Shown: one piece after another, positions 1 through 64,000 of the stretch | How the letters are laid out: each line of letters begins with the position of its first letter | How positions within the stretch are numbered: position 1 is the stretch's first letter | Source of the DNA: an uncultured Nitrospiraceae bacterium | Lineage (GTDB): Bacteria; Nitrospirota; Thermodesulfovibrionia; Thermodesulfovibrionales; SM23-35 | Assembly (NCBI GenBank): GCA_963727775.1 | Contig: CAVSHB010000002.1 | Span: 256,001 to 320,000 of the forward strand | Length of the DNA: 64,000 bases | Direction: 5' to 3' | Notes under the pieces: generated by a model | What the model was told of the DNA's origin: nothing | Seen by the model: only the letters and a program-made list of their open reading frames with translations | Database searches by the model: none | Position numbers and translations under genes: made by a program

Positions 1-72
1 TCCCTGGCTCAGGAGTGCGCGCTCAAGAAAAACCCTTGAATTGGCATCGTCCTCTACGATCAATACCTTCAT
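1..72 (-). CDS. Response regulator receiver domain, N-terminus (runs off window)
   Basis: Manual translation MKVLIVEDDANSRVFLERALLSQG; ATG overlaps the stop of 69..440. Confidence 0.8.
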   Translation of the reverse strand, partial: MKVLIVEDDANSRVFLERALLSQG

Positions 73-440
73 GCTGTTTCACCGGTCAGTTGCCTGATCT
101 GGGATATGACACGTTCCGGGTCGATGGGTTTCTCGATATAACCGTCACACCCTGCGGACAAAAGCTTTTCCCGGTCACCTGACATCGCATATGAGGTCAT
201 GGCGATTACCGGAATGCTGTTGCCTATTTCTGAACTCCGGATTTTACGCAGCACCTCCGTGCCTTCAATATCCGGCAGTTGGATATCGAGGATGATGAAA
301 TCAGGCCTTTTTTGCAGGGCCATTTCGAATCCCTCCATACCGGTTACGGCCTGAAGTGTCCGGTAACCAAACTTCTCCAGAAATCTGGTAATCAATACCA
401 TATTGTCAGGGTTATCTTCAATGATCAGAGCTGTTTTCAT
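69..440 (-). CDS. Single-domain response regulator (DivK/CheY-like)
   Basis: ALIIEDN, IILDIQLP, AMTSYAM, YIEKP receiver motifs. Confidence 0.93.
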   Translation of the reverse strand: MKTALIIEDNPDNMVLITRFLEKFGYRTLQAVTGMEGFEMALQKRPDFIILDIQLPDIEGTEVLRKIRSSEIGNSIPVIAMTSYAMSGDREKLLSAGCDGYIEKPIDPERVISQIRQLTGETA

Positions 441-2608
441 CGGATATCTCCTATTTTATTTATGTCAGAAGTCTGACTTAAGTCCCTGGGAACTCTTAAA
501 GTAAACGCACTCCCATGCCCTTCCATGCTCTGAACCGAGACACTCCCTTGAAGAATATCAGTAGCAAGTTTTTTGGTAAGATATAGCCCCAGACCTGTAC
601 CACCGGCTTTCACGCGTAAATGTGTATCCAGCCGCTCAAATGCCTCGAAAAGCTTCGGCATATCTTTTTCTGCAATTCCTATTCCCGTGTCAATAACAGA
701 AATTTCCACATCAGCGTTCAGTTCACGAGCTGTAATAGTAATTCCGCCTTTTTCCGTAAACTTTACTCCGTTACTCAAAAAGTTAATGAGGCACTGCAGC
801 AGCCTCTTCCTGTCTGTATTCAGCTTCACGTCCGCAGGTATGTCGACTGCCATAGTCAACCGTTTTTCCTTTAACTGTGGCTCTATGGTAGATAGTGCCT
901 CATCAATAATATTTTTGAGTGAAACTTCCTCCGGAAATAAATCGAGTCTCCCGGCTTCAATTTTTGAAATGTCAATAACATCGGTGATTAAGGCAAGAAG
1001 ATGTTTGGCTGACTGGTAGACCCTTGCAAGATTGTCCTTCTGCTCGTCGTTAAGTTCTCCGGATAATCCCTGCAGGGTCATGCCGGTGAACCCTATGATG
1101 GAGTTCAACGGTGTGCGAAGCTCATGGGACATTGAGGCAATGAACATTGATTTGAGCCGGTCCAGTTCCTTTAACCTTTCATTAGCCGTTTCGAGTTGCT
1201 TCTTGGCCTCATTCACATCCTCCAGCAGTAACTGGAGGGCCTTCTGCGATCGCTCCAGTTCAATTGTCTTTGCCTCAAGGTCAGCCGTGCGTTCATTCAC
1301 AAGCTCTTCAAGATGAAGCCGGTACTTTTCCAACTCCGCCTCAGTCTGTTTCCGTTCTGTGATATCGGAACCAACGCTGAGGATTTCCAGTACCTTTCCC
1401 TCATTATCCTTTACTACTTTGTTAGTCCAGGAAATCCAGACTCTATCACCGTTACGTCGCATGTTTTCATTGATGTTTTTCTCAAAGTCTTCAGGGTGGG
1501 CACAAATTTCATCCATGAGAGGGCTCAGATCCCTGCCCGTGGTTTCTGATTCAGGAACAATAGTGCCGACTACATGACGGCCGAGAATTTCAGCTTCCGA
1601 GTAGCCGAAAAATTTCTGTCCAAATTCATTCAAGAAGGTGACTTCTCCCTCCCGGTTCCAACGAAGAATTATACTGTTGGCGTTCTGAACAAGCTCCCGA
1701 TACTTCCGTTCGCTTTCCTGAAGCTTTTTCCCTGCCTGCTTACGGTCGGTGATATCTATAATGGAGGCAATACTCTTTTTTGTGCCCGGAATCATGGCAA
1801 TGGTCAGGGATATTTGCTTGATATTGCCATACTTATCGATCAGCCTTAACTCATAATTCCCAGGAGCAGCTTCGGGATCGTTTCTCCTCAAGCTGTGAAA
1901 GTATTGCATCTTCCCGACATCCTCTTCCATAACGAATTCTGTCCACTTCATTTTTCCTTCAATTTCTTTTCGTGAATAACCGGATATCTTCTCTGCTTCT
2001 GCATTTGCCAGTGATATGGCGGTGTCCTCTTCGATTATGATCATGGCTGTCCCGGTATTTTCAAACACAGCCCTGTACTTTATTTCTGATTCGAGCAGAT
2101 TGTTCTCAACCTTTTTGTGCTTTGTGATATCTTCATACATCACAACAATGCCCTTTTCCAACATCCCTTTACCGATCACTGATGCGCTTATCCTGCACAG
2201 TATTTCCTCACCATCCTTGCGCCTGCAGGGAAAATCCTCAGTATGGGTTCTCTGCTTCTCAAGCAATGGATAGAAGTGCCTGCCGATCTCCTCATAGTCT
2301 TTCTCGCTCCGATATAATAGCTGTGTTTTTTGCCCGATTATTTCATCGGGTTTCCAGCCGAACACTCTTTCAACCGCTTCATTTGCAAAGAATATTGTAC
2401 GATCTTTTAAACCGACAATTGCGTGAGGAATCGCACTGAGTATCGAGGACTGTAATTCTTGCAGTTGTTTGAGAGATGTCTTGAAAGAACGCGTATCTGT
2501 TGATGATTTGATAGGAACACTTTCATTGATAGAAAAAAGTTTTGTTTTGGGATACTCTTCTATAATTGACTTCTGACTTTTATTTGCTGTCTTTTGTCTT
2601 TTAATCAT
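437..2608 (-). CDS. Multi-PAS sensor histidine kinase
   Basis: Three PAS-like repeats; H-box SHELRTPLN, N-box NFLSNGVKFT, G boxes DTGIGI and GTGLGL. Confidence 0.95.
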   Translation of the reverse strand: MIKRQKTANKSQKSIIEEYPKTKLFSINESVPIKSSTDTRSFKTSLKQLQELQSSILSAIPHAIVGLKDRTIFFANEAVERVFGWKPDEIIGQKTQLLYRSEKDYEEIGRHFYPLLEKQRTHTEDFPCRRKDGEEILCRISASVIGKGMLEKGIVVMYEDITKHKKVENNLLESEIKYRAVFENTGTAMIIIEEDTAISLANAEAEKISGYSRKEIEGKMKWTEFVMEEDVGKMQYFHSLRRNDPEAAPGNYELRLIDKYGNIKQISLTIAMIPGTKKSIASIIDITDRKQAGKKLQESERKYRELVQNANSIILRWNREGEVTFLNEFGQKFFGYSEAEILGRHVVGTIVPESETTGRDLSPLMDEICAHPEDFEKNINENMRRNGDRVWISWTNKVVKDNEGKVLEILSVGSDITERKQTEAELEKYRLHLEELVNERTADLEAKTIELERSQKALQLLLEDVNEAKKQLETANERLKELDRLKSMFIASMSHELRTPLNSIIGFTGMTLQGLSGELNDEQKDNLARVYQSAKHLLALITDVIDISKIEAGRLDLFPEEVSLKNIIDEALSTIEPQLKEKRLTMAVDIPADVKLNTDRKRLLQCLINFLSNGVKFTEKGGITITARELNADVEISVIDTGIGIAEKDMPKLFEAFERLDTHLRVKAGGTGLGLYLTKKLATDILQGSVSVQSMEGHGSAFTLRVPRDLSQTSDINKIGDIR

Positions 2609-4042
2609 TTAGAATGAACTGCTTTTTGACTTAATTTGGTCTTTCATCTAACGTTCCTGAATAAATTCACATGAGGTTGTTGAAAATAAACTTTCTACAA
2701 GGCGAGATGTATGAAAACTTTTGTGCTGAAGCCATTATTGCCTCCATTTACAGCTGCAGAAGCATAGACCTGATTTTGATTATACCAGCTATAAAAAATA
2801 TTGCAACATCATGCATGTAATGTTCTCAGAATGGGATACAGCGCAAGTACATTATACAATCAGATTATCCCCTTTATGGCGTATTATCGGACACCTCCCA
2901 TTGTTGCCTTTTCGTGCTTTACCCATTCCCAAATTATTTTTTTAAAGTTCTGCAATAACGATCCATATTGATTCCAGGGTCTGCACAATATTCCGGGATG
3001 TTTAAAAATGAGAATTGTTGTTTGAAATGCTCGTCATTTGCCTTACCCTGAAACGCGACGTTGATTCGGAAATCTTTATATATCTATGACGACCAAATGT
3101 ACACAGTACTATGTGCTATACGTAACAAAATTGATTGATTCTTAGGACCACCAAGGGTCATGATCAAGCCTGCTTTTTCAAAAAGGAAGAGGAGGATCAA
3201 TGACCCAGGCAAGACCGATTGTCAGCAGACCACACAGCAGTGAAATCGAAGTAATAAGTTATCAGGATGTAGCAAGCTCTTATATTGATCGTATTCTTCA
3301 GAAGATTTCTGCAATGGAGTTTCCCGGCAAAGAGGCCTGCGAGAGCTACATGCGCCACAAGTGGAGAATGAATCACAAGCCAAGCACTCTTGAGAGCAGT
3401 CTCCACGCTGTGAGTTCCTTTCTCACTTTCTATGCCAGCATAGGGAAGAGCCAACTTCAAGATGTAGTCAGTGACGATCTTGAGAGATTTGTCGAACACG
3501 AACAGGATCGAGGGCTGAAGGTCACGACGGTAAGGACAAGGCTTCATTGCCTCTTTGCTTTCCTGCGGTTTCTGATCGATCAGGATATCGTTGGCGAACG
3601 TATACTCAAACGTAAGATCAAACTCAAAGTGCCTGATTTCCTGCCAAGAGCTATTGCACCGGGCGATGTAAGAAAGTTTCTTGGTGCTATTAAAGAGATA
3701 CGTGACCGTGCCCTGATACTCGTGCTCTTACGAACAGGCATGAGAATCGGCGAAGTTCTTCGCCTGAATGTAAGAGACTTGGATGTTAGGGAAAGAAAGA
3801 TACACATTTATGAGGGGGAAAAGAACTGCCTTGGACGAGTGGTCTATCTCAGCGACGATGCTTTAATGGCCTTAAGGTGTGGGCGGCGGAGTAAAAGAAC
3901 TGGTAACGGAGGAACCGAAAGCGTCGCTGATGGAGCCAGCCTGAAGATTGCAGTTAGAATTAATGAGTAGACTGAAGAACCCACCTTAGAGACCCACCTT
4001 TACATACAATGATACCTACAACAAAGTAGTTGGAGGTAATCA

Positions 4043-4411
4043 TTGGTAAAGAGATGCATGCACTGTGGGCGGTATTTCACGCCTGATAAACGGATCGGAG
4101 CGAGGCAGAAAGTCTGTCAGCGAAAGCAATGCAAGCGGGCAAGAAAGAACCAGTCCCAGCAGCGGTGGCGCCAAAATAATCCTGAGTATTTCAATAACCT
4201 GTATCTCGACTATGTCAAACCCTGGCGGCAGCGACGCAAAGAGCTACATGTGTCTCCCTTGCCGCGACAAATGATAAAAGACGAGATACCCCCTTCAAAG
4301 CCTTTACAGGAACTGGTTTTGCTGATACCGGGTGGCATTAAAGGGATGATAAAAGACGAGATACGACTGCGAAGGCTTGATAGTCATACGTTTGCGGCCT
4401 ATGGGCCATGA
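4043..4411 (+). CDS. Cys-rich basic passenger protein inside IS21
   Basis: CxxC...CxxxxC, RBS GGAGG upstream of TTG start. Confidence 0.65.
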   Translation: MVKRCMHCGRYFTPDKRIGARQKVCQRKQCKRARKNQSQQRWRQNNPEYFNNLYLDYVKPWRQRRKELHVSPLPRQMIKDEIPPSKPLQELVLLIPGGIKGMIKDEIRLRRLDSHTFAAYGP

Positions 4412-4486
4412 TAAAAGACGAAATGGACTCGTAATCGGCGCTGAGGTAAACTGGATCATCACATCAGGGAAGGAGATGATCCATCA

Positions 4487-5899
4487 ATGCAAGAATCGCT
4501 TCAAAACCGGGCGCGGCACCTATATCAGGTTGAAGGGTTGAGCCTGAATCAGGTAGCGACGAAGCTGGGCATATCGAGAAAAAAGGTTACCCGCCTCATT
4601 CGGCAAGACGACACCAGGAGAAGATCCTCCGGTAACATCCTGGCGCCCTATGCGCGGTTAATTCAGCAGTGGTACACGGAATATCCGTTTCTGCAGGCCA
4701 TACAGGTAATGGAGCGGCTGAAGGGCTACGGGTATGAGGGAGGGTATACGGCGGTGAAGGATTACACGCTCCCATTAAGAAAGAAGCGGAAGGGCAACTC
4801 CTTCCATGCGCTGGAGTTTCTTCCAGGGGAAGAATCGCAGGTTGATTGGATGCAGAGGAGCATGCCTTTCGGGGTAGTCTACGGGTTCGGCTACATCCTG
4901 TCCTATTCGCGGTACCTTTACGCTCACTTCTATCTGAGGAGCTCTATGGAGTTTTTCCTGGACGGCCATATTGAGGCCTTCAAAGAAATAGGAGGTGTCG
5001 CCAACAGACATGCTTATGACAATCTCAAGTCCGTAGTCATAAAGAGAAAACCGGAGATAACTTACAATGCTCGTTTTTTGGACTTTGCACGGCACTATAA
5101 TTTCTCTATCCGTGCCTGCAATCCTGGCAAGCCTAATGAGAAAGGCAGGGTTGAGCGGGTCATCAGAGACATTGAAAGCTTCCTCGTCATCAATACCTTC
5201 GCCGATATCGACGATCTTAATAAAAGATTCGGCCTCTGGCGCATACAGAGAAATGCCAGGATTCACCGATCCACGGGAATGCCTCCTGTTGAGGCGTTAA
5301 AGCAGGAGAGACTCATAGCTCTCCCCCAAATCCATTACCTGCCTTACAGACAGGAGCCGGCATCCATCAACAAGACGTGCTTTGTGGAGTTCGACACCAA
5401 CCGCTACTCAGTGCCATCCCAGTACGGAGATATGCCCTGCGACATCTTTGGGTATCCTCAGCACATAGAAATAGCGGTGCATGGCAGAAAGATAGCGACG
5501 CACAAACGGGTATTCGACAGAAAACAAAAGATAGAACATCCTTCTCACCGCGAGAAACTTCTCAATATCACTCCCCACTATAAATACAAAAGGATGCACC
5601 AGCTTCTGAAGTCCATGGACAAAAACATCGAACACTTCCTCAACCGCGCTGAACAAGAGGGACAGGATCCTCTTGAGGTTGCTTACGAACTGTTCAAACT
5701 TCTTAAAGGCATAGCCAGGGAGACACTGATATCGGCGGTCAAGGCCGCCATAAGCATCGATACCTATAGAGTGACCTATATCCAGGGGCTTCTGGGTCCG
5801 GCGGGCAATCAGGACAATCCCGTGCATCCCCAGAACCCGGGGCTGTTACATATCTCATATGAAGGGAGGCAACTGAGCGATTATGATGAACTTATCTGA
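4487..5899 (+). CDS. istA: IS21 transposase IstA
   Basis: N-terminal HTH, PGEESQVDW, YDN, KGRVER. Confidence 0.95.
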   Translation: MQESLQNRARHLYQVEGLSLNQVATKLGISRKKVTRLIRQDDTRRRSSGNILAPYARLIQQWYTEYPFLQAIQVMERLKGYGYEGGYTAVKDYTLPLRKKRKGNSFHALEFLPGEESQVDWMQRSMPFGVVYGFGYILSYSRYLYAHFYLRSSMEFFLDGHIEAFKEIGGVANRHAYDNLKSVVIKRKPEITYNARFLDFARHYNFSIRACNPGKPNEKGRVERVIRDIESFLVINTFADIDDLNKRFGLWRIQRNARIHRSTGMPPVEALKQERLIALPQIHYLPYRQEPASINKTCFVEFDTNRYSVPSQYGDMPCDIFGYPQHIEIAVHGRKIATHKRVFDRKQKIEHPSHREKLLNITPHYKYKRMHQLLKSMDKNIEHFLNRAEQEGQDPLEVAYELFKLLKGIARETLISAVKAAISIDTYRVTYIQGLLGPAGNQDNPVHPQNPGLLHISYEGRQLSDYDELI

Positions 5900-6560
5900 G
5901 CTGTGGAGGCACTTCAGGCTCCTTGCGGATCTTGAAGCTCTTTCAAAAGAACAAAAGGAGTTTATGTTGAAGTTCCTCACCGAGGAGTATCATCGAAAGG
6001 AGTTAAAAAGGATCCAGTACCTCATGAACATGTCCGGCATCAAGAGAACAAAGATCCTCGATGACTTCGACTGGAAATATAATCCAAAGATACCAAGGGA
6101 CAAGATCATAGAATACATGAACACCCAGTGGCTTAAGAAACCCAGCAACCTTGTGCTCATAGGCCCGGCCGGTGTCGGTAAAACCCATGTCGCAACCGCA
6201 CTGTGCCATGATGCCCTTACCAAAGGCTGTCAGACGGTCTTTCTTACCTTGTTTGACCTCACCGCCAAAATGGCGAAGGCCAAGAGCATCTACAGCTTCA
6301 TCGAATACCACGCGCGGGCAGCCGTTTGGTGTCTGGATGAGATCGGCTATGTGATCCCGAGCAAAGAACAGGCAGACTGCATCTTCCAGATAATCTCAAA
6401 AAGGGCGGAAGTGGGCACGACCATCGTCACCACCAACCTTGTACCGTCAAACTGGGGGAAGGTGTTTGATACCGTGACTGCATCGGCGATTCTTGATCGG
6501 CTCAGCATGAACGGAAAGTTCATCACCTTCGAAGGAAGGTCCTATAGAAATAGGCAGTAA
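5883..6560 (+). CDS. istB: IS21 helper ATPase IstB
   Basis: Walker A GPAGVGKT, LDEIGY, TTNL, AILDRL. Confidence 0.95.
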   Translation: MMNLSELWRHFRLLADLEALSKEQKEFMLKFLTEEYHRKELKRIQYLMNMSGIKRTKILDDFDWKYNPKIPRDKIIEYMNTQWLKKPSNLVLIGPAGVGKTHVATALCHDALTKGCQTVFLTLFDLTAKMAKAKSIYSFIEYHARAAVWCLDEIGYVIPSKEQADCIFQIISKRAEVGTTIVTTNLVPSNWGKVFDTVTASAILDRLSMNGKFITFEGRSYRNRQ

Positions 6561-7043
6561 GCTGGGTAGAATAATAACGAAAGTTCCGAATCAGGGTTAC
6601 AACTGATTAGAGATAACTCGCCTCGGCGCAGGGCGTTCCACGCTGGATTGCGCCCTGACCAGCTACAGCAGGCATCCGCCGCCGCCATATTCGGTTCCTT
6701 TCGAGCGGCGCCCACATAAGGCTCTGGCTTAGAAAAAGAAAACATCAAAGCGAGTATCTATTCCCCGGTCTACAGCATAGACATTTAGGGTACACTCAAG
6801 CCCGCAATATTTTTGTGAAGTATATATGTGCTGCAGGGCTGCAGCATAAAGGTTACACGATCCACAGCATGAGACATACCTTTGCGAGTGAACTGCTGAA
6901 CGCGGGCATGCGCCTGGAATGTCTCCAGCTCTTGTTGGGCCATCGCGATATAGAGATGACCCGGCGGTATGCTCGCCTTACCGATAAAAGCCGGGAGGAG
7001 GAGTACTTCCGTGCCATGGCGATTATCGAGCAAGGAGGCATTG

Positions 7044-7976
7044 ATGGAGCCTACTGAGCTGATTGCGAGATACCGGAGATTTCTGAAGCGGAGGAACTAT
7101 TCGGTGCACACCGTGAAAAACTACGTCAATATCCTTGGTCATTTCAGTGCCTGGCTGCGGATTCCTATAGAGCGGGCAACGTCTAAAGAAACGGACGCCT
7201 ATATGGACCATCTCTTGAGAAGGAGGAAGAAACCAAAGACCATCAATTGTCATTTCGGCTGCATCCATACCTTTTATGATTATCTTATAGAAGAGGAGAG
7301 AATGCCTATTGCCAACCCCGTCAAAAAGAAATACAGGCTTCGGTTACCGCGGCCGCTGCCCAAACATCTCAGAGACCAGCAGGTTGCAGCACTCTTCAAC
7401 GAAATCAGCGATACCAGAGATCGGGCCATGTTCATGCTAATGCTCAGATGCGGTCTGCGGGTTGAAGAGGTTGCGCGACTGACAGCAGATGCGATAGAGT
7501 ATCGCAGCAGACAGCTTTATGTCTTCAATGGGAAAGGCAGCAAGGACAGAGTTGTCTATCTCAGCGATGACGCTCTGAGTACCTTAAAAACTTATATGGA
7601 TAAACGTAGATGGTCGAAGGAGAAAAGGTTGTTCTTAGTGCAAAAGGGGCCGCTTAGGGGGAAGCCGATATCAGTTCGCGGCATTCAAAAGAGGATCGAA
7701 CACTATGCACAGAGAGCGGGGATAGCGGTATCCTGTCATCACTTGAGGCACACTATGGCAACACAGTTATTGAATGCAGATGCCGATCTCGTTACCATAC
7801 AGGATTTACTGGGCCACAGCCGGATCACTACAACGCAGTGCTATTGTAGAGTCTCCAATCTCAAAGTGCAGCGGGACTACTATAAAGCCATTAACGTTGT
7901 ACTGCAAAGGACACAGCCAATAAGAGATGATAGCTTTGAGTGGGACAAAAAAGGGATAATAGACAACAGCATATAA
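7044..7976 (+). CDS. Tyrosine recombinase 2 (XerC/D-like), apparently intact
   Basis: LRCGLRVEE, KGSKDR, HHLRH, LLGH, TTQCY; RBS AAGGAGG before ATG 7044. Confidence 0.93.
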   Translation: MEPTELIARYRRFLKRRNYSVHTVKNYVNILGHFSAWLRIPIERATSKETDAYMDHLLRRRKKPKTINCHFGCIHTFYDYLIEEERMPIANPVKKKYRLRLPRPLPKHLRDQQVAALFNEISDTRDRAMFMLMLRCGLRVEEVARLTADAIEYRSRQLYVFNGKGSKDRVVYLSDDALSTLKTYMDKRRWSKEKRLFLVQKGPLRGKPISVRGIQKRIEHYAQRAGIAVSCHHLRHTMATQLLNADADLVTIQDLLGHSRITTTQCYCRVSNLKVQRDYYKAINVVLQRTQPIRDDSFEWDKKGIIDNSI

Positions 7977-8041
7977 CCAACTGAAACTAAAAGAAAAAGT
8001 AGGTTTTGTTACGTATAGCAGGAAGTAATTGAGAGAGATTA

Positions 8042-8299
8042 CTAATCCATTTTCCAGGCTACATATAGAAAGACAGCGAAACAAATTGCCGATATAATCA
8101 AGCCCGTGCATGAAAGACCTAATGACGCATTATTCCAAATAAAAGACGTTACTGAAAGAACTAAACCAGTGCCCGTACCTAATGAACAGATAAAACAAAG
8201 GATTAATTTTGAATCCTGAGCAAAACTGCGTTTTATAACCTCTAAGAACCCTTTTTTGAGAGATGAGATATATCCCAATATATAGGCTTCATCAATCAC
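8042..8299 (-). CDS. Small membrane protein
   Basis: Two hydrophobic segments; coupled to 8299..8541. Confidence 0.55.
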   Translation of the reverse strand: MIDEAYILGYISSLKKGFLEVIKRSFAQDSKLILCFICSLGTGTGLVLSVTSFIWNNASLGLSCTGLIISAICFAVFLYVAWKMD

Positions 8300-8541
8300 T
8301 ATTTTCTCAATTTCTTAGCAATATATACTCGGAGTTTGCACTGACAAAAAAAGATACCGCCAAAATGGAGAGAGAATTTACATTGCAATGGGTCCGCTAT
8401 TAGGCAAGCGACAAACGATTCTAACCCAACATCTCTTGCTTTACAGAGATTCTTCAGACCGGATGTATAACATGAAAATTCTTTTGGGCATTTCAGTCCG
8501 TCAATCATTTCCTCTATATGTTCTTGAATAGCCTTTTCCAT
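8299..8541 (-). CDS. Small Cys-rich hypothetical protein
   Basis: 80 aa with 7 Cys; downstream of repeat copy 1. Confidence 0.7.
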   Translation of the reverse strand: MEKAIQEHIEEMIDGLKCPKEFSCYTSGLKNLCKARDVGLESFVACLIADPLQCKFSLHFGGIFFCQCKLRVYIAKKLRK

Positions 8542-8710
8542 GATTTACTTTATCAAAGTGGTGACGATAAAGATGTCAGCGGTGGGCTATTTTTTGTGTA
8601 GGACTTTCAGATTTTTTTTGTGGGCATTGTCCTACATCAAGCAATATATGAAAAAGCACTGATTCCAGAGCATATGTGGTGAACTGCCCCACACATGTTG
8701 AGCGCTAACG

Positions 8711-8781
8711 ATTACCGGTTGTACAGCACAGAATTATTACATTTCTTAAAGGTGCGGCTTTCAGGAAGGAAGCTTGCGCAT
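8711..8781 (-). repeat. Array repeat copy 1
   Basis: attaccGGTTGT acagcac AGAATTATtac...TTTCAGGAAGGAAGCTTGCGCAT (plus strand shown). Confidence 0.9.
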
Positions 8782-8829
8782 GGGCTCTCCTTGCCCCATG
8801 TCAACGGGTACCCCCTCGTCACTCTTTAT

Positions 8830-10463
8830 CCTAAAAAAAGCAGTTAGAGATCATGCCACACCAGTTTGAGGGAGCAATTTCCCTGAATTTATGTTCAAAG
8901 GGCCGATGATTTTTCTAAAAGCATGCATTGCTACAATCCTCATCCGCTCAGCGATATTCAACTGCTCCGCAGTGGTCCTAATATCCCCGAGGAACAGTGA
9001 TAGTCGTAACAATGCTCCCCGCACCTTTTCAGCCTTTGCATGAGGACTGGTAATAGTCAGAAAAGTCTGTCCCCCATGTTTTGTCTGTTTCGCAACTGCG
9101 TGTAACAGCAACGGTCTGCTCGTTATTGCCTCATGATGTTTATTTGGATTGGCCAGGCGCACAAACAGCGACCACCAGTTATATACAAGAGCTACCATGC
9201 GACTAATCATGCGGCATCGCTTCAAATCCTTTGTCGTATATCCGCCCCAGCCCCACTGATTCTTTAACTCGTCAAAGATATTTTCACTGTCTGCACGATC
9301 CCGGTAATGCTGTGCAATACTTGATACCTCATCAGAAAGAGAAGTCACCAGCACCGTGTACTCATACTTAGCCACTCCCCCTTGTGTCTCGATGAAACTC
9401 ATCTCCATTTGATCTTTCCCTTTTTTCTGCAAAAGAATATCCCCAGGTATAGGTCGGCGCAGCACGATCACCCGGCGACTACGGCTCCACCCAAATAACT
9501 TCAGCTCTGACTCCATTCCATAGTATCCGGCACCGGCTTTTACCCATTCTTCCATCTCAAACATTCTCTCGATCAATCTTTTTACATTCTTCGTAATCCT
9601 CAGCTTTGTGACATAATGTATACTACGTTTTTCTGCCTCTGATAACACTCCCTCTACTCCAAACGCTATATCTCCACGGATGAAGGCCGGCCGATTATCC
9701 CGGGGAATACTCTCTACCAATTCCCATAATCCAGCCGTGCTGTGACTCGATGCGGTCTCATTGCCCGCCTTCACTTCTACCTTTAACGCTAATCGTGTGT
9801 TTGCCATAAAATAACTGTGGTAACTGTGTGAGGGCCGCCCAGGTTTCTTAGGATTATATCCCACAACTGCCCCCTCTTGTTTGCCATACAGACACTTTAC
9901 CGTCGTGTCCGTATCAAGTATCCAGGAGGGGCCTGATACTGCCGATAATACAGGCATCGTGCAGCGTGCAAGCTCTGATTCAAGCCATTGTATCCCAGTC
10001 CCTTCTTCTATCTGCAATAAGGCCCGACGCGCCGCATCTTCACTGATTATCTTATCCATCCCCAATAACTCGGGATTCACTCCATCACTTCGTATCGCTG
10101 CGATATGTGCATATCGCTTATGTCCCGCAAGTATCGAAAGCATGAGAGTGCCTAACACGTTTCTCTTCTTCGGCGCATTCGGGCTGCTATAGGAGAGGGG
10201 ACACTCTTTTACAAAGGAATCAAACAACCCGCTGACTTTCAGAAATTCTATGAAAAATGGCAACTGCCCCAATGGGGTAACAGCTGCATCAGGGTCCCAT
10301 TCTACGTGTATCTTCCCCGCATATGTATCAATTCCTACTGAGTTGCTCCTTGCTATCGCACGCCGTTTTGCCTCACCCATTAGGTGAACCCTCCTGCCAC
10401 TCTTTTTCCGTTTATTATTGCATGCTTCGCCCCTTATGTGTATCCCGTACCGCTTTTTTTAGG
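8830..10463 (-). mobile_element. IS1380-family element
   Basis: IRs CCTAAAAAAAGC / GCTTTTTTTAGG; duplication TTTAT (8825-8829, 10464-10468). Confidence 0.92.
8851..10380 (-). CDS. IS1380-family transposase
   Basis: ILDTDTT, GYNPKKPG, IRGD, YRDRADSENIFDELK. Confidence 0.93.
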   Translation of the reverse strand: MGEAKRRAIARSNSVGIDTYAGKIHVEWDPDAAVTPLGQLPFFIEFLKVSGLFDSFVKECPLSYSSPNAPKKRNVLGTLMLSILAGHKRYAHIAAIRSDGVNPELLGMDKIISEDAARRALLQIEEGTGIQWLESELARCTMPVLSAVSGPSWILDTDTTVKCLYGKQEGAVVGYNPKKPGRPSHSYHSYFMANTRLALKVEVKAGNETASSHSTAGLWELVESIPRDNRPAFIRGDIAFGVEGVLSEAEKRSIHYVTKLRITKNVKRLIERMFEMEEWVKAGAGYYGMESELKLFGWSRSRRVIVLRRPIPGDILLQKKGKDQMEMSFIETQGGVAKYEYTVLVTSLSDEVSSIAQHYRDRADSENIFDELKNQWGWGGYTTKDLKRCRMISRMVALVYNWWSLFVRLANPNKHHEAITSRPLLLHAVAKQTKHGGQTFLTITSPHAKAEKVRGALLRLSLFLGDIRTTAEQLNIAERMRIVAMHAFRKIIGPLNINSGKLLPQTGVA

Positions 10464-10512
10464 TTTATAGACCTTACTCCATATTCCGGTTGGTATCACA
10501 TACATACGGCAC

Positions 10513-11067
10513 TCATTGCCACCGGATAATGCGGTCTTCGTAGTCTATCTGGAAGCGGGAGCTTTTGAGCATATCATTGCCGAGCAGTCCGTCGTAACTT
10601 CCGACCGCGCTAACCGGCACTTGGACACTACTAACCCGCCTCGGGCCGATGCTGATCGAATCGAGAACCACCAAACCAGCCAAGCTGAACCCTCCGACCC
10701 CTTGTATCAGCGAAAGGTTGGCGTCTTTAGGGTTTATTTCCAGCTGCCTGGCAATATTCGGACTGATGAGCGATGTAGCAGCGCCAGTGTCAAACACGAA
10801 CTGACCTTTGACCTCACGCCCCTTGTAGCTGACTGTGACCGGAACCACGATATGATTGTCTACAAGTTTGAAAGATGTCTCGGTCAGACTGTCACTTTCC
10901 TGAGCGTCGCGGGACACTATTTGAGCCTTATCTCCCGGATCGTCGGTAAATCTGACGTTGCCGTTATCGTCAATGTACTTATATATATCGGCGGCAGACG
11001 GTGAGTAGAAAATGAGAATAACAACCGCAACGGTAAGATAGCCTACCTGTGAATGCGCAAGTTTCAT
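10513..11067 (-). CDS. Secreted DUF4124 plus retropepsin-like aspartyl protease
   Basis: Signal peptide, IYKYIDDNGNVRFTD, FDTGA, GLLGND. Confidence 0.88.
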   Translation of the reverse strand: MKLAHSQVGYLTVAVVILIFYSPSAADIYKYIDDNGNVRFTDDPGDKAQIVSRDAQESDSLTETSFKLVDNHIVVPVTVSYKGREVKGQFVFDTGAATSLISPNIARQLEINPKDANLSLIQGVGGFSLAGLVVLDSISIGPRRVSSVQVPVSAVGSYDGLLGNDMLKSSRFQIDYEDRIIRWQ

Positions 11068-11124
11068 AATGTGTTCTACTCCCTATCGAGTCCTGTGTTG
11101 TCGCGAAAATCTTTCCATTGATAA

Positions 11125-11191
11125 TTTCCGAGTGTACTATGCAGAATTATATCAAGTTTCAAACATGTTTGCTTCAGGAAGAAGGGTTGCA
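11125..11191 (-). repeat. Array repeat copy 2
   Basis: ttccgAGTGT actatgc AGAATTATATCAAGTTTC...TTCAGGAAGAAGGGTTGC. Confidence 0.9.
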
Positions 11192-11214
11192 CTTGTTCTT
11201 GTAATTATGCATGT

Positions 11215-11724
11215 TTAATAATTCGAAACACCCCATCCCCAAAGTATTGCCGGTATTTCAACTGCAAGGAGACCTCCAATGAAGGAGAACGCATTTGCAA
11301 CAAAGCTGTATGCCATGCTTCTCAAAAGTGATGGCGCAGCTTCAGGTTGTCGTGTAAGTCTTGGTGATCGAAGAAGGTAAAAAACCGCTATCCCCTCGGC
11401 TAAGGTGACTGCGATTTCGCCGACAATTCCCACAATCGTCACGCCAACGAAGTTTTGCATTGCAACTATTGCAGTCATAAGAAGGATAAATGTGACGGTT
11501 GTAATCACTGTCCACACCCCTACAAATCGCCAGAAGTAGGGATTTGTTCCCTTTCCCAATCGCGCCACAATGACCCCTTCCATCGGCAGTAGGATGGGTA
11601 CAACAACAAGTGGAACCGGGTTCAAGATTATTGGATCAGCGAAAGCGATGGACGGGCAAAGCATACTTGCCACCAGCAATATAAAAAGATCCCTAAGGTT
11701 GTTTTTTGATTCGTGATTATTCAT
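11215..11724 (-). CDS. Membrane protein
   Basis: Signal peptide and several hydrophobic helices. Confidence 0.75.
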   Translation of the reverse strand: MNNHESKNNLRDLFILLVASMLCPSIAFADPIILNPVPLVVVPILLPMEGVIVARLGKGTNPYFWRFVGVWTVITTVTFILLMTAIVAMQNFVGVTIVGIVGEIAVTLAEGIAVFYLLRSPRLTRQPEAAPSLLRSMAYSFVANAFSFIGGLLAVEIPAILWGWGVSNY

Positions 11725-11752
11725 CCTTCCATCTACGGCTACAAAGTCGTCC

Positions 11753-11815
11753 TTTCGGTTATAACCTGTACAATTATATCATTCTCATGTGGTCTCAGCT
11801 TCGGGAGGCAGTCTT
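11753..11815 (-). repeat. Array repeat copy 3 (degenerate)
   Basis: tttcGGTTAT aacctgt ACAATTATATCA...TTCGGGAGG. Confidence 0.75.
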
Positions 11816-12033
11816 ACCCGTGGTAACTTTCGAGAATAACCGCATGTCTGTATTCTTCTTTCGAGCGAAAAGTTTGCTGAGAGCTCATCTGGCAGCAAAT
11901 TGGAAAATGCCTACAGAGTATAATAGTTTGGTAAAGACGATGACGACATTACATATTTTTTTATCCGTCCTTCTGGCTACTGACCCTTGGTCAGTCAGTT
12001 CCATTCGGGTTTCGAAAACATAAGACGAATGTA

Positions 12034-12879
12034 TTGATTATGACAAGAAGACTTAAGTTTCTACTAATCATCATGATATTGTTGGGCATATATATTGGCC
12101 GGAGCTATTGGCCATTTAAAGAGCAAATAAAGATAGAGACGGCTCATTACACTATCTATTCTACAGCGACGCAGCAGCAAACTATTCTTATCGGAGAAGC
12201 AAGTGAAAGCTTGTACGCTGCCTATACCGATTTTTTCAAAGATATGATAGATGCAAAAGAGCACAAGGGACGGCTAAGGATGAGGCTTTATAAGGATAGA
12301 GATGAGTTTAAGGCACACAACTGGAGTGCTCCCTGGGCAGAAGCATTCTATCACAACCCGTATTGTTATGCCTACTATCCCGAAAGTGAGGCCAATCCAT
12401 ATCACTGGATGATACACGAGGGAACCCATCAATTAAACCGGGAAGTTGCCCATTTTAAGGTGCCCGAATGGATTGATGAAGGCTTAGCAACATATTTCGG
12501 TTCAAGCAAAATAAGAAATGGTAGATTGCAACCCGGTGAAATCGATGTGAACACGTATCCTATATGGATACTACAAACTATTTCCTTGACGGGCAACCTT
12601 CAGAAGGATATCAACAATAACAAGATAATTCCTCTTCGCGCCCTAATTACAGGGACAGGAGGGCCTAATATCATCAGGCATTTTAATCTATACTACGTCC
12701 ATTATTGGAGCCTGACACACTTTTTATTTCACTATACGAACGGAAAATATTCTGATGGCTATAAAAGTTTGATCCGCGCAGGCGGCACATTGGAAGAATT
12801 TGAGAAGAGAATCGGATCGGTAGATCGGATACAGAACGAATGGTATGAGTACTTGCGACAGAGCGTGTCAGAAGTGTAG
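12034..12879 (+). CDS. Exported gluzincin-like metallopeptidase (DUF1570-like)
   Basis: HEGTH followed by WIDEGLA; N-terminal hydrophobic anchor. Confidence 0.82.
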   Translation: MIMTRRLKFLLIIMILLGIYIGRSYWPFKEQIKIETAHYTIYSTATQQQTILIGEASESLYAAYTDFFKDMIDAKEHKGRLRMRLYKDRDEFKAHNWSAPWAEAFYHNPYCYAYYPESEANPYHWMIHEGTHQLNREVAHFKVPEWIDEGLATYFGSSKIRNGRLQPGEIDVNTYPIWILQTISLTGNLQKDINNNKIIPLRALITGTGGPNIIRHFNLYYVHYWSLTHFLFHYTNGKYSDGYKSLIRAGGTLEEFEKRIGSVDRIQNEWYEYLRQSVSEV

Positions 12880-12965
12880 AAAAAATGAAAGAGCCCTAAC
12901 AGTTAAGTCATGCCAAATATTAACTTAAGGTTGACATCAGTATAGAAGCGCGAGAGTCTTGTCTG

Positions 12966-13038
12966 TTCCCACTTGTACTGAACATGATTATATCAGGTTT
13001 CGGTGCCGTTGACTTCAACAAGGAAGGATTATTGCCTA
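12966..13038 (-). repeat. Array repeat copy 4
   Basis: CTTGT actgaac ATGATTATATCAGGTTTC...CAAGGAAGGATTATTGCCT. Confidence 0.85.
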
Positions 13039-13130
13039 TCAGGACTCTCTGGAATACTACGTTTCTTTCACCCCGTAAGGCGCATAGCTTTTTTATCAAA
13101 GAGACCTGATAACCTTTAAAAACAGAAAGA

Positions 13131-14114
13131 TCAGAAAACATTCACTTTGAATGTCACTACTTTTGCAGGCGGCACATCCTTCTCCCAAGGTCTTATATAT
13201 CTAAAGTTGATTGCTGTTTTACCCTTCCCGGTAGCCTCGAAGAGCCAAACTTCTTTACCTCCTGCACCGATAAGCCCGGTTTGCGATTTCCTATATTTGT
13301 TGCGCACTAACCTGATAATTGTGCTCTCTTTTGGGCTGATCATCTCCCAGTGATATCCTGTGGTGACGTTTGAATCAAGAACAAGCGTAAAATGTTGACC
13401 AGGGGCTACTTCAATCTCCAAGCTGGGATTGCTGAACTCAAGTATATTCGATGCGACATTAATCACTTTTGCTCCGACAAAAGTACCGGAACTTTCGAAA
13501 TCAAAGGCGATCAGTACAGTACCGAGAAGTTCACAAGCGTGACAGCCATTCTGGAGGCGGTAGGCAGCAACAAACCTCTTTCCCTTGTTTAAAAGATCTT
13601 CGCCCTTCACACAAGGGGCGTCATATCTGTCACCAGGCCAGAGATTCACTTTAGGAAAATTGTGGGCTATTTGTTCATACAGTTTGTGCTTCGTTAGGTC
13701 CACATTCTTTAAAATGTCATTATCGTCGATGTCGATGACCGACGGGTTTCCGTTTACGAGATAACATCCGTAGTTCTCATTCGCCCTAAATGGATAAAAA
13801 ACTTGAGCGATATCCACCGCTCCGTCCCTTTGGAAGGCTGTTATATAGGCCGTATTTCCTATGTGTTTGGTAAAGACGATAGCCTCGCATGGGGCCCCTG
13901 AATCTTTCATCACGGTGACGAAACAAGCCCCAAAGTCCTTCACCGCTTCCATTGAACAGCGCTCAAGCACTTGTTGCCTAAAGGAACTACCGGGATTCCA
14001 GACTACTTCCGGACCTATCTGCTGATTTTCGGCTGAGGCGACACCAGTCAGGAAGCATATTATTATAAATATCTGGGCAATCAAACTCTTTATAGGCTCC
14101 CCTTTTTCTGACAT
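13131..14114 (-). CDS. Exported protein with C-terminal chagasin-like (I42) protease inhibitor domain
   Basis: SNVTTGYHW, GAGG, YIRPWE motifs. Confidence 0.85.
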   Translation of the reverse strand: MSEKGEPIKSLIAQIFIIICFLTGVASAENQQIGPEVVWNPGSSFRQQVLERCSMEAVKDFGACFVTVMKDSGAPCEAIVFTKHIGNTAYITAFQRDGAVDIAQVFYPFRANENYGCYLVNGNPSVIDIDDNDILKNVDLTKHKLYEQIAHNFPKVNLWPGDRYDAPCVKGEDLLNKGKRFVAAYRLQNGCHACELLGTVLIAFDFESSGTFVGAKVINVASNILEFSNPSLEIEVAPGQHFTLVLDSNVTTGYHWEMISPKESTIIRLVRNKYRKSQTGLIGAGGKEVWLFEATGKGKTAINFRYIRPWEKDVPPAKVVTFKVNVF

Positions 14115-14195
14115 CGCTTTAAGAATCTAAACCTCCCCCAAAAGACACTTCAAAACTCATTTCTCATTTTTTAAATCCAGCAAGACATTTCACCC

Positions 14196-14265
14196 ATTCC
14201 AGTTGAACTGCGCACAATCATAGCACCTTTGAATGGTGTTACCTACAGGAAGGAAGCTTGCGCAT
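14196..14265 (-). repeat. Array repeat copy 5
   Basis: attccAGTTGA actgcgc ACAATCATAGCA...CTACAGGAAGGAAGCTTGCGCAT. Confidence 0.9.
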
Positions 14266-14416
14266 ATACCTTCATCTTTTTTCACAATGCGTCTTTCGCC
14301 CCGTAATAAAAAGGGTATTTTTACGAGCGGATTCCCCGCTGGAACACCTCGGTTAGATGTAGTCATCATCGCCCAATGTCAGGGCTGACCCCATTCCCCT
14401 GTTACTTACAACAAGC

Positions 14417-16438
14417 TTATGAATCTGTTGATTTCTTGATATCAGTCTTGCCCTCAGAATCAATCTTCATACCAGTGAGTGCAATAGCCTGCGTAAGAAC
14501 TGTCGCGAGCCCTTCAGATGCACCGCCACTTCCGATCGTAAGAATATCAGGCATAATCTTAATCTTACCTGCAGAGATATGTTTTGCGAGCTCGATAGCC
14601 ATAATAGCCTGTGGCCCGATGGCTGTCTTCTGCTTTTCGTAGGCTTCTGCGGTAGCCGTACCGATTGATTCGATTGCCCTGGCATCACCTTCGCCCTTCA
14701 ATTTTGCGCTTTCCGCATTACCTTCGGCAAGTGTAACTGTTTCTCTTTTCTTCTGGTCGGCAACTTTGACGGCGATCTCGGCCCGAACAAGTTCCGGCTG
14801 TTGGTCGGCAGTGGCCTTTGTCTTTTCCATCTCAATTCTTGTAACTTCAGCCTTCTGCTGTTCCTTGTATTGTTCAGTCTGTTGCTGTGCAATAATTTTC
14901 TTTGTCTGTGTATCCATCAGCTCCTGGGGAAGTTTAATTTGACAAATGAGGACCGACACGCACTCAACATGATATTTTTCAAGTTCCAGCCGGGCCCTTG
15001 TTTCAGCCTTTGTCTGTTCTTCTTGTCTGTCCTGCATAAAGTTCATGGCTGAAGTGGTAGAAGCCTGATTTCTGAAGCTGGAATCAATCATTGGGTGAAT
15101 AACGTGAAGAATGAGATTGTCAATCGAACCGACTTTCGCCACCATATAGGGAGCTTGGTCCGGTCTGACTCTTACAACTACCTTAACGGATACTCCAATA
15201 GGGAACCCGTCTTTTGAAATAACACTCAATGGGTCAAACCTTGTCTCTTTTGCATCATCCCAGTCTATCGTTATGTTTGTTGTGTCGATGATATATGGCA
15301 TAAAGGCTAATCTGTTAAGATAGTATTTGCCGGGGCCGGCCACTTCTTCCTGGATGCCCCGATATCCTTTGGGAACCACATATTTCTCTTTGCCTTCTTC
15401 TTCGGTCGCCCCCATTTGAGTTGAGCCGAGTCTTCTCTTCATTTCAGATGTTGGCTCTTCACCCACATTTGAAACGACAACTGCAACCTGTCCACGCTCA
15501 ACAACTGCAACGTCATCAAACGCAACATTAAACATTAACGGGTTTATATAATATGTACCGGGCTTTAGAACATCAAGCTGAGGTCCACGCTGGCCGCCGC
15601 CTTTAAGGAATGAATTGGCATCCTGAAAATCGGAGTGTCCGGCGACTGACTTGGCAACATATTCTTTGTCAGGAAGCGGATCACCATCCTTGGCGATAAC
15701 CAAACCGACTTTTGCAGACTCAATCACTGCGGCTGGCTCAGTTGCCACCTGGAATAAATGAGTGTTGATACGATAAGTCCCTGGGAGAAGGATATCGATC
15801 TGTGGGCCTTTTTGCCCGCCATTCGCAAGAAACTTTTCACCAGCTTCAAAGTTATGATGGTCAGGCACACTTACTGCCAACAGTCTACCGGCAGCTATAG
15901 GATTGCCATCCTGCGATGTAACAACTCCCACCTGACCTTTTTCGATAACAACTGCCTGAGCAATTGATACCTTAAAGAGGTATGGATTTATTCTGTATTT
16001 ACCAGGCGGGAGGATGTCAATCTGCGGACCTTTCTGCCCCCCGTTTTGTAAGAACGCCTCCCCATCCTGAAAAGAATTATGACCCTGTACCACCTTTGCA
16101 AATATTTTACCGGGAGGGATTGCGCTGCCATCGACTGATTCGATAAGACCGACCTGCCCGTCCATAATCTCTACAAACTCGCTCTTTTTTGCAGTATAAA
16201 TAAACGGAATAAGAAAATGCATTCCCGGCCCCAGCGTCCTTGCCTGAATCCCGACTTCGTTGTTCATGGCAACGACCCTGCCCTGTGGCATCTTCCTGCC
16301 AAACCATCTCCGTTCAATAAGGGCAATCTCTTTACCACCGACAATAACAACTGATTGATATGCCAGGATTAAGGCGATAAATCCTATAATTATTCCCCCT
16401 ACTGAAAGCACGCCGATCAAATGCGAAAGAATTTCCAT
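14417..16438 (-). CDS. SPFH/flotillin-family membrane protein
   Basis: N-terminal TM, three GGQxGPQxDxLxPGxYxIN repeats, band-7 region, Ala/Glu/Lys-rich tail. Confidence 0.88.
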   Translation of the reverse strand: MEILSHLIGVLSVGGIIIGFIALILAYQSVVIVGGKEIALIERRWFGRKMPQGRVVAMNNEVGIQARTLGPGMHFLIPFIYTAKKSEFVEIMDGQVGLIESVDGSAIPPGKIFAKVVQGHNSFQDGEAFLQNGGQKGPQIDILPPGKYRINPYLFKVSIAQAVVIEKGQVGVVTSQDGNPIAAGRLLAVSVPDHHNFEAGEKFLANGGQKGPQIDILLPGTYRINTHLFQVATEPAAVIESAKVGLVIAKDGDPLPDKEYVAKSVAGHSDFQDANSFLKGGGQRGPQLDVLKPGTYYINPLMFNVAFDDVAVVERGQVAVVVSNVGEEPTSEMKRRLGSTQMGATEEEGKEKYVVPKGYRGIQEEVAGPGKYYLNRLAFMPYIIDTTNITIDWDDAKETRFDPLSVISKDGFPIGVSVKVVVRVRPDQAPYMVAKVGSIDNLILHVIHPMIDSSFRNQASTTSAMNFMQDRQEEQTKAETRARLELEKYHVECVSVLICQIKLPQELMDTQTKKIIAQQQTEQYKEQQKAEVTRIEMEKTKATADQQPELVRAEIAVKVADQKKRETVTLAEGNAESAKLKGEGDARAIESIGTATAEAYEKQKTAIGPQAIMAIELAKHISAGKIKIMPDILTIGSGGASEGLATVLTQAIALTGMKIDSEGKTDIKKSTDS

Positions 16439-16507
16439 GTAACCTCCATTTTTATTGGTTTCCTTTAGCTTTGTTGCTTATCATTAATTTATCATGATTC
16501 ATATTTA

Positions 16508-16568
16508 ATTCCGGTTGTACTGAGCATAATTATATCAGGTTTCCCTACAGTGGGTTTCAGGAAGAAGC
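16508..16568 (-). repeat. Array repeat copy 6
   Basis: attccGGTTGT actgagc ATAATTATATCAGGTTTC...TTTCAGGAAGAAGC. Confidence 0.92.
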
Positions 16569-16578
16569 AAAGAATCTA

Positions 16579-16761
16579 TTATTTGAGCCCGATCTTTTTC
16601 CAAAACATAAGTCCAGGGCAAATTCCTGTTATCCCTGCAAGGGTAAATAAGCCAACTAGAATATAAAGGAACCAATGAACCTTATCAAAACCTGTTAACC
16701 ATATCCCTATAAAAATCAAGAAAGCGACTGTTATAAATTGTGCTCTCAGAGCTGAAGACAT
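16579..16761 (-). CDS. Small membrane protein (DUF2892/YgaP-like)
   Basis: Two TM segments, GITGICPG; RBS GGAGG. Confidence 0.8.
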   Translation of the reverse strand: MSSALRAQFITVAFLIFIGIWLTGFDKVHWFLYILVGLFTLAGITGICPGLMFWKKIGLK

Positions 16762-16780
16762 AGTAAGCCTCCTTTGTTAT

Positions 16781-16833
16781 TTTCCTTTTGTACTCAAAAC
16801 AATTATATCAGGTCTTCGAGTAGTGGACTACAG
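16781..16833 (-). repeat. Array repeat copy 7, left part (remainder at 20062-20080 beyond the IS110 insertion)
   Basis: TTTGT actcaaa ACAATTATATCAGG...CTACAG | GAAGGAAGCTTGCCTAT. Confidence 0.9.
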
Positions 16834-17399
16834 CTTGCTATATTGTAGTTAATGATGAGATCGATATATCTTCCAGGTAAGAATTGTTTATCCGGCAAAG
16901 GAAAGAAGGAGGAGATATTTATGAAAGGGTTACGGACGAAAAGAGTAAACATGATAAAGGAAGGGGCATTGATAGTAGCGATAGACATTGGTATGGCAAG
17001 TAACCATGGGTGCTGTGTGGCAGCAGACGGGAGGAGCACCAAGACATTCAAGTTTGATAATACAAGAGAAGGACTTGATAGATTGTGGAACATGGTACTT
17101 GCGAGCAAAACCAGATTTCAATGCAATGAGGTCATTATAGGATATGAGTCAACCGGACCTTATGGAGAGCCGTTGGTTCACTATCTCAAGCAGAAACCAG
17201 CAACGATCGTACAAGTAAACCCACTGCACACGAAGAGGATGAGAGAGATCAATGACAACTCTCCATTAAAGACTGATCGTAAGGATCCCCGGGTAATCGC
17301 GGATGTCATACGGATAGGGCACGCCTTAAGCGTCGTGGTCCCAGAAGGTGCTGCCGCCTATTTGAGAAGAATAAATAATGCACGGGAGAGACATATTAA

Positions 17400-19019
17400 C
17401 CCGAAAAATGCGTTTGCTATAGGCATACCTATAGAGTCAAGCCTATCAAGGCATTGGCTGATTTGTCGATATAAAAGCTAATACTGATGCTGTTTCTTGT
17501 TCCACCTCCTGAAAATTATGTTCTTTTTATCTAAATGCAGTGCAATTACCAAAACTGGGGGGAAAGTATTGTCCCACGCGGTTAAAGAGGTAGCGCAGTT
17601 TTGATCGTACTTTCTGCGTAAAGACAGAAATCCGCAATACAGGTTTCCTTCCATCCCATCCTAATTGGGCTGGAAGGACAAGATACTTGTACCGTAAGGT
17701 TTTCAAACGTTCTGTCTTTTCTTTTTGACCGAGTATCTGATGCCTGAACAGGACAAACAGATTGTAGATGAATACCCGAATAAGCATAGCCGCCTCCGTT
17801 GAGTAGAAATACTTCATCGAGAACCCGCCGAGTGCAAAATCCTCTTTCAGTTCCTTGATGGTATTCTCATCGTTCGCCCTATGCCTGCATTGCTTCCATA
17901 CCTCATATGTAGAATCATGTGAATTGGTTATCCATACGCTATAACGATAATGCCCTGTATCAAACTCATCTCCGAAAAGAGACAACTCTTTTCCCATCGC
18001 GTGCGGTCTCTTCTTGACATCCTGGCGCACTGCAATAAACCTCCTGTCGATTATCCACTCTACATGCTGGAAGAAGAACTCAGTGATCCATATCCCTTCT
18101 TCTACCTGTGCCCAGTTTTGTTGTGCGTAGATTATCCTCTGCAGCGGACGATATAGGCGAGCAGCTATGATATATACTAATTCTCTCTTCTCAAGCAGTT
18201 CGATGAACTCCCTAAGATAAAATCCACTGTCTGCAATAATGCCCTTGATATCGATATGACCGTTGATCCTCTGCCATGTGGATTCAAAAAATCCAATAAT
18301 GTTGTTCCATGACATCACGTTGCCGGGGCGGTTCCAAAGATTTATCACATACTTGTTTCTGTTAAGAAATGCCAGAAGCGGGCTGTGGCTACCACGGCCC
18401 TTCTTCTTCGGGTTATATCCCCTCTTGACTCCCTCCTGTTTTCCGTATCGCTCAAGGACTGTAGAATCGAACGTCAACCAGTCCTCTTTGAGCTCTTTCC
18501 AGGGGATCAATCTCTTCAAGTATCCCCATAATCCCTCCGACATCTCTTCCACTTCCTTCAGTTTTCTGATCTTCCTGAAAAGCCTGCCCAATGTCGTCGA
18601 GGCGATAGGAAGCCTCTTCACTGCAAAAAGATCGGTGAAAATCTCCTGCCAACCAAGATAAAGTAGATGAGAAAACCTGCTGCCTCCCGCATAGATCAGA
18701 AGGATGTATGCCAATACCTTGCTGTATATCCCCATTCCATTGGGTGAACTCTCATGGATCGGAATCACCTCTTGCAAAATTCCTCTCAATTTGATCTTTT
18801 CAAAAAATGCAGCCAATAAACTGAATCCCCCATATGCCGTCATCTTCTTCTCCGTAAATCCAATCCTTACTTTATTTATTTCGATCTTTGTGCTACATTT
18901 TGACTGCATATTTCTATTCTCCTTTCGTTTAGAGTTGATGGTCGGGTAAACCTATTGATTCTAATACGAAAGGAGAATTTCTTCGGGGATATTATTTTAG
19001 GTCAACTGCACTTTTTGGG
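17400..19019 (-). mobile_element. IS1380-family element nested in IS110
   Basis: Ends CCCGAAAAATGC / GCACTTTTTGGG; TTAA duplication (17396-17399, 19020-19023). Confidence 0.9.
17527..18909 (-). CDS. IS1380-family transposase (ISEcp1-like)
   Basis: TFDST, GYNPKKKG, ADSGF, RANDENTIKELK. Confidence 0.93.
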   Translation of the reverse strand: MQSKCSTKIEINKVRIGFTEKKMTAYGGFSLLAAFFEKIKLRGILQEVIPIHESSPNGMGIYSKVLAYILLIYAGGSRFSHLLYLGWQEIFTDLFAVKRLPIASTTLGRLFRKIRKLKEVEEMSEGLWGYLKRLIPWKELKEDWLTFDSTVLERYGKQEGVKRGYNPKKKGRGSHSPLLAFLNRNKYVINLWNRPGNVMSWNNIIGFFESTWQRINGHIDIKGIIADSGFYLREFIELLEKRELVYIIAARLYRPLQRIIYAQQNWAQVEEGIWITEFFFQHVEWIIDRRFIAVRQDVKKRPHAMGKELSLFGDEFDTGHYRYSVWITNSHDSTYEVWKQCRHRANDENTIKELKEDFALGGFSMKYFYSTEAAMLIRVFIYNLFVLFRHQILGQKEKTERLKTLRYKYLVLPAQLGWDGRKPVLRISVFTQKVRSKLRYLFNRVGQYFPPSFGNCTAFR

Positions 19020-19825
19020 TTAAAGAGCGGACCGCTCTTCTCAACCAATTACGGCAGTTTGTGTTTCTCATATTCCCAGAATTTGGCCGAATAATAAAGA
19101 CGATATTCTGCAAAACATCCTTACATATACTCAAGAAATATACGACACCGGCAAAGGTATGCAGCGTAAATATAGAGAAACTTGGAGGGGAAATGAGGAG
19201 ATGTAGCATGGGCAAATTCGGGGTAGAACATGCTACGGCGCTGATCAATTATGCAAAGACCACCATCGGTATTCAAGAAGGGTTGGACGGATTAGTTATG
19301 GATATACAGCACGCCCTCGTCCAGCTGGAGATGGTCGATAGTCTCATAGCGGAACTGGAGCACGAGATGGAGACAACCCTACAGCGCATACCCTACAGTC
19401 GCAAACTCCTGTCAATCAAAGGGCTCGGGATAGTAACGGTAGCAGGGCTTATTGGTGAGATAGGCGACTTTACAAAGTTTAAAACGCAGTCTGAGATAGC
19501 GAAGCTTGCCGGTCTTGACCTGTACGAAGTAAGCTCCGGGAAAAGACAAGGACAGAGGAGGATATCAAAGAGGGGCAGAAGCCTGTTACGGAAAATACTG
19601 TATTATGCCGCCATGCAGACAATCAGAAAGAACGGCATTATGCATGAGTACTACCAAAGACTGATAGGCCGGGGCATGAAAAGTATCATGGCGCTCGTTG
19701 CAGTATCCAGGAAACTATTGAGGATCATATTTGCAATTGTAAGGGATGACACTGAATTCATAATGAATCATGAAGCTCAGAGAAAGGAGGAGATGAGAAA
19801 GGCCGCTTAGAGTTATAATTCACGT

Positions 19826-19990
19826 AGGCGGGGAGATTATCGTTTTCTTCCTTTAAGGCGCAATGCGACCTTCGACTACAGAATACATAACTCCCCGTCG
19901 ACATTCTAACTCCAATTAAGCAAGGTAAAAGCGTTCAATACGACTTTCAAATTACAAGGGTTGGGTAGGATGTCACATACAAGATGGGGG
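19826..19990 (+). ncRNA. Putative IS110 bridge RNA 1
   Basis: Scaffold shared with element 2; loops carry TTCTTCCT and GACTACAG (target flanks), AGCAAG and ACAAG (element ends); boundaries approximate. Confidence 0.8.
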
Positions 19991-20088
19991 ATAACCGTCT
20001 ACGAGAATAGATATTTCTATCTAAGTCCACATATAAAAATATATCTTGACTGGAATAAACAAGGAAGGAAGCTTGCCTATGATTCTGC

Positions 20089-20457
20089 TCAAAACTCATA
20101 TCCTCTCTTCACCCAATAATGCCAGTCGGCAACGGCTTCTAGGGTTTGCTCATCTGCTTTCGATACTTTGAGCTGGCGCAATGGAACTGCCAAAGATCGT
20201 TTTTGCCAGCTGATCATGACAAACATATCATGCTCACACTCCGTTTCCGGGGCCATCTTTGTTACTTCTACTTCCTCACCGATAAGAAGTGGCGATGTTT
20301 TTCTTGTAGCAATACACTTCGCTTTGAATGGAAATCTCAGTTTGTCTTCGAGGTAATAATACCATCCCAGTGAACGCTCTTCCTCGTTGTAAGCGTCAAC
20401 GACAATTTCCATGAGAATGCGGTCTTCTCTAATCTCATCTTCTTTGATTCTCGACAT
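20089..20457 (-). CDS. CcbP-like calcium-binding family protein
   Basis: EIVVDAY...GWYYYLEDKLRFPFKAKC...DWHYW. Confidence 0.8.
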   Translation of the reverse strand: MSRIKEDEIREDRILMEIVVDAYNEEERSLGWYYYLEDKLRFPFKAKCIATRKTSPLLIGEEVEVTKMAPETECEHDMFVMISWQKRSLAVPLRQLKVSKADEQTLEAVADWHYWVKRGYEF

Positions 20458-20542
20458 ATTTTGTATAGAATGAAACGCCTCGTTAATAATTGCTCCTTGC
20501 TTTTAAGACGCACTTTTGAGTGCCGATGGTCTTTCCGCAACA

Positions 20543-20610
20543 ATTCCATTCGTACTCAACAGGATTATAGCAAATTCCAACATGCAAGATTTCAGGAAGG
20601 ATTGTTGCCT
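20543..20610 (-). repeat. Array repeat copy 8
   Basis: attccATTCGT actcaac AGGATTATAGCA...TTTCAGGAAGGATTGTTGCCT. Confidence 0.85.
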
Positions 20611-20730
20611 CTCCGCTTTGAGTCCGGTATCATACGTCTTTCGCCACGGAAGAAAAATGGATCTTTTGGTTCTGCCACCTATAATTACGCGGAGGCGACA
20701 AAACGTAAAAAGTATTGATTAAAAGTAAAC

Positions 20731-20793
20731 GGGTAACATGAGCGTCACCCGGAGCGGGCTTTTTTCGCGATTGGGTATACGTACTTGTTATGT
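20731..20793 (-). repeat. attC-like imperfect palindrome
   Basis: Minus strand ACATAAC (contains stop of 20788..21159)...GTTACCC; 63-bp imperfect hairpin. Confidence 0.5.
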
Positions 20794-21159
20794 TTCTGCC
20801 TTTGATTCCCAGCCGTAATGCCCGAAACCATCTGTTTGATCCTCATGGGCCGGGTTGTCCTCAATACCCGCTGAATATACTGCCACTCGTCCCTCATAAA
20901 CGTCCGAGACTATGTCAGACACATCACGGTAACCGGCCTTCTGTAGTTTCATTGTCATCTCGTTGAAGACTTCGTCATCAGCCCAACCAGTTTTGTTCCG
21001 GAGATGCTTGATCTCTTTGATACACCTCCTGACATCCATGCGCCAGCCTTCCACGGACTTGTTGTGATGGATGAACGTGAGGTGGTCCGATCCTAACCGC
21101 AAATCAAATAGCCGGATACCTTGTCGTGCCAATAACTCATGCAATTTTTTATCATCCAC
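20788..21159 (-). CDS. Hypothetical protein
   Basis: 123-aa ORF between a repeat copy and the attC-like site. Confidence 0.75.
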   Translation of the reverse strand: MDDKKLHELLARQGIRLFDLRLGSDHLTFIHHNKSVEGWRMDVRRCIKEIKHLRNKTGWADDEVFNEMTMKLQKAGYRDVSDIVSDVYEGRVAVYSAGIEDNPAHEDQTDGFGHYGWESKAET

Positions 21160-21192
21160 TTGACCTTCATCTCCTGTCCATAATATTTATTG

Positions 21193-21263
21193 ATTACCGG
21201 TTATACTAAGCACAATTATATCAGGTTTCAATCTTGCCGGTTTCAGGAAGGAAGCTTGCGCAT
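21193..21263 (-). repeat. Array repeat copy 9 (near consensus)
   Basis: attaccGGTTAT actaagc ACAATTATATCAGGTTTC...TTTCAGGAAGGAAGCTTGCGCAT. Confidence 0.93.
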
Positions 21264-21293
21264 GGTATAAATAAGAGCGACCAGATTTCTTTA

Positions 21294-21701
21294 TTAATGG
21301 AGACCGTTCTCATTGAAATGTTTTGAATACTTCTTGTCAGTTCCAAGGATGTGACTTTGAAGCCAGTCTTTGAGAAAATTCAATATTTCCAACGTGAGAA
21401 CGAAACCTGATTTTTCTAGCCGCTCTTTTAAGTCAAGGGCTTTCACTGCGAATTTATCGTGTTCAATCTTATGAGATGGATAACTCGCAAAGTTGAACTT
21501 CCGCATATACTTTTCTTCTGTTTCAAAATGAGTTTTTGCATAATTAACCATCTTGTTAATTATTTCTTTCTGTGCCTCACGGCCCTTATCTGAAAGCAAT
21601 GCATCATGTAAAGTATTAACCATTTCAACCAACGTTTTATGTTGATTATCAATTTCTTTCACATTAACACTGAAACTATCCGACCACTGGAAAATAGCCA
21701 T
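21294..21701 (-). CDS. Bacteriohemerythrin
   Basis: [33 protein letters not shown]. Confidence 0.95.
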
Positions 21702-21868
21702 GTATACGTTCCTCCTTTTTTATTTTATCTATCTAACATTATGCCAACTTGGTATTTCTCGATTTCTTGAAATAATATAGCATAGTAAGGAATTACTTGA
21801 AAAAGAAAATTACAGAGAAATTTATAATAAACATCAAGATGTCCGATGAGAGTTCCTATTAATTTGCA

Positions 21869-21929
21869 AGAGTACTTAACAGCCTCAGCTCGATACTCCC
21901 CGCGTTTAGTACAGGAAGGATGCTTGCCT
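21869..21929 (-). repeat. Array repeat copy 10 (degenerate middle)
   Basis: AGAGT acttaac A...TACAGGAAGGATGCTTGCCT at near-correct spacing. Confidence 0.65.
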
Positions 21930-22083
21930 TTCAGAAATATTCGAAATACTTTCAAAAAGTCTACGTGATGGATAAATCTCCTCGGGTAGTAAGCTTCATC
22001 CCGAAGTTTTCATGGGAGGTGCTCACAAATTTCCCACACTTTCTTTTGATATTTCGCAGCTAATCTTCAACTAGTTGGAACAA

Positions 22084-24000
22084 TTAAGACTTACCTTGGG
22101 TCACGCTTGCTATTTTGGTTTTTTTCTTGATGACGATCTTGTCGGTTGTTAATTTGGATATGTCATCAAGAAATTGCTGTACTTTTTGATATTCTCCGAC
22201 AGGGATCCGCACCCGTTTATAACGGATAATTTCTTTAGCTATGATTTTACTACCTTGAGTGCTATAGTTGCGAGTGTAGGTACCAAAGGCAGTATCTATA
22301 GATATTATGATAGGGACGCTAACAGTTTCATATCCGTCGGGGATACAGAAGTCAATCGTGTTTTCCATCCGAGATTCCTGAGAAACGATTATCGGATACC
22401 GTCTCTTGGGCGCTGTAAATAGCTTCCCTCGTTTAATCGGAGGTAATCCGAACAGCATCATGTCACCGGCCTTCTGGACTATAGTTGGGTCGTCGAATTT
22501 CATGGCAAGGGTCATCTGTGAGTATGGTACATTTTCATTTATCAAATCCGCTTTGAACACGGTTCCGCCTTCTGCTATCGATTTCCCCAATGCAGCCAAA
22601 AATTTTTCCCTATCGTCACTGCCGTGGGCCTTCAATCCCTCGCGCATTATAACAGACCAACTTCGGGGGAAAGTCACCGTCAGATCCACGGAAACGGGAA
22701 CATCCTCCTTCACTAACACCTTTCCGTTAATTATCGTTGCCACTTCGCTATCATCCGTGAGTGGTATGGTCGCAAACTCCCCGCCTTGCTCGTTTACAAT
22801 GAAGGCTCCTTTGCCGGCCAGGGTGGGCGGTATTTGCTGTACAGGATATCCCTTGAACAACATGTCAGTGTAATATTTCTTTCCTTCAAGATCGAAAGTT
22901 AAAATTACATGATCGAAGTAAAAGGGCATTGGCAATAGATCTCTGCGATTAAGTTCCGATTGGGTAGACAAAAAGACCGGCCTCGCCTTGATGCCAATTT
23001 CGGACAGAATAGCAATTGCCAGTATCGTTTGGTCTTTACAATCACCATATTTGTTTGAAAAAATCTGATCTGCCGGATGAGGTTCAAAGCCGTGAAACTC
23101 TATATGCATCGCCACATACCGGACATTGTCCTGGATATATTGGATTACAGCCTGTATTTTTTCGGGTACTGTTTTTTTATCAAAAGTAAGTTCTGTAGCT
23201 TTTTTCTTCATTTCTGTCGAAACCTTGATATTCTTATCAAACAATGGCCACACCCAGGCAGACAACTGCTTCCAATTATCCAATGTCGAAACCGTCAATC
23301 TTTTATAGCGTTCTTCCGGGGAGGGCATGTTTTGTTCATCTTCGTCCTTATCGAAATTGTCTCCGCGCCATATATAGGTCACCTCATTTTCGGACATTAA
23401 TACTGTCGGCTTGATCTCGTTATTTAGGTTCTTGAAATTCAGCTTCATGTCTTTTGGTGCGGTAATCGTATATCGCGCTTCCTTGACAGGACAGAAACAC
23501 GAGAAACGGAAACTGTCATAGAAGCTGTTCTCAATAATCGGTTTCTTCGTCACGATTGTCGCCTTCCACTCGATCACGCTTCCGACGACTACATTCGGCA
23601 TTGTAATTACCTTGATCCGATTATCGCTGTAAATACCAGAACTCCCGGCAGGGTTGATTTCCTGAATTTTTTCATATTGCCGCTTAGTACCATCAGGCAT
23701 AATGATGTATGCTTCCAAATCTTTTATTTCTTGGCGGCTCTGGTCATAATCTACCGTTATTTCCCCACGGTCTTTTCCAGCCTCATGCTGAATCTTCTCG
23801 ATAATATGAGTACTTTCTGTAAAGGAATAATCTGCGTTGATTTTAATCGAAACTTCCTTGAGAACCGTTATGTAGGGTTCACTCTGGTAACGCTCCTCCC
23901 ATGCATGATCATCCTCTGCTGCAAAAGATATGGAAAACATGCAGAGTGTAAATATGACAATAATCCCTGCTAATTGTATTCCCGTCTTGTGTAAAGCCAT
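22084..24000 (-). CDS. DUF3857 plus transglutaminase-like exported protein
   Basis: Signal peptide; GDCKD, FDHVI, YTD catalytic-triad-like motifs. Confidence 0.9.
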   Translation of the reverse strand: MALHKTGIQLAGIIVIFTLCMFSISFAAEDDHAWEERYQSEPYITVLKEVSIKINADYSFTESTHIIEKIQHEAGKDRGEITVDYDQSRQEIKDLEAYIIMPDGTKRQYEKIQEINPAGSSGIYSDNRIKVITMPNVVVGSVIEWKATIVTKKPIIENSFYDSFRFSCFCPVKEARYTITAPKDMKLNFKNLNNEIKPTVLMSENEVTYIWRGDNFDKDEDEQNMPSPEERYKRLTVSTLDNWKQLSAWVWPLFDKNIKVSTEMKKKATELTFDKKTVPEKIQAVIQYIQDNVRYVAMHIEFHGFEPHPADQIFSNKYGDCKDQTILAIAILSEIGIKARPVFLSTQSELNRRDLLPMPFYFDHVILTFDLEGKKYYTDMLFKGYPVQQIPPTLAGKGAFIVNEQGGEFATIPLTDDSEVATIINGKVLVKEDVPVSVDLTVTFPRSWSVIMREGLKAHGSDDREKFLAALGKSIAEGGTVFKADLINENVPYSQMTLAMKFDDPTIVQKAGDMMLFGLPPIKRGKLFTAPKRRYPIIVSQESRMENTIDFCIPDGYETVSVPIIISIDTAFGTYTRNYSTQGSKIIAKEIIRYKRVRIPVGEYQKVQQFLDDISKLTTDKIVIKKKTKIASVTQGKS

Positions 24001-24070
24001 ATACCATTCCTCCTTGGTATTTGATAATTAACGGCTCCGCTCCATTATAGCAGATTCTTTTCCGCTAAAG

Positions 24071-24139
24071 ATTTACGGTTGTACTAAACATCATTATGTT
24101 AGAGTTCCATGGTGTTTAGAAGAGGAAGAATGGTTGCCT
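24071..24139 (-). repeat. Array repeat copy 11
   Basis: atttacGGTTGT actaaac ATCATTATGTTAG...GAGGAAGAATGGTTGCCT. Confidence 0.8.
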
Positions 24140-24200
24140 CACGCGCCTATGCATCCTTTGTCCTGGAATAAGCGTACCGTTCTATAAATGTCCTGTGAAC

Positions 24201-24653
24201 CTACTTGTTTGCATCTATGTTCTTATTCTTTAAGACCAATCGGATTGCAACAAGCGTTTTCTTGTTCTCCTCTGTAGGGAAGAGATCGTATGCTTTGGCA
24301 TAGTTTGCCTCCGCCTCCTTGGTATTGCCAAGTTCCTGATTCAGGGAGCCAAGCAGTGTATATCCGTAATAGAAGTCCGCATGTGCCTTAATTAGTCTCT
24401 GTAACATACCCTGCGCTTTATGGAACTCCCCTTTATCCAAAAGGCTTCTTGCCTCTTGCCAGGAATCCGTAGATTGCGGCACAACGCTGAGACGGCTCGA
24501 CATGCGATGTATGAATGGAGTCACCGCCACAACAGACACAACTAAGATACAAAAGACAATAGTGACTATTATGTACACCTTGTTAACTTTCTTAAATAAA
24601 GCCGTCTGATTCTTTAACTCTTCAAGAATTTGCCGTTGTATATCTTCATCCAT
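24201..24653 (-). CDS. Membrane-anchored TPR protein
   Basis: TM helix then TPR-like LG...G...EA...Y.KA..L.P; RBS GGAG. Confidence 0.82.
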   Translation of the reverse strand: MDEDIQRQILEELKNQTALFKKVNKVYIIVTIVFCILVVSVVAVTPFIHRMSSRLSVVPQSTDSWQEARSLLDKGEFHKAQGMLQRLIKAHADFYYGYTLLGSLNQELGNTKEAEANYAKAYDLFPTEENKKTLVAIRLVLKNKNIDANK

Positions 24654-24671
24654 TGCTCTCTCCTTTACTCC

Positions 24672-24731
24672 TTTCCGATTGTACTACGCACAATTATATC
24701 AGGTTTGAATGTTGCGGGTTTCAGGAAGCAA
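24672..24731 (-). repeat. Array repeat copy 12
   Basis: tttccGATTGT actacgc ACAATTATATCAGGTTTG...TTTCAGGAAGC; perfect ATTGT-N7-ACAAT. Confidence 0.92.
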
Positions 24732-24757
24732 TGGGGAATTTAGAAAATCAGCGGACC

Positions 24758-25126
24758 TCAAATTCTATCTCTCAATAGAAAAATACTTCCAACGATTAAC
24801 ATGGGAGCACTTATCCTCAAAAAAAATTGGAATAATGATTGCAAATCTACAGACGTATAGAATGAAAAAGCAATCAGGGATACAATACTACCTGTGACGA
24901 GCCATGATCCACCAATTTTATTTCGGAAGATTGACAGAATCACCGCAGGCAATGTTGAAATAGGCCCACTTAATATAATAAGCCATGATATCCGGGGTTC
25001 GTCTTGCCTGAAAACAAAAATTGCTCTTGTTCCTAAGAAGAAATGCATAACACCAATGCCGATGCCTACTATAATAATGCCTACATATAATCCTTTTCTC
25101 TTAATATCCTTATGATGATTATCCAT
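24758..25126 (-). CDS. Membrane protein (about 4 TM)
   Basis: Hydrophobic helices; start moved to ATG 25126 because the longer start lies inside the repeat. Confidence 0.7.
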   Translation of the reverse strand: MDNHHKDIKRKGLYVGIIIVGIGIGVMHFFLGTRAIFVFRQDEPRISWLIILSGPISTLPAVILSIFRNKIGGSWLVTGSIVSLIAFSFYTSVDLQSLFQFFLRISAPMLIVGSIFLLRDRI

Positions 25127-25180
25127 AATAGTCAACACAATTATATCAGGTCTCAAATACGTTTAGTTCAGGAAGGATTA
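25127..25180 (-). repeat. Array repeat copy 13
   Basis: agtcaac ACAATTATATCAGGTCTC...TTCAGGAAGGA. Confidence 0.88.
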
Positions 25181-25253
25181 AGCGGAGATCTTACCGATAT
25201 TCAGACTCATTTTATACCACACAAAAATATGAGGTGAAGGGGATGATTCTTAA

Positions 25254-25613
25254 TTAATTTAATCTCACAATCAAGACATCAGCAACAAGCTCCTTGCCGT
25301 TGTTTGCTGACTTCGTTACTTTCTTGAGAGTGAAATCTTTTCCGCAAACGATTTTTGCAACATCTTCTGTTTTTAGGTTGGAGAACTGTTCTTGAGTTGC
25401 CGCCCACGTTACCGGTCCAACAGTTACTGCTTTTCCCTCGCAATATCCTGCCACCATTGCGGTAACATTCCCAGCTTTGTTGTCATATGTTGCTCCCAGT
25501 CTTCCCGAAACTGTAGAGACAGATGAAGCTGCATAAGCCAGAGTTGCTCCGATGGAAACCGCTACTAATAACAAAACCATGAATAATAATCTCACGTTGG
25601 TCTTTTTACGCAT
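25254..25613 (-). CDS. Small secreted protein
   Basis: Signal peptide MRKKTNVRLLFMVLLLVAVSIGATLAYA. Confidence 0.78.
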   Translation of the reverse strand: MRKKTNVRLLFMVLLLVAVSIGATLAYAASSVSTVSGRLGATYDNKAGNVTAMVAGYCEGKAVTVGPVTWAATQEQFSNLKTEDVAKIVCGKDFTLKKVTKSANNGKELVADVLIVRLN

Positions 25614-25819
25614 TTCGCCCCTCGCTTTTATTCCTCGAAAAAGTTTGTAAGAGAAAATCCGATCCCCCTGAGACATTCTTCCCTTCACCTCTCATCCAGA
25701 CCCATACTGAGAGTTAAAGATTGTGTGGTTAGCTGTATGCTACTCTCTGTCTGGATTCTTGTCAAGATATCGTATATTTGGGTGGGATAATCTTTTACAC
25801 ATATTTGCTTATCGAATAG

Positions 25820-25877
25820 CAGTTAAAGTCCGCACAATTATAGCCGGTCTTGAAGTTGCGTGGTACAGGAAGGAGCT
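25820..25877 (-). repeat. Array repeat copy 14
   Basis: cAGTTAA agtccgc ACAATTATAGCCGG...TACAGGAAGGAGCT. Confidence 0.85.
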
Positions 25878-26033
25878 GAGATTTTAAAAACATCATTTTT
25901 CGCGACCTTCACCCCATACTAAGCATAGCCTTTTTGTTCCCTGCAGTAGTCCATGATGAATAATAATGAATATCTTCGAAACAATCAGTGATTACTTGAG
26001 TCTTTGAAGATGCGTCTTTCATTGTTCTTCTAG

Positions 26034-27736
26034 GAGTCTGTCGGACTTGAATTGCTGTTTTTGACAGCGGTTGGAATCCGAGAGAGTCGATTGTAGTTAT
26101 TTTTCATGATTTGATCGTCTGTCATCGGTTCTTTCCTGCCGGTGTTTTGTTGGATACATTATGCCATCGCCATTTTCAGGCGCCTACCTGGCTGTTCCTC
26201 AATGCATGCAGCCTTTTGATGTTCCATGCAATGCAGATCATATCCCACTCGCCATTGACTGCAGTAAAACCACGCAACAGGAATCGGTCAAATCCCATAG
26301 CTGCCTTGATTACCCCAAACGCCGGCTCCACAGTACTCTTGCGTATCGCATAAATTGCCTTACCGGCAACTGTCTTCAACCGATGTTTCATTCTTGTCAC
26401 TGCATCAGCATCAACCGGCAATGGAGGCGGTTCGACGAATCGCTCCCATAAAGGCTGATTATGACTCTGCCGATCTACTGCTATATATGGCTCTATTCCT
26501 TTGCTCTCACATTCTTGCACATTTGCTTCGCTGTAATACCCGCTGTCGGCTATTATAGTTTTTACTTTGCCAAGTTGTTCGGGCAGATATGTAAGCGCTT
26601 CAAGCGCTGGTTTCATCTGCTGTTTGTCATTGGATTGTTGTGTTACATGCGTTGCGACAATAAGCATTGTTTCTGTATCCACGGCTGCTTGAGCATTATA
26701 AGCCTGCTTGAATCCTCCACCCGATGCCGGCATTATGCGAGATTCTTCATCGGTCAGATTGACCTGATCTTTGTCAGTTGGCCCGGCTGCAGGCGGCTTG
26801 GGTCCTTTGCCTCGGGGTTTCTTGCCGCTCTGCTTTTGTTTGGCTACACGCTCTGCCTGTTTCTTTTCACTGTCGGCTTGTTCCATTGCATGCCGCTCTG
26901 CCGCACGGCGCTCTATCTCAGCTTTTGCTTCAGCTATCATTTTCAGCCGCTTCTCTCGCCGCTCCAGCTCTTCCGGGATGTTCATGCCGTCAGGAATGTC
27001 AGCTTTGTCAGCAGCCTCAGCTTTCTTCATCAGTTCCGCCACTTCCACTTTCAACTTATTCTCTATTTTGCATGCATGCCCGTAGCTCAACGCCTTGTGC
27101 TTTGAGGCATTGGCTTTCATTTTGGTCCCATCCAAGCTGACCGTGCCTAACTTCAATACCCCGGTTTCTGCTGCTATCATTAGTATCTGCACAAACAGTT
27201 CTTTCAGCTTAGGCAAAAACCGACGTCGAAAGGTTGCTATTGTGTCATGGTCAGGGTGACTGTTGGCTGCCACATACCGGAATGCTACAGAGTCGTACGT
27301 GCTACGCTCTAATTGCCTGCTCGAAAAGACTCCCGTCGCATATCCGTAAAATAATAATGCCACCAGCATCTCAGGGCTGTATGCCTCACTGCCTCGTCCT
27401 GCATAATCATTTTTCAACCGGTCAAGATTAAGCTGATCCACTATCTCTACGACAAATCTCGCCAAGTGACCCTCGGGCAACCATTCCTGCACCGACGGCG
27501 GAAATAAATATATCGTCTCTCTGTCACATTGTTTGAACATTATGCTGATCTCCTGTTGTTCATTCTTATGCCGCTTGTCTATTATGCCATAAGGAACGCC
27601 CATGCAGGTCTGTCGGACTTAGATAATTACAGGCCGAAAAGATTTCTGCTGCCCAGTTTGCAATAAAGGTTCTTAAGAGACTGCCGTGTCCTTCAAGAAG
27701 TAAACTTTTCAGAAATGTTGAAAGTCCGACAGACTC
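26034..27736 (-). mobile_element. IS1182-family element, copy 1
   Basis: IRs GAGTCTGTCGGACTT / AAGTCCGACAGACTC, flanked by CTAG; 1703 bp. Confidence 0.93.
26176..27540 (-). CDS. IS1182-family transposase
   Basis: PDHDTIATFR, LDGTK, ADSGY, RKSTVEPAFG; likely start MFKQ. Confidence 0.93.
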   Translation of the reverse strand: MFKQCDRETIYLFPPSVQEWLPEGHLARFVVEIVDQLNLDRLKNDYAGRGSEAYSPEMLVALLFYGYATGVFSSRQLERSTYDSVAFRYVAANSHPDHDTIATFRRRFLPKLKELFVQILMIAAETGVLKLGTVSLDGTKMKANASKHKALSYGHACKIENKLKVEVAELMKKAEAADKADIPDGMNIPEELERREKRLKMIAEAKAEIERRAAERHAMEQADSEKKQAERVAKQKQSGKKPRGKGPKPPAAGPTDKDQVNLTDEESRIMPASGGGFKQAYNAQAAVDTETMLIVATHVTQQSNDKQQMKPALEALTYLPEQLGKVKTIIADSGYYSEANVQECESKGIEPYIAVDRQSHNQPLWERFVEPPPLPVDADAVTRMKHRLKTVAGKAIYAIRKSTVEPAFGVIKAAMGFDRFLLRGFTAVNGEWDMICIAWNIKRLHALRNSQVGA

Positions 27737-27856
27737 CTAGTGTAAATGGCAGAGATTATTTATGGTCAATTTGTCCTATGTCAAGGGCTGACCCCATGGA
27801 TGTCCTTTTTGCGCCTTTACTCTTTCAGCACCTCTACAAACGGGCGTCATTAATCA

Positions 27857-28753
27857 TTAATAGGAAGATATCAGGGGGCAATTTTGGGGTAGCACCAGCT
27901 TAATTGTACCCGGCAGCACCTCAAAGCGAATTTTGTTTGTTTTAATAGGCTCACCATCCAGATTGATCGGCATCGCAACATCAGACTCCCATTCAGCCCA
28001 AGGCACCCTATAACGCTTGATATAATCTCCGCTGACTTCAGACTCCGTCAACTCCCTTATCACTTGCCCCAGATCTTTTGGTGGAAAGCGGAGTAATCCT
28101 ACAATATCCAGCAACCCGTCATCAATAAAAGCGCTGGGAGCTAACTGCTGGCCACCACCGGCCTGCTTACCATTACACACAGCGCCGACGATAACATCAT
28201 TTTGCAAAGACCCCTGGGGCATACGCAGTTCGCCCTTATAAGGCACAAATTTCAGCGCTTGTACCATAGCGGAAAGAGTATAAGCGCCTCCACCGAGAAA
28301 ATTCTTTAACGCCACTGGCGTGTTTGCTGTCACCTGAGCTCCAAAGCCGCCACTGGCCACGTTGATAAAGTGGAATTCGTTGGCCCTTACACCATCAACG
28401 GCACATGACTGACCGGATTGAGCCAGTTCCAGCGCAGCCAATGGATCCGAAGGGATGGAACATGCTGTGGCAAAATCGTTGGCAGTACCAAGCGGCAGTA
28501 TTGCCAATTCCGGTCGCTCAGCGGCTGGCAGTTGTAACATGGCATCAACAACCTCATTTACAGTGCCATCTCCACCGCCTGCCACCAGGCGAAGACATCC
28601 ATCAGCGCAAGCTTCTCGAACCAGCCGTTTAACATCACCTGCTTCCCAGGTGACCCTGACTTCAACGCCGCCGTTTTCTCTTGCGCTGTAAATCGCTGTC
28701 CGAACAGGTTTAAGTGCTGCTTTTTTACCGTTTAAAATGATTCGAATATCCAT
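27857..28753 (-). CDS. yegS: YegS-like lipid kinase
   Basis: RVTWE, AGGGDGT, PLGTANDFA, NLDGEP. Confidence 0.9.
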   Translation of the reverse strand: MDIRIILNGKKAALKPVRTAIYSARENGGVEVRVTWEAGDVKRLVREACADGCLRLVAGGGDGTVNEVVDAMLQLPAAERPELAILPLGTANDFATACSIPSDPLAALELAQSGQSCAVDGVRANEFHFINVASGGFGAQVTANTPVALKNFLGGGAYTLSAMVQALKFVPYKGELRMPQGSLQNDVIVGAVCNGKQAGGGQQLAPSAFIDDGLLDIVGLLRFPPKDLGQVIRELTESEVSGDYIKRYRVPWAEWESDVAMPINLDGEPIKTNKIRFEVLPGTIKLVLPQNCPLISSY

Positions 28754-28825
28754 TCAGAACCAATGGAATTAGCAATATAATTAAAACTATTTTCTTCATT
28801 GTTTATTCAATAAAAAAAGTTAACG

Positions 28826-28886
28826 ATTTATGGTTCTACTCAACACAATTATATCAAGGTCGGAAAGTGTTGCCTACAGGAAGAAA
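28826..28886 (-). repeat. Array repeat copy 15
   Basis: atttatGGTTCT actcaac ACAATTATATCAAGG...CTACAGGAAGAAA. Confidence 0.88.
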
Positions 28887-28896
28887 CGATGTTCCT

Positions 28897-29382
28897 TTAT
28901 GCTCTGTTATCAAGGACTTCTATCTCGGTCTTAAAAAGTAGGAAAAGCGAACCAATATCGTCTTCGGTCAGACCAATACCGTCTTCTTCGGCGTCTTCCA
29001 TTAGAGCTTCAAGGACATATTTCATTACATATGGCTGCTTAGAAACTTGGACGCCCGCAATTCTATCGATGAATTTGTCATGGGTTCCTTCAATGCTTTC
29101 TATTAAACGTATATTTTCATCATACCTTGCCATAATCTCCTTGGAAGAGATTTTTGGGAGCTTACCGCTTGAGTCAAGAAACATCTTATAAACAACAAAG
29201 GCGACATATATGGCAAGCTCTTTCACTTCCTGCTGAAGATCATCTGTGTATGCCATCAGAAAAGCTAAGAGAGCTGGCTGGTTCTTACCCATGGCAATCA
29301 TCTCTTTATTTGCCCTGTCTGCAGTGAAGGCGGCAACTTGTTGCCAGGTTTTCTCTACGAATACCTCAGATAAGGGGTCCAT
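28897..29382 (-). CDS. Hypothetical acidic protein
   Basis: 161-aa ORF with RBS AAGGAG. Confidence 0.78.
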   Translation of the reverse strand: MDPLSEVFVEKTWQQVAAFTADRANKEMIAMGKNQPALLAFLMAYTDDLQQEVKELAIYVAFVVYKMFLDSSGKLPKISSKEIMARYDENIRLIESIEGTHDKFIDRIAGVQVSKQPYVMKYVLEALMEDAEEDGIGLTEDDIGSLFLLFKTEIEVLDNRA

Positions 29383-29436
29383 TTAAATAACTGTCTCCTT
29401 TCTAAATCCTTTACTAGAATCGTACATCATGTCTGA

Positions 29437-29664
29437 TTATCCACCCGTAATATTTCTTATAAGCAATATTAAGCCTCCGATGATGAAGGCCAGAGCAAAC
29501 GGAATGAGCAGACACCCTGGAGTTGGTTTGTCGATATATTTGCCACGACCGACATAATAACCAGTAAATGATCCGATTTCGTTTCTGAAGACGAGCATGA
29601 GTATCCCAACAACAATGATCAACAGATCGATAAAAAAAGAATTGCGCGGCACAGTTGTCATCAT
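29437..29664 (-). CDS. Small membrane protein
   Basis: Two TM segments. Confidence 0.6.
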   Translation of the reverse strand: MMTTVPRNSFFIDLLIIVVGILMLVFRNEIGSFTGYYVGRGKYIDKPTPGCLLIPFALAFIIGGLILLIRNITGG

Positions 29665-29697
29665 AGGAGTAAAAAGATAGAAACTATATTAAATGAA

Positions 29698-29970
29698 TTA
29701 TTTTACCGCGCCCTTTAAAGCTTTCCCGGCTGTAAATTTCGGTGCTTTCCGGGCTGCAATCTTAATTATTGCGCCTGTTTGAGGATTACGCCCCTTCCGT
29801 GCCTTCCTCTTTGAAATCGAGAAAGTCCCGAAACCTACAAGAGCTACTTTGTTCCCTTTCTTCAGTGTCTTGGTAACTGCATCAACAAATGAGTTAAGAG
29901 ACTTTTCCGCTACTGCCTTTGAAGCACCTGAGTCTTTTGCCATTTTTTCTACAAGTTCTGCTTTTGTCAT
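29698..29970 (-). CDS. hup: DNA-binding protein HU
   Basis: [29 protein letters not shown]. Confidence 0.97.
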
Positions 29971-30070
29971 AGATACCCTCCATTAATATTAATTGTAAAA
30001 AAGTATACCATGCCTATATTGAAAAATAGCTATCATGCCATCTGGAAAATTATACATTAATCTTTTTTGT

Positions 30071-30652
30071 TTACTTCGGTATCGCTGAGTATGGCTGAGC
30101 TCGGCGCGCCCATTCACTCTGAGGATATTTTTCCGAAAGTGTGTCGTATGCCCGGCGAAGCGCACTTGCTTCGTGAGTCTTTTTATATTCAGCTACGCCA
30201 AGGAAGAAGATTGATTCGGGAGCCACGCCTGCATTGGGATGCTCTTCAATAACCTTTTTAAACCACTTTGACGCCTCCTCATGTCGTTCCTTCTCGAAAA
30301 AGACCATGCCTTTACTGAATTTGAGCTGTGCGAGAAAATCATCTGTAGGAATGTATCCGACAAGCTTTCTATGTACCCTGCCCCCAGCGTCCTGAATGAG
30401 GAACGTAGGGGTCCAGGCGATATTGAATTGTTTCATAAGTTCCGTTCGTTCCTTCCAGAAACATTGGCTCTTTAGTGGGACGTACTCCTCCTTAATGAAT
30501 GTTTGGACCTTTTCATCTGAATACGGACCCGCATTCATTGCAGCGCAGCCAGCTCACCCGTCGAACCAGAAGTCATGGAAAACCGGCTTGCCTTCTTTCT
30601 TTGCCTTTTCTAAGGCAGTCTCAAAATCCCTTTCCCATTTTATCTCGGCCAT
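30071..30652 (-). CDS. Thioredoxin-fold selenoprotein (UxxC) with C-terminal TPR-like region
   Basis: ATG 30652 with RBS AGGAGG; DFWFDG-TGA-AGC with in-frame TGA at 30554-30556; SECIS-like hairpin downstream. Confidence 0.88.
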
Positions 30653-30812
30653 GTCAATCCTCCTATATTAATTCACCAAAACCTGTTTAAATTGTATCAT
30701 GGGAAAAGAGCGAAATCATCTTTTGTGTTCAAGCACATCGAAAAGATATTAAGTGCCACCGGTCAAATTCAGCAGCCGCCAATAAGCGCGCTGACCTATT
30801 AACTGTACGGCG

Positions 30813-30875
30813 ACAATGATCCTTCCTGAACTAAACATTTCTGAAACCTGATATAGTGGTGCGTAGTTCAACTAG
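30813..30875 (+). repeat. Array repeat copy 16 (inverted)
   Basis: Reverse complement: AGTTGA actacgc ACCACTATATCAGGTTTC...TTCAGGAAGGATCATTG. Confidence 0.9.
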
Positions 30876-31100
30876 TATTCAATAGGCAAATAGAGGAAAA
30901 GGGCCTTGGTAATAGTTGATCTCTCACTGTGTAAAGGATTCTTAAATCTTGAGCCGGACAACTTCTCATGCATTATTTAATTTGTAAAACTTCCTCTACA
31001 AGAAATATCAAACATCCCCGACATACTTTTGTAGAAAATAGGAGTAAAATAGCACTTAATATTTAATAAATTTATCTAAATTAACAAAGGGGAATGTCCC

Positions 31101-31794
31101 ATGAAAAAAGAAATAAAAAGGTTATCAATTTTTCTATTCTTGTTGTTTCTGCTTTTTGCGATGGCAGGCATATCGGAGGCGGATATTGAAGGCACTATCG
31201 GAACTGTGTTTACCATAACAGACTCCGGCTTTGGTACCAAAAAACCTCAGGTGTATATTCAATATGAGAAGAAACCCGGAGTTATCAAAAAGGTTTACGC
31301 CACAGTAAAAAAATGGAGCAACACCTCGATTACCTGTCTTTGGACGGAAACCCTCTCTGCTGGGACGTACAATTTGTGGGTGAAACCTAACATAGCAAAA
31401 ACGAATCCTATAGCAGAAGGTACATTCACCATCATGCCACCTTCTATTGATGAAGTTACTCCTGACACTCTTACTGCCGGTGCAAAAATAACAATAAACG
31501 GACAGTTCTTTACAAACAGAAAACCGACGGTCTATCTCAAAGACCTTGTGTCTTTAAAAAAAGAGGAGTTGCAGCGTTATAAAATCCACCATGGACTCGG
31601 CAACAGGAGCAAGCTCATTAAATTTTTTTGTGACTAAATGGGGATCGGGCAAGTTTGAGATCATCTTACAAACGTTGGTTAGCGAGGCCTCAATTAATCC
31701 TTTAGCATCAATATCAGGAAAGATCACTGACTCAGGAACAGGGGCTGTGGCATCCGGGGTCATAAACAAAGGTTCCTCTTCAGGCGTTAGCTGA
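31101..31794 (+). pseudogene. Secreted IPT/TIG-like protein, frameshifted at A7 tract
   Basis: Signal peptide, PSIDEVTP...ITINGQFF; one A fewer at 31556-31562 joins ORF 31591..31794. Confidence 0.6.
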
Positions 31795-31839
31795 TAAGAA
31801 CTTTGCATATTCTAAAGACGCTATAGGAGTTTAAACTCT

Positions 31840-32142
31840 ATGGAACAAAAAATAAAAATCAAAGAATCTGATCTTCACCAGCATATAAGCGCAAGAATGT
31901 TACAGCGGGGAATTTCCCTAATAGAAATAGAAGAAACGTTAACCAGAGGCTGGGATGCTGGTGATGCGGTTGAAGGGACTGCCGGTAAAGTAGCCGTGTT
32001 CACTTATAATGCGGAATGGGAAGGCAAATTCTTTGAAGAAAAAGAGATTACAGTATATTATAAGTACAAAGGGGAACAGTTTATTTTATTGACTGCTAAG
32101 GCAAGGTATGGAAAGGATTTTAAGAAAGGAGAAAAAAGATGA
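31840..32142 (+). CDS. DUF4258-like putative toxin
   Basis: HISARMLQRGIS; overlaps downstream DUF2283 gene. Confidence 0.75.
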   Translation: MEQKIKIKESDLHQHISARMLQRGISLIEIEETLTRGWDAGDAVEGTAGKVAVFTYNAEWEGKFFEEKEITVYYKYKGEQFILLTAKARYGKDFKKGEKR

Positions 32143-32348
32143 AAATTGAATACGACCTTGACCGGGACTTACTTTATATATATTTTGCAGAGCTTGAAAC
32201 AAAGGCGGCTCAGACCATTACCATTACTCCCGGTGTACATGCTGATTTTGATAGGGACGGTAAGCTCATGGGGATCGAGGTTATAGAGGCATCCAAGGTT
32301 ATGGGCAAGAAGATCGAGATTAAATTGCCTGAACTTACAGCGGCATAA
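32139..32348 (+). CDS. DUF2283-family protein
   Basis: KIEYD...DLLYI...DFDRDGKLMGIEV. Confidence 0.88.
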   Translation: MKIEYDLDRDLLYIYFAELETKAAQTITITPGVHADFDRDGKLMGIEVIEASKVMGKKIEIKLPELTAA

Positions 32349-32416
32349 TATGTATTGCGTTCCAGAGTCTCGTTCTCTTGCGGAATATGTTGCGGTTTAA
32401 GGGAGCAAATTTTTAA

Positions 32417-33433
32417 ATGTTGAATGATAAAGAGTTTGATTTCTTAAGGGATGACCATGGGAAGATGGTAGGCAATTTAAATAAAATTAGTGATGATTTG
32501 TTAAAAGCAAAATGGTATTTTTTAACGACAATTTCAGCGATCGGATCGGCTTACTATTATGTTTTGAGTCAAGACAATAAATCAAACGAGTACTTTTATT
32601 TCGCGATATGTCTATTTGGCAATATTGTCTTTTGGGTGTTAAGCGAATATATCGTATCACATGGTTTTCTTTTTAGATCTATACAGGCTAAAGTGGCAAG
32701 AATGGAAAAAGAAATGTATACGCCGGGATATCCTATGTTAGTGAGACTTATCAAAGATCCTACTGACAAAAGTAATTTTATTGAGACTGAGAATGGGGCT
32801 GAGTTGTTAAAATTCCATTACCTACTTCCGGATCAGTTTATCCCTCTATACTGGGCTTCATTGTGGAGTATTCTTATCAATACAGTAGTTGGTTTATATT
32901 TCTCTTCTTTAGCAAAGAACAGCGATTATGACCGCTTAGAGTTTCTATTTTTGCTTATAAGCATTCCGCTTGTCTGGAAGATTTGGATGTATCATCGCCA
33001 TAAGTTGGAGGAATTTGTTAGTAAGAAGACATGTTGCTTCGAAATAGTCGTCTGTAAGGATCTAAACAATAAAGATAAAATTTTTTATGAGTTTCCTCAA
33101 TGGTGGATTCGACAGTACGCGCCATTATTTATAATTATGCTCATGATAGCACTTGCATTCTTTTTCGTGTGCTTTCCAGTTTTATATGGTGAGGTTCCCT
33201 TTTATCTTTGGTCTGTATCTTCGGCGTCATTACTTTTTTTCTTCTGGCCGGTTATAGTTGGAATTGCAATTCATATACTTCATTGTATTTTTGGATTTGG
33301 TGAGGAATTCAAGAAATGTAAATATTTTCGGCCTCCTATTTCTCATAACTGTGAAACAATATTTGTTGATTTTCAGAGTGGTAGTCTTGCTAATTTACGC
33401 TGGACTCTTTGTTTGCTCTATCATATAGTTTGA
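32417..33433 (+). CDS. AT-rich multi-pass membrane protein
   Basis: 338-aa ORF with about 6 hydrophobic segments. Confidence 0.75.
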   Translation: MLNDKEFDFLRDDHGKMVGNLNKISDDLLKAKWYFLTTISAIGSAYYYVLSQDNKSNEYFYFAICLFGNIVFWVLSEYIVSHGFLFRSIQAKVARMEKEMYTPGYPMLVRLIKDPTDKSNFIETENGAELLKFHYLLPDQFIPLYWASLWSILINTVVGLYFSSLAKNSDYDRLEFLFLLISIPLVWKIWMYHRHKLEEFVSKKTCCFEIVVCKDLNNKDKIFYEFPQWWIRQYAPLFIIMLMIALAFFFVCFPVLYGEVPFYLWSVSSASLLFFFWPVIVGIAIHILHCIFGFGEEFKKCKYFRPPISHNCETIFVDFQSGSLANLRWTLCLLYHIV

Positions 33434-33575
33434 ATATGAAAATTCTTCAACTATTAGGATTACAACTGTTGATTTTTAGGTCTTTTTTTGGGGGGGATAG
33501 CTAATAAATAAATCGGTGTCCATTTATTAAAAAAAATGTTATGAGACATAGTCTTATTTTAATACTGAATAGTCC

Positions 33576-33621
33576 ATTCGTAATCAGCAGGTCGTCGGTT
33601 CAACTCCGACCACCGGCTCCA
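33576..33621 (+). tRNA. 3' half of tRNA-Thr(CGT); probable att duplication at island end
   Basis: ATTCGTAATCAGCAGGTCGTCGGTTCAACTCCGACCACCGGCTCCA: anticodon loop, T arm and CCA; no 5' acceptor strand or D arm upstream. Confidence 0.88.
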
Positions 33622-33684
33622 GAATTCACATAATCTTAAAATATTGGTCATAACCATGACATTAAATGACAGTCCGGTTAGTGT

Positions 33685-36684
33685 TCATAGCGGCACATGG
33701 AATTCTATCTCTTTCTCGCCCGCAAGGAATCTTTTCCTCATCACTTGTACTCGTACGGATTCATAGGGCTTCTTATGGCAAAGTGCAATTCTGACATCCT
33801 CAACCGTCTGAATTTTCCATCCATCCACTAATATAACTGCATCTCCCTTCTTCATCCCGGCTTTCAGCGCGGGGCTGTCAGGAGAAAAATCTTCAATGAT
33901 CACTCTGCCGTCTTTCCCCCGGAGTATGGCTCCCAGCTTTGCGCTGAAAGGCGGTTTAATGCTGTCCGCGAAGATTACGTAGTTCCCAATGCCTTCATCG
34001 AAGGCCCCGTTAATGAGAGTGGCATATTCCCTGCCGGTCAGCCTGTGAAGTCGGGCGGGTATCCCCGAACCATACATGATATGCTCCACTCCGGCCAGCA
34101 CCACGAGTTGATAGGCCGGCTTTTCTCTGAGAAAAGCAGCCGCCGAATGGGCCATCGTTTCGTCCCATAGTATCTGCGACTGGTAAAAATTGTCGAATTT
34201 TGTTCCGGCGGGATGGCTTTCAAAAACATTCTTCAGTCTCTCCCTGTAAGCATAATCGGACATATCCATGTCTTGCGGTATCTCCTTTTTCTCTTCCACG
34301 GAAAGGGAGTCGAGTCCGCCTGAGGCGACTTTGTGGACAACTTCCGACTTGAGGTTAAGCGCTACGATTGGGATTCCCTTGTCCCTAGCAAATTCGATGA
34401 TTTCCCTGTACTGGCTGTAATCAAGCCCCCACCTCTTGAAGTATTCCGATTTTTTCAGAAACTCCTTCTCATCGGTCTTCCCGGATATGTAATTGTCTAT
34501 CGCCTCCTGAAAGGGCTTCTGGAACATCTCCATGCCGATGGCGAATTTCTTTCCTTTTTTGTATAGCTCCATGATTACGCTGAGTTCCACTTTATGGTCC
34601 TCGTAATTCGCGTGCCTTTCACCAATGAATATGAGCGGCTTTTCAGCGACGTTGTCTATAATCTGTTCGAGTGCCGGTAATTTTTTCGGTACAACGCCTA
34701 CCATCGGTTCGCCGATGGCGAATATCATGCCCCGGTTCGCCTTTGCGATATCTTTTTCCACATTCTCCCCTTTTTCGAAACGGACACTCGTATATTTCCC
34801 GTAGTGGAATATTTTCTTCACAACAGAAACTACCTCTTCAGGGGAGTCAGCGTTTGCGCATGCAATTACTTTCCCGTTATTCAGCGGGTTGTCCCTCACC
34901 GTTAGAGTGAACCCTCGTCCGGGTTTTTTCGATCCTGCGAAAAGCCTTCCAATCACAGGGCTTTCATAACCCAAAATAAGTAAGGATGAAGTCCGGATAT
35001 CTTCATCCTTCAAGTCCTTAGTTTCTTTGAGCATAAAACCGTTATCCCTGAAGGTTTCGATCAGGCTGCCGTATATACTTTTTTCGCTTTCTGAATACAC
35101 TATCAATCTCTTTTCGTCTCCGAGGAGTCTCGATATGACAGGCGGGAATTCGTCTTCTCTGAGCCTCCTCATGATGTCATAGCCTTCATCGATTACGAGT
35201 GTCCGGGGGGTTTCATCGGTGGTGATTTCGATATACTGCCTTTGTGTCCCGAATTCCAATGTCTTTTTTGTATCTCCCTTTCCGGTGATAATGGATGCTG
35301 AAAGGCTTAATTTATAAGGCTCTCCCTCCTGTTCAAGCCTGAATGAAGCGGAATGGACTCCGTTCAGGACGAGGTCCCGCTGATCTTTCACAGCGATGGA
35401 GGGGACCCCTTTCCGGTCCAGCCACTGGCTGAAAAACCAGCCCAGGTCTTTCCCATATTCTTTTTCGAAAGATTTTTTTATGTTTTCCCATGTGGCGTTC
35501 CTGAAATGGTTGCTTTCTATAAGCAGTCTCAACGACCGATAGAAAGTTTCCTCCCCGACAAGGCTCCGGAGCATATGAAAGAGCATTGTCCCCTTCCCGT
35601 ATCCTATGGCCATCGATGCAAAACCGGTCCTCTCGGAAAAAGCTCTCAGGGGAAAGTCCTTCTCCGGCGTTACATAACTCTGGTAATCCGCGAGGATTTT
35701 TTTCCTGTATTCCCAGCCTTTCCCTTTCTGTTCTTCATAGCGATAGTCCGAAAGGAAGGTGGTTATAGCCTCAAGCCAATTGCCTTTCTGAAAATCTGCG
35801 AATACATAATTGCCGAACCACTGATGTGTAATCTCATGCCCCAGTGATGTCCGCACGATGAAGGGAAGGCGAACGACTTCCTGTCCCAGCAGCGTAAAAG
35901 TCGGCATCGAGTATCCTGTCGGCAGGATATTCTCGACAACGGAAAAGCGTTTGTAAGGGTAGGGGACCAGCAGCGCGCTGTACATCTCCAGATAAGTCTT
36001 AGTGTGTTCAAGATAAGTATCGGCAAGTGACAAGTCTTCGGGGAAAAAGTATGCATAAATATCTATGCCGCCTACGCTGCGTTTAATCTCTTTGTAATTG
36101 CCCGCGGCGAAGTGTATCCCATTAACGGGATGAGGGAAGGAGAACGAATATTCCTTGCCGGAGGGCGTTTCTCTTGATGTTATTTCTTCAGCTTCCGATA
36201 TCGCTGTGAATCCGGAGGGGACAAGAGCGGAAAGCCTGTAGTAGGCGAGCCCTTTCAGAGACGGGTACCAATTGCCGGTGAGGGAGATGCCGTCAGTGCT
36301 TACAATATCTCCGGAAACCGCACTGCCATCTTCAAGTTTTTTGACTTTTCCCTGCACTCCTCTGAATGTGCCTTCATATTTTATTTCGAGCGTGCCTTTT
36401 CCTGACACCTCTATAATGCCGTCCCTTTTTTTGTATTCAACAGGGTTTCCGTTCAGACCGGCGGACAGAATCCTTAGATTGCCTGTAAAGACTACGATGT
36501 CCTGCGACTCCGGGAAGGTGATCTGCGCGGAGCCTTTAAGGGAATTTTCCTTCAGATCGAAAGAGACGAAAAGATTGAAGGTAGGCATAGATTTTTGTAT
36601 GTCCTCTGCAAAACACGGTCTAGCGAAAATGGCCATGATCGCGGACATTAAGAGAAGGGACAGTTTTATTCTATTTATTGACAT
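33685..36684 (-). CDS. M1 aminopeptidase - ChaN-like - PDZ fusion protein
   Basis: HEITHQWFGN...WLE, YGKG; IFIGERH, GMEMF, WDETMA; C-terminal SPALKAGMKKGD. Confidence 0.9.
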   Translation of the reverse strand: MSINRIKLSLLLMSAIMAIFARPCFAEDIQKSMPTFNLFVSFDLKENSLKGSAQITFPESQDIVVFTGNLRILSAGLNGNPVEYKKRDGIIEVSGKGTLEIKYEGTFRGVQGKVKKLEDGSAVSGDIVSTDGISLTGNWYPSLKGLAYYRLSALVPSGFTAISEAEEITSRETPSGKEYSFSFPHPVNGIHFAAGNYKEIKRSVGGIDIYAYFFPEDLSLADTYLEHTKTYLEMYSALLVPYPYKRFSVVENILPTGYSMPTFTLLGQEVVRLPFIVRTSLGHEITHQWFGNYVFADFQKGNWLEAITTFLSDYRYEEQKGKGWEYRKKILADYQSYVTPEKDFPLRAFSERTGFASMAIGYGKGTMLFHMLRSLVGEETFYRSLRLLIESNHFRNATWENIKKSFEKEYGKDLGWFFSQWLDRKGVPSIAVKDQRDLVLNGVHSASFRLEQEGEPYKLSLSASIITGKGDTKKTLEFGTQRQYIEITTDETPRTLVIDEGYDIMRRLREDEFPPVISRLLGDEKRLIVYSESEKSIYGSLIETFRDNGFMLKETKDLKDEDIRTSSLLILGYESPVIGRLFAGSKKPGRGFTLTVRDNPLNNGKVIACANADSPEEVVSVVKKIFHYGKYTSVRFEKGENVEKDIAKANRGMIFAIGEPMVGVVPKKLPALEQIIDNVAEKPLIFIGERHANYEDHKVELSVIMELYKKGKKFAIGMEMFQKPFQEAIDNYISGKTDEKEFLKKSEYFKRWGLDYSQYREIIEFARDKGIPIVALNLKSEVVHKVASGGLDSLSVEEKKEIPQDMDMSDYAYRERLKNVFESHPAGTKFDNFYQSQILWDETMAHSAAAFLREKPAYQLVVLAGVEHIMYGSGIPARLHRLTGREYATLINGAFDEGIGNYVIFADSIKPPFSAKLGAILRGKDGRVIIEDFSPDSPALKAGMKKGDAVILVDGWKIQTVEDVRIALCHKKPYESVRVQVMRKRFLAGEKEIEFHVPL

Positions 36685-36787
36685 AATATTCCTTTCCAAA
36701 GAAACGGCTTCTTTCGGGTATCCCAAATATTATATCAGTTCGGCCTGCTGGCTTGCCTTTCCAATCTCAAAGGTCTTAGCCTGCATA

Positions 36788-36929
36788 ATTCATAAGATCG
36801 CTGACAGATATAGTATTTGCACGGTTTTAAATTCTTTCGAAGAAAGAATTTACCTCGGAGGCCCGATTTGTACCGGGCCGAGAATGAGCGCAAATACTGT
36901 ATTTGTCGGCCCATTCAAATTCTATGAAT
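36788..36929 (-). repeat. Structured palindromic repeat A
   Basis: ATTCATA...TATGAAT ends; close reverse complement of 39525-39666. Confidence 0.88.
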
Positions 36930-36949
36930 CACATGAGTCAGGCCACTTT

Positions 36950-37091
36950 ATGCATACAATGGGGTTATCAATAATGGCGGGCACGGTATTTTCGCTCATT
37001 CTCGGCCGTGCCGGCCTCCGAGGTTTTCGCTTATCAGCGAAAAAAACCGCTCAAATGCCGTGCCCGCCATTATTGACAATACTTCATGAAT
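36950..37091 (+). repeat. Structured palindromic repeat B
   Basis: 24-bp outer stem enclosing CGCTCATTCTCGG-hairpin-TCCGAGGT-hairpin-AAAACCGC. Confidence 0.85.
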
Positions 37092-37155
37092 AATAAGTAT
37101 CGGACATGCCTTATGCTATAATTTGGCCTAAGAATTATCGAGAGTTTTTCAGAAA

Positions 37156-38346
37156 ATGGCGCAGGAGAATAATCATCTATCAAAAAAAGATGTCGTGATC
37201 ATAGGCGCCGGAGCTGCAGGCCTTATGTGTGCGATAGAGGCCGGGAAACGGCACCGCTCGGTCCTTGTCCTTGAACACAAGAATAAGATAGGGAATAAAA
37301 TCAGGGTTTCAGGAGGCGGCCGCTGCAATTTCACCAATATAAATCTGCTGTCTGAAAATTACCTTTCTGCCAACCCACACTTCTGTAAATCCGCGCTTGC
37401 ACGTTTTACGCCCCATGATTTCATCGCTATGGTAGAAAGGCACGGGATTGCATATTACGAAAAGGAAAAAGGCCGGCTCTTTTGCCACGGGACCTCGGGG
37501 GATATCGTCAGGATGCTCCATGAGGAATGCCGCAGCGCGGGTGTTGAAATGCGCTTGAATTGCAGAGTCGGAAGCATAATGAGAACCGACCACTTCTCTA
37601 TCTCAACGAACTTCGGCAATATAGAAGCGGACTCTTTGGTTATTGCAACAGGCGGATTGTCTTATCCGCAACTCGGCGCAACGGACATGGGGTTCCGAAT
37701 AGCCCGGAGGTTCGGGATTAAGGCCACTCAACTGAAACCGGCATTGGTGCCTCTTGTTTTCGGTCACCAGGATTTGAAAAAGTACGCTGAATTGAGCGGA
37801 GTTTCATTTGATGCGATGGTTGAATGCAGAGGCAGGCAATTCCGGGAAGAAATCCTTTTTACTCACACGGGCCTAAGTGGGCCTGCTATCCTTCAGGTCT
37901 CATCCTATTGGGAACGCGGGGATACGATCATTATAGATCTGATGCCCGACACGGAAGCATATGAACTTTTTATGTCGAAACGCGGCAGCAGAATGGAGTT
38001 GAGCAACCTTCTCGCGGAACATCTTCCCAGGAGATTCAGCCACAGGTGGTGCGATATAAATACACCTTCAAGGCCATTATGCCGATTTACGGAAAAGGAG
38101 CTTAAGGAAATAGCGCATCTGATACACCACTGGACAATAAAGCCCGAAGGGACCGGGGGCTATAAAAATGCGGAGATTACAGCAGGCGGAATAGACACTG
38201 ATGAACTGTCATCCAGGACCATGGAAACAAAAAAAGTGCCCGGCCTCTATTTCGCCGGAGAGGTCATTGATGTCGCCGGACAGCTCGGAGGCTATAACCT
38301 TCAATGGGCCTGGTCCTCAGGATTTGTTGCAGGCCAGTATGCGTAA
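37156..38346 (+). CDS. HI0933/YhiN (BaiN-like) flavoprotein
   Basis: GAGAAG, SGGGRCNFTN, ATGGLSYP, GGYNLQWAWSSG. Confidence 0.95.
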   Translation: MAQENNHLSKKDVVIIGAGAAGLMCAIEAGKRHRSVLVLEHKNKIGNKIRVSGGGRCNFTNINLLSENYLSANPHFCKSALARFTPHDFIAMVERHGIAYYEKEKGRLFCHGTSGDIVRMLHEECRSAGVEMRLNCRVGSIMRTDHFSISTNFGNIEADSLVIATGGLSYPQLGATDMGFRIARRFGIKATQLKPALVPLVFGHQDLKKYAELSGVSFDAMVECRGRQFREEILFTHTGLSGPAILQVSSYWERGDTIIIDLMPDTEAYELFMSKRGSRMELSNLLAEHLPRRFSHRWCDINTPSRPLCRFTEKELKEIAHLIHHWTIKPEGTGGYKNAEITAGGIDTDELSSRTMETKKVPGLYFAGEVIDVAGQLGGYNLQWAWSSGFVAGQYA

Positions 38347-38347
38347 T

Positions 38348-38926
38348 ATGAAAACCATCATACTCGCGTCAGCTTCTCCGAGAAGAAAAGAGATACTCGA
38401 AAAAACGGGCCTGAAATTTAGAACCGATGAAAGCGATTACGAAGAGAAGATGGTATCCGGGCTGAAACCCCATGAGCTTGCCGTATTGCTTTCACGCAAA
38501 AAGGCAAGGGTCGTTGCCCGCAGATACAGGGACGCTATCATAATTGCTGCTGATACGGTCGTCGTATTAAGGGGCAGGCTTTTCGGAAAACCCCGCGACG
38601 CGGAAGAGGCAAGGAAGATGCTTAAGGCCCTGAGCGGAAAGTCTCATTACGTAATCACCGGTTTTACGATAATAGATACGGAAATCAAAAAAGAGCTGTC
38701 CCGGTCAATAGAAACAAAGGTCTTTTTTAAAAGGCTGAGCGCTGTTGAGATAGAGGCTTACATAAGGTCCGGCGAGCCCCTGGATAAGGCCGGGGCTTAT
38801 GGTATTCAGGGACTTGGCGCCGTGATTGTAAAAAAAATGGAAGGGGACTTCTTTAATGTGATGGGCCTTCCTTTGAACGCTGTGGTCGAGAGCCTGAAGA
38901 AGTTCGGAATAAATGTATTAGCTTAG
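38348..38926 (+). CDS. maf: Maf nucleoside triphosphate pyrophosphatase
   Basis: ILASASPRR, AADT, DKAGAYGIQG, NVMGLP. Confidence 0.95.
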   Translation: MKTIILASASPRRKEILEKTGLKFRTDESDYEEKMVSGLKPHELAVLLSRKKARVVARRYRDAIIIAADTVVVLRGRLFGKPRDAEEARKMLKALSGKSHYVITGFTIIDTEIKKELSRSIETKVFFKRLSAVEIEAYIRSGEPLDKAGAYGIQGLGAVIVKKMEGDFFNVMGLPLNAVVESLKKFGINVLA

Positions 38927-39068
38927 GCCCTCAAATAAAATTGACTGCACATATTTCTGCCTTATTTAGATTGCGCGAAATATTAGTATGGATTTTGATG
39001 CTGTAAAGCAATATAATTAATAAAATTGTTATATAAAATAATTGTGAAACGAATTTGGGAGGAGAGCC

Positions 39069-39428
39069 ATGATATCAACACTCGAAGAATTAAAAACGGA
39101 AAGAAAGATTATTAATGACATCGATTGGGAAATGACGCCTGAAATGGCTGTCCGGATGTATTTGGAATGGGGGAACATCTGGTCCCATGGGGAGGACCGA
39201 AGACATATAGTCCGTTCCAAAAGCGATTATTCGGTCTATTTTGTAGTATACTGCTGGGAAAAACCTTATTATATTTACCTCATGAGAAGAAATTCCGAAG
39301 ACGCGGTGGAGCTTGCAAAAATAGAATTGCCTGAAAGGTTTGAAAAAACAGTATGCAAGCTTAAAGGGGTATATGCGCTTGAAGGTGAACTCAAAGAATG
39401 GATGAGAAAAGAATTAAACGCCGCTTGA
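39069..39428 (+). CDS. Conserved hypothetical protein (DVU0772-like)
   Basis: IDWEMTPEMAVRMYLEWGN motif; RBS GGAGGAG. Confidence 0.8.
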   Translation: MISTLEELKTERKIINDIDWEMTPEMAVRMYLEWGNIWSHGEDRRHIVRSKSDYSVYFVVYCWEKPYYIYLMRRNSEDAVELAKIELPERFEKTVCKLKGVYALEGELKEWMRKELNAA

Positions 39429-39524
39429 AAGATGACCGAACGCATTACTATTTGACTAAATAATAATGCGTTCAACTGAAAATATCTGCCGAACAATATT
39501 GTGATTTCATATTTAACCCACTTA

Positions 39525-39666
39525 ATTCATGAAATTTGCGGCTGCCGACAAATACAATATTTGCGCTCATTCTCGGCCCGGTACAGATCGGGCCTCCGAG
39601 GTAAATTCTTTCTTCGAAAGAATTTAAAACCGCTTAAATACTGTATCTGTCGGCAATCTTATGAAT
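39525..39666 (+). repeat. Structured palindromic repeat C
   Basis: ATTCATG...TATGAAT ends, same core motif. Confidence 0.88.
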
Positions 39667-39732
39667 AGTGTAAGTTTAGATTGATTATCAGTTATGTCCG
39701 GGTATCGAACTTCGACGGACAAGGAGAGATGA

Positions 39733-42013
39733 ATGGAGATAAAGGAAGCACATTTTTCAATTATTTCTGAAGAGCTTGAGATAAAGACGGCACAGGTTAA
39801 GGCAACGGCCCTGCTTCTCGGAGAAGGGGCGACCGTGCCGTTTATAGCGAGATACAGAAAAGAGGCTACCGGAAGCCTTGACGAGGTTGCCGTCACAGCT
39901 ATCAGGGACAGGCTGGAGCAGTTAGCTGAATTGGACCAAAGGCGTGAAGCAGTCTTGAAGTCTCTCGATGAACGGGGGCTCATTACGGACGAGTTAAGGG
40001 GGAAGGTCGCAGGCGCCTCCTCTTTAACAGAACTCGAAGATATCTATCTGCCCTTCAGACCGAAACGCCGCACAAGGGCCACTGCGGCAAAAGAGAAGGG
40101 TCTCGAACCTTTGGCAGCAATGATTTTTGAACAGGGCGAAATCGACCCCGAGACTGAAGCCACTTCTTTTGTCGATCTGGAAAAAGGGGTCGAAACTGTT
40201 GAGGAAGCCCTTTCCGGCGCACGCGATATCATTGCTGAATGGGTAACCGAGGACCAGAAGGCCAGGGAAAAGATGCGTGAACTCTATTCCCGCAAAGGAG
40301 TGATGAAGTCAAAAGTCATCTCCGCGAAGGAAGAAGAAGGGATAAAGTACCGCGACTATTACGGATGGGAAGAGCCGGCTTCGAAGTCTCCTTCGCACAG
40401 GGTCCTTGCCATACGCCGGGGCGAAGAAGGAGGGCTTTCTCAGTTTGCGGATTGTCCCGCCTGAAGATGAGGCTATTACACTCCTTGAAGCTCTTTTCAT
40501 AAAAGGCGCATCTCCGGCATCCGAACAGGTAAAGACTGCTGTAATCGACAGTTTTAAAAGACTTCTCTCACTCTCGATTGAGACAGAGATACGCCTTGCG
40601 CTGAAAAAACGGGCAGATGAAGAGGCGATCAGGGTATTTGCAGAGAATCTGAGACAGCTTCTTCTTGCTCCACCGCTCGGAGGGAAAAACGTTCTGGCGA
40701 TCGATCCCGGCTTTAGGACCGGCTGCAAGGTTGTCTGCCTCGATAGACAGGGAAAGTTATTGGAGAATGATACAATTTATCCCCTTTTTTCGGATAAGGG
40801 CACATCGGAGGCAGCGGCGAAGATCAGGCAACTCTGTGAAAGGTTCGGGATAGAAGCTATCGCGATAGGAAACGGTACCGCCGGTAGGGAAACCGAGACC
40901 TTTGTTATGGGCATCGGTTTGCCGGAGAATATTGCGGTTGTAATGGTGAACGAAAGCGGCGCGTCAATCTATTCGGCTTCCGAGGTGGCGCGTGAAGAAT
41001 TCCCGGACCGGGATGTAACGGTGCGTGGCGCTGTTTCGATCGGGAGAAGGCTGATAGACCCTTTGGCGGAGCTGGTTAAGATCGATCCTAAATCGATCGG
41101 GGTCGGACAATACCAGCACGATGTCGACCAGCCAGCCCTAAAAAAGAGCCTCGATGACGTTGTTATCAGCTGCGTGAACGGCGTAGGGGTTGAGGTGAAT
41201 ACCGCGAGCAAAGAACTTCTTACTTACGTCTCCGGGTTGGGTCCGCAGCTTGCGAGAAACATCGTAGCATTCAGAAATGATAACGGACCGCTTAGGTCGA
41301 GGAAAGACCTCATGAAAGTCCCACGCCTGGGGCCGAAGGCCTTTGAACAGGCAGCGGGTTTCCTCCGTATCAGGGATGGGGAGAACCCTCTCGACAGAAG
41401 CGCAGTGCATCCCGAAAGTTATCACATCGTTGATACGATGGCGAAGGATATGGGATGTCCCATAGTCGAACTTATGGAAGACGAGTCTCTCAGAAAGACG
41501 ATTGATATTACCCGCTATGTGACCGATACGGTCGGAATTCCCACCTTAAGCGACATCATGGCCGAGCTTTCCCGGCCCGGCCGCGACCCGAGAGATAAAT
41601 ATGAATCTTTCCGGTTCACAGAAGGCATCGAGAAGCTGGAAGACGTGAAGCCCGGGATGAAGCTCCCTGGGATCGTTACGAATATAACCGCTTTCGGGGT
41701 CTTTGTGGACATCGGCGTTCATCAGGACGGCCTTATTCATATCAGTGAACTTTCCGACAGGTATGTGAAAAATCCTGCAGAGGTGGTGAAGGTCCATCAG
41801 AAGGTCTTTGTGACCGTCTTTGATGTGGACCTCCAGAGGAAGCGAATCTCCCTATCGATGAAAAGCAAGCCGGTTAAAACCGATGGACAGCCCGAGGCAA
41901 AGGAAAAAATAAAAGTAAACAGCGAGGCCATGAAGGAAAAGAAAGAAAAAAAAGGTAGTAGGCCGAAGCGGTTTGTGAATAACCCTTTTTACGAGGCACT
42001 CAGGAAGAAGTGA
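39733..42013 (+). pseudogene. tex: Tex RNA-binding protein, split by one frameshift near 40420
   Basis: GATVPFIARYRKE in ORF1; AIDPGFRTGCK, HhH and S1 motifs in ORF2; one extra base in GGCGAAGAAGGAG. Confidence 0.88.
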
Positions 42014-42045
42014 GCTCAGCAGGCGAGCTGGAATTGTCTATTACC

Positions 42046-42312
42046 TTACCTGAATCGATCTATGAGTTTATGCGTACCGACAAAATAAAGCTTATAAATG
42101 TTGCCTTCCTGCTGGAAAATACACCTATAGAAGTCGTCTACATAAAACTCCCAGAAATCAGAACCTTCAAGCTTGTGTATTTTTAAGGAAGGAAGTTTTG
42201 GATTATCGTTGAGAAGGGATATTTGTTTTTTAAATTTTTTCTTTATACCTTTGGGTAATTCATCGTACTGCGCAAAGAAATCCGGCTCTATGGATATGAG
42301 ATAGTTGCTCAA
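42046..42312 (-). CDS. RelE/ParE-like toxin
   Basis: PSLKIHKLEG...WEF...YRCIF...VGTH. Confidence 0.82.
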   Translation of the reverse strand: MSNYLISIEPDFFAQYDELPKGIKKKFKKQISLLNDNPKLPSLKIHKLEGSDFWEFYVDDFYRCIFQQEGNIYKLYFVGTHKLIDRFR

Positions 42313-42584
42313 TCTCTCTTTCCCAGTTCCTTTAGAAGCTCATCAACTTTATATGTCTTAGACCTGCCTTCTCTGAATGTCTTTTCAGCCTTCCTTATCT
42401 TTTCCTGTACCTCCTCAGACCAGAACCACGCCTGTGAGCGGGGAATGTGGATGGAGGGCTCAAGAACGAGCTTTCCTTCCCGTACCTCCAGAATAAGCTG
42501 ATCACCTTCCTTTATGTGAAGTATTTCACACACATCTTTCGGTATGGCTATCTGCCGTTTCGGCGAAACTGTCAGTGTCTTCAT
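42309..42584 (-). CDS. AbrB/MazE-type antitoxin
   Basis: QIAIPKDV...LHIKEGD; SQAWFWS. Confidence 0.88.
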   Translation of the reverse strand: MKTLTVSPKRQIAIPKDVCEILHIKEGDQLILEVREGKLVLEPSIHIPRSQAWFWSEEVQEKIRKAEKTFREGRSKTYKVDELLKELGKRD

Positions 42585-42604
42585 AACTCAATCTCCTTAC
42601 AAAA

Positions 42605-42645
42605 TTTTACTGCTTAGTAAAATAGTAAAATAATTTTACTATTTT
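42605..42645. promoter_or_regulatory. Overlapping palindromes upstream of the AbrB/RelE pair (probable operator)
   Basis: TTTTACT-gctt-AGTAAAA and AAAATAGTAAAA-taa-TTTTACTATTTT. Confidence 0.6.
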
Positions 42646-42760
42646 GTCAACGCTTATTGAAGTCCGTCAGATTCGGGATCAACTTCTGTAACTAATGACG
42701 TACAAAGAACGATAGATATGCATATTTGAAGTAACCGAAAAATTATTTTACGCCCACTAG

Positions 42761-44463
42761 GAGTCTGTCGGACTTGAATTGCTGTTTTTGACAGCGGTTG
42801 GAATCCGAGAGAGTCGATTGTAGTTATTTTTCATGATTTGATCGTCTGTCATCGGTTCTTTCCTGCCGGTGTTTTGTTGGATACATTATGCCATCGCCAT
42901 TTTCAGGCGCCTACCTGGCTGTTCCTCAATGCATGCAGCCTTTTGATGTTCCATGCAATGCAGATCATATCCCACTCGCCATTGACTGCAGTAAAACCAC
43001 GCAACAGGAATCGGTCAAATCCCATAGCTGCCTTGATTACCCCAAACGCCGGCTCCACAGTACTCTTGCGTATCGCATAAATTGCCTTACCGGCAACTGT
43101 CTTCAACCGATGTTTCATTCTTGTCACTGCATCAGCATCAACCGGCAATGGAGGCGGTTCGACGAATCGCTCCCATAAAGGCTGATTATGACTCTGCCGA
43201 TCTACTGCTATATATGGCTCTATTCCTTTGCTCTCACATTCTTGCACATTTGCTTCGCTGTAATACCCGCTGTCGGCTATTATAGTTTTTACTTTGCCAA
43301 GTTGTTCGGGCAGATATGTAAGCGCTTCAAGCGCTGGTTTCATCTGCTGTTTGTCATTGGATTGTTGTGTTACATGCGTTGCGACAATAAGCATTGTTTC
43401 TGTATCCACGGCTGCTTGAGCATTATAAGCCTGCTTGAATCCTCCACCCGATGCCGGCATTATGCGAGATTCTTCATCGGTCAGATTGACCTGATCTTTG
43501 TCAGTTGGCCCGGCTGCAGGCGGCTTGGGTCCTTTGCCTCGGGGTTTCTTGCCGCTCTGCTTTTGTTTGGCTACACGCTCTGCCTGTTTCTTTTCACTGT
43601 CGGCTTGTTCCATTGCATGCCGCTCTGCCGCACGGCGCTCTATCTCAGCTTTTGCTTCAGCTATCATTTTCAGCCGCTTCTCTCGCCGCTCCAGCTCTTC
43701 CGGGATGTTCATGCCGTCAGGAATGTCAGCTTTGTCAGCAGCCTCAGCTTTCTTCATCAGTTCCGCCACTTCCACTTTCAACTTATTCTCTATTTTGCAT
43801 GCATGCCCGTAGCTCAACGCCTTGTGCTTTGAGGCATTGGCTTTCATTTTGGTCCCATCCAAGCTGACCGTGCCTAACTTCAATACCCCGGTTTCTGCTG
43901 CTATCATTAGTATCTGCACAAACAGTTCTTTCAGCTTAGGCAAAAACCGACGTCGAAAGGTTGCTATTGTGTCATGGTCAGGGTGACTGTTGGCTGCCAC
44001 ATACCGGAATGCTACAGAGTCGTACGTGCTACGCTCTAATTGCCTGCTCGAAAAGACTCCCGTCGCATATCCGTAAAATAATAATGCCACCAGCATCTCA
44101 GGGCTGTATGCCTCACTGCCTCGTCCTGCATAATCATTTTTCAACCGGTCAAGATTAAGCTGATCCACTATCTCTACGACAAATCTCGCCAAGTGACCCT
44201 CGGGCAACCATTCCTGCACCGACGGCGGAAATAAATATATCGTCTCTCTGTCACATTGTTTGAACATTATGCTGATCTCCTGTTGTTCATTCTTATGCCG
44301 CTTGTCTATTATGCCATAAGGAACGCCCATGCAGGTCTGTCGGACTTAGATAATTACAGGCCGAAAAGATTTCTGCTGCCCAGTTTGCAATAAAGGTTCT
44401 TAAGAGACTGCCGTGTCCTTCAAGAAGTAAACTTTTCAGAAATGTTGAAAGTCCGACAGACTC
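42761..44463 (-). mobile_element. IS1182-family element, copy 2
   Basis: Same IRs, CTAG flanks and 1703-bp length as copy 1; identical ORF translations. Confidence 0.93.
42903..44267 (-). CDS. IS1182-family transposase
   Basis: Identical protein to 26176..27540. Confidence 0.93.
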   Translation of the reverse strand: MFKQCDRETIYLFPPSVQEWLPEGHLARFVVEIVDQLNLDRLKNDYAGRGSEAYSPEMLVALLFYGYATGVFSSRQLERSTYDSVAFRYVAANSHPDHDTIATFRRRFLPKLKELFVQILMIAAETGVLKLGTVSLDGTKMKANASKHKALSYGHACKIENKLKVEVAELMKKAEAADKADIPDGMNIPEELERREKRLKMIAEAKAEIERRAAERHAMEQADSEKKQAERVAKQKQSGKKPRGKGPKPPAAGPTDKDQVNLTDEESRIMPASGGGFKQAYNAQAAVDTETMLIVATHVTQQSNDKQQMKPALEALTYLPEQLGKVKTIIADSGYYSEANVQECESKGIEPYIAVDRQSHNQPLWERFVEPPPLPVDADAVTRMKHRLKTVAGKAIYAIRKSTVEPAFGVIKAAMGFDRFLLRGFTAVNGEWDMICIAWNIKRLHALRNSQVGA

Positions 44464-44819
44464 CTAGAAAACAAAAACGTTTCTAACACCTTCTACTGGT
44501 TTATTATTGTCAAGAACTTTTTACGGAGTAACTCCCCTCTGATAGAGACAAGCCACTACTAAGGTTTCCTGGCTTCAATGGTTTCTGCTTCGTTCTTTGC
44601 CCCCAGATCCCTTGTCTCATTACGTAATCCATTCTGCATGTTTGAGAGCCAATTCTGAAAAAGCGGCTTCGTAGAAAGCTATAGGATCGATTATCTCAGC
44701 ATGACCCATATTACGGTATCCCCTGGATTCGGCGTTTCTCTTTTTTATGCCTCCTCTTGGCTCCTTTCACTTAACCTTATATCAACCTTCTCACTTCCAT
44801 CTCCATTAGGAGGAAGTCA

Positions 44820-44982
44820 CTTTAGTCTTTGGTGTAGCACCTTGCCTGACACTGGTAATTCGAGGGTCTCAACAGAGCCCTGACCTTGCTTAATCGAGAC
44901 TAAGGTGCAAGCGGGGAGTTACAAGCTCCGCATGAAGGTCGGCTCAGCCGCCTTAGGTATCAGGTCGGTAATCTCCCCGCTT
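44820..44982 (-). ncRNA. Putative IS110 bridge RNA 2
   Basis: Scaffold GCGGGGAGATTA...AAGGCG...GACCTTC...TAACTCCCCG...TTAAGCAAGGT; guide TGCGGAG equals the element flank. Confidence 0.78.
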
Positions 44983-45000
44983 ACACGCCAATACTATAAG

Positions 45001-46263
45001 TTATGCAGCCTCCTGGTATTGAAGTGAGACTATAGAGAAATCTTTTTTGTATACACTTTGGTCACGCACAACAGCAAATATGATTCCAAGAAGTTTTCTT
45101 GCTACGGCGATCAGCGCCTTGGTCTTAGGCATGCCCCGCTCAAGGTACTTTTGATATTGATCGTGCATTATTCCACCTCTGCGGACTGTGTTGAGCGAGG
45201 CAAAGTACAAAAGTTTACGCAGCAGGTGACGGCCTCGCTTAGATATGCGTCGCTTCCCCTTGTATTGGCCAGAACTGATCTCATAAAGGTCCAGCCCTGC
45301 GAGCTTTAGGATCTCGGAGAGGGTTTGAAACTTCCGAAAATCACCCACTTCACCGATAAGACCGGCAGTGGTAACCTCTTTAATCCCCTTTATCGAGAGG
45401 ATCGAGCCACTGTAGGGAATCTGCTTCAGATAATACCCCATTTCCTTTTCCAGATCCCCGGTAAAGGACTCAGCAGCGTCCATGGCGATAAGAAGTTCTC
45501 TTATCTCACGTATAATGCTCGTCATGCCTTCGGTTACACCTATAGAAGCTGTTGCAGCCTCATAGAGGGCCTTGGCGCGATCTTCCTTCAGCTTTCCGCG
45601 GCTGACCTTATTGATCGTTGCACTCAAATTATCAAGACCGTACGCGACAATATCCTTGGGTGCTGGGCACTGCGCAAGGAGATATCGGGCAGTCAACGTC
45701 TTTACATCCTTCATTACCTGCAAAAACTCAGGAAAGATAATCGCAAGCAAGCTCTGGAGCTGGTTCACCAGGGATACATAACGCTCGTTGCTCCTTTCCC
45801 TGGCCTGAGTGAGCCTCCTGAGTTTGGCCGCTGGACCTTCCGGGATCACTACAGTCAGGGCGTGGCCAAGTGCCATAATATCAGCGATAACCTTTGGGTC
45901 TTTCTGGTCGGTCTTGTTCGGCGAATTACCCTGAAGCTCCTTAAGCCTCTTAGTGTGCATAGGGCTTACTTGTACCATGTGTACGCCTCTCGCACGCATG
46001 AAATGAACAAGAGGTTCGGCATACGGCCCGGTGGACTCGTATCCAAAAACAATATCTTCGATGTTATGGAGCTTTTTGGCATAAGATACACGATCCCAGA
46101 ACTCTTGGAAACCCCTGCCGTTGTTCCAGAAGGCAAAGGGCTTCACATCGCTTCCGTCCGGACAGCGCCAGTATCCAAAATGTCTATCCTTTCCCATATC
46201 AGCTGTCACAATCATCGTTCTACCATTGACTACTTTAAACTTTTTTGTTTTACTCTTCTTCAT
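45001..46263 (-). CDS. IS110 recombinase, intact
   Basis: TADMG, YESTG, KTDQKD, SSG. Confidence 0.95.
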   Translation of the reverse strand: MKKSKTKKFKVVNGRTMIVTADMGKDRHFGYWRCPDGSDVKPFAFWNNGRGFQEFWDRVSYAKKLHNIEDIVFGYESTGPYAEPLVHFMRARGVHMVQVSPMHTKRLKELQGNSPNKTDQKDPKVIADIMALGHALTVVIPEGPAAKLRRLTQARERSNERYVSLVNQLQSLLAIIFPEFLQVMKDVKTLTARYLLAQCPAPKDIVAYGLDNLSATINKVSRGKLKEDRAKALYEAATASIGVTEGMTSIIREIRELLIAMDAAESFTGDLEKEMGYYLKQIPYSGSILSIKGIKEVTTAGLIGEVGDFRKFQTLSEILKLAGLDLYEISSGQYKGKRRISKRGRHLLRKLLYFASLNTVRRGGIMHDQYQKYLERGMPKTKALIAVARKLLGIIFAVVRDQSVYKKDFSIVSLQYQEAA

Positions 46264-46504
46264 GGCTATACTCCTTTCTTTGGTTTGGATTTAACCAACT
46301 CGCACATTGGTCTGAATCAAGAAAGAGTATAGCCTTCTTTAACAAGGCCTAACTCTACAACAATATAGCAAGCTCCGCAGCCGAAATGTATTGAAATTAT
46401 TGCTGTATACTGGTACAAATATTGAGATCTTAAAAGAACAGTTTTTATAAAAAGGTTTCAGGTGTTGTTTGTCTTACGGAATTGGGGTAAAGATGAGTAG
46501 CATA

Positions 46505-46533
46505 ATATTATTAACCCATTAGGTTAATAATAT
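46505..46533. promoter_or_regulatory. Perfect 12-bp inverted repeat upstream of higBA (probable operator)
   Basis: ATATTATTAACC-catta-GGTTAATAATAT. Confidence 0.7.
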
Positions 46534-46552
46534 ATTGAAATTAATTTAATAC

Positions 46553-46891
46553 ACGGTTATACTATTTAAAACGACAAAGCTCGAAAGAGAGTGCAATAAT
46601 AAAAATCTTATGTTGAAAAGATTTGGTGCACTGAGATCAAAATTTTTGAAAAGAAGACTAAATGAACTGCAAGCGGCTGCTTCACTTGATGTTTTACGAT
46701 TTCTACCTCAGGCGCGGTCTCACGAACTGAAGGGAAATAGAAAAGGACAGCTCTCTGTCGATCTTGACCATCCGTACCGGTTGATTTTCGAGCCTGCAAA
46801 TAATCCGGTCGCTAAAAAGCCGGACGGTGGACTTGACTAGAATAAAGTAACAAGTGTGAGGATTATTGGCGTGGAGGACACACATGAGTAA
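46553..46891 (+). pseudogene. higB: HigB-like toxin with ACG at the expected start and an internal TAG
   Basis: (T)VILFKTTKLEREC...HELKGNRKGQLSVDLDHPYRLIF...GGLD*NKVTSVRIIGVEDTHE. Confidence 0.8.
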
Positions 46892-47987
46892 AGAAATAAA
46901 AAGTGAATTTGTACCTGATTATGCGGTGCCTCCGGGAGAGACGCTTCTTGAGACGTTGGAGACAATAGGCATGTCCCAGGCCGAGCTTGCAGAACGCACC
47001 GGTAGGCCCAAGAAGACAATTAATGAAATCGTCAAGGGGAAGGCTGCGATTACTCCTGAAACCGCCTTGCAATTGGAAAGGGTACTCGGAGTGCCCGCAA
47101 GCTTTTGGAATAATCTGGAACGTAATTATCAGGAAACCCTTGCGCGCATTAACGAGCAAAAGAGGCTGCAAAAACAAATTAACTGGCTTGAGAAATTTCC
47201 CATTGCTTTATTTGTCAGGAATGGATGGGTTAAGGGTTATAAAGACAAAATTCAGCAACTTAAGGCAGTCCTGAATTTTTTTGGTGTAGCTTCTCCTGGG
47301 CAATGGACACTGAGATGGCTTGACGCTCAGGTTTCATATCGAAAATCAGCAGTATTCACGAGTGATCCTTATGCCGTGGCCCCATGGCTGCGGATAGGAG
47401 AGCTCATTGCTCAAAAGACTGAATGCAGGCCCTATGCTGCGGCCAAGTTCAGAAACGCGCTCTCTGAAATCAGGAAACTTACAACACAGCCTCCCGAGGT
47501 TTTTCAGCCTGAAATCATTCGCCTTTGCGCCGGATGCGGGGTGGCTGTTGTTTTTGTTCCTGAACTTCCGAAAATAAGGGCATGTGGCGCAACATGGTGG
47601 CTGAATCCCAGCAAGGCGGTGATCCAATTGAGCCTGCGCTATAAAAGCGACGACCAGTTGTGGTTCAGCTTTTTCCATGAAGCGGGACATATACTTATCC
47701 ACGGCAAGAAAGATGTTTTTATTGAGGGTAATAATCAAGGCTCTGATAAGGAAGACGAAGCTGATAGATTTGCTTCTGATATTTTGATTCCACCCAGGAA
47801 ATACAGTCAATTTGTGCACTCAGGAAGATGCAGTAAAGAAGCCATCAAGGATTTTGCCTCTGAACTCAGCATTGCTCCAGGCATTGTTGTGGGACGACTT
47901 CAGCATTTCGGTAAAATACCATATAGCCATTGCAATGATCTGAAACGAAGATTTGAGTGGCAGAATGCTGCGGCAAAAATTAGATAA
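46884..47987 (+). CDS. higA: HigA-type HTH antitoxin fused to ImmA/IrrE-like metallopeptidase
   Basis: PPGETL...MSQAELA...ITPETA...FW; FFHEAGH; EDEADRFA. Confidence 0.9.
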   Translation: MSKEIKSEFVPDYAVPPGETLLETLETIGMSQAELAERTGRPKKTINEIVKGKAAITPETALQLERVLGVPASFWNNLERNYQETLARINEQKRLQKQINWLEKFPIALFVRNGWVKGYKDKIQQLKAVLNFFGVASPGQWTLRWLDAQVSYRKSAVFTSDPYAVAPWLRIGELIAQKTECRPYAAAKFRNALSEIRKLTTQPPEVFQPEIIRLCAGCGVAVVFVPELPKIRACGATWWLNPSKAVIQLSLRYKSDDQLWFSFFHEAGHILIHGKKDVFIEGNNQGSDKEDEADRFASDILIPPRKYSQFVHSGRCSKEAIKDFASELSIAPGIVVGRLQHFGKIPYSHCNDLKRRFEWQNAAAKIR

Positions 47988-48002
47988 ATTAACTACTTTA
48001 GG

Positions 48003-48438
48003 ATGGGACATTCCAGCAGGTGCTTTCAGTACCTAAAAGATTGGGTGGAGAAGAAGATACGGCGGTATCTTATGAGGGCTCGAAAACGCGGAGGCTTTGG
48101 CTGGGACAGGTGGAGTAGAGACTGGTTTTACGGGCATCTTGGGCTTTATGCCGATTATAAGGTGAGGTATTACCGCGGACTCGAAAGCGCTGCCAGCGGA
48201 TAGGCATCATAACCCTTGAGGAGAAGCCAATAGGAAAGCGTAGTGCGGGAAATCCGCACGCTGCGTTTGACGTGGCAGGGAATGGAAAAGTGCCATGGCG
48301 AACCTAAACGGGCACGAAACTGGAAACGGTGGATACAGCCAAGGGGAGACCTACTGTAACTCGCCATTCTTTGACCCTACTGATGAGGGGGAGCTGGAGA
48401 TAGAGCTTACATGCCCCTACGCCAGCTCTCTACTCTAC
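48003..48438 (+). mobile_element. Group II intron 3' remnant: maturase tail, DV/DVI, then a second DVI
   Basis: WVEKKIRRYLMRARKR...W peptide; DV GAAAGCGTAGTGCGGGAAATCCGCACGCTGCGTTTGA; ends GACCCTAC (48380) and TACTCTAC (48438). Confidence 0.85.
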
Positions 48439-48595
48439 AGAAGTGAATCAGGGTTGATCTCGCAATCTTCATTTTTCCGTGCATCAGAGAATCCTATTTA
48501 TTCCATATCCCTGCAATTGTTACCAGATAAACTTAAGAAAGGAAAAGCAAAACTGTTGCGGACTACGAGAAAAAATATCAGTAATTCATTTATGT

Positions 48596-50107
48596 TTATC
48601 TGAAGAGACTTAGCTGGTCTTTCCTCAACTGGGCAAATCCTTCTTCCGGAAAATGGAAAGTGTTCTTAAAAACCCTGTTCATTACAGAGACTAATTGGCG
48701 GAATTTATAGGCGTCATGGTGGGAGTCCCCCGTTCGTTCGGACGAACGCCAGCTTTGTTCGTCGGATATGCGCAATTCTATGCCCAGGGTGTACTGTTGG
48801 GTTTTTTTGCTGACACGGTCTCTTTTCGAATACAGCGGGGTCCCGGGAATCATAATTTCGTTCGTTTCGGCGGTGCGGTGTATCGGCAGAGAAAAGTTAA
48901 TTTTGCACTGAAACTTCTTATGACCTAAGGAAGTATGCGGGTTCTTCGCCGCATTAACACTAAGGGCTTCATAGAATTTCTTCGCATTGGCAAGCAACTC
49001 TTCTTCCACCGGCATTTCATTATTGCCCTCGCTCTGAGCAAGGCTGATCATTAGTCTGCGAACGGCTTCAATCATGCTTTTCGGACCATCGAAGAGTGTC
49101 TGGGTTATGGAATGCGAAGCCGTGTTTTCCTGCAGGATGACACCTCTCTTCTGGAGGGCATGGAAAAGCTTCAGCGTGTCATCGATGCTCTTCAGAATAA
49201 AAGTGATCGCAAGGATGTCCCTTATATCATATGCTTCTGCTTCTACATTCTTTCCTAACTTGGTAAACATGCTTTGCGGGCTCTTTAACCTGGCTTTAAT
49301 CTCGGCAATGTCTACCTCAACACCGTCTCCGCTGTTGAAAATCAGACATGCCTTCTCCTTATCAAATGTCATCGACTCTTTCAGTTTATGGAAAAAAGTG
49401 GAAATCTTGACAAATGCCCTTAGCACGGATTCACGTTCGGGGAGAATTCCGGGATTTTCCCAGTCGTAATAGTACAAGTCATCAAGGCTCTGCCCCTGCA
49501 TTTCCAAAAAAAAGCCCAGCTGGGCGTAATCGTTAATGTCCTGGCTGTCCTCTTCAATTGCCTTAATCAAATGGCCCATTTTGAGAATGGAACAGGCCAC
49601 CTTCTGCCACTCAATGGGAACTTCCATCTTCCTCCCCTTATAACCAAAAAAGATATGCGGATACTTTCTGGAGGAGGCGAGAAGAAAAAGATGCCGGGGG
49701 TCTTCAGAGACTATCTGCCGGAACACTGTATTCTTCAGAAGAGATTCTATTTCTCCGATGGACTGCAAGCAACTCCGGTAAAGACCGGAGTTGGTGGAAT
49801 TCAGAGCATCCAGCCTTTCCAGTTGATCAATCGTGAAGGGGAGCATCCAGTCAAAAAAATACCTGTATACCTGTTCAATATACTTCAGTGCCCGTTCCTT
49901 CTCGCTACCCAGTAATTCATTATTACCGAAGATATCAAAACCCCGGTTGGCCATCATTTTAGTTGCCTGTCCGAGGGCGGTCTCATAATCCCCGGCAGGT
50001 AATAAGAGAAATGGGGTCATCTCGATCCTATCCAGTATAGAACCGAATATTTCGTGATGAAGTTCCTGGCCTGACGATCCGTGTTTCATAAGGAAAATAT
50101 CGTGCAA
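48596..50107 (-). CDS. Hypothetical protein with RelA/SpoT-like nucleotidyltransferase motifs
   Basis: RLKSPQSMFTK, DIRDILAITFI, IELRI. Confidence 0.65.
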   Translation of the reverse strand: MHDIFLMKHGSSGQELHHEIFGSILDRIEMTPFLLLPAGDYETALGQATKMMANRGFDIFGNNELLGSEKERALKYIEQVYRYFFDWMLPFTIDQLERLDALNSTNSGLYRSCLQSIGEIESLLKNTVFRQIVSEDPRHLFLLASSRKYPHIFFGYKGRKMEVPIEWQKVACSILKMGHLIKAIEEDSQDINDYAQLGFFLEMQGQSLDDLYYYDWENPGILPERESVLRAFVKISTFFHKLKESMTFDKEKACLIFNSGDGVEVDIAEIKARLKSPQSMFTKLGKNVEAEAYDIRDILAITFILKSIDDTLKLFHALQKRGVILQENTASHSITQTLFDGPKSMIEAVRRLMISLAQSEGNNEMPVEEELLANAKKFYEALSVNAAKNPHTSLGHKKFQCKINFSLPIHRTAETNEIMIPGTPLYSKRDRVSKKTQQYTLGIELRISDEQSWRSSERTGDSHHDAYKFRQLVSVMNRVFKNTFHFPEEGFAQLRKDQLSLFR

Positions 50108-50257
50108 TTCACCTGTCCCGGATTGTAATCCAACGGCTCGGCTTTATATTTCTTTTACCTGATTATTATAGCTTATCAAACCTGAATTAAAACTGAAGCG
50201 GTCATACAAGTGGGGATTTTTTCGTATAGCACGAAAGATTTCAAATGCCGTCAGGCC

Positions 50258-52276
50258 TCAATCTCCGAGTATGGCCTTTATGTTTGCGAAGCACTTCTTG
50301 GCGTAGACCTTCTCCTGTTCCGGATCGAGTTTCTCGAATCTGTCGAGTTTTTTGATCGCTTCCTCGGGGATTTCCAGCAGAAACCTGGAGGGAACGGAGG
50401 TCTTGTTTTTGCCGTATTTGGATCTGTAATCGGTGTATGTAATGTAAAGCTCATTCATTGCCCTTGTTATCCCCACATAGAAAAGCCTTCTTTCCTCTTC
50501 GATATATTCTTCTTTATCCGCTGATTTCCTGTGGGGCAGAATGTCCTCCTCCACACCCGCAATGAACACAACGGAGAATTCCAGGCCCTTTGACGAATGG
50601 AAAGATATGAGCGTGACGCCGCGCCCGGCCTCATCTTCTTTTTCCTTCAATAGGTCCGTGAGCGCCATTGTTTCGAGAAACCCGTGAAGGGAAGGAGATT
50701 CCTCAGTGGCTTCGTAGTGGGCAAGGGAACCCACGAACTCCTCCATATTTTCGATCCTCCTGAATGCTGCTTCAGGGGTCTTATAGAGGCCGCTGATGTA
50801 ATCCCTGTAATTGATCTCTTCGACCAGCGCTTTAACGGTCTTGCCCATCTCCCGACCTTTGTTGAACATGTCCCGGTACCGGCCGATCAGCCCGGCAAGG
50901 GCCTCTGCAGAGGCGCCCGCCTTAGGACTGACACCGGATACTCCGGAGGCCCTGCTGAAAGTATCAAGAAGACTTATGGAGTTGGACCGTGCGAAATCTG
51001 AAAGCACAGCCAGCGCTGAAGTCCCGATGCCTCTCTTCGGTGCGCTTGAGGTCCTCAGAAGGCTCAGGTTGTCCGAGGGGTTTGCGATGATTTTGAGATA
51101 GGCAGCGAGATCCTTGATCTCCTTGTGTTCGAAATAACTCATCCCTCCTACCACCGAATAGGGAATCCTCTGCCTCCTTAATGCGGCCTCAAAAGGCCTC
51201 GAAAAGATATTGGCCCTGTAGATGACGGCGAAATCCTCATAAGGCATATTCCTCTCGAACTTTATCATCGATATCCTGTCTGCTACCCATTCCGCCTCGC
51301 CTTCCGTGTCCGCAGCCTTGAAGATGTTGACCTTGGGGCCGTTGCCCCTTTCGGTCCAGAGGGCCTTTTCCATCCTCCGCCTGTTGTTCCTTATGACTCC
51401 GTTTGCCGCATTGAGGATATTTCCGAACGAGCGATAGTTCTGTTCGAGCTTTACAGTTACGGTCCCGGGAAAGTCCTTCTCAAAATCGAGGATATTGCCG
51501 ATGTCGGCTCCCCTCCAGCCATAGATGGACTGGTCATCGTCCCCGACCACGCAGATGTTTCTTCTGGCATCCGCGAGAAGCCTGATGAATGTATACTGCA
51601 CCCGGTTCGTATCTTGGTACTCATCGACCATGATATACCTGAACTTCTCCCTGTATTTTTCAAGTACTGCCGGATGTTCCCTGAAGAGCTTCAGAGTAAG
51701 CAAAAGAAGGTCATCGAAGTCGAGGGCATTCAGCGACTTCAGCGCCTCCAGATACCTTGGATAAAGCAAAGTCGAGACCTCCTCGATAGGATCGTCTGAA
51801 GGAACGGTGTCCGTTGTAGTGAAATCGTTCTTCGTCCTGCTGATCCTTTCCAATATGGACTCTGCCTTGAAACTTTTGTCGTAAAATCTGATGTCCGACA
51901 GTATGTTTCTCAGGAGCGAAACCTGCTCCGAAGTATCGTAAATCGTAAAGTCTTTTCTATATCCGATGTGTTCGATCTCGGACCTCAAAATTCTGAGACA
52001 GAGTGAGTGAAATGTCGAAATAACGGGCGCGCCCTTCTCTCCCCTCAGCATGGCTTTTACCCTCTCCTTCATCTCCCTTGCCGCTTTATTCGTAAAGGTG
52101 ACCGCCACGACAGATCCGGCCCTGACACCGGTGTGGATAAGATATGCGGTTCTCGTGGTGATGACCCTCGTTTTTCCCGAACCGGCGCCGGCCAGTATAA
52201 GGAGCGGCCCCTCCATATGCATGACCGCTTCTTTCTGCCTTGGATTGAGGCGAGCTATTTCTTTCTCTATATCCAC
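50258..52276 (-). CDS. UvrD/PcrA/Rep DNA helicase
   Basis: AGAGSGKT, VDEYQD, GDDDQSIY, EQNYRS, HSSKGLEF, EERRLFYVGITRA. Confidence 0.97.
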   Translation of the reverse strand: MDIEKEIARLNPRQKEAVMHMEGPLLILAGAGSGKTRVITTRTAYLIHTGVRAGSVVAVTFTNKAAREMKERVKAMLRGEKGAPVISTFHSLCLRILRSEIEHIGYRKDFTIYDTSEQVSLLRNILSDIRFYDKSFKAESILERISRTKNDFTTTDTVPSDDPIEEVSTLLYPRYLEALKSLNALDFDDLLLLTLKLFREHPAVLEKYREKFRYIMVDEYQDTNRVQYTFIRLLADARRNICVVGDDDQSIYGWRGADIGNILDFEKDFPGTVTVKLEQNYRSFGNILNAANGVIRNNRRRMEKALWTERGNGPKVNIFKAADTEGEAEWVADRISMIKFERNMPYEDFAVIYRANIFSRPFEAALRRQRIPYSVVGGMSYFEHKEIKDLAAYLKIIANPSDNLSLLRTSSAPKRGIGTSALAVLSDFARSNSISLLDTFSRASGVSGVSPKAGASAEALAGLIGRYRDMFNKGREMGKTVKALVEEINYRDYISGLYKTPEAAFRRIENMEEFVGSLAHYEATEESPSLHGFLETMALTDLLKEKEDEAGRGVTLISFHSSKGLEFSVVFIAGVEEDILPHRKSADKEEYIEEERRLFYVGITRAMNELYITYTDYRSKYGKNKTSVPSRFLLEIPEEAIKKLDRFEKLDPEQEKVYAKKCFANIKAILGD

Positions 52277-52421
52277 CGATATTTCCTTTCAGACACGTTC
52301 CACGAAGATAATACAACAGTCTTTGCACTCTGGAAATTTTATATATCCGGCAGGACGCCGGAGAAAAGTTTAACACTTTTATATTACTGTTTTAGTGATG
52401 ATAAGGCAATTAATCCAGATT

Positions 52422-52567
52422 ATTCATAAAGCATGGGCAATCAGAACAGATGCAGTACCATCGCTCATTCTCGGTCCGCTTTTGCGGACCTCCGAGGTAT
52501 CCCGATCAAATCGGGATAAAGCCGCGCTGACACTGCATCTGCTCTGATTGAGTAAATATTTATTAAT
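52422..52567 (+). repeat. Structured palindromic repeat D
   Basis: Same core motif with different stem sequences. Confidence 0.85.
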
Positions 52568-52587
52568 AATATAGGCTAACCAGCGCT

Positions 52588-52641
52588 TTCATAAGATTGC
52601 CGACAAATACTGTATTTGTCGACACCCGTAAATTTTATGAA
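52588..52641. repeat. Internally deleted version of repeat A/C
   Basis: TTCATAAGATTGCCGACAAATAC-T-GTATTTGTCG...TATGAA. Confidence 0.7.
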
Positions 52642-52701
52642 CTACCCGACTAAAAAGTAAGTACAATTTAAGCGGAAATATCTGTTATAATCGCTCTATC
52701 A

Positions 52702-54171
52702 ATGAAAAAGAAGATATTGATAAACGCAAAGTATCCTGAAGAGAAAAGGGTCGCCATTGTAGAAGGAGACAAGCTTGTAGACTTCTACGTCCAGGTCTTA
52801 ACCAAAGAGCACCTCAGAGGCAACATTTACAAGGGTACCATTGTACGGATAGAGCCTTCATTGCAGGCTCTTTTTGTGGATTTCGGTTCCAAAAAACACG
52901 GGTTTCTCCAGAGGCGGGAGATAATGCCCAAATATTTCAAAGCCGATACACCGGAAAAGAAAAAAAGGCTACAGGACATTGTATCGGCAGGACAGGAAAT
53001 TATAGTGCAGGTCGAAAAGTCTGAGAGAGACACAAAGGGCGCAAGCCTTACGACTTTCATATCAATCCCTGGCAGGTATATTGTCATGATGCCGGGTCAG
53101 GAGAGGGTCGGGATTTCAAGAAAGATCGAGGACAAAAATGACAGGGCACGTTTAAAGGAACTCTTCGGCTCGCTCAAACTTCCCCCTAAAATGGGTTTTA
53201 TCCTCAGGACCGCCGGGATCGATAAAACCGGGGAAGACCTTTCGAACGATTTAAAATACCTGACAAAACTATGGGACAAGATACAGAAAGAGGCAAATGG
53301 GGTTGGGGCGCCGGCCCTCATTTATAAGGAGCAGGACATCGCCGTCAGAACGGTAAGGGATTATCTGACCTCGGATGTCGATGAAGTTCTTGTGGATGAC
53401 CAGGCGGCATTGAAGAACATAAAGGCGTTTCTGAGACAGACTCTGCCCTGGCGCAAGATAAACATCAAGTACTACAAAGAAAAAAGCCCTATTTTTGAAC
53501 TCTATAACATAGAAGATCAGGTATCAAAGATCAACGACAGATTTGTCCGCCTTCCTTCAAAGGGGTATCTGGTATTCGACAGGGCAGAGGCCCTCACCGC
53601 AATTGATGTTAATTCTGGCAGGAGCGGAAAAGAGAAGAACCTTGAACAGACGGCGCTGAAGACAAACCTTGAGGCTGCCGAAGAGATCGCAAGACAGCTC
53701 AGACTGAGGGATATCGGCGGTCTGATCGTCATTGATTTCATCGATATGCAACCCTCAAAAAACCGGCGGGAGGTCGAGACAACGCTGAAAGCCGCCCTCA
53801 GGGCAGATAAGGCCCATACCGATATAAGCGGAATATCAAGGTTTGGAATTCTGGAAATGACCAGGGAGAGGTTGAGGACGGCTTACTTTGATTCTTCATA
53901 TAAGAAATGCCGGACTTGCGACGGTTCTGGGGTCGTCAAGACGGAAGAGATGCTCGCCCTCTCCGCATTCAGGGATATTCACACAAAGGTCTCTAAGGGA
54001 GGGATAAAGAGCATTACCTGTAAGCTGCCCGTCTCAAGCGCTAACCATCTTATCAATGCGAAAAAAGAAGAACTCGTTGCCATGGAAAAAGAGTTCAAGG
54101 TAAGAATCAATATCTTTTCAGACCCTGCAGTTCCGCCGGGGCAGTTTGTTATAGACGTGGAACCGGTGTAG
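52702..54171 (+). CDS. rng: Ribonuclease G / short RNase E
   Basis: GNIYKG, AIDVNSG, RQLRLRDIGGLIVIDFIDM, CxxC; no long C-terminal tail. Confidence 0.93.
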   Translation: MKKKILINAKYPEEKRVAIVEGDKLVDFYVQVLTKEHLRGNIYKGTIVRIEPSLQALFVDFGSKKHGFLQRREIMPKYFKADTPEKKKRLQDIVSAGQEIIVQVEKSERDTKGASLTTFISIPGRYIVMMPGQERVGISRKIEDKNDRARLKELFGSLKLPPKMGFILRTAGIDKTGEDLSNDLKYLTKLWDKIQKEANGVGAPALIYKEQDIAVRTVRDYLTSDVDEVLVDDQAALKNIKAFLRQTLPWRKINIKYYKEKSPIFELYNIEDQVSKINDRFVRLPSKGYLVFDRAEALTAIDVNSGRSGKEKNLEQTALKTNLEAAEEIARQLRLRDIGGLIVIDFIDMQPSKNRREVETTLKAALRADKAHTDISGISRFGILEMTRERLRTAYFDSSYKKCRTCDGSGVVKTEEMLALSAFRDIHTKVSKGGIKSITCKLPVSSANHLINAKKEELVAMEKEFKVRINIFSDPAVPPGQFVIDVEPV

Positions 54172-54309
54172 CCGCCTGACTTTGGATGTCCCTGCGCGGG
54201 AAGCCGCTATGTCATTAACCGGCGTGAGAAATGAATGTTTATTCTCATATGTTTTTATATATAAAAAAATATTGTCCTCTTATAAAGGTGCTTTAGGTAT
54301 AGTAAATAG

Positions 54310-55617
54310 ATGAGATTTGAAGAACTGGGTATACCTGAAAAGGTCCTTAAGGGGATCAGGGCCGCCGGATTTGTTGAGTGTACGCCTGTCCAGACCCTGA
54401 CATTGCCCGAAGCATTAAAAGGTAAGGACATTGCAGCCCAGGCCCAGACAGGCACCGGGAAAACCGCAGCCTTTCTGATAGCTGTCTTTTCGCGTATGTT
54501 GGGTATGCCTCCGCCGGGAAGGGGTCCGTCTCCCCGGGTGTTAATTATTGCGCCTACAAGGGAGCTTGTGGTCCAGATTGAAGCGGAAGCGAAACTGTTG
54601 GGAGGATCTACCGGTTTCAGGATCGTCGCGGTGTACGGCGGCATCGACTATATGAAGCAGCGTGGCGAACTCGCTGAGGGCGTAGATGTGCTCATAGGCA
54701 CACCGGGCCGGCTTATAGATTATCTCAAGCAAAAGGTTTACAGCCTCAGGAGGACCCAGTTCCTCGTAATCGATGAGGCAGACCGTATGTTCGATATGGG
54801 CTTTATCAGCGACCTCCGGTTTCTGCTCAGGAGGATGTCTCCCTATGATAAGCGGCAGTCCATGCTCTTTTCCGCAACTTTGTCCAACCGCGTGCTCGAA
54901 CTCTGTTATGAGCATATGAACAATCCGGAGAGGTTCTCTGTGACGCCGGAGAAGATGACGGTGGAACAGGTCGAGCAGGAAATGTTTCACGTCGGCAGAT
55001 CCGAAAAGTTCGGCGTTCTCCTCGGGATACTCAGGCGCGAACCCGGTGGCCGTTATCTTATATTCTGCAACACCAGAGTTGAAGCCGAGCGGCTTGAGGC
55101 CCTCCTTAATGCCAATGGTTTGGTAGCCGCTACTATCACGGGAGACATTCCACAGCACAAAAGGATCAAGGTCCTTTCCCTATTCAAGGACGGCGCATTA
55201 CCGATACTTGTGGCCACTGATGTAGCGAGTCGGGGACTGCATATAGAAGGTGTAACACATGTGATAAACTACGACCTTCCCCAGGACTCCGAGGACTACG
55301 TGCACCGGATCGGCAGGACCGCCCGAGCCGGCGCCGGCGGCAAGGCCATAAGCCTCGCCTGCGAGCAATATGTCCGGTCCCTCCCGGACATCGAAGATTA
55401 TATTAGGCAGAAGATACCGATCATGCCGTTGACCGATGAAATGATCGTTACCGGATATCGCAGAAAGCCGGCGTATGACAGTAGGAAGGAAGGCAGTAGC
55501 AGTCCGCAAAGGAGGGATTTCAGAGAAACACGCCGGAAAGAAAAACCTTCTCGGACGGGCAAACCATCGCGAGTGTCCGGGAAGACAGGCGCACGGCCTG
55601 ACAGGAAAAAATCTTAG
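54310..55617 (+). CDS. DEAD-box RNA helicase (RhlB-like)
   Basis: AQTGTGKT, PTREL, DEAD, SAT, HRIGRT. Confidence 0.95.
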   Translation: MRFEELGIPEKVLKGIRAAGFVECTPVQTLTLPEALKGKDIAAQAQTGTGKTAAFLIAVFSRMLGMPPPGRGPSPRVLIIAPTRELVVQIEAEAKLLGGSTGFRIVAVYGGIDYMKQRGELAEGVDVLIGTPGRLIDYLKQKVYSLRRTQFLVIDEADRMFDMGFISDLRFLLRRMSPYDKRQSMLFSATLSNRVLELCYEHMNNPERFSVTPEKMTVEQVEQEMFHVGRSEKFGVLLGILRREPGGRYLIFCNTRVEAERLEALLNANGLVAATITGDIPQHKRIKVLSLFKDGALPILVATDVASRGLHIEGVTHVINYDLPQDSEDYVHRIGRTARAGAGGKAISLACEQYVRSLPDIEDYIRQKIPIMPLTDEMIVTGYRRKPAYDSRKEGSSSPQRRDFRETRRKEKPSRTGKPSRVSGKTGARPDRKKS

Positions 55618-56285
55618 GAAGCGCTTCCTTTAAAAATACCGGGTTTATCAGTTGCAATGCCGTCAACGTCTTTGGCTATATATAATTTAGCTTCTGTTGC
55701 TGAATTGATAGTCCAGACGATTACCTTCAGGTTACTCTTATGCGCCTTTGCCACATCTCTTCTGTGAACGAATCTGTATAAAGGGATCAGGTACTGGGCG
55801 TTCAGCTCCAGCGCTTTTTCGATCGGCTTTTTGAATTTTGTATATATGAGTCCGGTTTCAATTTTTTTATCAAGGCTTCTTATTTGAGCAAGGGCCATTG
55901 TGTGAAAGGAGATAATGATGCTCCTCTCTCCCAATTTTTCCTTCTTGATCGCATCCAGGACCTTGCTTTCATACCCGACCTCTTTTAATTCAACCAGTAT
56001 TTTTTCTGCCTTACCGTCGATGAAGCGCAAGGCCTCTTCCAAAGTAGCAATCCTGTTACCTGTCAATTCTTTCAGGTCCTTCAGCGGAGTTTCATTTATG
56101 CGGACGTCCTTACCGAAGACTTTTTTCAGATTATCGTCGTGGCTGATGACCATTTCCCCGTCGCCGGAAGCTCGCACATCAAATTCGACGGCATTTGCGC
56201 CCAATTCGATTGCCTTATTAAAGCTCTCAAGGGTGTTTTCGGTTTCGTAAGCCTTGGCGCCGCGATGGCCCACTTTTAGAAACAT
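55614..56285 (-). CDS. Glycerophosphodiester phosphodiesterase
   Basis: GHRG, ENT, EFDV, HD, WTIN, DGIATD. Confidence 0.93.
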   Translation of the reverse strand: MFLKVGHRGAKAYETENTLESFNKAIELGANAVEFDVRASGDGEMVISHDDNLKKVFGKDVRINETPLKDLKELTGNRIATLEEALRFIDGKAEKILVELKEVGYESKVLDAIKKEKLGERSIIISFHTMALAQIRSLDKKIETGLIYTKFKKPIEKALELNAQYLIPLYRFVHRRDVAKAHKSNLKVIVWTINSATEAKLYIAKDVDGIATDKPGIFKGSAS

Positions 56286-56324
56286 GGATATTTTACCTTT
56301 TCAGACCGGTCTGTACCGGACGTC

Positions 56325-56855
56325 CTATTTTATCTCCAGAACCTCTATGTCAAAGTTAAGAGTCTTGCCTGCAAGGGGATGGTTGAGGTCCATTACAACC
56401 ACATCGTCTTTGACTTCCACGATTTTAACAGGAATGCTCTGTCCGTCTTTAGCGTGCGCCATTAACATCATCCCTGCTTTCGGTGTTATCTCAGGGGGCA
56501 ACTGATTTTTAGGGACGTTCTGTCTGGCGGTTGGGTCCTCAGGCCCGTATCCATCTTCCGGTGCGACCTTAAAAGACTTTTTCTCACCGACCTTCATGCC
56601 CATTACAGTCTTCTCGAAGCCGGGGATAACCTGGTGGCTGCCCGGCTTAAATTCAAGCGGACCGCGCCCCTTAGAGCTATCCACCTCTTTCCCGTCAACG
56701 GTCAGGGTATAATTGACCTTGACCGTTTTGCCTTCCGAGATAACAACTTCTTCTTTTTTATCCTTTTCCGCTGCCTCGGAATAAGCGGCCAAAAACGACA
56801 GTCCCATGATGACCGCCAGAAGCACTGAGAACAACGTGACATTCCTTGTCTTCAT
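56325..56855 (-). CDS. Exported SlyD-type FKBP peptidyl-prolyl isomerase
   Basis: Signal peptide, VIPGFE, PEDGYG, DLNHPLAGKTLNFDIEV. Confidence 0.92.
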   Translation of the reverse strand: MKTRNVTLFSVLLAVIMGLSFLAAYSEAAEKDKKEEVVISEGKTVKVNYTLTVDGKEVDSSKGRGPLEFKPGSHQVIPGFEKTVMGMKVGEKKSFKVAPEDGYGPEDPTARQNVPKNQLPPEITPKAGMMLMAHAKDGQSIPVKIVEVKDDVVVMDLNHPLAGKTLNFDIEVLEIK

Positions 56856-57144
56856 ACAACACCTCTCATTTGATTGTTTAAAACTTAAGGAATAAAAAAA
56901 CAATAAACCGCAATATAGAATACTTCGCGGTTTACGTCAAAATACTCCGGTAAGCTTTAGTAAATTGTAAATTATTATCGGCGACTTTGCAAGTAACGAA
57001 TATTTTTGATGGAGAAGAATAAAAGTTACCAAACGCGGTGACCCTATGCATTTGTGCGCTCGGGTGTTGTCATATATAATTATATAGACTATCCGGTAAT
57101 TTACGGTATACTTGCAGGATTGGGAACCTGGGAAAAGGAGAATT

Positions 57145-58509
57145 ATGTTCGAATTAATAAAGCGGATGATCTCAAAAACGTCTGCGGATTACGCGGATAT
57201 AAGGTATGAAATAATAAAAGAAACAAAAATTGTATTCACCGGCAGAGAGCTCTTTCACATTGGCACAAATTCGACCGACGGTTTCGTGATAAGGATTTTA
57301 AAAAATGGGGGTTTTTCATCAATAGCCTTTACCCGTCCGGATGATGCTGAAAATGCCCTCCGCATATCTGAAGAAAATGCCGCCTTGATGGCGCGGCATG
57401 TAAAGAATCCCGTGACCTTTGCAGCAACGGATGTTATAAAAGCCATATTCCTTCCGGATATCGATGAAGATCCAAGGCATGTTCCGATTGAAGAGAAACT
57501 CCAGTTAACGAGGAAATATAATTCCATAGCATTGGGGCATGAGAAGATCGCTACAACAAATATCGGGTATAGTGAAGTCATCCGCGAGAAATACTTTGTG
57601 AGTACGGAAGGCACGGAGATCAGGGAAGACCTCATTACGACCTCTTTAGGCGGGATGATTACGAGCAGGGAAGGTACGCTTACACAGAATGTTAGGGTCG
57701 CCGCCGGAGGAAGCCACGGATTTGCATTATTAAGGAACCAGGAAGAAGAGTTTGAGAAAAAAACGTCCATAGCGCTTGACTTGTTACAAGCAACGCCGGT
57801 TAGCGGCGGGGAATATAATGTCGTGCTCAATCAGGACATGGCCGGTGTTTTTGCCCATGAGGCTTTCGGCCATTTCTCAGAAGCTGATCTTATAGAAGAT
57901 TCTCCGACAATGCGGGACAGGATGAAAATCGGGGCTATGCTCGGGAACGAAGTGCTCGGTATTACAGATGATCCCACGATACCCCGCCAGTTAGGTTTCT
58001 ACTATTGCGACGATGAAGGTGTAAAAGCAAGACGTGTGCCGCTGATGAAACAGGGAATGCTTGCCGGGCGTCTGCATTCAAGAAGAACGGCTGCGGAATT
58101 CGGCGAAGGGTTAACGGGCCATTGCGTCGCTGAAGATTATCGCTATGCTCCCATAGTGAGAATGGGCAATATTTTTATAGAACCCGGCGAAAATACGTTT
58201 GAAGACCTTCTGTCAATGCTCGGCGACGGGCTGTACATCCTGGACCACAAGGGCGGACAGACAAGCGGAGAAAATTTTACCTTCGGGGCGCAGTACGGCT
58301 ATATAATAAAAGGCGGAAAGAAAAGGACGATGGTCCGTGACATTAATATGTCCGGTAACCTCTACCGTACATTAAAGAATATTACGGCGGTCGGAAATGA
58401 CCTTTGCCTTTCGAAGACAGGCGGTTGCGGAAAAGGGCAGACGAATATCCGCTCCTGCCACGGAGGTCCTCATGTACGCATCAATAATGTAATTATCGGG
58501 GGCGCGTAG
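57145..58509 (+). CDS. tldD: TldD metalloprotease
   Basis: HEAFGHFSE, DDEG, RMGN, CGKGQ. Confidence 0.92.
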   Translation: MFELIKRMISKTSADYADIRYEIIKETKIVFTGRELFHIGTNSTDGFVIRILKNGGFSSIAFTRPDDAENALRISEENAALMARHVKNPVTFAATDVIKAIFLPDIDEDPRHVPIEEKLQLTRKYNSIALGHEKIATTNIGYSEVIREKYFVSTEGTEIREDLITTSLGGMITSREGTLTQNVRVAAGGSHGFALLRNQEEEFEKKTSIALDLLQATPVSGGEYNVVLNQDMAGVFAHEAFGHFSEADLIEDSPTMRDRMKIGAMLGNEVLGITDDPTIPRQLGFYYCDDEGVKARRVPLMKQGMLAGRLHSRRTAAEFGEGLTGHCVAEDYRYAPIVRMGNIFIEPGENTFEDLLSMLGDGLYILDHKGGQTSGENFTFGAQYGYIIKGGKKRTMVRDINMSGNLYRTLKNITAVGNDLCLSKTGGCGKGQTNIRSCHGGPHVRINNVIIGGA

Positions 58510-58553
58510 CTGATTAATTGTAATATATCTAAAGATATGCTAAGCTATCTATA

Positions 58554-59180
58554 ATGGATAGGTTAATGGGGATAGGAGACGCATCCAGGATGTTGGGGAT
58601 TTCAATTTCCACATTACGACGTTGGGAACGCGAAGGGAAGTTATTGCCTGAGCGTACAGTTGGAGGACAGCGACGGTACGATATGGCGAAATTAAAACCT
58701 GAAGCATTCCGTCTTATCCCGGATGAGCGCAAGACAATAGCTTATGCCCGTGTCTGCAGTCATGATCAGAAAGATGACTTGGAGAGACAGAAACAAGTTC
58801 TTGAAATCTATTGTGCGCAACAGGGTTGGACCTTTGAAGTAGTAACTGATTTAGGGTCCGGCATGAACTATTACAAGAAGGGGCTGAAAAAACTCCTAAA
58901 TAATATTCTTGAAGGACAAATTGGACGGCTGGTCATCACTCATAAGGACAGGCTTCTCCGCTTTGGCGCTGAACTTGTATTCGCCATCTGTGAAGCTAAG
59001 AAAGTCGAAGTGGTTATTATCAATAAGGGAGAGGATCCCACTTTTGAGGAAGACTTGGCGAAAGACGTGCTGGAGATCATAACTGTATTCAGCGCCCGCC
59101 TCTACAGGAGCCGCAGCCACAAGAACCAGAAGTTGATTAATGGCGTAAGGAAAGCGGTGGAAGATGCTAACTGCCCATAA
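58554..59180 (+). CDS. tnpA: IS607 serine recombinase TnpA
   Basis: MerR-like HTH (TLRRWEREG), IAYARVCS, DLGSG, DRLLRFG; YARVC instead of the usual YARVS. Confidence 0.93.
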   Translation: MDRLMGIGDASRMLGISISTLRRWEREGKLLPERTVGGQRRYDMAKLKPEAFRLIPDERKTIAYARVCSHDQKDDLERQKQVLEIYCAQQGWTFEVVTDLGSGMNYYKKGLKKLLNNILEGQIGRLVITHKDRLLRFGAELVFAICEAKKVEVVIINKGEDPTFEEDLAKDVLEIITVFSARLYRSRSHKNQKLINGVRKAVEDANCP

Positions 59181-60339
59181 AATAGCTCTTGACCCGAATA
59201 ACATTCAGGCAACCTATTTAGCCCGTGCCGCCGGCACAGCACGATTCGCATACAACTGGGCGCTTGCTGAGTGGCAGCGGCAATATGAAGCGCACACGGC
59301 TGATGAAAGGTCACCCAAACCGTCTGAAGCCGCTCTGCGGCGCAAGCTCAACAGCATCAAGCGAGAGCAGTTCCCCTGGATGTTGGAAGTTACGAATAAC
59401 GCGCCTCAGATGGCTATTATGCAGTTGGGCACTGCATTCAGAAACTTCTTCATGAAAAGAGCGCAGTACCCACAGTTTCGGCGAAAAGGCATTCATGACC
59501 GATTTACGCTTACCAATGATCAGTTCAGCATCGAAGGCTCACGCATCCGCATACCTGGCCTTGGTTGGGTGAAGATGCGTGAGCCGTTACGTTTCGACGG
59601 CAAGATCATGAACGCTACGGTCAGTCGTAATGCCGATCGCTGGTTTGCAGCAATAGGAGTGGATATGCCCGGCGAAACACCGTACCCGCCGGAAGGGTCG
59701 CCCATTGCACTGGATGTGGGATTGACCACATTTGCCGCAGACAGCGGCGGCGGTAAGTTGGAAGCGCCCAAGCCGCTGGCAAAAAACCTATTGAGACTGC
59801 GGAGACTTCAGCGTCGGTGTGCTCGGAAGGTGGAAGAGCAGAAGAAAAAGATGGGCTTGGATGGTAAGGCAATACCGAAAGGTGTGCGCCTGCCCGTTTC
59901 CAGCAATCTCAAAAAGGCGCGACAGGAAGTGGCAAAGCTCCATCACCGCATCGGAGATATTCGTAAGGATTTTCTACACAAAACTTCGACGAAACTGGCG
60001 AAAACCAAGCCGGTGATCGTTGTGGAAGATCTGCACGTCAAGGGGATGGTCCGTAATTCCAAGCTCGCCAGGCACATTGCTGATGTATCATGGGGCAAGT
60101 TTAGACGGCAACTGGCTTACAAGTGCCGGAAGTTCCGTTCAGCTCTTGTGGTTACCCCACGTTTTCTTGCCAGCTCCAAGCTGTGTTCCTGCTGTGAACA
60201 CCAATTGGAATCACTGGCGCTGTCTGTGCGAGACTGGACGTGCCCGGTGTGCGGAGCGCATCATGATCGAGATGTAAACGCGGCGAAGAACCTACTGAAT
60301 TGGTATATTAAACATGGCGACATATATTTTGCCGCATAA
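59164..60339 (+). CDS. tnpB: TnpB RNA-guided nuclease
   Basis: RuvC ALDVG, VVEDL, DRDVNAA; Zn finger CSCC...CPVC. Confidence 0.95.
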   Translation: MLTAHKIALDPNNIQATYLARAAGTARFAYNWALAEWQRQYEAHTADERSPKPSEAALRRKLNSIKREQFPWMLEVTNNAPQMAIMQLGTAFRNFFMKRAQYPQFRRKGIHDRFTLTNDQFSIEGSRIRIPGLGWVKMREPLRFDGKIMNATVSRNADRWFAAIGVDMPGETPYPPEGSPIALDVGLTTFAADSGGGKLEAPKPLAKNLLRLRRLQRRCARKVEEQKKKMGLDGKAIPKGVRLPVSSNLKKARQEVAKLHHRIGDIRKDFLHKTSTKLAKTKPVIVVEDLHVKGMVRNSKLARHIADVSWGKFRRQLAYKCRKFRSALVVTPRFLASSKLCSCCEHQLESLALSVRDWTCPVCGAHHDRDVNAAKNLLNWYIKHGDIYFAA

Positions 60340-60399
60340 TTACAATGCAACCCTATAATTCATGCCACTTCATGCGACAATTGTTATGACGGTATGTTT

Positions 60400-60549
60400 A
60401 GTACCGTGAGTTCCACGGGATTTCAAGCCTGCGGAGTGCCCTCTGATGGGTCTGTACTGTTGTTTGGTGCTGATAGTCATGGCACGTTGAAACAGGAATC
60501 CAGCTTCAAAGCTGCCTACGAGTAGCTTTGAGTAGGTATGGAGGAACGG
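60400..60549 (+). ncRNA. Putative TnpB omega/reRNA scaffold
   Basis: GTACCGTGAGTTCCACGG...AAGCCTGCGGAG...GAAACAGGAA, resembling TnpB right ends. Confidence 0.6.
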
Positions 60550-60554
60550 ATATA

Positions 60555-61847
60555 ATGGAGCAGCAGCTGCAGATGGCTGAAAAGGTCAGCGACAAAGCCG
60601 AGATATACTCAGTGGAAAGCATGGCGGATAATGTCTCATTCGAAAACGCGGCTTTAAAAGATATAGACAGCAGTATACAATCCGGGATCAGCCTGAGGAT
60701 CATAAAAAACGGCACTCTGGGGTTTGCATATATAAAAAATCTCATCAACAGGGAGAATCTTATACAGAACGCCCTTGATTCACTTAAGGGAGGAGTTGAT
60801 GGATTATTCGAATTTCCGGAAACAAAGGAACTGCCTTCACTTAATACTTACGACCCATCAATAGAGGGCCTGTCAAACTCGGCAATAGTTGAAGAATGCG
60901 TTAGAATTTGCGGGCTTCTGTCTCAGAAAACCAAAGGCCAATTAAACGTGTCGGCCCGGCGCTCAATAAGCGGCATAAGGATTATGAACAGTTCCGGCAC
61001 GGATGTTTCCCTGAAGTCTTCCGCGTATGTCCTGGATGTGCAGATACTTTATCCTTATTCTTATGCCTCCTTGCATCGTCCCCTTATATCTAAAGCATTC
61101 GAAAAGGCCCCTGTTGAATATCTGGATTATCTTGCGGATACATATAATCAGTCTGTTAAGGAATTGGTCCCTGAAGGGAAAAAGATGAAGGTCCTGTTTT
61201 TGCCTGAAACAGTATATCTTTTGATGTGGAGAGTCCAGACGGCAACGAGCGGTCAGAGTATTTACCAAAATATTTCTCCTGTAGCAAATAAAGCCGGTGA
61301 AAAAATATTCGATGACAAGCTCTCTGTATTTGATGAGCCATTAGATGACTCTCTCCCCGGTGCGAGGGCATTTGACGATGAAGGGACCCCGTGCAACCCG
61401 TTTACGGTAATTGAAAAGGGCGTGCTGAAAAACTTTTATCACGACCTTTACTTTGCCCAAAAACTGAAGGCATTGCCGACAGGGCACGGGTTCAAAGGCT
61501 CGATATCTTCAAAGCCTGTCCCGTCGCTCCATCACCTTTCAATATCACCCGGCAATGTGCCATTTTCTGATCTCCTGCATTCCATTGATAGAGGGATAAT
61601 CGTTGCGGGTGCTCTGGGAGCGCACAGCGGCAACATCCCGAACGGAGATTTTTCAATCGGGGTCTCTCCCGGGCTCTATGTCGAAGAAGGTAATATCATC
61701 GGGCATGTGAAAGACGCGATGGTTGCCGGGAATATATATGAAGTATTGAGAAATATCTGCGGGATAGAAGATACGAGCTACCCGAGTTTCGGAGGCAATT
61801 TCCCTTCTTTGTTATTTGACAATATTCCTGTGACGGTAAAACAATAG
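60555..61847 (+). CDS. pmbA: PmbA/TldE protein
   Basis: FDDEG, GDFS, AGN; no HExxH; follows tldD. Confidence 0.9.
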   Translation: MEQQLQMAEKVSDKAEIYSVESMADNVSFENAALKDIDSSIQSGISLRIIKNGTLGFAYIKNLINRENLIQNALDSLKGGVDGLFEFPETKELPSLNTYDPSIEGLSNSAIVEECVRICGLLSQKTKGQLNVSARRSISGIRIMNSSGTDVSLKSSAYVLDVQILYPYSYASLHRPLISKAFEKAPVEYLDYLADTYNQSVKELVPEGKKMKVLFLPETVYLLMWRVQTATSGQSIYQNISPVANKAGEKIFDDKLSVFDEPLDDSLPGARAFDDEGTPCNPFTVIEKGVLKNFYHDLYFAQKLKALPTGHGFKGSISSKPVPSLHHLSISPGNVPFSDLLHSIDRGIIVAGALGAHSGNIPNGDFSIGVSPGLYVEEGNIIGHVKDAMVAGNIYEVLRNICGIEDTSYPSFGGNFPSLLFDNIPVTVKQ

Positions 61848-61869
61848 AATTCAGGAACGAAGCCTTTTA

Positions 61870-62409
61870 TTAAATTTCATTTATCGTCAGCATCTGCCGG
61901 AGCTCTTCAATCAAGCCGACCTGCCCCTGATTGATTTTCTTTTTTGCCTCTGCGACCTCAAACCATGCGGCTTTATCTACTTCGGGAAATTCCTGCTGCC
62001 TGCCCGACCCGGCAGGCCATTCCATCGCAAAGGTATTACTTCTGACAGCCATTGGATCGCAATTTCCTTCGGCAGCCCATGCCTGTATCAATTTCCCGCT
62101 TTTCATCTTCGCGGGGGTAAGTTGAATAAGATGTCCGGAGACCTTAAACCCTGTTTCTTCCTTGAACTCACGCAATGCGGCTTCCAGAGGATCTTCGCCC
62201 GGATCAATTAACCCTTTCGGAATAGACCATGCGCCGATATCTTTATTGACCCAAAAAGGTCCGCCCGGATGGACCAGCAAAACCTGAATAGCTCCGGCAT
62301 GATAGCGATACATGAATATCCCCGCGCTGATCTTCGATATCGCTTTGTTGTTTTTCAATTTTTTTGAAATAGGTGAGGTCAACGGGAATTTTTGCAGAAG
62401 GTGATTCAT
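61870..62409 (-). CDS. NUDIX hydrolase
   Basis: HPGGPFW, PKG...[16 protein letters not shown]; true start probably downstream. Confidence 0.92.
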
Positions 62410-62808
62410 TTAATTAAGTTCATCTTTGAGCTTTTTACATTCCAACGGGTCGATATCACAAAAACCTATTTCATCGGCTTCATCACATGTGTCGCATATT
62501 TCCCAGTGTTCGCAGTGGATATCATTCATTAAAGGCCTGCCGCATTCTGAACACCATAAATATCCGCACTTCATGCAAAGCCCCACTGTGAAATCCTCTA
62601 TGCCGTCTACACTGTCGCAGTCTTTTGTGTTAGTGCTGCCGCATTTCGGGCAATCGCCTATCATCACTTCTGCAATAAATTGTTCTTCGGAGATTGCCGA
62701 GGATTCCTCTATGGCCTTTTGTAAGGCTTCCTGTACATCTTTGGGCAAAGAATTCCATACTTCCCAAAAACTGTCTTTATCTTCCATCCGCCCCTCTTCT
62801 TCTTGCAT
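62410..62808 (-). CDS. Cys-rich acidic hypothetical protein
   Basis: Multiple CxxC pairs. Confidence 0.75.
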   Translation of the reverse strand: MQEEEGRMEDKDSFWEVWNSLPKDVQEALQKAIEESSAISEEQFIAEVMIGDCPKCGSTNTKDCDSVDGIEDFTVGLCMKCGYLWCSECGRPLMNDIHCEHWEICDTCDEADEIGFCDIDPLECKKLKDELN

Positions 62809-62984
62809 AACTTATATCTATATTAATTATATCTTGAAATCTAAAAAGATTTCAGCAGATTTCGTATCCTTAACCCGAAAAATGCAGATATTGTTCAAAA
62901 AATTATTTAACTCGATGAATTTATCGAGAATATCGTTATGCTGGTAGTCATAAAAGATTCCTGGGGTCATTTGTTAAAGGTACA

Positions 62985-64000
62985 CTAAGTGCCCTGCTTC
63001 ATAAATTCGGTCACGTATTTCCCAGAGCTATGCGGCTAATGGAAAATGTACTATTGTAACCCTGCTTATCTTTTTGAGCAATTTGCCAAGATCCTGTCTT
63101 GTAAACTTCCACTCGAACGGCGTGGCGATTTTTTCATAATATTGTTCGAAGGAAATCAATCGGTTTTCAAGGGCCGAAAGCGAAGGGAAGGCATTAGGGG
63201 TCAGGGCTTTCCTTTGCAGGATCGAAAAATAGATTTCGATCTGATTCAGCCAGCTGGCATGAACTGGCCCATGAACAAGCTCCAGATTCGGATGCCTTTC
63301 CTTCAGTCGTGCGACCGACTTTACGCCGCGATGTGAGGAACCGTTGTCGACAATCCAGAAAACCCGTCTGGCTTCGTTATAGGGCGATTGTGCCATAACC
63401 TGCATCACTAATCGGTCGAATGGTGCAATCCCACTTTTTCTCTCGCAGCGTCCGAAAACTTTTGCCCGGTGAACATCGAGTGCAGCGATATATGCCCACG
63501 CACCGCATCGTTTGTACTCATGTTCCACCCTCATGGATGCACCTTGCGCTGGTGGCAGTGTTGGATGACGCCGAGATCGGGCCTGAATGCTTGTCTTCTC
63601 ATCAGCCGATAGGACAAATTCGTCGTCTTTTAGGCATTTTTTATTCCAAACCCTCTCGTAAAGGTCGAGAATACGACCAGCTTTCGCAGTAAATTCAGGA
63701 TCACGAGGAAAAATCCAGCAACGATGCTGCCACGGACGGATAGCATCTTCATTGAGCCAACGCCATACTGTGCAATCACTGATAGTAGAGACTAGTCCAG
63801 TCCGACGAGCCTCGCGAGTAATATCCGCTACACTGAATCGTGAGAGTGGGAGATTGTGTGTAGCAGGCAATTCGCAGGCCAGTGCCTTAATGCTCATGAC
63901 CAGCTCTGGGGGAAAAAGCCCGAGGCCGACCCGAGCGAGGGCGTTCTTCAATACCGTGCAACCGTTCTTCAAAAAAACGTTTTCTCCACATGCTGACAAC
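62985..64000 (-). mobile_element. IS630-family element (5' part outside window)
   Basis: ORF 63028..63999 with DEK, DN, SWLNQIE; element end approximate. Confidence 0.9.

Follow-up and report, generated by a model that had tools for sequence, protein, structure and literature searches.

A ~70-bp repeat in a Nitrospiraceae gene array is probably a shared promoter module that behaves like a mobile promoter

Introduction

Integrons consist of an IntI integrase, an attI site and promoterless cassettes bounded by attC. In the pdif / Xer modules of Acinetobacter plasmids, gene modules are bounded by short recombination sites. Extended −10 promoters form an established promoter class. Non-homologous genes may share homologous upstream regions; where identity is at least 80% across 50 nt or more, these have been described as putative mobile promoters (Nijveen, Matus-Garcia and van Passel 2012, PMC3575422), and the published families are mostly pairs (PMC3575422). 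Among the findings reported for acetogens is a new promoter motif with a TetR-family activator (PMC6873888). The targets named for IS110/IS1111-family elements include repeated host sequences such as REP and attC (Durrant et al. 2024, PMC11208160; ISPpu10 preprint 10.64898/2026.03.19.712850).

Here we analyse a window, by which we mean the whole 64,000-nucleotide stretch of DNA, from an uncultured Nitrospiraceae bacterium. As in an integron, a region rich in mobile DNA holds a tandem array of mostly single, co-oriented, unrelated genes with a ~70-bp repeat between them; unlike in an integron, the repeat lies 5′ of the genes with its own predicted extended −10, there is neither an attC-type hairpin nor IntI, and most copies are dispersed. 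Discrete gene modules, short bounding sites and nearby Xer-type recombinases recall the pdif / Xer modules, but an 11-6-11 dif-like palindrome is absent, the sole dyad seen by repeat search and folding being an imperfect one of 5 bp. As in regulons that depend on a dedicated sigma factor or activator, a single architecture precedes many unlinked genes, differs from housekeeping promoters and is kept before orthologues, whereas the block is unusually long, membership is mostly genome-specific and arrays reach 15 copies. Mobile promoters share with this locus the homologous upstream regions before non-homologous genes, across genera and with some pairs above the published threshold; the ~55 copies, the arrays and the clear internal promoter-like anatomy set it apart. 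Finally, the locus resembles known IS110/IS1111 insertions in that DEDD elements without terminal inverted repeats occupy one fixed dinucleotide of a multi-copy sequence, but the target would be a promoter box rather than a REP or attC hairpin.

Results

The sequence-only reading had counted 16 copies of the site, separating genes described as unrelated, mostly single and mostly co-oriented. ORFs and Pfam matches bear out this view of the genes. Between 8.7 and 30.9 kb we find 15 full copies and one degenerate copy, every one 5′ of the gene that it faces (Table 1); the site placed at 21869 is the degenerate one, and that given as 16781/20062 is a single copy into which an IS110 element has inserted. 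Two 18-mers from the earlier consensus have 8 and 7 matches with at most 3 mismatches, versus 0.10 and 0.11 expected from shuffles. A repeat search recovered an 11-copy, 66-nt family with 62–83% identity to the reference copy, and a profile built from the copies detects the 15 full copies in the window with E-values of 3e-9 to 1e-19 (nhmmer).

Table 1. Positions of the module copies and mobile elements within the window
Feature	Position	Strand	Evidence and context
Mobile unit, two tandem Xer-like tyrosine recombinase genes	3113–8019	+	Pfam, NCBIfam; apart from the module array
Module copy	8705–8786	-	nhmmer E 7e-16; first sense ORF 8299–8541 (80 aa, no Pfam match), then 8042–8299
DDE transposase gene of IS between two units	8851–10380	-	Pfam
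Module copy	11119–11198	-	nhmmer; before aspartyl-protease gene 10513–11067 (Pfam)
Module copy	11752–11827	-	nhmmer; before 169-aa ORF 11215–11724, no Pfam match
'Orphan' module	12960–13040	-	nhmmer; with ~95-nt upstream extension 13024–13106 (whole 12960–13106)
Module 14190–14270 with upstream extension 14250–14325	14190–14325	-	before chagasin-I42 inhibitor-domain gene 13131–14114
Module copy	16502–16581	-	nhmmer; before SPFH/Band-7 gene 14417–16438 (Pfam)
−10 and start half of module	16780–16851	-	before 60-aa ORF 16579–16761; upstream box moved to 20059–20076 by IS110 insertion
IS110-family element	16834–20061	+	DEDD transposase pieces 16852–17481 and 19061–19810 (Pfam); interrupted by DDE-type IS at ~17396–19028
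Module 20540–20616 with upstream extension 20597–20681	20540–20681	-	before CcbP calcium-binding gene 20089–20457
Module copy, best-scoring	21188–21266	-	nhmmer E 1e-19, covariance-model E 2.5e-17; before 123-aa ORF 20788–21159
Degenerate copy, upstream box only, without TATAAT	21903–21935	-	nhmmer E 0.011; upstream of hemerythrin gene 21294–21701
Module copy	24065–24146	-	nhmmer; before DUF3857/transglutaminase-like gene 22084–24000 (Pfam)
Module copy	24666–24746	-	nhmmer; before TPR gene 24201–24653 (Pfam)
Module copy	25113–25180	-	nhmmer; before ORF 24758–25156 (start codon uncertain, no Pfam match)
Module copy	25809–25888	-	nhmmer; before 144-aa ORF 25254–25688
DDE-type IS	26027–27740	-	transposase 26176–27603 (Pfam); 99.9–100% to L014 and L031; one of several near-identical copies
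Module copy	28820–28897	-	nhmmer; before YegS/DAGK-like lipid kinase gene 27857–28753 (Pfam)
Module copy	30809–30885	+	nhmmer; before TIG-domain gene 31101–31637 (Pfam); sole plus-strand copy, divergent array end

In gene sense, the repeat reads CTTCCTGAA, ~13 nt, GAAACC-TGATATAAT-TGTG, 3 nt, AGTACAA-nn-GG-n-AAT. With the T of TATAAT numbered 0, the CTTCCTGAA box occupies −30 to −22 (about −42 to −34 relative to the predicted start) and is followed by an ACA element at −17 to −15, an AAaCc element at −8 to −4, the nearly invariant extended −10, TGATATAAT, and a GG-n-AAT element at about +10 to +15. The imperfect palindrome TTGTG-N5-TACAA covers the edge of the −10 together with the predicted +1, the A of AGTACAA. 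Each specified position of TG-n-TATAAT is conserved in 37–40 of the 40 copies with E<1e-6, and the flanking boxes are conserved too. Modules measure 65–160 bp: a block of ~67 nt is conserved throughout and one of ~160 nt in a subset, the longer form being found in 13 G000 copies, where an upstream extension (GTAGGTG...GGCAAGC) is present. The degree of conservation differs from position to position, as it does in binding sites, and the spacers vary. Judged by its letters, the repeat is an extended −10 plus an upstream box plus a conserved start region.

Scanning the profile over the genome, as the sequence-only reading had envisaged for this and related genomes, gives 55 copies (nhmmer, E<1e-3). 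They are spread over all four contigs, and 40 lie outside the window array; a covariance model gives 58 matches in the genome. Eleven of 18 same-family genomes, each of another genus, contain 1–21 matches, in a 19th family genome (G031) the motif lies before cspA, and the full motif occurs in 30 of 80 fetched metagenome loci. Since copies lie on all four contigs and in 11 of 18 other genera, the repeat is not the marker of a single array. Nor is that array inside a tRNA-Thr island, as had been proposed: the window holds no tRNA, and the nearest tRNA-Thr (C2:221854) lies 34 kb before it.

Of the 55 copies, 39 are followed within 400 nt by the start of a co-directional ORF of 80 aa or more; 9 face an opposite-strand ORF and 7 have no ORF of at least 80 aa, several of those 7 preceding genes of 55–66 aa. 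Motif-to-start gaps are mostly 4–170 nt. The −10 element is thus suitably placed upstream of co-oriented genes for a sigma-70-type promoter (39 co-directional versus 9 opposite). Conservation before orthologous genes in related taxa, as for a regulon motif, is seen for a small core only, shared by 2–4 genera: a cspA paralogue (G000, G006, G017, G031), a gene for an FmdB-like Zn-ribbon protein (twice in G000, and in G006, G009 and G017), a flavin reductase gene (twice in G000, and in G006) and a 60-aa ORF. Many copies outside the array are singletons before conserved genes, and sub-families of the module share extra flanking similarity, across genera too. Most module-bearing genes are genome-specific. 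In fact, Band-7 orthologues (88–93% aa identity) in six other MAGs are without the module, and paralogues of the 144-aa ORF elsewhere have none nearby; most of the membership is therefore not that of a stably inherited regulon.

Promoter-plus-gene units reappear in other arrays, in other genera and on metagenome contigs, at other places and in changed order; the metagenome contigs show a mosaic. The unit at 11119–11198 is paralogous to one at C1:793k (L018 3596–4287 = window 11159–10464, 91.8%), and the CcbP unit to one at C1:794.7k (L018 5270–5776 = window 20568–20062, 91.8%). Nucleotide homology at the Band-7 gene ends at 16473–16496, the 3′ edge of the module. Here the earlier picture of a shuffling platform survives in part: units are modular, their order varies and homology is lost within or at the repeat, but the breaks fall at varying positions (about −24, −12, +1 and just after the motif) with no single crossover point, and the part that made the repeat an integron-like recombination site is not supported. 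One metagenome contig (X3, depth 2.6) joins 25865 to 16558 in the box, within a shared CTTCCTG; this junction pattern 'goes back 9308' and fits a circle or a duplication. We note that a join at equivalent positions of two copies is also what a site-specific system would yield.

The IS110-family element of the array sits at the CT of the CTTCCTGAA box, with junctions reading ...CTTCCTTC-CT, IS, CT-GTAG.... All six IS110-family elements of two types are at this same CT: the flanks read ...CTTC(C/T)TTC-CT and CT-G(A/T)A... in five of five copies of type C and in the only copy of type A. The four type-B copies are all located elsewhere. As at an IS110 target site, independent insertions share one position, and both of their junctions show the identical core dinucleotide. 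Rfam matching identified no bridge RNA.

Discussion

We consider it likely that the ~70-bp repeat is a shared promoter with regulatory boxes before ~55 mostly unrelated genes, and a passive recombination substrate. Extended −10 recognition by an RpoD-type holoenzyme would dispense with a TTGACA −35, and one or more putative DNA-binding regulators may occupy the upstream box, an activator position, and the start-site palindrome, a repressor position. The ~55 transcription units would thereby respond together as a large regulon, of which the window would be the densest 'regulon island'. A stress-type response would fit the gene content, which includes CspA, HU, hemerythrin, flavin reductases, Usp, calcium-binding proteins and numerous small proteins of no known function. 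The sequences show the anatomy, position and orientation of the module, its spread over the genome and the family, the lack of integron features, the modular rearrangement and the point of IS110 insertion; we infer the transcription start, the regulator, the physiological signal and the way in which units move. Because tRNA genes in the same genome use ordinary TTGACA-N17-TATAAT promoters, the module appears to be a separate promoter class, apart from the housekeeping promoters; TTGAC(T/A)-N17 promoters, with a long conserved leader, precede the other class of cspA paralogues. A generic sigma-70 scan did not flag the motif copies. Besides the Band-7 orthologues and 144-aa ORF paralogues without the module and the X3 join, the observations that count against this reading include the distance from CCTGAA to TATAAT, 21 nt, which matches no known −35 spacing, and the copy at 12960–13040, which has no gene to drive: it lacks a sense ORF and is directed into the convergent DUF1570 gene 12034–12879 at its 3′ end.

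The module may serve as a passive recombination substrate because it is the only sequence common to otherwise unrelated units. Promoter-plus-gene units would be duplicated, swapped and re-ordered through it, and IS110-family elements would take it as a specific insertion target. We give a low probability to the further idea that the predicted promoter module doubles as a docking site of RNA-guided (IS110/bridge-type) recombination, which would move whole units with a crossover at the CTTCCTGAA CT. Either the recombinase would act on pairs of motif copies, or homologous exchange between IS copies in different motifs would be followed by scarless IS excision. If true, cassettes would be shuffled with a regulon promoter of their own each, and no integron integrase would be needed.

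A further point against it is that conservation over ~67 nt (~160 nt in a subset) extends beyond the usual contacts of a transcription factor and sigma; this suggests that the copies are related by descent, not by selection alone. Overall, we most favour a new promoter or regulon module with the behaviour of a 'mobile promoter'. In fact, the copy at 24665–24730 is 83% identical over 66 nt to that at 21187–21252, before unrelated genes, a match that exceeds the mobile-promoter threshold. Most other pairs are 62–77% identical (about 60–80%), and most copies therefore seem old and under constraint rather than recently copied.

We regard as unlikely a self-propagating, promoter-bearing miniature mobile element (MITE-like, Correia-like or a 'putative mobile promoter') whose promoter activity would be a by-product or passenger. 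The recurrence of one 65-nt block (~160 nt in the 13 long G000 copies) upstream of non-homologous genes, the flanking similarity of sub-families and the pairs at 83% over 66 nt, beyond the published limit (PMC3575422), would suit such an element, but we find no terminal inverted repeats, target duplications or hairpins, and no near-identical copies that would mark recent transposition. The position-graded conservation with variable spacers is that of binding sites, and orthologous genes keep the module across genera. No associated transposase was found, and the IS110 elements interrupt the motif and do not carry it. The marks of a MITE/REP-type repeat were not found: no dyad lies in or around the copies, and the flanks are unrelated and show no duplicated bases.

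Very unlikely, in our judgement, is a cassette platform of an integron-like or other site-specific kind, with the repeat as the site where gene cassettes are captured, excised and reordered by a recombinase of its own, which could be the Xer-like pair next to the array or a bridge recombinase of the IS110 type. It would account for single genes bounded by the repeat, for the same units in different orders and scattered places in relatives, for homology that stops at the repeat and for the X3 join, and both candidate enzymes are at hand: 0.7 kb separate the first copy from tyrosine recombinase genes, and IS110 recombinases do act at the CT inside the repeat. However, the site lies 5′ of genes and contains a consensus extended −10, 40 of 55 copies are elsewhere in the genome, many of them single and ahead of conserved genes, breakpoints vary, and the only junction read is a single low-depth contig. 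The repeat contains no inverted repeat or hairpin; none within a copy was reported by the repeat search, and single-stranded DNA folds of 8 copies gave z-scores of −2.07 to +1.27, 7 of 8 above −0.4, in agreement with the earlier statement that the site is not an attC hairpin.

The recombinases argue against such a site as well. The first gene (3200–3967 plus 6815–7057) is split by an IS21 at 3878–6716. The second (7044–7976) scores 114 bits against a cut-off of 265 for the integron-integrase model TIGR02249, matching profile positions 2–182 and 257–318 and skipping the IntI-specific middle; its best NCBIfam matches are the XerA/XerC/XerD models, likewise below cut-offs. The 2,063-bp recombinase element has a second ~100% copy at C3:79165–81227, and the array loci fetched from other genera contained no relative above 28% identity. 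By their profile matches, the tyrosine recombinases next to the array are Xer-like enzymes and not integron integrases, and their duplicated ~2-kb element is a mobile unit apart from the array. The sequence-only reading was thus right that the window holds no integron integrase, though it passed over the Xer-like genes at 3200–7976, which lie in their own duplicated element. Its proposal of an own recombination site is contradicted by copies throughout the genome and by others that, in three to four genera, stand before orthologues of cspA and of the FmdB-like gene, a pattern of the kind that the reading itself had named as refuting it. An integron was rejected: attC imperfect inverted repeats, an IntI insert, a 3′ repeat position and a single array at intI/attI were all absent.

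Most improbable is a conserved block that acts as RNA, either a cis-regulatory leader of riboswitch or thermosensor type or a small RNA gene, with its promoter further upstream or on the opposite strand: conservation does run to about +15, beyond the predicted start, the antisense strand of the extension can fold in some copies as a stem followed by a U-run, and the nearly symmetric TATAAT makes divergent transcription conceivable, but, cspA coding-region matches aside, there is no Rfam match with E≤1 in window 8000–32000 or in six relatives' loci, RNAalifold, applied to both strands of 23 extension copies, gives no consensus structure, single copies fold no better than shuffles, and the most invariant letters are exactly TG-n-TATAAT.

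Sigma paralogue count and motif count are correlated (Spearman 0.63), and genome size is correlated with motif count more strongly (0.73).

Motif copies and the genes beside them

The sequence-only reading had described 16 copies of a repeat of about 70 bp, and this observation is confirmed: with 3 mismatches allowed, two consensus 18-mers match 8 and 7 times, where shuffled sequence would give about 0.1. A repeat search of the window brought together a 66-nt family of 11 members, 62-83% identical to its reference member, and a profile built from the copies recovers 15 full ones at E 3e-9 to 1e-19. The copy at 21869 is reduced to its upstream box, while the entry listed as 16781/20062 is a real, single copy, split in two by an insertion sequence. 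ORF and family annotation bears out that neighbouring copies enclose unrelated genes, usually one each: an aspartyl protease, a chagasin-type inhibitor domain, SPFH/Band-7, a CcbP calcium-binding protein, hemerythrin, transglutaminase-like and TPR proteins and a YegS-like kinase, alongside several ORFs without family. The proposed tRNA-Thr island is not in the window: ARAGORN detects no tRNA there, and the closest tRNA-Thr is on the contig 34 kb ahead of the first window base.

All window copies but one are on the minus strand, likewise the genes, and each copy stands 5' of a gene when read in gene direction. In this sense the motif reads ...CTTCCTGAA-(~13 nt, often ..C.ACA..)-GAAACC-TGATATAAT-TGTG-nnn-AGTACAA-nn-GG-n-AAT, with a ribosome-binding site and start codon another 4-170 nt beyond it in most cases. 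The letters TG-n-TATAAT, the consensus extended -10 element, are kept in 37-40 of the 40 copies with E<1e-6. Given a -10 at TATAAT, the predicted transcription start is the A of AGTACAA; the CTTCCTGAA box then lies at about -42..-34, and an imperfect palindrome, TTGTG-N5-TACAA, straddles the -10 edge and the predicted start. This architecture points to a putative regulator.

The orientation of downstream ORFs supports the reading as a promoter: a co-directional ORF (at least 80 aa, start at most 400 nt downstream) is found at 39 of 55 copies and an opposite-strand ORF at 9. The other 7 copies have no ORF of such size, and several of them stand before genes of 55-66 aa. We note one window copy without a co-directional gene, which aims into the 3' end of a convergent DUF1570 gene and could be an antisense promoter or a rearrangement relic; a similar orphan occurs in metagenome contig L216.

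The motif appears to be a promoter class apart from the organism's usual one, since a generic sigma-70 promoter scan did not flag its copies and the tRNA genes of the source genome (G000) carry canonical TTGACA-N17-TATAAT-type promoters. The cspA loci of 20 family genomes also fall into two promoter classes: one paralogue has the motif (in G000 and in G006, G031 and also G017, which represent other genera), whereas the other, widespread class has a TTGAC(T/A)-N17 promoter and a long conserved leader with a hairpin. This second-class leader, about 130 nt long (..AGATTTTAGAGGTTTTTGCG..GGCCACAAAGACTTTTAGCTTTGTGGCCTTTTTT..) with the terminator-like hairpin inside, is seen behind a TTGACT-N17 promoter at loci L288-L312 from about 15 family genomes.

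Distribution across the genome and its relatives

The 3.43-Mb assembly holds 55 profile hits at E<1e-3, with every one of its four contigs represented; 40 lie beyond the window array, some as singletons and some in smaller clusters. A sequence-only covariance model gives 58 matches in the same genome. Of 18 further genomes of the family, one per genus, 11 have 1-21 matches; outside the family but within the order, 2 of 12 genomes have a single weak match. Copies are clustered in relatives too. In public metagenome contigs, at least 117 stretches match CTTCCTG-N18-20-TGATATAAT; the whole motif is recognized by the profile in 30 of the 80 stretches fetched from these, and some hold three copies within 1-4 kb.

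The downstream genes of G000 are heterogeneous. Beyond those in the window they include a second Asp protease, a second CcbP, two flavin reductases, two FmdB-like Zn-ribbon proteins, CspA, methylglyoxal synthase, a Gp49/HigB-like toxin with its HTH partner, ankyrin and TPR proteins, a sulfotransferase, a CAAX protease, hydrolases and many ORFs without family. In relatives the motif precedes genes for HU (twice), PilZ (three times), an EF-hand protein, hemerythrin, Usp, an OYE-type reductase, CspA, methyltransferases, a multihaem cytochrome and RsgA. Clustering of the downstream ORFs (54 own and 69 from relatives) leaves only a small common core: an FmdB-like protein (G000 twice, G006, G009, G017), CspA (G000, G006, G017), flavin reductase (G000 twice, G006) and a 60-aa ORF (G000, G006). 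This gene content suggests a stress-type response.

Some copies carry a further ~95 nt directly upstream (GTAGGTG...GAGAAAAA...TTACGGGGCGAAAGAAAC...GGCAAGC). This extension occurs with 13 G000 copies, always adjoining the motif, and in other genera too (loci L002, L003, L127, L128, L133, L135, L178, L233 and others). RNAalifold predicted no structure on either strand from 23 copies, and a small ORF is rejected by stops in several copies on both strands. Rfam searches returned no family at E<=1 in window 8000-32000, and in six relatives' loci only cspA coding-region matches and chance miRNA hits. The long conserved block, together with sub-families that have another ~95 nt upstream in common, indicates that copies spread by descent, through putative duplication and exchange of promoter or promoter-plus-gene units. 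Such spread as units would place the family among the 'putative mobile promoters' of Nijveen et al. (PMC3575422).

Locations of the motif and associated features
Feature	Location	Remark
Motif array	window 8705-30885	full copies
Orphan motif copy	window 12960-13040	
DUF1570 gene	window 12034-12879	convergent to orphan copy
Upstream extension	window 13024-13106; 14250-14325; 20597-20681	
Motif cluster	C1:474.8-482.9k	5 copies
Motif cluster	C1:792.5-794.8k	4 copies
Motif cluster, relative	G006:C9:3.9-18 kb	
Motif copy without upstream box	window 16780-16851	
IS110, window type	window 16834-20061	in motif
IS110, second type	C2:384.1-387.3k; C2:574.3-575.9k; C3:106.8-108.4k; C3:201.8-203.4k; C4:121.0-122.6k	in motif
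IS110, third type	window 45.0-46.3 kb	outside motif
Group II intron	C4:~120,400-121,000 (L035 2335-2933)	minus strand
tmRNA gene	C3:198617-198966 (L034 762-1111)	206 bits
rec1-rec2 unit	window 3113-3877 + 6717-8019	2,063 bp
rec1-rec2 unit, second copy	C3:79165-81227	~100% identity
istA/istB of IS21	window 4487-6557	IS21 disrupts rec1
Recombinase trio	C1:478.8-481.6k (L014 6975-9785)	
Recombinase trio, second copy	C1:38.0-40.8k	
RpoD-like (group 1/2) sigma genes	C1:855534; C3:406241; C3:30548; C1:917259; C1:31023; C1:868012; C1:745968; C4:297486	
Tex-like gene	window 39733-42010	
IS607-type recombinase and TnpB genes	window 58554-60336	

Motif-plus-gene units are modular

Comparison of individual units reveals that they are modular. 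The Band-7 gene has orthologues at 88-93% amino-acid identity in six other Nitrospirota MAGs, the closest homologues being from uncultured Nitrospirota of groundwater and sediments, and each of the six has the gene in other surroundings, the motif being absent upstream of it. At the nucleotide level, homology begins at 16440-16496, short of the motif's 3' edge (~16508) in every case, and ends 16-37 nt past the stop codon or just before it. For the window's Asp protease and CcbP units, the C1:792-795k array contains paralogous units at 92% identity, the two in reversed order; high identity sets in within the motif (positions about -12 and +1) and ends 27-50 nt after the stop codon. In metagenome contigs L169, L193 and L216, neighbouring small units are 72-95% identical to scattered places in G000. 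Between L216 and C1:475k, homology runs through an HTH gene and the motif and ends ~20 nt beyond it; the segment that follows matches C1:1124k.

The junctions are located at about -24, -12 and +1, and also directly behind the motif. Such scatter is more readily explained by exchange at any place in the sequence held in common than by a recombinase bound to a single crossover point. Four DNA runs gave only short contigs of low depth, most of them over IS elements. One of these, a metagenome contig of run X3, connects 25865 to 16558 inside the CTTCCTG common to two copies, in a configuration that goes back 9308. As a single contig at depth 2.6, this joint is a hint only; its source may be a duplication, a circle junction or another order of the units.

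The cassette platform proposed by the sequence-only reading stands as to modular, shuffled units, but its integron-like character is unsupported. Eight copies folded as single-stranded DNA gave no attC-type hairpin stabler than shuffles (z -2.07 to +1.27, 7 of 8 above -0.4), and the repeat search reported no dyad inside copies. Tyrosine recombinase genes, which had been overlooked, do exist beside the array at 3200-7976; they are Xer-like and not integron integrases. The integron-integrase model gives rec2 114 bits, below its cut-off of 265, and the match to the profile is in two pieces that leave out the middle, the part holding the IntI-specific insert. Hence all testable defining features of an integron fail: there is no hairpin, the recombinases are Xer-like, the motif is 5' of its genes and its copies are dispersed. 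The second, ~100% identical copy of the tandem rec1-rec2 genes marks this pair as a mobile unit in its own right, and no close relative of it was found in array loci fetched from other genera. A different set of three consecutive tyrosine recombinase genes, 'recombinase in trio'-like, lies inside another motif array and has a second copy elsewhere on C1.

IS110-family elements insert at the upstream box

One window copy lacks its upstream box because an IS110-family element fills the place. A DDE-type IS nested in this element divides its DEDD transposase into two parts, and the flanks of the element read ...CTTCCTTC-CT on one side and CT-GTAG... on the other. Elsewhere in G000 a second IS110 type occurs five times, always between ...CTTC(C/T)TTC-CT and CT-G(A/T)A... 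and with motif or motif-like sequence behind. All six elements of these two types thus sit at the CT of the CTTCCTGAA box, whereas a third type, with four copies, inserts outside the motif. In the six motif-borne elements the transposase starts only 18-26 nt from one end, so that it is the opposite end that is long and non-coding, an arrangement also seen in IS1111-like elements. No Rfam match to a bridge-RNA family was obtained in three IS110-bearing loci.

PMC11208160 describes site-specific insertion of the IS110 family into repeated host sequences (REP elements, attC sites), with a short core at the centre. The six insertions agree with this account of targeting, and the motif is in that respect a recombination target, though of an IS exploiting a multi-copy sequence. 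The choice of a promoter box would turn off individual regulon members. In G000, a group II intron (Rfam D1-D4 and domain V) opens with GTGCG directly after ...GGTACA of the motif copy at C4:121015, whose upstream box holds an IS110; this motif-intron arrangement recurs in metagenome contig L194 at 95% identity. A tmRNA gene lies ~3 kb from another IS110-interrupted copy.

A putative regulon promoter

We consider it likely that the motif is the promoter of a regulon. In this proposal, an RpoD-type holoenzyme would read the extended -10 without a canonical -35, and the upstream box and start-site palindrome would serve one or more putative regulators. G000 has eight RpoD-like and two ECF sigma genes; across the family, members have 1 to about 7 RpoD-like genes, against eight in this 3.4-Mb genome. 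No single sigma factor can be assigned to the motif, since the -35-recognition helix of region 4.2 is nearly the same in the eight paralogues (TRER(I/V)RQIE kept in 6 of 8), two motif-positive MAGs have only two RpoD-like genes, and the correlation of motif count with sigma paralogue number (0.63) is confounded by that with genome size (0.73). Compared by eye with consensus sequences, neither Rex, CRP/FNR, NtcA, Fur, LexA, sigma-32, sigma-54, ECF nor MerR-type spacers fit, nor does a CsrA site, whose GGA is not conserved (GGT in half the copies).

By its sequence the feature would be a new, lineage-wide promoter module, unusual in length, copy number, clustering and IS110 targeting; no prior description was found in the literature searched, a limited collection. 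To our knowledge, nothing is known on transcriptional control in this Nitrospirota family, for which the motif offers a ready testable regulon of about 55 promoters, with at least 12 genera represented. It may also be an unusually large, clear case of promoter reuse, one promoter standing before dozens of genes that are unrelated and in many cases recent acquisitions, grouped in arrays of units each complete in itself; this has a bearing on the way in which genes that a genome gains come under a response it already has. As a caution, what looks like cassettes arrayed around an unfamiliar site can turn out to be a promoter island.

Other features of the window

The Tex-like gene consists of two overlapping ORFs (a 243-aa N-terminal part and a 535-aa remainder), a split that could be a frameshift or a sequencing error. 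Genes for an IS607-type serine recombinase and TnpB (OrfB_IS605/Cas12f-like) lie between two PmbA/TldD-family genes.

Follow-up and report, generated by a model that had tools for sequence, protein, structure and literature searches.

A defective IS1111-type IS110 element whose predicted guide RNA matches the edge of a repeated promoter-like module

We identify a defective insertion sequence, IS-A, at positions 16834-20063 of the window (the whole 64,000-nucleotide stretch of DNA analysed, to which all coordinates refer; features lie on the plus strand unless stated). It is very probably an IS1111-type member of the IS110 family, with a guide RNA that specifies the upstream edge of a promoter-like module, and landed in copy 7 of that module. 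The evidence comprises the anatomy of the element, an RNA structure supported by covariation, guides that covary with the target flanks and with the element's own ends, and the insertion sites of its relatives.

Results

IS-A spans 3230 nt, or 1610 nt minus a nested element, and blastn against the genome finds it as a single copy. Its ends are set by three full-length, uninterrupted relatives of 90-94% identity (L001, L002 and L004), which end at the same bases; the extent originally predicted, 16826-20080, included 17 flank bases beyond the element's end at 20063. AG stands at both junctions (16832-16833 and 20062-20063), and an AG before the left end and at the element's end recurs at those junctions of relatives that were inspected. 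Beyond this short core common to both junctions there is no target duplication, as expected of the IS110 family. The left non-coding end is short (16834-16920, 87 nt; terminus CTTGCT at 16834-16839), with its sequence CTTGCTATATT kept across the scaffold-bearing loci compared. The right non-coding end is long (19811-20063, 253 nt) and contains the predicted guide RNA, a layout given as an IS1111 trait in the cited parts of PMC11208160 and PMC11187229. Compared by eye, the subterminal inverted repeat sequences TATTGTAGT (16841-16849) and ACTGGAATA (20049-20057) agree at 7 of 9 positions and are extended by 7 and 6 nt. For IS1111 elements, the portions of the literature used here report repeats of 7-17 bp (PMC11208160), or of 11-13 bp with extensions of 7 and 3 bp (PMC11187229).

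The transposase gene has the domain composition of the IS110 family, in agreement with the original prediction: an N-terminal part with the DEDD/RuvC-like domain DEDD_Tnp_IS110 (16921-17399; PF01548, E=1.6e-24) and a C-terminal part with the Transposase_20 domain (19024-19810; PF02371, E=2.9e-25), the latter also matching the IS621 transposase 8wt6_A (E=1.3e-9). The two halves are in frame after removal of the nested element and one TTAA. Against NF033542 ("IS110 family RNA-guided transposase") they score 74.1 (N-terminal) and 120.6 bits, each under the cut-off of 140 as a result of the split at 17399/19024. The loss of an intact gene concerns this copy and not its family, L001 having an unbroken transposase ORF of 422 aa.

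The interruption is an IS1380-family element on the minus strand (17400-19019, 1620 nt; NF033539, 201.8 bits), which encloses its own transposase gene (17527-18909, minus strand) and is bordered by a TTAA duplication read from the sequence (17396-17399 and 19020-19023). Other full-length copies in the genome number four at 100% and three at 99.94% identity, and the relatives of IS-A are uninterrupted across the insertion point. Since this insertion split the transposase gene, IS-A is unable to move by itself and is a dead, defective copy.

The predicted bridge/seek RNA occupies about 19827-19973 and consists of two loops, as had been proposed for the 3' non-coding end. RNAalifold, applied to 34 sequences, gives four helices with 36 pairs: P1 (19827-19840 with 19887-19899), the target-loop cap (19855-19859 with 19867-19872), P2 (19901-19914 with 19961-19973) and the donor-loop cap (19929-19934 with 19940-19946). 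Compensatory changes are present in 23 of the 36 pairs. Pairing is realized in 98.3% of cells against 88.3% in shuffles, a value reached by none of 500 shuffles, and controls slid out of register pair at only 36-52%; the two-loop structure is thus kept across relatives, as befits a bridge/seek RNA. Searched with Rfam at gathering thresholds, the window yields no match. Just 5' of the predicted RNA lies a -10-like TATAAT (19814-19819), with TAnnnT conserved in 13 relatives; a sigma-70 consensus promoter scan of 19700-20120 did not flag it.

Both loops carry sequences that fit the insertion. In the target loop, the left-target guide GACTACAG (19874-19881) is identical to the left flank (16826-16833, 8/8), and the right-target guide GTTTTCTTCCT (19842-19852) is the complement of AG/GAAGAAAAC on the top strand (here and below, the slash marks the junction). 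The guide had been predicted at 19845-19852, where the sequence TTCTTCCT reads as AGGAAGAA on the other strand and fits the occupied flank AGGAAGGA at 7 of 8 positions; that match holds, but the guide is longer. The reverse complement of the left end, CTTGCT, is present as donor guide AGCAAG (19919-19924), and the element's last five bases (20059-20063) recur as donor guide ACAAG (19954-19958). The guide and donor-loop coordinates and matches first noted were otherwise reproduced to the base. Read 5' to 3', the top-strand complement precedes the bottom-strand complement in the RNA, the order described for IS1111 members with the RNA at a 3' location (PMC11187229, in the part cited).

The left guide-flank match exceeds chance. 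The 8-mer stands at the single scaffold position where relatives hold their own left-flank sequence and, with AG fixed in the family, its six non-AG bases would match there by chance about once in 4096. By our own count the occupied site scores 15/17 against both guides, which only one other of ~6.86 million genome positions reaches, so that it ties for best.

Covariation across relatives extends these matches beyond a single copy. Among 68 scaffold-bearing loci, 54 have both flanks known, and 26 guide types are represented. For the left guide, agreement over the 6 non-core bases amounts to 4.45 with its own flank and to 1.66 with the flanks of other types; for the right guide it is 6.22 of 8 against 3.99. 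Neither own-flank value was reached in any of 5000 permutations (54 insertions, 26 guide types). Both target guides thus track their own flanks, the behaviour of a bridge/seek RNA. The pattern is visible in individual copies: GACTACAG is both guide and flank here, GACTTCAG is both in L002 and L003, the closest relatives, whose guides and flanks alike lie one base from ours, and CATTACAG is both in L007. Within the clade, 11 of 13 insertions have the same base in the flank as at the variable fifth position of the left guide, the right-target guide is invariant, and right flanks start with GAAG in 13 of 14. L004 matches its guide at only 5/8, and the insertion site of L008 is unrelated (4/8; right flank GGGC). 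The donor loop behaves in the same manner. GCAAG, opposite CTTGC, is invariant in 34 of 34 sequences (in L019 a G replaces the A before it), and the other donor guide takes the states ACAAG, ATAAG and ACCAG, in agreement with the right end in every case for which both sequences are available; the donor-loop guides therefore match and co-vary with the element ends.

A conserved structure at this place could instead be a 3' UTR of the transposase gene, a terminator or a translational control element, with the protein picking the target and the flank matches arising by chance. It does follow directly on the stop codon, and contigs from RNA libraries join it to the gene (X16 record 10, 19620-19969). 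These observations are difficult to reconcile with loop segments that follow the flanks through 26 guide types without loss of helix pairing, with a second loop that varies with the element's own right end, and with a scan of 19700-20120 that found no terminator-like site, and we regard this explanation as highly improbable. The non-coding end is covered only by contigs of relatives at 90-96% identity, in four metatranscriptome libraries, which can contain DNA; parts that lack such cover are uninformative. No RNA of this organism was found, and no sequencing run contained half of the words sampled from 19024-20063.

The target is a promoter-like module of ~90 nt, in which an extended -10-like box stands ahead of genes, found in 15 copies in the window and ~60 in the genome, and also as singletons. 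The left part of copy 7 (16771-16833; nhmmer E=1.5e-7; repeat family D2) ends in the flank sequence that includes the core AG at 16832-16833, and its right part, GAAGGAAGCTTGCC..., read from the sequence, resumes at 20064-20080. The first 13 bases of the right flank, GAAGGAAGCTTGC, are common to the right flank of L002, whose 19 bases GAAGGAAGCTTGCGCATGG are identical to intact modules at 8764 and 21246. The earlier numbering of the module copies was reproduced, including AGGAAGAA in copies 2, 6, 11 and 15 (starts 11118, 16501, 24065 and 28820) and CTACAGGAAG in copies 5 and 15. Genome-wide, 35 of 60 modules precede an ORF start, against 308 of 600 random positions. This test does not discriminate, and weight is given instead to the window copies: by reading, 11 of 13 checked on the plus strand precede a minus-strand ORF by no more than ~120 nt.

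IS-A interrupts the conserved upstream edge of the module, WCAG/GAAGRA; the -10-like box follows 26 nt further downstream. Recognition of a short motif only (about WCAG/GAAG plus a few bases) would make the module location incidental: the edge would merely contain the motif, and so imply no special relation between element and array. Consistent with this, L007, L009-L011, L013 and L014, which are 62-69% identical and share the same right-flank guide, sit at WCAG/GAAG in flanks without the module; 86 of the 94 genome sites that match at at least 13 of 17 positions lie outside modules; and recognition spans only ~12-15 bases. Yet every one of the six close copies for which flanks are available, in five other assemblies, occupies the same position of module-like sequence. 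Only the loci of L001, L003 and L004 have a further motif, GATTWYYRG, at 54-55 nt upstream (genome rate 553 per 6.86 million positions), AG/GAAG is present at the edge in 45 of 60 genome module matches, and four copies of a second, diverged IS110-family element stand at further module edges of the same genome. Together these make recognition of a short motif alone unlikely. The module profile gave only three weak matches among 70 relatives' loci, in L002 and L013; as it otherwise missed the relatives' flanks, their link to the module rests on the fixed-distance motif and on reading the flanks.

Tabulated in this way, the close copies share one repeat position, so that the scatter over unrelated insertion sites that would have spoken against the original prediction was not found. 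Its proposal that IS-A parasitises the array site is supported, with qualifications: the guides fit the module edge, but the module is present at ~60 genome places and, this copy being dead and single, parasitism is past, not ongoing.

Two other elements of this genome were considered. For the paralogue IS-B, the genome was searched for target sites that are empty or recur, and no repeated site was found; its right end reads ...AATAAACCAG, as in IS-B relatives. At the right end of IS-C, the minimum-energy fold shows a long outer helix and not the IS-A-like first helix drawn by eye; the assignment of an IS-C guide thus remains a suggestion.

The module was also compared with known targets of IS1111 elements. 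It is not an attC site, with neither an integron integrase nor a hairpin: the recombinase at 6969-7976 is Xer-like, scoring 114 bits against TIGR02249 (cut-off 265), and so does not qualify as an attC-neighbouring integrase. A REP-like identity was rejected as well. Six modules folded as DNA have z-scores of 0.09 to 0.56 for five and -1.55 for one, and the module is non-palindromic.

Discussion

We propose the following course of events, in which transcription, circle formation and chemistry are modelled on IS621, ISEc11 and ISKpn4. An intact element would excise as a circle, and its joined ends (20063/16834) would place the -35 half-promoter TTGACT (20046-20051) 17 nt from a -10-like TATATT read from the sequence of the left end (16839-16844); by analogy with ISEc11 and ISEc21 in the cited part of PMC11187229, the pair may form a junction promoter. 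A bridge/seek RNA of ~150 nt would be transcribed from the right non-coding end; its donor loop would bind the joined ends, AGCAAG pairing to CTTGCT and ACAAG to the right end. The DEDD/serine recombinase could then exchange strands at the shared AG core, giving insertion in one orientation and no duplication. In a later event, the IS1380-family element split the transposase gene.

The mechanism is already known, and IS-A adds nothing to it; the target module and its array are the more unusual object. What IS-A and its relatives offer is a clean natural case of guide reprogramming, in which a single-base guide difference is mirrored in the flanks, and two diverged RNA-guided elements that converge on one repeated host site, beyond the described integron and REP cases. 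The 26 natural AG-core guide types, together with a well-supported scaffold, may be of use in engineering IS1111-type recombinases. It is also conceivable, though improbable in our estimation, that the modules are a non-integron gene-cassette system of Thermodesulfovibrionales, whose junction WCAG/GAAG (often followed by the donor-like AAGCTTGC) is a landing pad or working recombination site for RNA-guided IS110-type recombinases. If so, IS110-type elements would help to build or shuffle the array and not merely parasitise it.

IS621 and its bridge RNA are reportedly the subject of work by Hiraizumi et al. in 2024 (PMC11208158). A homologous recombinase is evident in the IS621 structure (PDB 8wt6), which the C-terminal half of the transposase matches at low sequence similarity. 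Like IS621 (Durrant et al. 2024, PMC11208160, in the part cited), IS-A has target and donor loops that each read both strands around a shared core dinucleotide. IS-A differs in having its RNA in the right end and an AG core, whereas IS621 has its RNA in the left end, the reverse guide order and a CT core, according to the same part of that paper.

IS1111 elements that use an RNA guide to target repeats, attC among them, have been published (PMC11187229, PMC11208160), with seekRNAs directing insertion into attC and REP repeats (Siddiquee et al. 2024, PMC11187229), as far as the cited parts describe. As in the IS1111-attC group covered there (ISKpn4, ISPst6, ISPa25; PMC11187229), IS-A has a DEDD transposase, a long non-coding region 3' of the gene that encodes a guide RNA (predicted in IS-A), a top-strand complement placed 5' and insertion into a repeated site between gene cassettes, at one set position and in one orientation. 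One target is likewise shared by diverged transposases, with ~39% identity over the aligned C-terminal part for the two elements at the module here and 46% for ISKpn4 and ISPa25 (PMC11187229, same part). In contrast to that group as it is described there (PMC11187229), the target is a promoter-like module and not attC, the core is AG, and the subterminal repeat is short and imperfect with a right extension of 6 nt, not 3 nt; the hosts are Nitrospirota/Thermodesulfovibrionales MAGs. With the REP-targeting elements ISPa11 (PMC11187229) and ISPpu9 (PMC12288879), IS-A shares RNA-guided insertion into a short dispersed intergenic repeat. The REP targets reported in the cited parts of those papers are palindromic, whereas the module is non-palindromic and carries an extended -10-like box.

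Results

Boundaries and coding content of IS-A

IS-A, a broken IS110-family element of IS1111-type layout at window 16834-20063, lies inside copy 7 of a promoter-like intergenic repeat, hereafter the module. Both junctions were read from the sequence (left, 16833/16834, ...GTGGACTACAG/CTTGCTATATTG; right, 20063/20064, ...GGAATAAACAAG/GAAGGAAGCTTGCC; here and below a slash marks the insertion point), and AG is present at each. Its transposase is split into two IS110-type ORF pieces, an N-terminal piece with PF01548 (E=1.6e-24) and a C-terminal piece with PF02371 (E=2.9e-25), both of which match NF033542, 'IS110 family RNA-guided transposase'. Similarity to the solved IS621 transposase (8wt6_A) is distant for the C-terminal half (E=1.3e-9) and weak for the N-terminal half (E=0.0065). 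Between the pieces sits a 1620-nt IS1380-family element (17400-19019) with TTAA duplication flanks and a minus-strand transposase gene (17527-18909; NF033539, 201.8 bits). By blastn, other full-length copies of this nested element occur in the genome, four at 100% and three at 99.94%, indicating a recent insertion, whereas IS-A is single copy.

Scanning genome contigs for IS-A relatives yielded 70 loci. Six of these (L001-L006; 90-94% protein identity) derive from Nitrospirota/Thermodesulfovibrionales MAGs; a single short contig in this set is binned as Chitinophagaceae. The IS-A halves are uninterrupted in L001, L002, and L004 and end at identical bases, which fixes the boundaries of IS-A and identifies the IS1380 element as an insertion; L001 retains an intact 422-aa ORF.

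A conserved predicted guide RNA in the right end

Relatives show strong conservation of the right non-coding end (19811-20063). RNAalifold applied to 34 distinct right-end versions returned four helices with 36 pairs, 23 of which show compensatory changes. Paired cells on this structure amount to 98.3%, versus 88.3% after column shuffling (observed value reached in 0/500 shuffles), and fall to 36-52% in a control where helix partners were slid by one to three columns. The covariation-supported fold, a predicted guide RNA at ~19827-19973, comprises two internal loops, each with a hairpin cap. All 13 right-end sequences compared have a -10-like TAnnnT box 7-8 nt ahead of the RNA; a simple promoter scan left it unflagged because it is without a -35. 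Our search of sequencing runs found none containing this IS-A copy. Contigs of relatives with 90-96% likeness cover the right end in four metatranscriptome libraries from four studies (for example 19620-19969 in X16 record 10 and 19724-19983 in X20 record 22), only a weak hint of transcription since such libraries can hold DNA and the contigs show no transcript ends.

In the second loop, GCAAG, opposite the left end CTTGC, is unchanged in 34/34 sequences, and the 3' side has one of ACAAG, ATAAG, and ACCAG, tracking the right end of its own element wherever both are known. Joining 20063 to 16834 in the predicted circle places TTGACT 17 nt from TATATT.

Guides match the flanks of their own elements

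On the 5' side of the first loop, the right-target guide GTTTTCTTCCT (19842-19852) is complementary to AG/GAAGAAAAC; on the 3' side, the left-target guide GACTACAG (19874-19881) equals the left flank of IS-A. The complement of the top strand lies 5' of the complement of the bottom strand. We extended this comparison across the family, where the scaffold was found at 68 loci, both flanks were known at 54, and 26 guide pairs were distinct. Left guides match 4.45/6 non-core bases of their own flanks versus 1.66 for flanks of other types, and right guides 6.22/8 versus 3.99; 0/5000 permutations equalled the own-flank score for either guide, in a table that takes in a few fuzzy and probably false left-end calls (L015, L069), a bias against the result. 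The right guide is the same throughout the IS-A clade, where GAAG starts 13/14 right flanks (exception, L008). The left guide differs among clade members, with a fifth base (A/T) that equals the flank base in 11/13 insertions (exceptions, L004 and L008). Guide and flank are both GACTACAG in IS-A and both GACTTCAG in L002 and L003; L001 has guide CACTTCAG and flank GACTTCAG. The RNA-guided IS110 reading of the original prediction is therefore correct and well supported.

Among relatives L016-L069, left and right targets are often alike (e.g., TCGCAAAG/ACGCAAAG, CCGCGAAG/GCGCGAAG), a pattern that suggests insertion into short tandem or direct repeats. The right flank is one base out of register with the guide in the L024/L026/L028 group.

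The module as target

The ~90-nt intergenic module was detected by repeat finding and with a 12-copy profile, 15 times in the window and 60 times in the genome, some genome matches clustered and some single. Read by eye, 11/13 plus-strand window modules checked lie at most ~120 nt upstream of an ORF on the minus strand, and the minus-strand reading contains TGATATAAT. We rejected an attC identity: the neighbouring tyrosine recombinase (6969-7976) is Xer-like and scores far short of the integron-integrase cut-off, and six modules folded as DNA showed no excess structure.

IS-A is inserted at the upstream edge of the module, which reads AG/GAAG in 45/60 matches and CAG/GAAG in 31/60. Checking the flanks of other IS-A-type copies confirmed that close copies occupy related, module-like sites. 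The left flank of IS-A matches the module profile (E=1.5e-7); 19 bases of the L002 right flank equal window modules exactly, with a second module-like site at 4759; in L005 the distance from the junction to TATATCAGG is exactly 30 nt, the same as in the window; and L001, L003, and L004 carry GATTWYYRG at 54-55 nt, a motif upstream of no further locus and with 553 occurrences across 6.86 million genome positions. Against this, the module profile gave the flanks of these relatives no score beyond weak matches in L002, and flanks of more distant clade members in Desulfobacterota MAGs, as read, showed no module at the insertion site.

The two-guide score of the occupied site is 15/17, equalled at one other genome site; 94 genome sites reach 13/17 on this score, eight of them in modules. 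Copies 5 (window 14248) and 15 (window 28879), proposed as free targets, score 13 and 14 of 17. Another candidate free module, at C3:2110 (contig C3, minus strand), combines left 8/8 with right GAAG.

Right of the insertion point (8764-8783, 14248-14267, 21246-21265, 20064-20077, and others in the window), 8/13 module copies read contain GG-N10-GC with TTGC (e.g., AGGAAGGAAGCTTGC), whose spacing resembles a plus-strand sigma-54 -24/-12 box. The same segment also contains AAGCTTGC, which resembles the predicted IS-A circle junction (AAG/CTTGC). The array (8694-30893) sets 15 modules between unrelated small genes, including SPFH, chagasin-like inhibitor, CcbP, hemerythrin, transglutaminase-like, TPR, and DAGK genes; its last module is inverted (30893-30812), facing a plus-strand gene.

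Other mobile elements

Two module edges end ...CAG/CTTACTATA, which belongs to IS-C, a 1613-nt IS110-family element with a 425-aa transposase, a 248-nt right end, and ~39% identity to IS-A across the C-terminal residues that align (107-245 of IS-A). Its four identical genome copies lie outside the window (C4 ~121015-122627, plus; C3 ~202105, C3 ~107067, and C2 ~574548, minus), 4/4 at WCAG/GAAG edges of module-like sequence, with a left-flank profile match in 2/4. In its right end, candidate guide GCTTCTTC, complement of GAAGAAGC, lies 5' of guide-like GGATTCAG, with the fold unsettled. IS-B (44496-46372, minus strand; 1877 nt, four identical genome copies) is an IS-A paralogue (46-48% protein identity) that shares the RNA scaffold (minus strand, 44815-44984). 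Against the four left flanks of IS-B, guide ATGCGGAG scores 8, 8, 7, and 7 of 8. The right guide predicts G/TATCAGG, exact in one copy, the other three flanks being TAGAAGG. Elsewhere in this IS-rich window, an IS21-type element (4487-6560) appears to interrupt a second recombinase (3200-3970), and a 475-aa DDE transposase gene (DUF772 and DDE_Tnp_1) is present in two minus-strand copies (26176-27603, 42903-44330) with identical inner ORF patterns, marking another multi-copy insertion sequence.

Discussion

The single full-text literature search made on this point, for 'IS110' with 'Nitrospirota', returned no paper and so no description of IS-A or of the module as a target. RNA-guided target choice by IS1111-type elements is experimentally shown in PMC11187229, which lists attC (ISKpn4, ISPst6) and REPs (ISPa11) among the targets and describes one target common to diverged IS1111-type transposases. 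According to the same paper, the top-strand complement comes first in IS1111 members and the order is reversed in IS110 members; IS-A follows the former and is opposite to the latter. Its predicted circle junction resembles the junction promoters of ISEc11 and ISEc21 described there, and its predicted RNA is like the bridge RNA of PMC11208160, where the published plan likewise has two capped loops. Because RNA-guided IS1111 targeting and the two-loop bridge RNA are already described in these sources, IS-A adds an instance rather than a mechanism.

Follow-up and report, generated by a model that had tools for sequence, protein, structure and literature searches.

A repeat with a promoter-like box in uncultured Thermodesulfovibrionales as a probable double-stranded recombinase site between mobile gene cassettes

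What might a repeat of ~60 bp be doing at the head of one unrelated gene after another? The question is raised by a 64,000-nucleotide stretch (the window) of contig CAVSHB010000002.1 from an uncultured Nitrospiraceae bacterium (assembly GCA_963727775.1), in which column 1 of the repeat is window position 24672 in the copy under study. A sequence-only reading had taken the repeat for a tyrosine-recombinase core with accessory boxes, with the crossover in a 7-mer between an inverted pair, GTTGT and ACAAT. The kind of site proposed there is supported, but its placement is not, the core being located 39 bp to the right of the 7-mer. From comparisons among the copies and their flanks, we consider it probable that mobile gene cassettes are bounded by this repeat and that it serves tyrosine recombinases as a double-stranded site.

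The number of copies recognized in the window depends somewhat on the method, being 12 with a direct-repeat finder, 14 with an ungapped matrix (best score in 20 shuffles, 8.4) and 15 full copies with a two-part matrix. The last of these detected 75 sites at scores above 18 in the genome (3.43 Mb), as compared to a best score of 12.4 in the reversed genome, and the genome total is ~70 repeat sites. The genes between the array copies are unrelated accessory genes, mostly on the minus strand, with a cargo of aspartyl protease, chagasin inhibitor, SPFH, calcium-binding, hemerythrin, transglutaminase-like, TPR and lipid kinase proteins. By crude ORF calls, the nearest gene-side ORF points away from the site at 60 of 70 genome sites; a neighbouring site occurs within 5 kb for 48 of the 70, and 42 of these 48 share its orientation. 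The units extend from one CAGGAAG to the next, and the 57-bp conserved part sits 5' of the unit's gene. There are 137 such core-to-core units, with a median length of 910 bp. The features of the window are collected in Table 1.

Table 1. Features of the window and of the repeat copy under study (window positions; columns are those of the repeat)
Feature	Position	Strand	Basis or remark
Array of 14 co-oriented full copies plus one degenerate copy	8712..28883	+	matrix scans
Full copies of the array (column 1)	8712, 11125, 11752, 12966, 14196, 16508, 16781, 20543, 21194, 24072, 24672, 25119, 25816, 28827		
Degenerate copy in array (core)	21912-21918		
Inverted copy	30822..30878	-	heads plus-strand IPT/TIG gene at 31101
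600-bp unit headed by copy 24672	24129..24728	-	contains gene for 150-aa TPR protein (24201-24653)
273-bp unit	16565..16837	-	recurs complete in a related genome and in a metagenome contig, both neighbours being different there
Copy of tRNA-Thr(cgt) 3' part	33576..33621	+	far end of the ~68-kb island that holds the array
Insertion sequences in or near array	8822-10471, 17393-19023, 26030-27740, 42757-44470, 45001-46263, 58554-60339		
IS110-family element	16834..20061	+	inserted after CAG of the core of copy 16781
Two-tyrosine-recombinase mini-element, 16-bp inverted ends	3115..8019	+	right end abuts AGGAAG (8020-8025)
CAGGAAG, putative 7-bp overlap (crossover core), columns 51-57	24722..24728	+	breakpoints, conservation, element insertions, contig joint
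Putative core dyad, left arm (GWAnTnnnCA outward), columns 42-51	24713..24722	-	top reverse peak of arm matrix, 5.72
Putative core dyad, weak right arm, columns 57-66, part of neighbouring unit	24728..24737	+	arm score 1.35; far-side identity 0.86 at columns 58-66
Putative accessory dyad: arm (columns -5..4), 5-bp spacer (5-9), arm GTACTnnnCA (10-19)	24666..24690	.	maxima of the arm matrix, 3.05 in reverse and 4.84 in forward orientation
TGATATAAT, promoter-like box of the extended -10 type, directed towards the gene	24693..24701	-	overlaps a further arm-like box, columns 20-29 (score 2.93)

Several other characteristics of this neighbourhood deserve mention. The tRNA of the island lies at G000:C2:221854, with an integrase adjoining it. 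Multi-copy insertion sequences (DDE, IS110 and IS607-like with TnpB) are frequent in and near the array. Sites in opposite orientation are paired at G000:C1:375916 and 376048 and at window positions 28827 and 30878, and such pairs could invert the DNA between their cores. The genome has nine HU-like genes, four of which are 92-100% identical (window 29698-29970; G000:C2:581345, C3:348130 and C1:209621); repeat arrays contain or adjoin at least two of these four, and HU could bend the DNA between the two dyads of the repeat described below. The Tex gene at window 39733-42013 seems to be split into two overlapping ORFs by a frameshift or a sequencing error.

In a scan of 301 genomes of the order, a strict form of the repeat pattern was present in 57 (a control pattern in 0), with the bulk of the matches in families f1 (32/54), f2 (11/54) and f6 (10/19) and none in f3, f4, f5, f8, f9, f10, f11 or f13. 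All but one of the 33 exact matches in a species-wide collection carry titles of the Nitrospirota group, the exception being a 4.4-kb Bacteroidales contig. A metagenome scan yielded at least 121 repeat matches, and a search of viral contigs gave 0 exact ones. As far as these matches indicate, the carriers of the repeat, a group of uncultured sediment bacteria, are almost all Nitrospirota. In a search of the main texts of the open-access literature, neither the repeat nor the mini-element listed in Table 1 was found to be described.

The elements from which the 7-mer crossover had been argued are present in the window. The copy under study does read ATTGT-actacgc-ACAAT at 24678-24694, all eight 7-mers named in the sequence-only reading occur in window copies, and two of them are indeed shared, actacgc by the copies at 24672 and 30878 and actcaac by those at 20543 and 28827. 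As a feature of the family, the inverted pair GTTGT/ACAAT could not be upheld, being fully complementary in only 4 of 156 sites and in 1 of 15 window copies; four of its five mirror pairs show no covariation (p 0.27-1.0) and one shows a nominal signal (p 0.03). The 7-mer, although it takes 73 different forms among 156 sites, is also less variable in sequence than had been supposed. Four of its seven bases are conserved (A 99%, C 80%, T 95%, then three variable bases, then C 91%; n=320). The word CAGGAAG is unchanged in 204 of 242 sites.

A more direct view of the crossover can be had from the places at which the neighbours of related copies change. For this comparison, 373 sites with standard spacing and scores above 25 were reduced to 324 by the removal of repeated places. 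The gene-side flank was common to 71 pairs of sites, in only two of which the far flank was also common (these two were dropped), and the statistics were drawn from 28 disjoint gene-side pairs and 10 far-side pairs. Identity in the gene-side pairs was 0.75 at columns 15-17, 0.78 at columns 31-42 and 0.75 at columns 44-48 (backgrounds 0.37, 0.43 and 0.36, respectively), and was down to the background value of 0.32 at columns 58-66. The far-side pairs gave the mirror image, with 0.33, 0.42 and 0.48 at the same three positions and then 0.86 at columns 58-66; a smaller set of pairs gave the same pattern. Because the two identity profiles flip at CAGGAAG (columns 51-57), the switch is placed there. 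The three variable bases of the 7-mer (columns 15-17) travel with the gene, and the mapping of breakpoints that had been proposed as a check shows neighbours changing largely outside the 7-mer, at CAGGAAG. The suggestion that spacer identity chooses the recombining partners (copies 12 and 16, or 8 and 15) finds no support, because the breakpoints fall largely outside the 7-mer.

Tests on individual pairs agree in the main with the averaged profiles and also reveal some heterogeneity. In a block test of columns 31-50, 17 of the 28 gene-side pairs share this stretch at p<0.01, with a further 4 on the borderline and the other 7 no better than background, and no far-side pair of the 10 shares it at that level, while 9 of these 10 share columns 58-75. 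All nine gene-side pairs that are at least 97% identical share at least 17 of the 18 variable columns within 31-50, and in eight of the nine, which are all the near-identical pairs that break, the divergence begins after the core. In seven of the 28 gene-side pairs, all of them 85-95% identical, the similarity breaks off between columns 14 and 35, a zone in which the 7-mer lies, and in several of the seven it does so directly after TGTACT. A single change-point model placed 13 of the 28 gene-side breaks at the core, 9 in the 7-mer zone and 6 elsewhere, and 7 of the 10 far-side breaks at the core and 3 nearby, but it takes the variable columns to age like coding flanks and thereby probably pulls breaks leftward. 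Recent exchange events map to the core CAGGAAG. Some of the older pairs have in addition exchanged or eroded their middle part, and a minor second exchange may take place in or near the 7-mer.

That the main crossover lies in the variable 7-mer, with spacer identity choosing partners, is by these measures very improbable. The seven pairs that end within columns 14-35, the nine change-points in that zone and one far-side pair that shares 13 of 18 columns in 31-50 (p 0.015) are what can be said for it; to be set against them are the near absence of covariation between arms that match perfectly in 4 of 156 sites, the retention of columns 31-50 by every near-identical gene-side pair and by no far-side pair at p<0.01, and the position of the 7-mer inside a match to an arm motif (see below). 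Furthermore, the identical overlaps that most tyrosine recombinases need, according to the abstract of PMC2817482, would suit a constant word and not 73 different 7-mers. Homologous exchange or gene conversion between dispersed repeat copies, operating without a dedicated enzyme, would account for those older pairs that switch in the conserved block of columns 18-30. Recent breaks occur instead at the 7-bp core rather than in that longer conserved block, and the same core is used by a recombinase element, which makes such exchange a very faint prospect as the general explanation.

Entire units can also be seen in changed neighbourhoods. Four families of units recur over their full length while the neighbours on either side differ, and they include the 273-bp unit of the window and an 823-bp unit that occurs twice in the complete genome G023 at 99.4% identity. 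No pair of empty and filled alleles was encountered among the 137 units and 324 sites. Contigs matched to the array cover it patchily, and only one of their joints falls at a site. Here a contig of run X2 joins window position 25865 to 16558, and the 7 letters that fit both sides are the core; the joint is seen in a single contig with a depth of 2.6 and a likeness of 85 (85%), probably from another organism.

Two kinds of mobile elements insert at the same core. The mini-element of Table 1 is ~2.07 kb long and consists of two tyrosine recombinase genes only (337 and 310-335 aa). In the window its first gene is split by an IS21 element (3878-6716), and an intact twin is present at G000:C3:79165-81227; the window copies of both recombinases score below the XerC, XerD and IntI cut-offs. 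In one relative (G022) the mini-element lies within a degenerate repeat, the core of which has been duplicated so that each element end adjoins it. Its second recombinase gene was matched in 25 of 317 genomes, in families f1, f2, f5, f6 and f7 only. Counted by hand, strict repeat hits occur in 12 of the 21 element-bearing genomes common to both samples, as compared to 57 of 301 overall; within f1 the excess is weak (8 of 10 element-bearing genomes versus 32 of 54). Among 67 distinct element ends, which like the genomes are related so that the counts are not independent, repeat-arm scores exceed 4 in 38 (null 1.8%), left-arm scores exceed 4 in 24 (null 0.6%) and accessory scores exceed 4 at the matching distance in 15 (null 1.6%). 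The commonest five-base coupling is AGGAA (8/67), the base after the coupling is G in 36 of 36 right ends, and each of the 23 elements with both ends available has G as the seventh base on either side, the 7-mers being identical in 6.

The junctions of the two-recombinase element demonstrate its use of the putative core dyad as an insertion point. Its target class is wider than the repeat, because among the 67 element flanks a single one reaches a score above 0 as a complete repeat with promoter, and the element mostly uses arm-only or degenerate sites. The recombinase pair appears to accept mismatched overlaps and could serve as a tool. A second family of mini-elements (L367-L396), with matches in 40 of 317 genomes, contains a single tyrosine recombinase of 279 aa; short inverted repeats enclose it, and a -10-like box lies immediately beyond them.

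The other visitor of the core is an IS110 family, all five copies of which in the genome, as well as the IS110 element of the window (itself interrupted by another insertion sequence at 17393-19023), sit after the CAG of a core. The left-arm score exceeds 3 in 7 of the 8 IS110 junctions scored (null 1.1%), two of the eight being from other genomes and without a transposase match in the stretch examined.

The targets of the mini-element provide a description of the site that can be applied to the repeat itself. An arm matrix was built from 59 element target flanks lacking AGGAA (consensus G-A/T-A-n-T-n-n-n-C-A) and run over 317 repeats, where the background over registers has a median of -5.43 and a standard deviation of 2.13. 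It peaks in reverse orientation at columns 42-51 (5.72, a value that is partly circular in that many element targets are degenerate repeats), forward at columns 10-19 (4.84), and again in reverse at columns -5..4 (3.05) and 20-29 (2.93), with weaker peaks at 54-63 (1.79) and 57-66 (1.35). By these peaks the repeat consists of two similar dyads, one around column 7 and the other around column 54, which enclose the -10 box; both share one arm motif, TGnnnAnTWC-N5-GWAnTnnnCA, and their centres are 47 bp apart. Inverted arms around an overlap of 6-8 bp, the general plan of tyrosine-recombinase sites, are represented by the core with its 7-bp word, although the right arm is weak. The accessory dyad contains the 7-mer (24683-24689), and since columns 10-19 read GTACTnnnCA, the three variable bases of the 7-mer are free positions of an arm. 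The two TCAGG words to which the sequence-only reading had drawn attention are 22 bp apart, as two boxes of the same direction, and the autocorrelation of the profile peaks at lags of 22 and 25. By eye, a family of far-side flanks of 60-85 bp (window sites 12966, 14196, 20543 and others) has an apparent second dyad ~49 bp to the right of the core; the matrix scan gave no general peak at that distance.

Between the dyads, 262 of 320 sites carry TGnTATAAT on the gene strand, which is the form of an extended -10 box upstream of a gene start and, with the orientation seen at 60 of 70 sites, makes a built-in promoter probable. The 320 sites have no -35 consensus, and a sigma-70 scan that requires a -35 did not list the box. 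The consensus for IHF binding is WATCAR-N4-TTR. At the one register examined between the core and accessory boxes, its full form was found in 5 of 320 sites, which is not the arrangement of a lambda-type attP.

The promoter-like box raises the rather unlikely alternative that the repeat is primarily a regulated promoter, in which an extended -10 is flanked by a pair of operators for a single regulator, and that the rearrangements are the work of mobile elements that prefer a safe multi-copy motif. The frequency and position of TGnTATAAT would be in keeping with this scenario, as would the IS110 elements at the core (7/8) and the lack of a linked recombinase. It would be unlikely, however, to yield whole units that swap both neighbours exactly at the core, genes without a common function or the shared orientation of 42 of 48 clustered sites, and it does not predict that the target arms of a recombinase element match both dyads.

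We accordingly return to a recombination site, for which the steps might be as follows. Strand exchange would take place within the 7-bp CAGGAAG overlap, the constancy of which would allow every site to pair with every other. An accessory binding role would fall to the second dyad, which holds the 7-mer, and the TGnTATAAT between the dyads would give each cassette its own promoter, such that arrays would need no shared one.

Which enzyme might act on these sites is a separate matter, as no recombinase gene recurs beside them. The integron integrase IntI was considered and set aside, as 0 of 66 matches rose above the TIGR02249 cut-off; the best of them belongs to a broken gene (G000:C1:927674-928966) that has no copy of the repeat in its vicinity. 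In this integron-integrase-like gene (L101) the middle is replaced by a gene for a four-helix bundle of the 23S rRNA-IVP family, with short repeats on both flanks of the insert, and an ordinary integron array may be represented by the small divergent genes that lie upstream. Hairpins of the attC type were likewise rejected, since six copies folded as DNA, one strand each, gave z values of -1.16 to +1.82; Rfam had no match in window 8000-34000. Small serine resolvases near arrays were rejected as well, since most of their relatives are beside no repeat and many have another conserved motif downstream. Their homologues were found in 19 of 301 genomes, and a repeat hit at a score above 8 was present at 3 of 25 loci (one of them strong), which is not the linkage of site and resolvase gene expected of a res site.

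The integrases of tRNA islands belong to a family that also occurs away from the repeats, and we keep these islands as recipients rather than as the source of the enzyme. In several island backbones cassettes have entered at CAGGAAG, at a distance of ~15-20 bp from the arm-type repeats of the island. Such tRNA-targeting islands with a cassette at CAGGAAG are exemplified by G000:C1:1152095-1152375 and by loci L005, L038 and L063; there the arm-type repeats are similar to columns 17-31 of the repeat, and an XerD-arm-like word is present at the same end of the island. A 279-aa recombinase that is divergent from a site in 7 distinct loci forms one clade (1 change on the tree), has inverted repeats of its own and has no match in G000 or G023. 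It is read as the cargo of one unit and is a less likely candidate for the enzyme.

XerC and XerD of the host are the only tyrosine recombinases common to six repeat-rich relatives, and could shuffle the units if the repeat were a dif-like site. Columns 23-33 (TTATATCAGGT) resemble the XerD arm of the genome's dif candidate (8 of 11 positions by eye), but that register would move the crossover to columns 17-22 with a poor XerC arm. The mapped core is without TAA-N6-TTA, and the sites are co-oriented. A dif-type pattern is present at one other site only, the separate single-copy candidate at G000:C1:1518204 (minus strand). Together these points leave the Xer explanation scarcely credible. Among 43 matches in the genome XerD was seen and no clear XerC, unlike the six relatives, perhaps owing to an assembly gap.

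The proteins of the mini-element are the only set seen using this core. On the basis of their targets, the shuffling enzyme might well be supplied in trans by the mini-element family, through either of its recombinases or the two together, an assignment that we rate as plausible but short of probable; otherwise it would be another recombinase with the same arm preference. The second recombinase of the element had no match at 1e-50 in the complete and repeat-rich genome G023 (one contig, 43 hits of the repeat model), or in G052, G053, G006 and G043. A broader and more tentative proposal is that the Thermodesulfovibrionales possess an integron-independent cassette system, in which the promoter-bearing two-dyad site is both the boundary of the cassettes and the target of a minimal two-recombinase transposon, passing copies of which supply the enzyme in trans. 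If this were true, self-expressed genes would be acquired and rearranged by a host that maintains no integrase platform, with IS110 elements living on the same core.

Sites that combine a core with accessory boxes have precedents in attI1, TnpI-IRS and cer/psi, and IS1111 elements are known to parasitise attC. Like attI1, TnpI-IRS and cer/psi, the repeat would have further binding boxes on one side of a core dyad, but its sequence is unrelated to theirs and it is a cassette boundary of many copies; the IS110-family elements aimed at it resemble the IS1111 parasites of attC. Compared to integron arrays (IntI, attI, attC) and CALINs as portrayed in parts of PMC9024848, there are similarities in the co-oriented single-gene units, the repeated boundary site, the site-specific reshuffling and the existence of arrays without a linked integrase. 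Co-oriented units shuffled at a site are thus found here as in integrons, whereas attC and IntI are not. The site has no hairpin or Rfam match and is conserved in sequence rather than structure, its conserved part is at the 5' end of the gene and includes a promoter-like box, and the genome has no intact IntI. Promoters are absent from most integron cassettes, according to the same portions of PMC9024848.

The mini-element invites other comparisons. It resembles the IntDOT of CTnDOT and Tn916-type coupling in its tolerance of overlap mismatches, with identity at one edge (G at position 7, 23/23); IntDOT requires identity only at the first cleavage site, as stated in the abstract of PMC2817482. 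It differs from CTnDOT and Tn916 in being a 2-kb element with two simple recombinases and nothing else, and in having a multi-copy cassette site as target. Tn554, SE, GInt and RIT elements, to the extent that they are covered in excerpts of PMC10214605 and PMC8138268, share with it the tandem tyrosine recombinases, short inverted ends, a target preference and the carriage of a few donor-site bases. These elements need three or four genes (TnpA/B/C; IntA/Tfp/IntB/Srap; GinA-D; RitA-C) by the account in those excerpts, whereas the mini-element has two. In the pdif/dif modules of Acinetobacter and the IS1202 family, as outlined in part of PMC10132070, accessory-gene modules likewise lie between double-stranded sites at which insertion sequences are aimed, but the core described here is without dif-type arms and its ~70 sites are chromosomal and mostly co-oriented.

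The crossover, the arms and a candidate pair of enzymes are now defined well enough for a direct plasmid test, and tools that seek attC would miss arrays of this type. The cassette systems with which they are compared here are the integrons, with their folded attC and mostly promoterless cassettes, and the dif modules; the site of the present system appears to be of a different, double-stranded kind, equipped with a promoter-like box of its own and present at dozens of chromosomal places.

Follow-up and report, generated by a model that had tools for sequence, protein, structure and literature searches.

The window analysed in this work, a stretch of 64,000 nt from an uncultured Nitrospiraceae bacterium, contains two elements, E1 and E2, whose main features are collected in Table 1. 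Our results show that E2 is a complete IS110-family element, in which a recombinase gene is followed by the gene of a two-loop bridge (seek) RNA; the RNA thus lies 3΄ of the ORF, as a preliminary description of this DNA had claimed.

Table 1. Coordinates of E2, of its parts and flanking target halves, and of E1 (LE, left end; RE, right end)
Feature	Position in window	Strand	Details
E2, whole element	44496..46372	minus	1877 bp, CTTGCTATATT... (LE) to ...AATAAACCAG (RE)
Left target half and core, window copy	46373..46380	minus	cTGCGG-AG
E2 left end with 5΄ UTR	46264..46372	minus	-10-like TATATT at 46367..46362
E2 recombinase gene	45001..46263	minus	420 aa, DEDD/Ser
E2 bridge (seek) RNA gene (putative ends)	~44826..44986	minus	Target-binding domain, then donor-binding domain
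Right-target-half guide	44956..44966	minus	GACCTGATA + CC (core side); complementary to element-sense right flank
Left-target-half guide	44922..44933	minus	ATGCGG, AG core, CTTG
Donor guide for LE	44885..44891	minus	AAGCAAG, reverse complement of LE start CTTGCTT
Donor guide for RE	44851..44858	minus	TTACCAG (matches RE end AAACCAG) + T
Right-end spacer	44524..44825	minus	~260 nt (~44530-44790) missing from two closest relatives
RE terminus	44496..44513	minus	-35-like TTGACA at 44513..44508, then 12 nt to end
Right target half, window copy	44487..44495	minus	TAGAAGGTG; 5/7 read positions, mismatches at 3 and 4 from core
E1	16834..20063	plus	RNA scaffold as in E2, ~19810-19997

Extent, copies and insertion sites of E2

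The genome carries four near-identical copies of E2, the window copy included, which are identical but for 1-2 SNPs over the whole length and share exactly the same span, so that the ends of the element are fixed to the single base. The boundaries first given, 44488-46380, contain the element, but their outer 8-9 nt are target halves, because what the four copies have in common is exactly 44496..46372 plus the flanks specified by the guides. In each of the four copies, the element is preceded by ...GGAG and followed by TA..AGGTG, and nothing but the dinucleotide AG is common to left flank and right end: this AG is the core, which terminates the RE and also closes the left flank. Comparison of the four copies shows that insertion is site-specific, occurs at this 2-nt core and leaves no target duplication. 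An unoccupied paralogue of the site of copy d is present at G000:C1:489987, where ...ATGTAGAG TATCAGATGGA... runs uninterrupted. This paralogous site is the only one found in the organism's own genome, where no empty site lies within one mismatch of either 16-nt joined target. The empty site of copy d was not found in 30 relatives, in which the matches to its left flank end ~40 nt short of the insertion point because this flank forms the end of a different repeat. Neither a circle joint nor an empty-site joint at the locus was seen in the fragmentary contigs assembled from four DNA runs, in which rare forms are invisible. It does not seem that both flanks of copy c come from a single ancestral locus, the left one being paralogous to that of copy d and the right one not, and therefore some copies may owe their present flanks to inter-copy recombination.

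The left end of E2 comprises 109 nt and contains no R1-type RNA; in its 5΄ UTR, an inverted repeat (GGCTATAC...GTATAGCC) flanks the Shine-Dalgarno region on both sides. No subterminal inverted repeats had been obvious at first sight, and the best one found here is the 6 bp TATTGT/ACAATA, which is within chance (a run of at least 6 bp occurred in 186 of 500 shuffles).

The recombinase

The E2 recombinase shows the Pfam domains DEDD_Tnp_IS110 (PF01548, 1.4e-22) and Transposase_20 (PF02371, 3.8e-20), and it scores 188.7 bits against the NCBIfam model NF033542, 'IS110 family RNA-guided transposase', whose cut-off is 140. Residues D22, E76, D119, D122 and S330/S331-G332 are present in E2 and invariant in 22/22 aligned sequences, and the four acidic ones align with the motifs of IS621. 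Overall similarity to the IS621 structure (PDB 8wt6) is marginal (E=1e-7). The recombinase had been described as intact. The 420-aa frame is indeed open, but the window copy alone has E147K, a substitution at a residue that is E in the other three copies and in 21/21 aligned homologues. Genes for the E147 protein lie, among others, at G000:C4:233794-235053 and C1:784320-785579. Copy d carries G209S, at a position conserved in at least 90% of sequences, and the consensus protein is encoded by two of the four copies. A search for named relatives on plasmids gave matches of at most 33% identity, the top one being annotated just as 'IS110 family transposase'.

The bridge (seek) RNA

The predicted E2 RNA of 161 nt has a fold energy of -63.8 kcal/mol (z = -3.81). 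One scaffold fits 63 distinct homologue RNAs together with those of E1 and E2 (65 sequences), and the consensus structure of these has 36 pairs, 30 of which show compensatory changes. A covariance model built from the homologues assigns 169 bits to every one of the four E2 RNAs and 140 bits to that of E1, in agreement with the earlier claim that both elements share a scaffold; searched against the genome, this model finds these five RNAs only, and no orphan bridge RNA. No Rfam family reaches its gathering score within the window, and over 44480-45010 relaxed searches (E up to 10) return chance matches to eukaryotic families only.

Target guides and their flanks

The pairings proposed in the preliminary description were located as stated: CTCCGCA is found on the plus strand both within the RNA gene (44926-44932) and in the flank (46373-46379); guide ATGCGGAG (RNA sense) faces flank CTGCGGAG with 7/8 matches; and guide ACCTGATAC (RNA sense) matches the plus-strand flank ACCTTCTAC (44488-44496) at 7/9 positions, the final C of this flank being the first base of the element. 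The right guide was assigned from the flanks of the four copies together with the register and the per-position match rates across homologues. The left flanks of the four copies read cTGCGGAG, ATGCGGAG, ATGCGGAG and ATGTGGAG, against guide ATGCGGAG, and match it at 5/5 read positions as well as at the AG core in three copies, with 4/5 in the fourth. The CTTG of this guide is identical to the four bases that open the LE, forming a handshake-like extension. On the right, three copies are flanked by TAGAAGGTG and one by TATCAGGTG, against guide GACCTGATA, with 7/7 matches in one copy, at G000:C1:345358-347234, whose site is thus the guide-perfect right half-site, and 5/7 in the other three. The insertion target put forward in the preliminary description has the 5/7 half-site.

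Across the family, match rates per position are 75-91% at right target positions 1-7, 78-94% at left target positions 1-5 and 99% at the core, and the right positions mismatched in three E2 copies match in 85-87% of family members. Wobbles lead the mismatch spectrum (rU:dG 26/76, rG:dT 24/82), followed by rC:dA and rA:dC with 17 each. The three E2 insertions at the off-guide right half-site share TAGAAGGT where the guide specifies TATCAGGT; the mismatches would be a tandem rG:dA / rA:dG pair. A tolerance of tandem G:A mismatches as a rule of the whole family was considered and rejected, since none of five tandem mismatches in relatives is of the G:A type.

A lack of guide-flank covariation in a larger set of homologues had been named as the result that would refute the preliminary description. 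Two such sets were analysed, and strong covariation was found both times. In set 1, 85 loci gave 80 RNAs recognised by pattern, 62 with both flanks and 43 distinct guide pairs; the left guide matches its flank at a mean of 6.28 of 8 positions (permuted, 4.13) and the right guide at 6.12 of 8 (permuted, 4.36), and none of 5000 permutations reached the observed value on either side. In set 2, drawn from metagenome contigs, the RNA was recognised by pattern in 67/80 loci, and the means were 6.53 versus 4.57 permuted on the left (53 guide sets) and 6.37 versus 4.52 on the right (49 guide sets), again with 0/5000 permutations reaching them. By permutation over homologues, the guide-flank matches therefore exceed chance, with related elements counted as independent in both sets and with 5/85 and 13/80 loci left out by the extraction patterns, which did not recognise their RNA.

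Donor guides, right end and predicted junction promoter

The donor loop had been said to change in step with the element end, and this is what we observe: TTACCAG faces AAACCAG in E2, TTACAAG faces AAACAAG in E1. The same holds among homologues, where ACAAG is present in both loop and end in E1 and ACTAG in both in L069, while L067 is a covarying exception in which RDG AGCACG faces LE CGTGCT. The T that follows the TTACCAG donor guide is the first right-flank base in all four E2 copies, and in the homologues the base following the donor guide equals the first flank base in 41/47 cases (0/10000 permutations reach this figure), and in 45/59 in set 2.

If the RE were joined to the LE, the sequence TTGACA-17 nt-TATATT would arise, a predicted junction promoter. 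The predicted spacing is 17 in 133/133 elements for which both ends were found by a pattern that allowed 16 or 17; TTGACA or TTGACT is present in 125 of these and TATATT in 114.

Between the RNA and the right end lie ~300 nt of extra sequence, as noted earlier. No function was detected for this spacer by fold, ORF, Pfam, Rfam and similarity checks: its fold has z = -0.92, its ORFs of 29 and 60 aa have no Pfam match, and no similarity was found elsewhere in the genome or in the 80 loci, except for the last ~27 nt. The 29-aa ORF was rejected as a coding sequence, its frame being lost in L099 and the substitutions in a relative contig being spread about evenly over second and third codon positions. 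This contig (~92% identical) spans 44563-44959, and the spacer is thus partly present elsewhere; the ~260-nt spacer is lineage-specific.

Relation of E1 to E2

The left guide of E1, GACTACAG, matches its flank GACTACAG, and an IS1380-family element inserted at ~17392-19033 divides the E1 recombinase gene in two. The two elements had been proposed to be a natural reprogramming pair. Their guides do vary with their sites and their donor loops with their ends, but the E1 gene is interrupted, and over its two fragments the E1 recombinase is only 46-48% identical to that of E2; they are therefore not a recent, freshly diverged pair. E1 and E2 both belong to a large family and reside together in this genome.

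Discussion

In this work, we have described a very probably autonomous and probably still mobile IS110-family insertion sequence, whose DEDD/Ser recombinase would be directed by a bridge (seek) RNA encoded downstream of it. By analogy with IS621, ISEc11 and ISEc21, the E2 RNA would be expressed and bound, the element would form a circle, and the recombinase would be catalytically active. We propose that the RNA folds into two stem-loops with an internal loop in each. The first loop would pair with both strands of a 14-bp target, reading 5 nt on the left, the 2-nt core and 7 nt on the right, the core being AG on the element-sense strand and CT on the opposite one, and the second loop would pair with the joined element ends, ...TTACCAG / CTTGCTT.... 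Recombination at the core would then insert the element without target duplication. One base past the donor guide and 3-4 bases past the left target guide match the product junctions, as the handshake guides of IS621 do, and in the abutted ends the predicted promoter would point toward the recombinase gene.

To which subgroup does E2 belong? It shows features of the IS110 family, namely the DEDD domain, a Transposase_20 domain with Ser-Gly, a structured two-loop RNA and core insertion without duplication. In the IS621-like IS110 subgroup, the bridge RNA is encoded in the left end and precedes the gene; in E2 it lies downstream. It is conceivable, though we rather doubt it, that E2 is a proper member of the IS1111 subgroup, rather than a member of the IS110 group whose RNA has been displaced. 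The guide RNA of IS1111 elements is described as lying in the right end, 3΄ of tnp (PMC11187229, PMC11208160), where the E2 RNA also lies, and in E2 the top-strand guide is 5΄ of the bottom-strand guide, as reported for IS1111 seekRNAs (PMC11187229). Against this, E2 lacks a subterminal inverted repeat of 7-17 bp, its best one being at chance level; its 420 aa, in a comparison of lengths, exceed the 330-350 aa published for the IS1111 family and fall within the 395-455 aa of the IS110 subgroup (PMC11187229); and at its ends there is the short ATA...TAT pattern that PMC11208160 reports for the IS110 group.

E2 has in common with IS621, as described in PMC11208160 and PMC11208158, the DEDD and Ser recombinase, a single RNA with the target loop preceding the donor loop, a 2-nt CT core, a target of ~14 bp, handshake bases that match the product, and a short ATA/TAT pattern beside the donor sequence. 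The two differ in protein length (328 aa in IS621) and in the location of the RNA gene, which is in the left end in IS621 and 3΄ of the recombinase gene in E2; moreover, the CT core of E2 is on the strand opposite the gene, and therefore the order of top- and bottom-strand guides relative to the gene is reversed. With the IS1111-family elements ISEc11, ISPa11 and ISKpn4, as they are presented in PMC11187229, E2 shares a non-coding region and guide RNA downstream of tnp, a top-strand match 5΄ of the bottom-strand match, a promoter that would form at the circle junction and a different specific target for each relative, but by their description it differs from them in having no long subterminal repeats and a protein ~80 aa longer than the stated range. 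The pair ISEc21/ISMch6 resembles E1/E2 in that an RNA fold is held in common while guide bases vary in step with the insertion sites (PMC11187229). In that pair, the proteins are 72% identical and the RNA is upstream, whereas E1 and E2 have the lower identity given above and a downstream RNA, and, unlike ISEc21/ISMch6 as reported there, also differ at one donor position.

What does the shared off-guide half-site mean? One reading is that E2 represents a deep branch of bridge recombinases, that it looks active, and that this site reflects either a sequence-specific tolerance of defined mismatches or a second mode of recognition. We regard this reading as unlikely; if true, E2 would have a broader range of natural targets than expected from the guide complement.

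The spread of the four copies could also have occurred by segmental duplication or inter-copy recombination in an element that is now immobile, and not by recent RNA-guided transposition. The chimeric look of the flanks of copy c, the substitutions at conserved residues in two copies and the absence of circles from assembled contigs, where rare forms would escape notice, are compatible with this. On the other hand, segmental duplication would not leave the flanks unrelated beyond 9-18 nt on one side at least, as they are here; the copies are no more than 2 SNPs apart over 1877 bp; and two of them encode the consensus protein. We consequently consider present immobility improbable.

Less likely still is that the 9 nt after ...AACCAG (TAGAAGGTG or TATCAGGTG) are a longer right end of the element itself, in which case the right guide would find its match in the end of the element and not in a target. 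The 9-mer is identical in three copies, and copies a and c are alike even past it (TAGAAGGTGT(A)TTAGAAA). In all multi-copy relatives, however, CCAG is immediately followed by the guide match, and the copies cease to be alike after 7-9 nt (e.g. the seven copies L058-L063 and L090), copy d differs at 2/9 nt in this segment versus 2/1877 inside the element, and the unoccupied paralogue has TATCAGATGGA directly after ...GTAGAG. Finally, that the conserved 3΄ structure is a mere UTR or terminator, with the protein picking the site and the guide-like matches incidental, is extremely improbable: the high sequence conservation of the scaffold could account for part of the 'structure', but those loop positions that vary do so together with the flanks in two independent sets (0/5000 permutations each) and also with the element ends, 30/36 stem pairs show compensatory changes, and wobble pairs top the mismatch spectrum.

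E2 leaves existing concepts as they are, since RNA-guided targeting, donor recognition, natural retargeting and junction promoters have all been published; the handshake-guide concept was described for IS621 (PMC11208158), and natural retargeting was reported for ISEc21/ISMch6 (PMC11187229) and as covariation across the family (PMC11208160). In the parts of the bridge and seek RNA literature that deal with the studied elements (PMC11208160, PMC11187229, PMC11208158), no member of the E2 clade was found, and none of the papers listed in a literature search combining bridge RNA or IS110 with Nitrospirota, Desulfobacterota or Planctomycetota contained either of the first two terms. This clade, with its proteins of ~420 aa and its 3΄ RNA, is common in metagenome genomes of these three phyla. 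E2 would work by the published bridge/seekRNA mechanism, and what is new is a member from a lineage where the system is unstudied. Bridge and seek RNA recombinases are being developed as programmable DNA-insertion tools, and here E2 offers exact ends, a 161-nt RNA, four guides and both handshake extensions assigned, and a per-position read map (5 + 2 + 7), to which its relatives add more than 90 natural guide/target sets as raw material for the choice of orthologues.

Results

E2, the IS110-family element under study, occurs in four copies in its own genome (3.43 Mb, four contigs), and these fix its ends: all span exactly the same 1877 bp, with one or two substitutions relative to the window copy, from the first bases CTTGCTATATTG to the last bases AATAAACCAG. 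The only bases common to left flank and right end are AG (CT on the opposite strand), which identifies this dinucleotide as the core; E2 is inserted without target duplication. A paralogue of site d lacking the insertion, at C1:489987, reads ...cataaATGTAGAG-TATCAGATGGAag uninterrupted.

Positions of the features in the window or, with the prefix C1 or C4, on contigs of the E2 genome; flanks of copies a–d are written in element orientation
Feature	Position	Strand	Left flank	Right flank	Remarks
E2, copy a (window)	44496..46372	-	...cTGCGGAG	TAGAAGGTGttag	
E2, copy b	C4:233685-235561		...ATGCGGAG	TAGAAGGTGgact	
E2, copy c	C1:783812-785688		...ATGCGGAG	TAGAAGGTGtatt	
E2, copy d	C1:345358-347234		...ATGTGGAG	TATCAGGTGgacc	
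E2 recombinase ORF	45001..46263	-			420 aa
E2 RNA	about 44986..44826	-			161-nt stretch directly after stop codon
E2 left-end inverted repeat	46267-46325	-			
Left flank repeat, copy d	C1:345058-345357				
Left flank repeat, copy c	C1:785689-785988				
E1, another IS110-family element	16834..20063	+			RNA scaffold as in E2
IS1380-family element	17392-19033				
IS1380-family ORF	17527..18909	-			
IS1182-family copy	42757-44467				
IS1182-family copy	about 26030-27740				
HigB-like ORF	46610-46840	+			
HTH_3 + Peptidase_M78 ORF	46866-47987	+			

The left flanks of copies c and d belong to a repeated sequence, found in relatives' genomes too, whose copies stop about 40 nt short of the E2 insertion point. 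Since the hairpin CTCCGC-gtaaat-GCGGAG occupies the final 20 nt of these flanks, the left target half is its 3΄ arm. The window holds two copies of an IS1182-family element (1711 bp, 475-aa DDE transposase), of which eleven identical right ends are present in the genome; one copy stops 27–28 nt from the E2 right end, so that only this stretch of the original right flank is left in the window. About 240 nt from the E2 left end, a HigB-like RelE-type toxin ORF (PF05015) followed by an HTH_3 and Peptidase_M78 (IrrE-like) ORF looks like a toxin–antitoxin-like pair.

The recombinase matches Pfam DEDD_Tnp_IS110 (1.4e-22) and Transposase_20 (3.8e-20), and scores 188.7 bits against NCBIfam NF033542 ('IS110 family RNA-guided transposase'), above the cut-off of 140. 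Catalytic D22, E76, D119 and D122 and the Ser-Gly pair (S330/S331-G332) are unchanged across a 22-sequence alignment. The recombinase has just two relatives of solved structure, IS621 (E=1e-7) and ISCro4 (E=0.0019), and so belongs to a remote branch of the bridge recombinases known structurally. The window copy has a private A at 45825, in codon 147, where the other three copies have G; residue 147 is thus K in this copy, and E in those three and in 21/21 aligned homologues. Copy d carries G209S.

The E2 bridge (seek) RNA is predicted to fold (-63.8 kcal/mol, z = -3.81) as a pair of stem-loops that both contain an internal loop, and its scaffold lies 3΄ of the stop codon in essentially all fetched homologues. 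The 80 genome-contig loci supplied 63 distinct sequences, which were aligned with E1 and E2 (mean column identity 65%); the RNAalifold consensus has 36 pairs, 30 of which show compensatory double changes. The scaffold shared by E1 and E2, pointed out in the preliminary description, was recovered by a single covariance model from this alignment, which detects five RNAs in the genome, one in each E2 copy (169 bits) and one in E1 (140 bits), and no orphan RNAs; Rfam holds no family matching the E2 RNA. A tblastn search of this genome with the recombinase gave 22 matches; at least two further IS110-family groups with multiple copies are among them (32% and 25% identity), and in these the model detects no RNA. 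The genome therefore probably contains several distinct types of bridge RNA.

The 5΄ side of the first loop (GACCTGATA-CC) is complementary to the element-sense right flank; the 3΄ side reads ATGCGG-AG, as do the left flank and core, and continues with CTTG, the four bases with which the element begins. The second loop holds AAGCAAG, which reverse-complements the left end (CTTGCTT), and TTACCAG, which matches the right end AAACCAG and is followed by T, the first right-flank base in 4/4 copies. The guide–flank matches noticed earlier are confirmed; the single mismatch on the left, A against C, lies outside the positions read in the family.

Guides and flanks were extracted by fixed patterns, and cognate pairings were compared with permuted ones. 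Set 1 comprised 85 loci (80 on genome contigs, E1 and the four E2 copies), with the RNA found by pattern in 80 (missing in L024, L041, L055, L071 and L072), both flanks in 62, and 43 distinct guide pairs; set 2 comprised 80 metagenome-contig loci, 67 with the RNA by pattern and 13 without. Mean matches in set 1 were 6.28/8 on the left, against 4.13 permuted, and 6.12/8 on the right, against 4.36, and in set 2 6.53 against 4.57 (53 guide sets) and 6.37 against 4.52 (49 guide sets); each time 0/5000 permutations were as high, figures that are not exact probabilities because relatedness among elements is ignored. The effect is large and replicated in the second set, which supports the earlier interpretation of guides covarying with their targets.

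Among unique pairs (115 right, 127 left), right-target positions 1–7 match in 75–91% and positions 8–9 in 32–39%, left-target positions 1–5 in 78–94% and position 6 in 11%, and the core in 99%, so that the family reads a target of 5 + 2 + 7 bp. The 11% (of 127 pairs), seen for the guide base immediately 5΄ of the five that are read on the left, lies below the 25% random expectation. Mismatches are most often rU:dG (26/76) and rG:dT (24/82), then rC:dA and rA:dC (17 each), a spectrum that fits base pairing and also transition bias. The base 3΄ of the donor guide is the same as the first base of the flank in 41/47 combinations (permuted mean 29; 0/10000 reached 41) and, in set 2, in 45/59.

Three of the four E2 copies use the right half-site TAGAAGGT, while the guide specifies TATCAGGT. 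The mismatches fall at right positions 3 and 4, where 87% and 85% of family pairs agree; 28/115 family pairs score 5/7 or less, so the E2 half-site score is within range. A homologous locus, L101, carries an identical guide at GATCAGGTG, and the guide has therefore not changed recently. One candidate explanation for the triple use of this mismatched half-site is that insertion tolerates mismatches or half matches, which two 2026 preprints report. Another is that copies recombined and exchanged flanks: copies c and d have paralogous left flanks, but the right flank of copy c has no such relation to that of copy d. A further candidate is a tandem G:A/A:G mismatch, which nucleic-acid thermodynamics knows as stable; family pairs give no support for its tolerance across the family.

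The E1 recombinase gene, 46–48% identical to that of E2, is in two pieces, divided by an IS1380-family element (NF033539, 201.8 bits); the RNA gene downstream of this insertion is untouched. The genome has no second copy of E1. The left guide of E1, GACTACAG, is identical to the flank (8/8), and its right guide TTTTCTTC-CT stands opposite CTTCCTTC-CT (8/10, the register following our reading of the alignments). The donor loop does change in step with the element end, as first described: E1 pairs TTACAAG with AAACAAG, and E2 TTACCAG with AAACCAG. Further independent cases are L069 (guide GTACTAG, end AAACTAG) and L067 (guide AGCACG, left end CGTGCT); in L033 the donor guide is altered and the element end is not, and in L038 one donor guide base has no match.

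TTGACA lies 12 nt from the tip of the E2 right end and TATATT 5 nt from the tip of the left end, so that abutted ends would place them 17 nt apart. This geometry is found in 133/133 elements for which both ends were located, out of 162 examined (the pattern used permitted 16 or 17), with TTGACA or TTGACT in 125 and TATATT in 114. In ISEc11 and ISEc21, the circle junction is stated to create a promoter (PMC11187229, section 12). The E2 left end also carries an inverted repeat, GGCTATAC...GTATAGCC, which encloses about 60 nt and the Shine-Dalgarno sequence, stops right before the start codon, and could block ribosome access to the mRNA or serve as a binding site for a protein. It is unchanged in 25 homologues, all chosen by a pattern requiring the motif, which therefore say nothing on its covariation.

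The extra right-end sequence remarked on earlier is present: from guide-region start to right end E2 has 471 nt, against 159–364 nt in set 1 relatives and 166–422 nt (mode near 204) in set 2. L098 and L101, the two nearest relatives with 87% protein identity, lack about 260 nt (window ~44530-44790), L099 (84%) has a diverged version, and one assembled contig from a DNA run matches 44563-44959 with about 92% identity. Nothing similar to the segment occurs in the rest of the genome or the set 1 loci, the terminal ~27 nt excepted, and it has no Pfam match in its small ORFs, no fold signal (z = -0.92) and no Rfam match. We read it as a lineage-specific spacer whose function, if any, is not evident.

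Discussion

The E2 mechanism agrees with both the bridge RNA (PMC11208160) and the seekRNA (PMC11187229). In IS621, the handshake guides are described as matching the product junctions, and the E2 guide extensions (CTTG and T) match both likewise (PMC11208158). The RNA position and guide order are as described for IS1111-type elements, whereas the features in line with the IS110 group are the missing long subterminal repeats, the ATA/TAT pattern next to the donor sequence and a protein of 420 aa. For some IS110-type elements a downstream non-coding region is stated (PMC11187229, section 6). By these published descriptions E2 could belong to either subgroup, and its clade may already include a named IS. 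Natural redirection between relatives is already published for ISEc21/ISMch6 (PMC11187229, section 12). E2 is a clean, well-delimited member of an already known RNA-guided element type, of moderate practical and low conceptual value.
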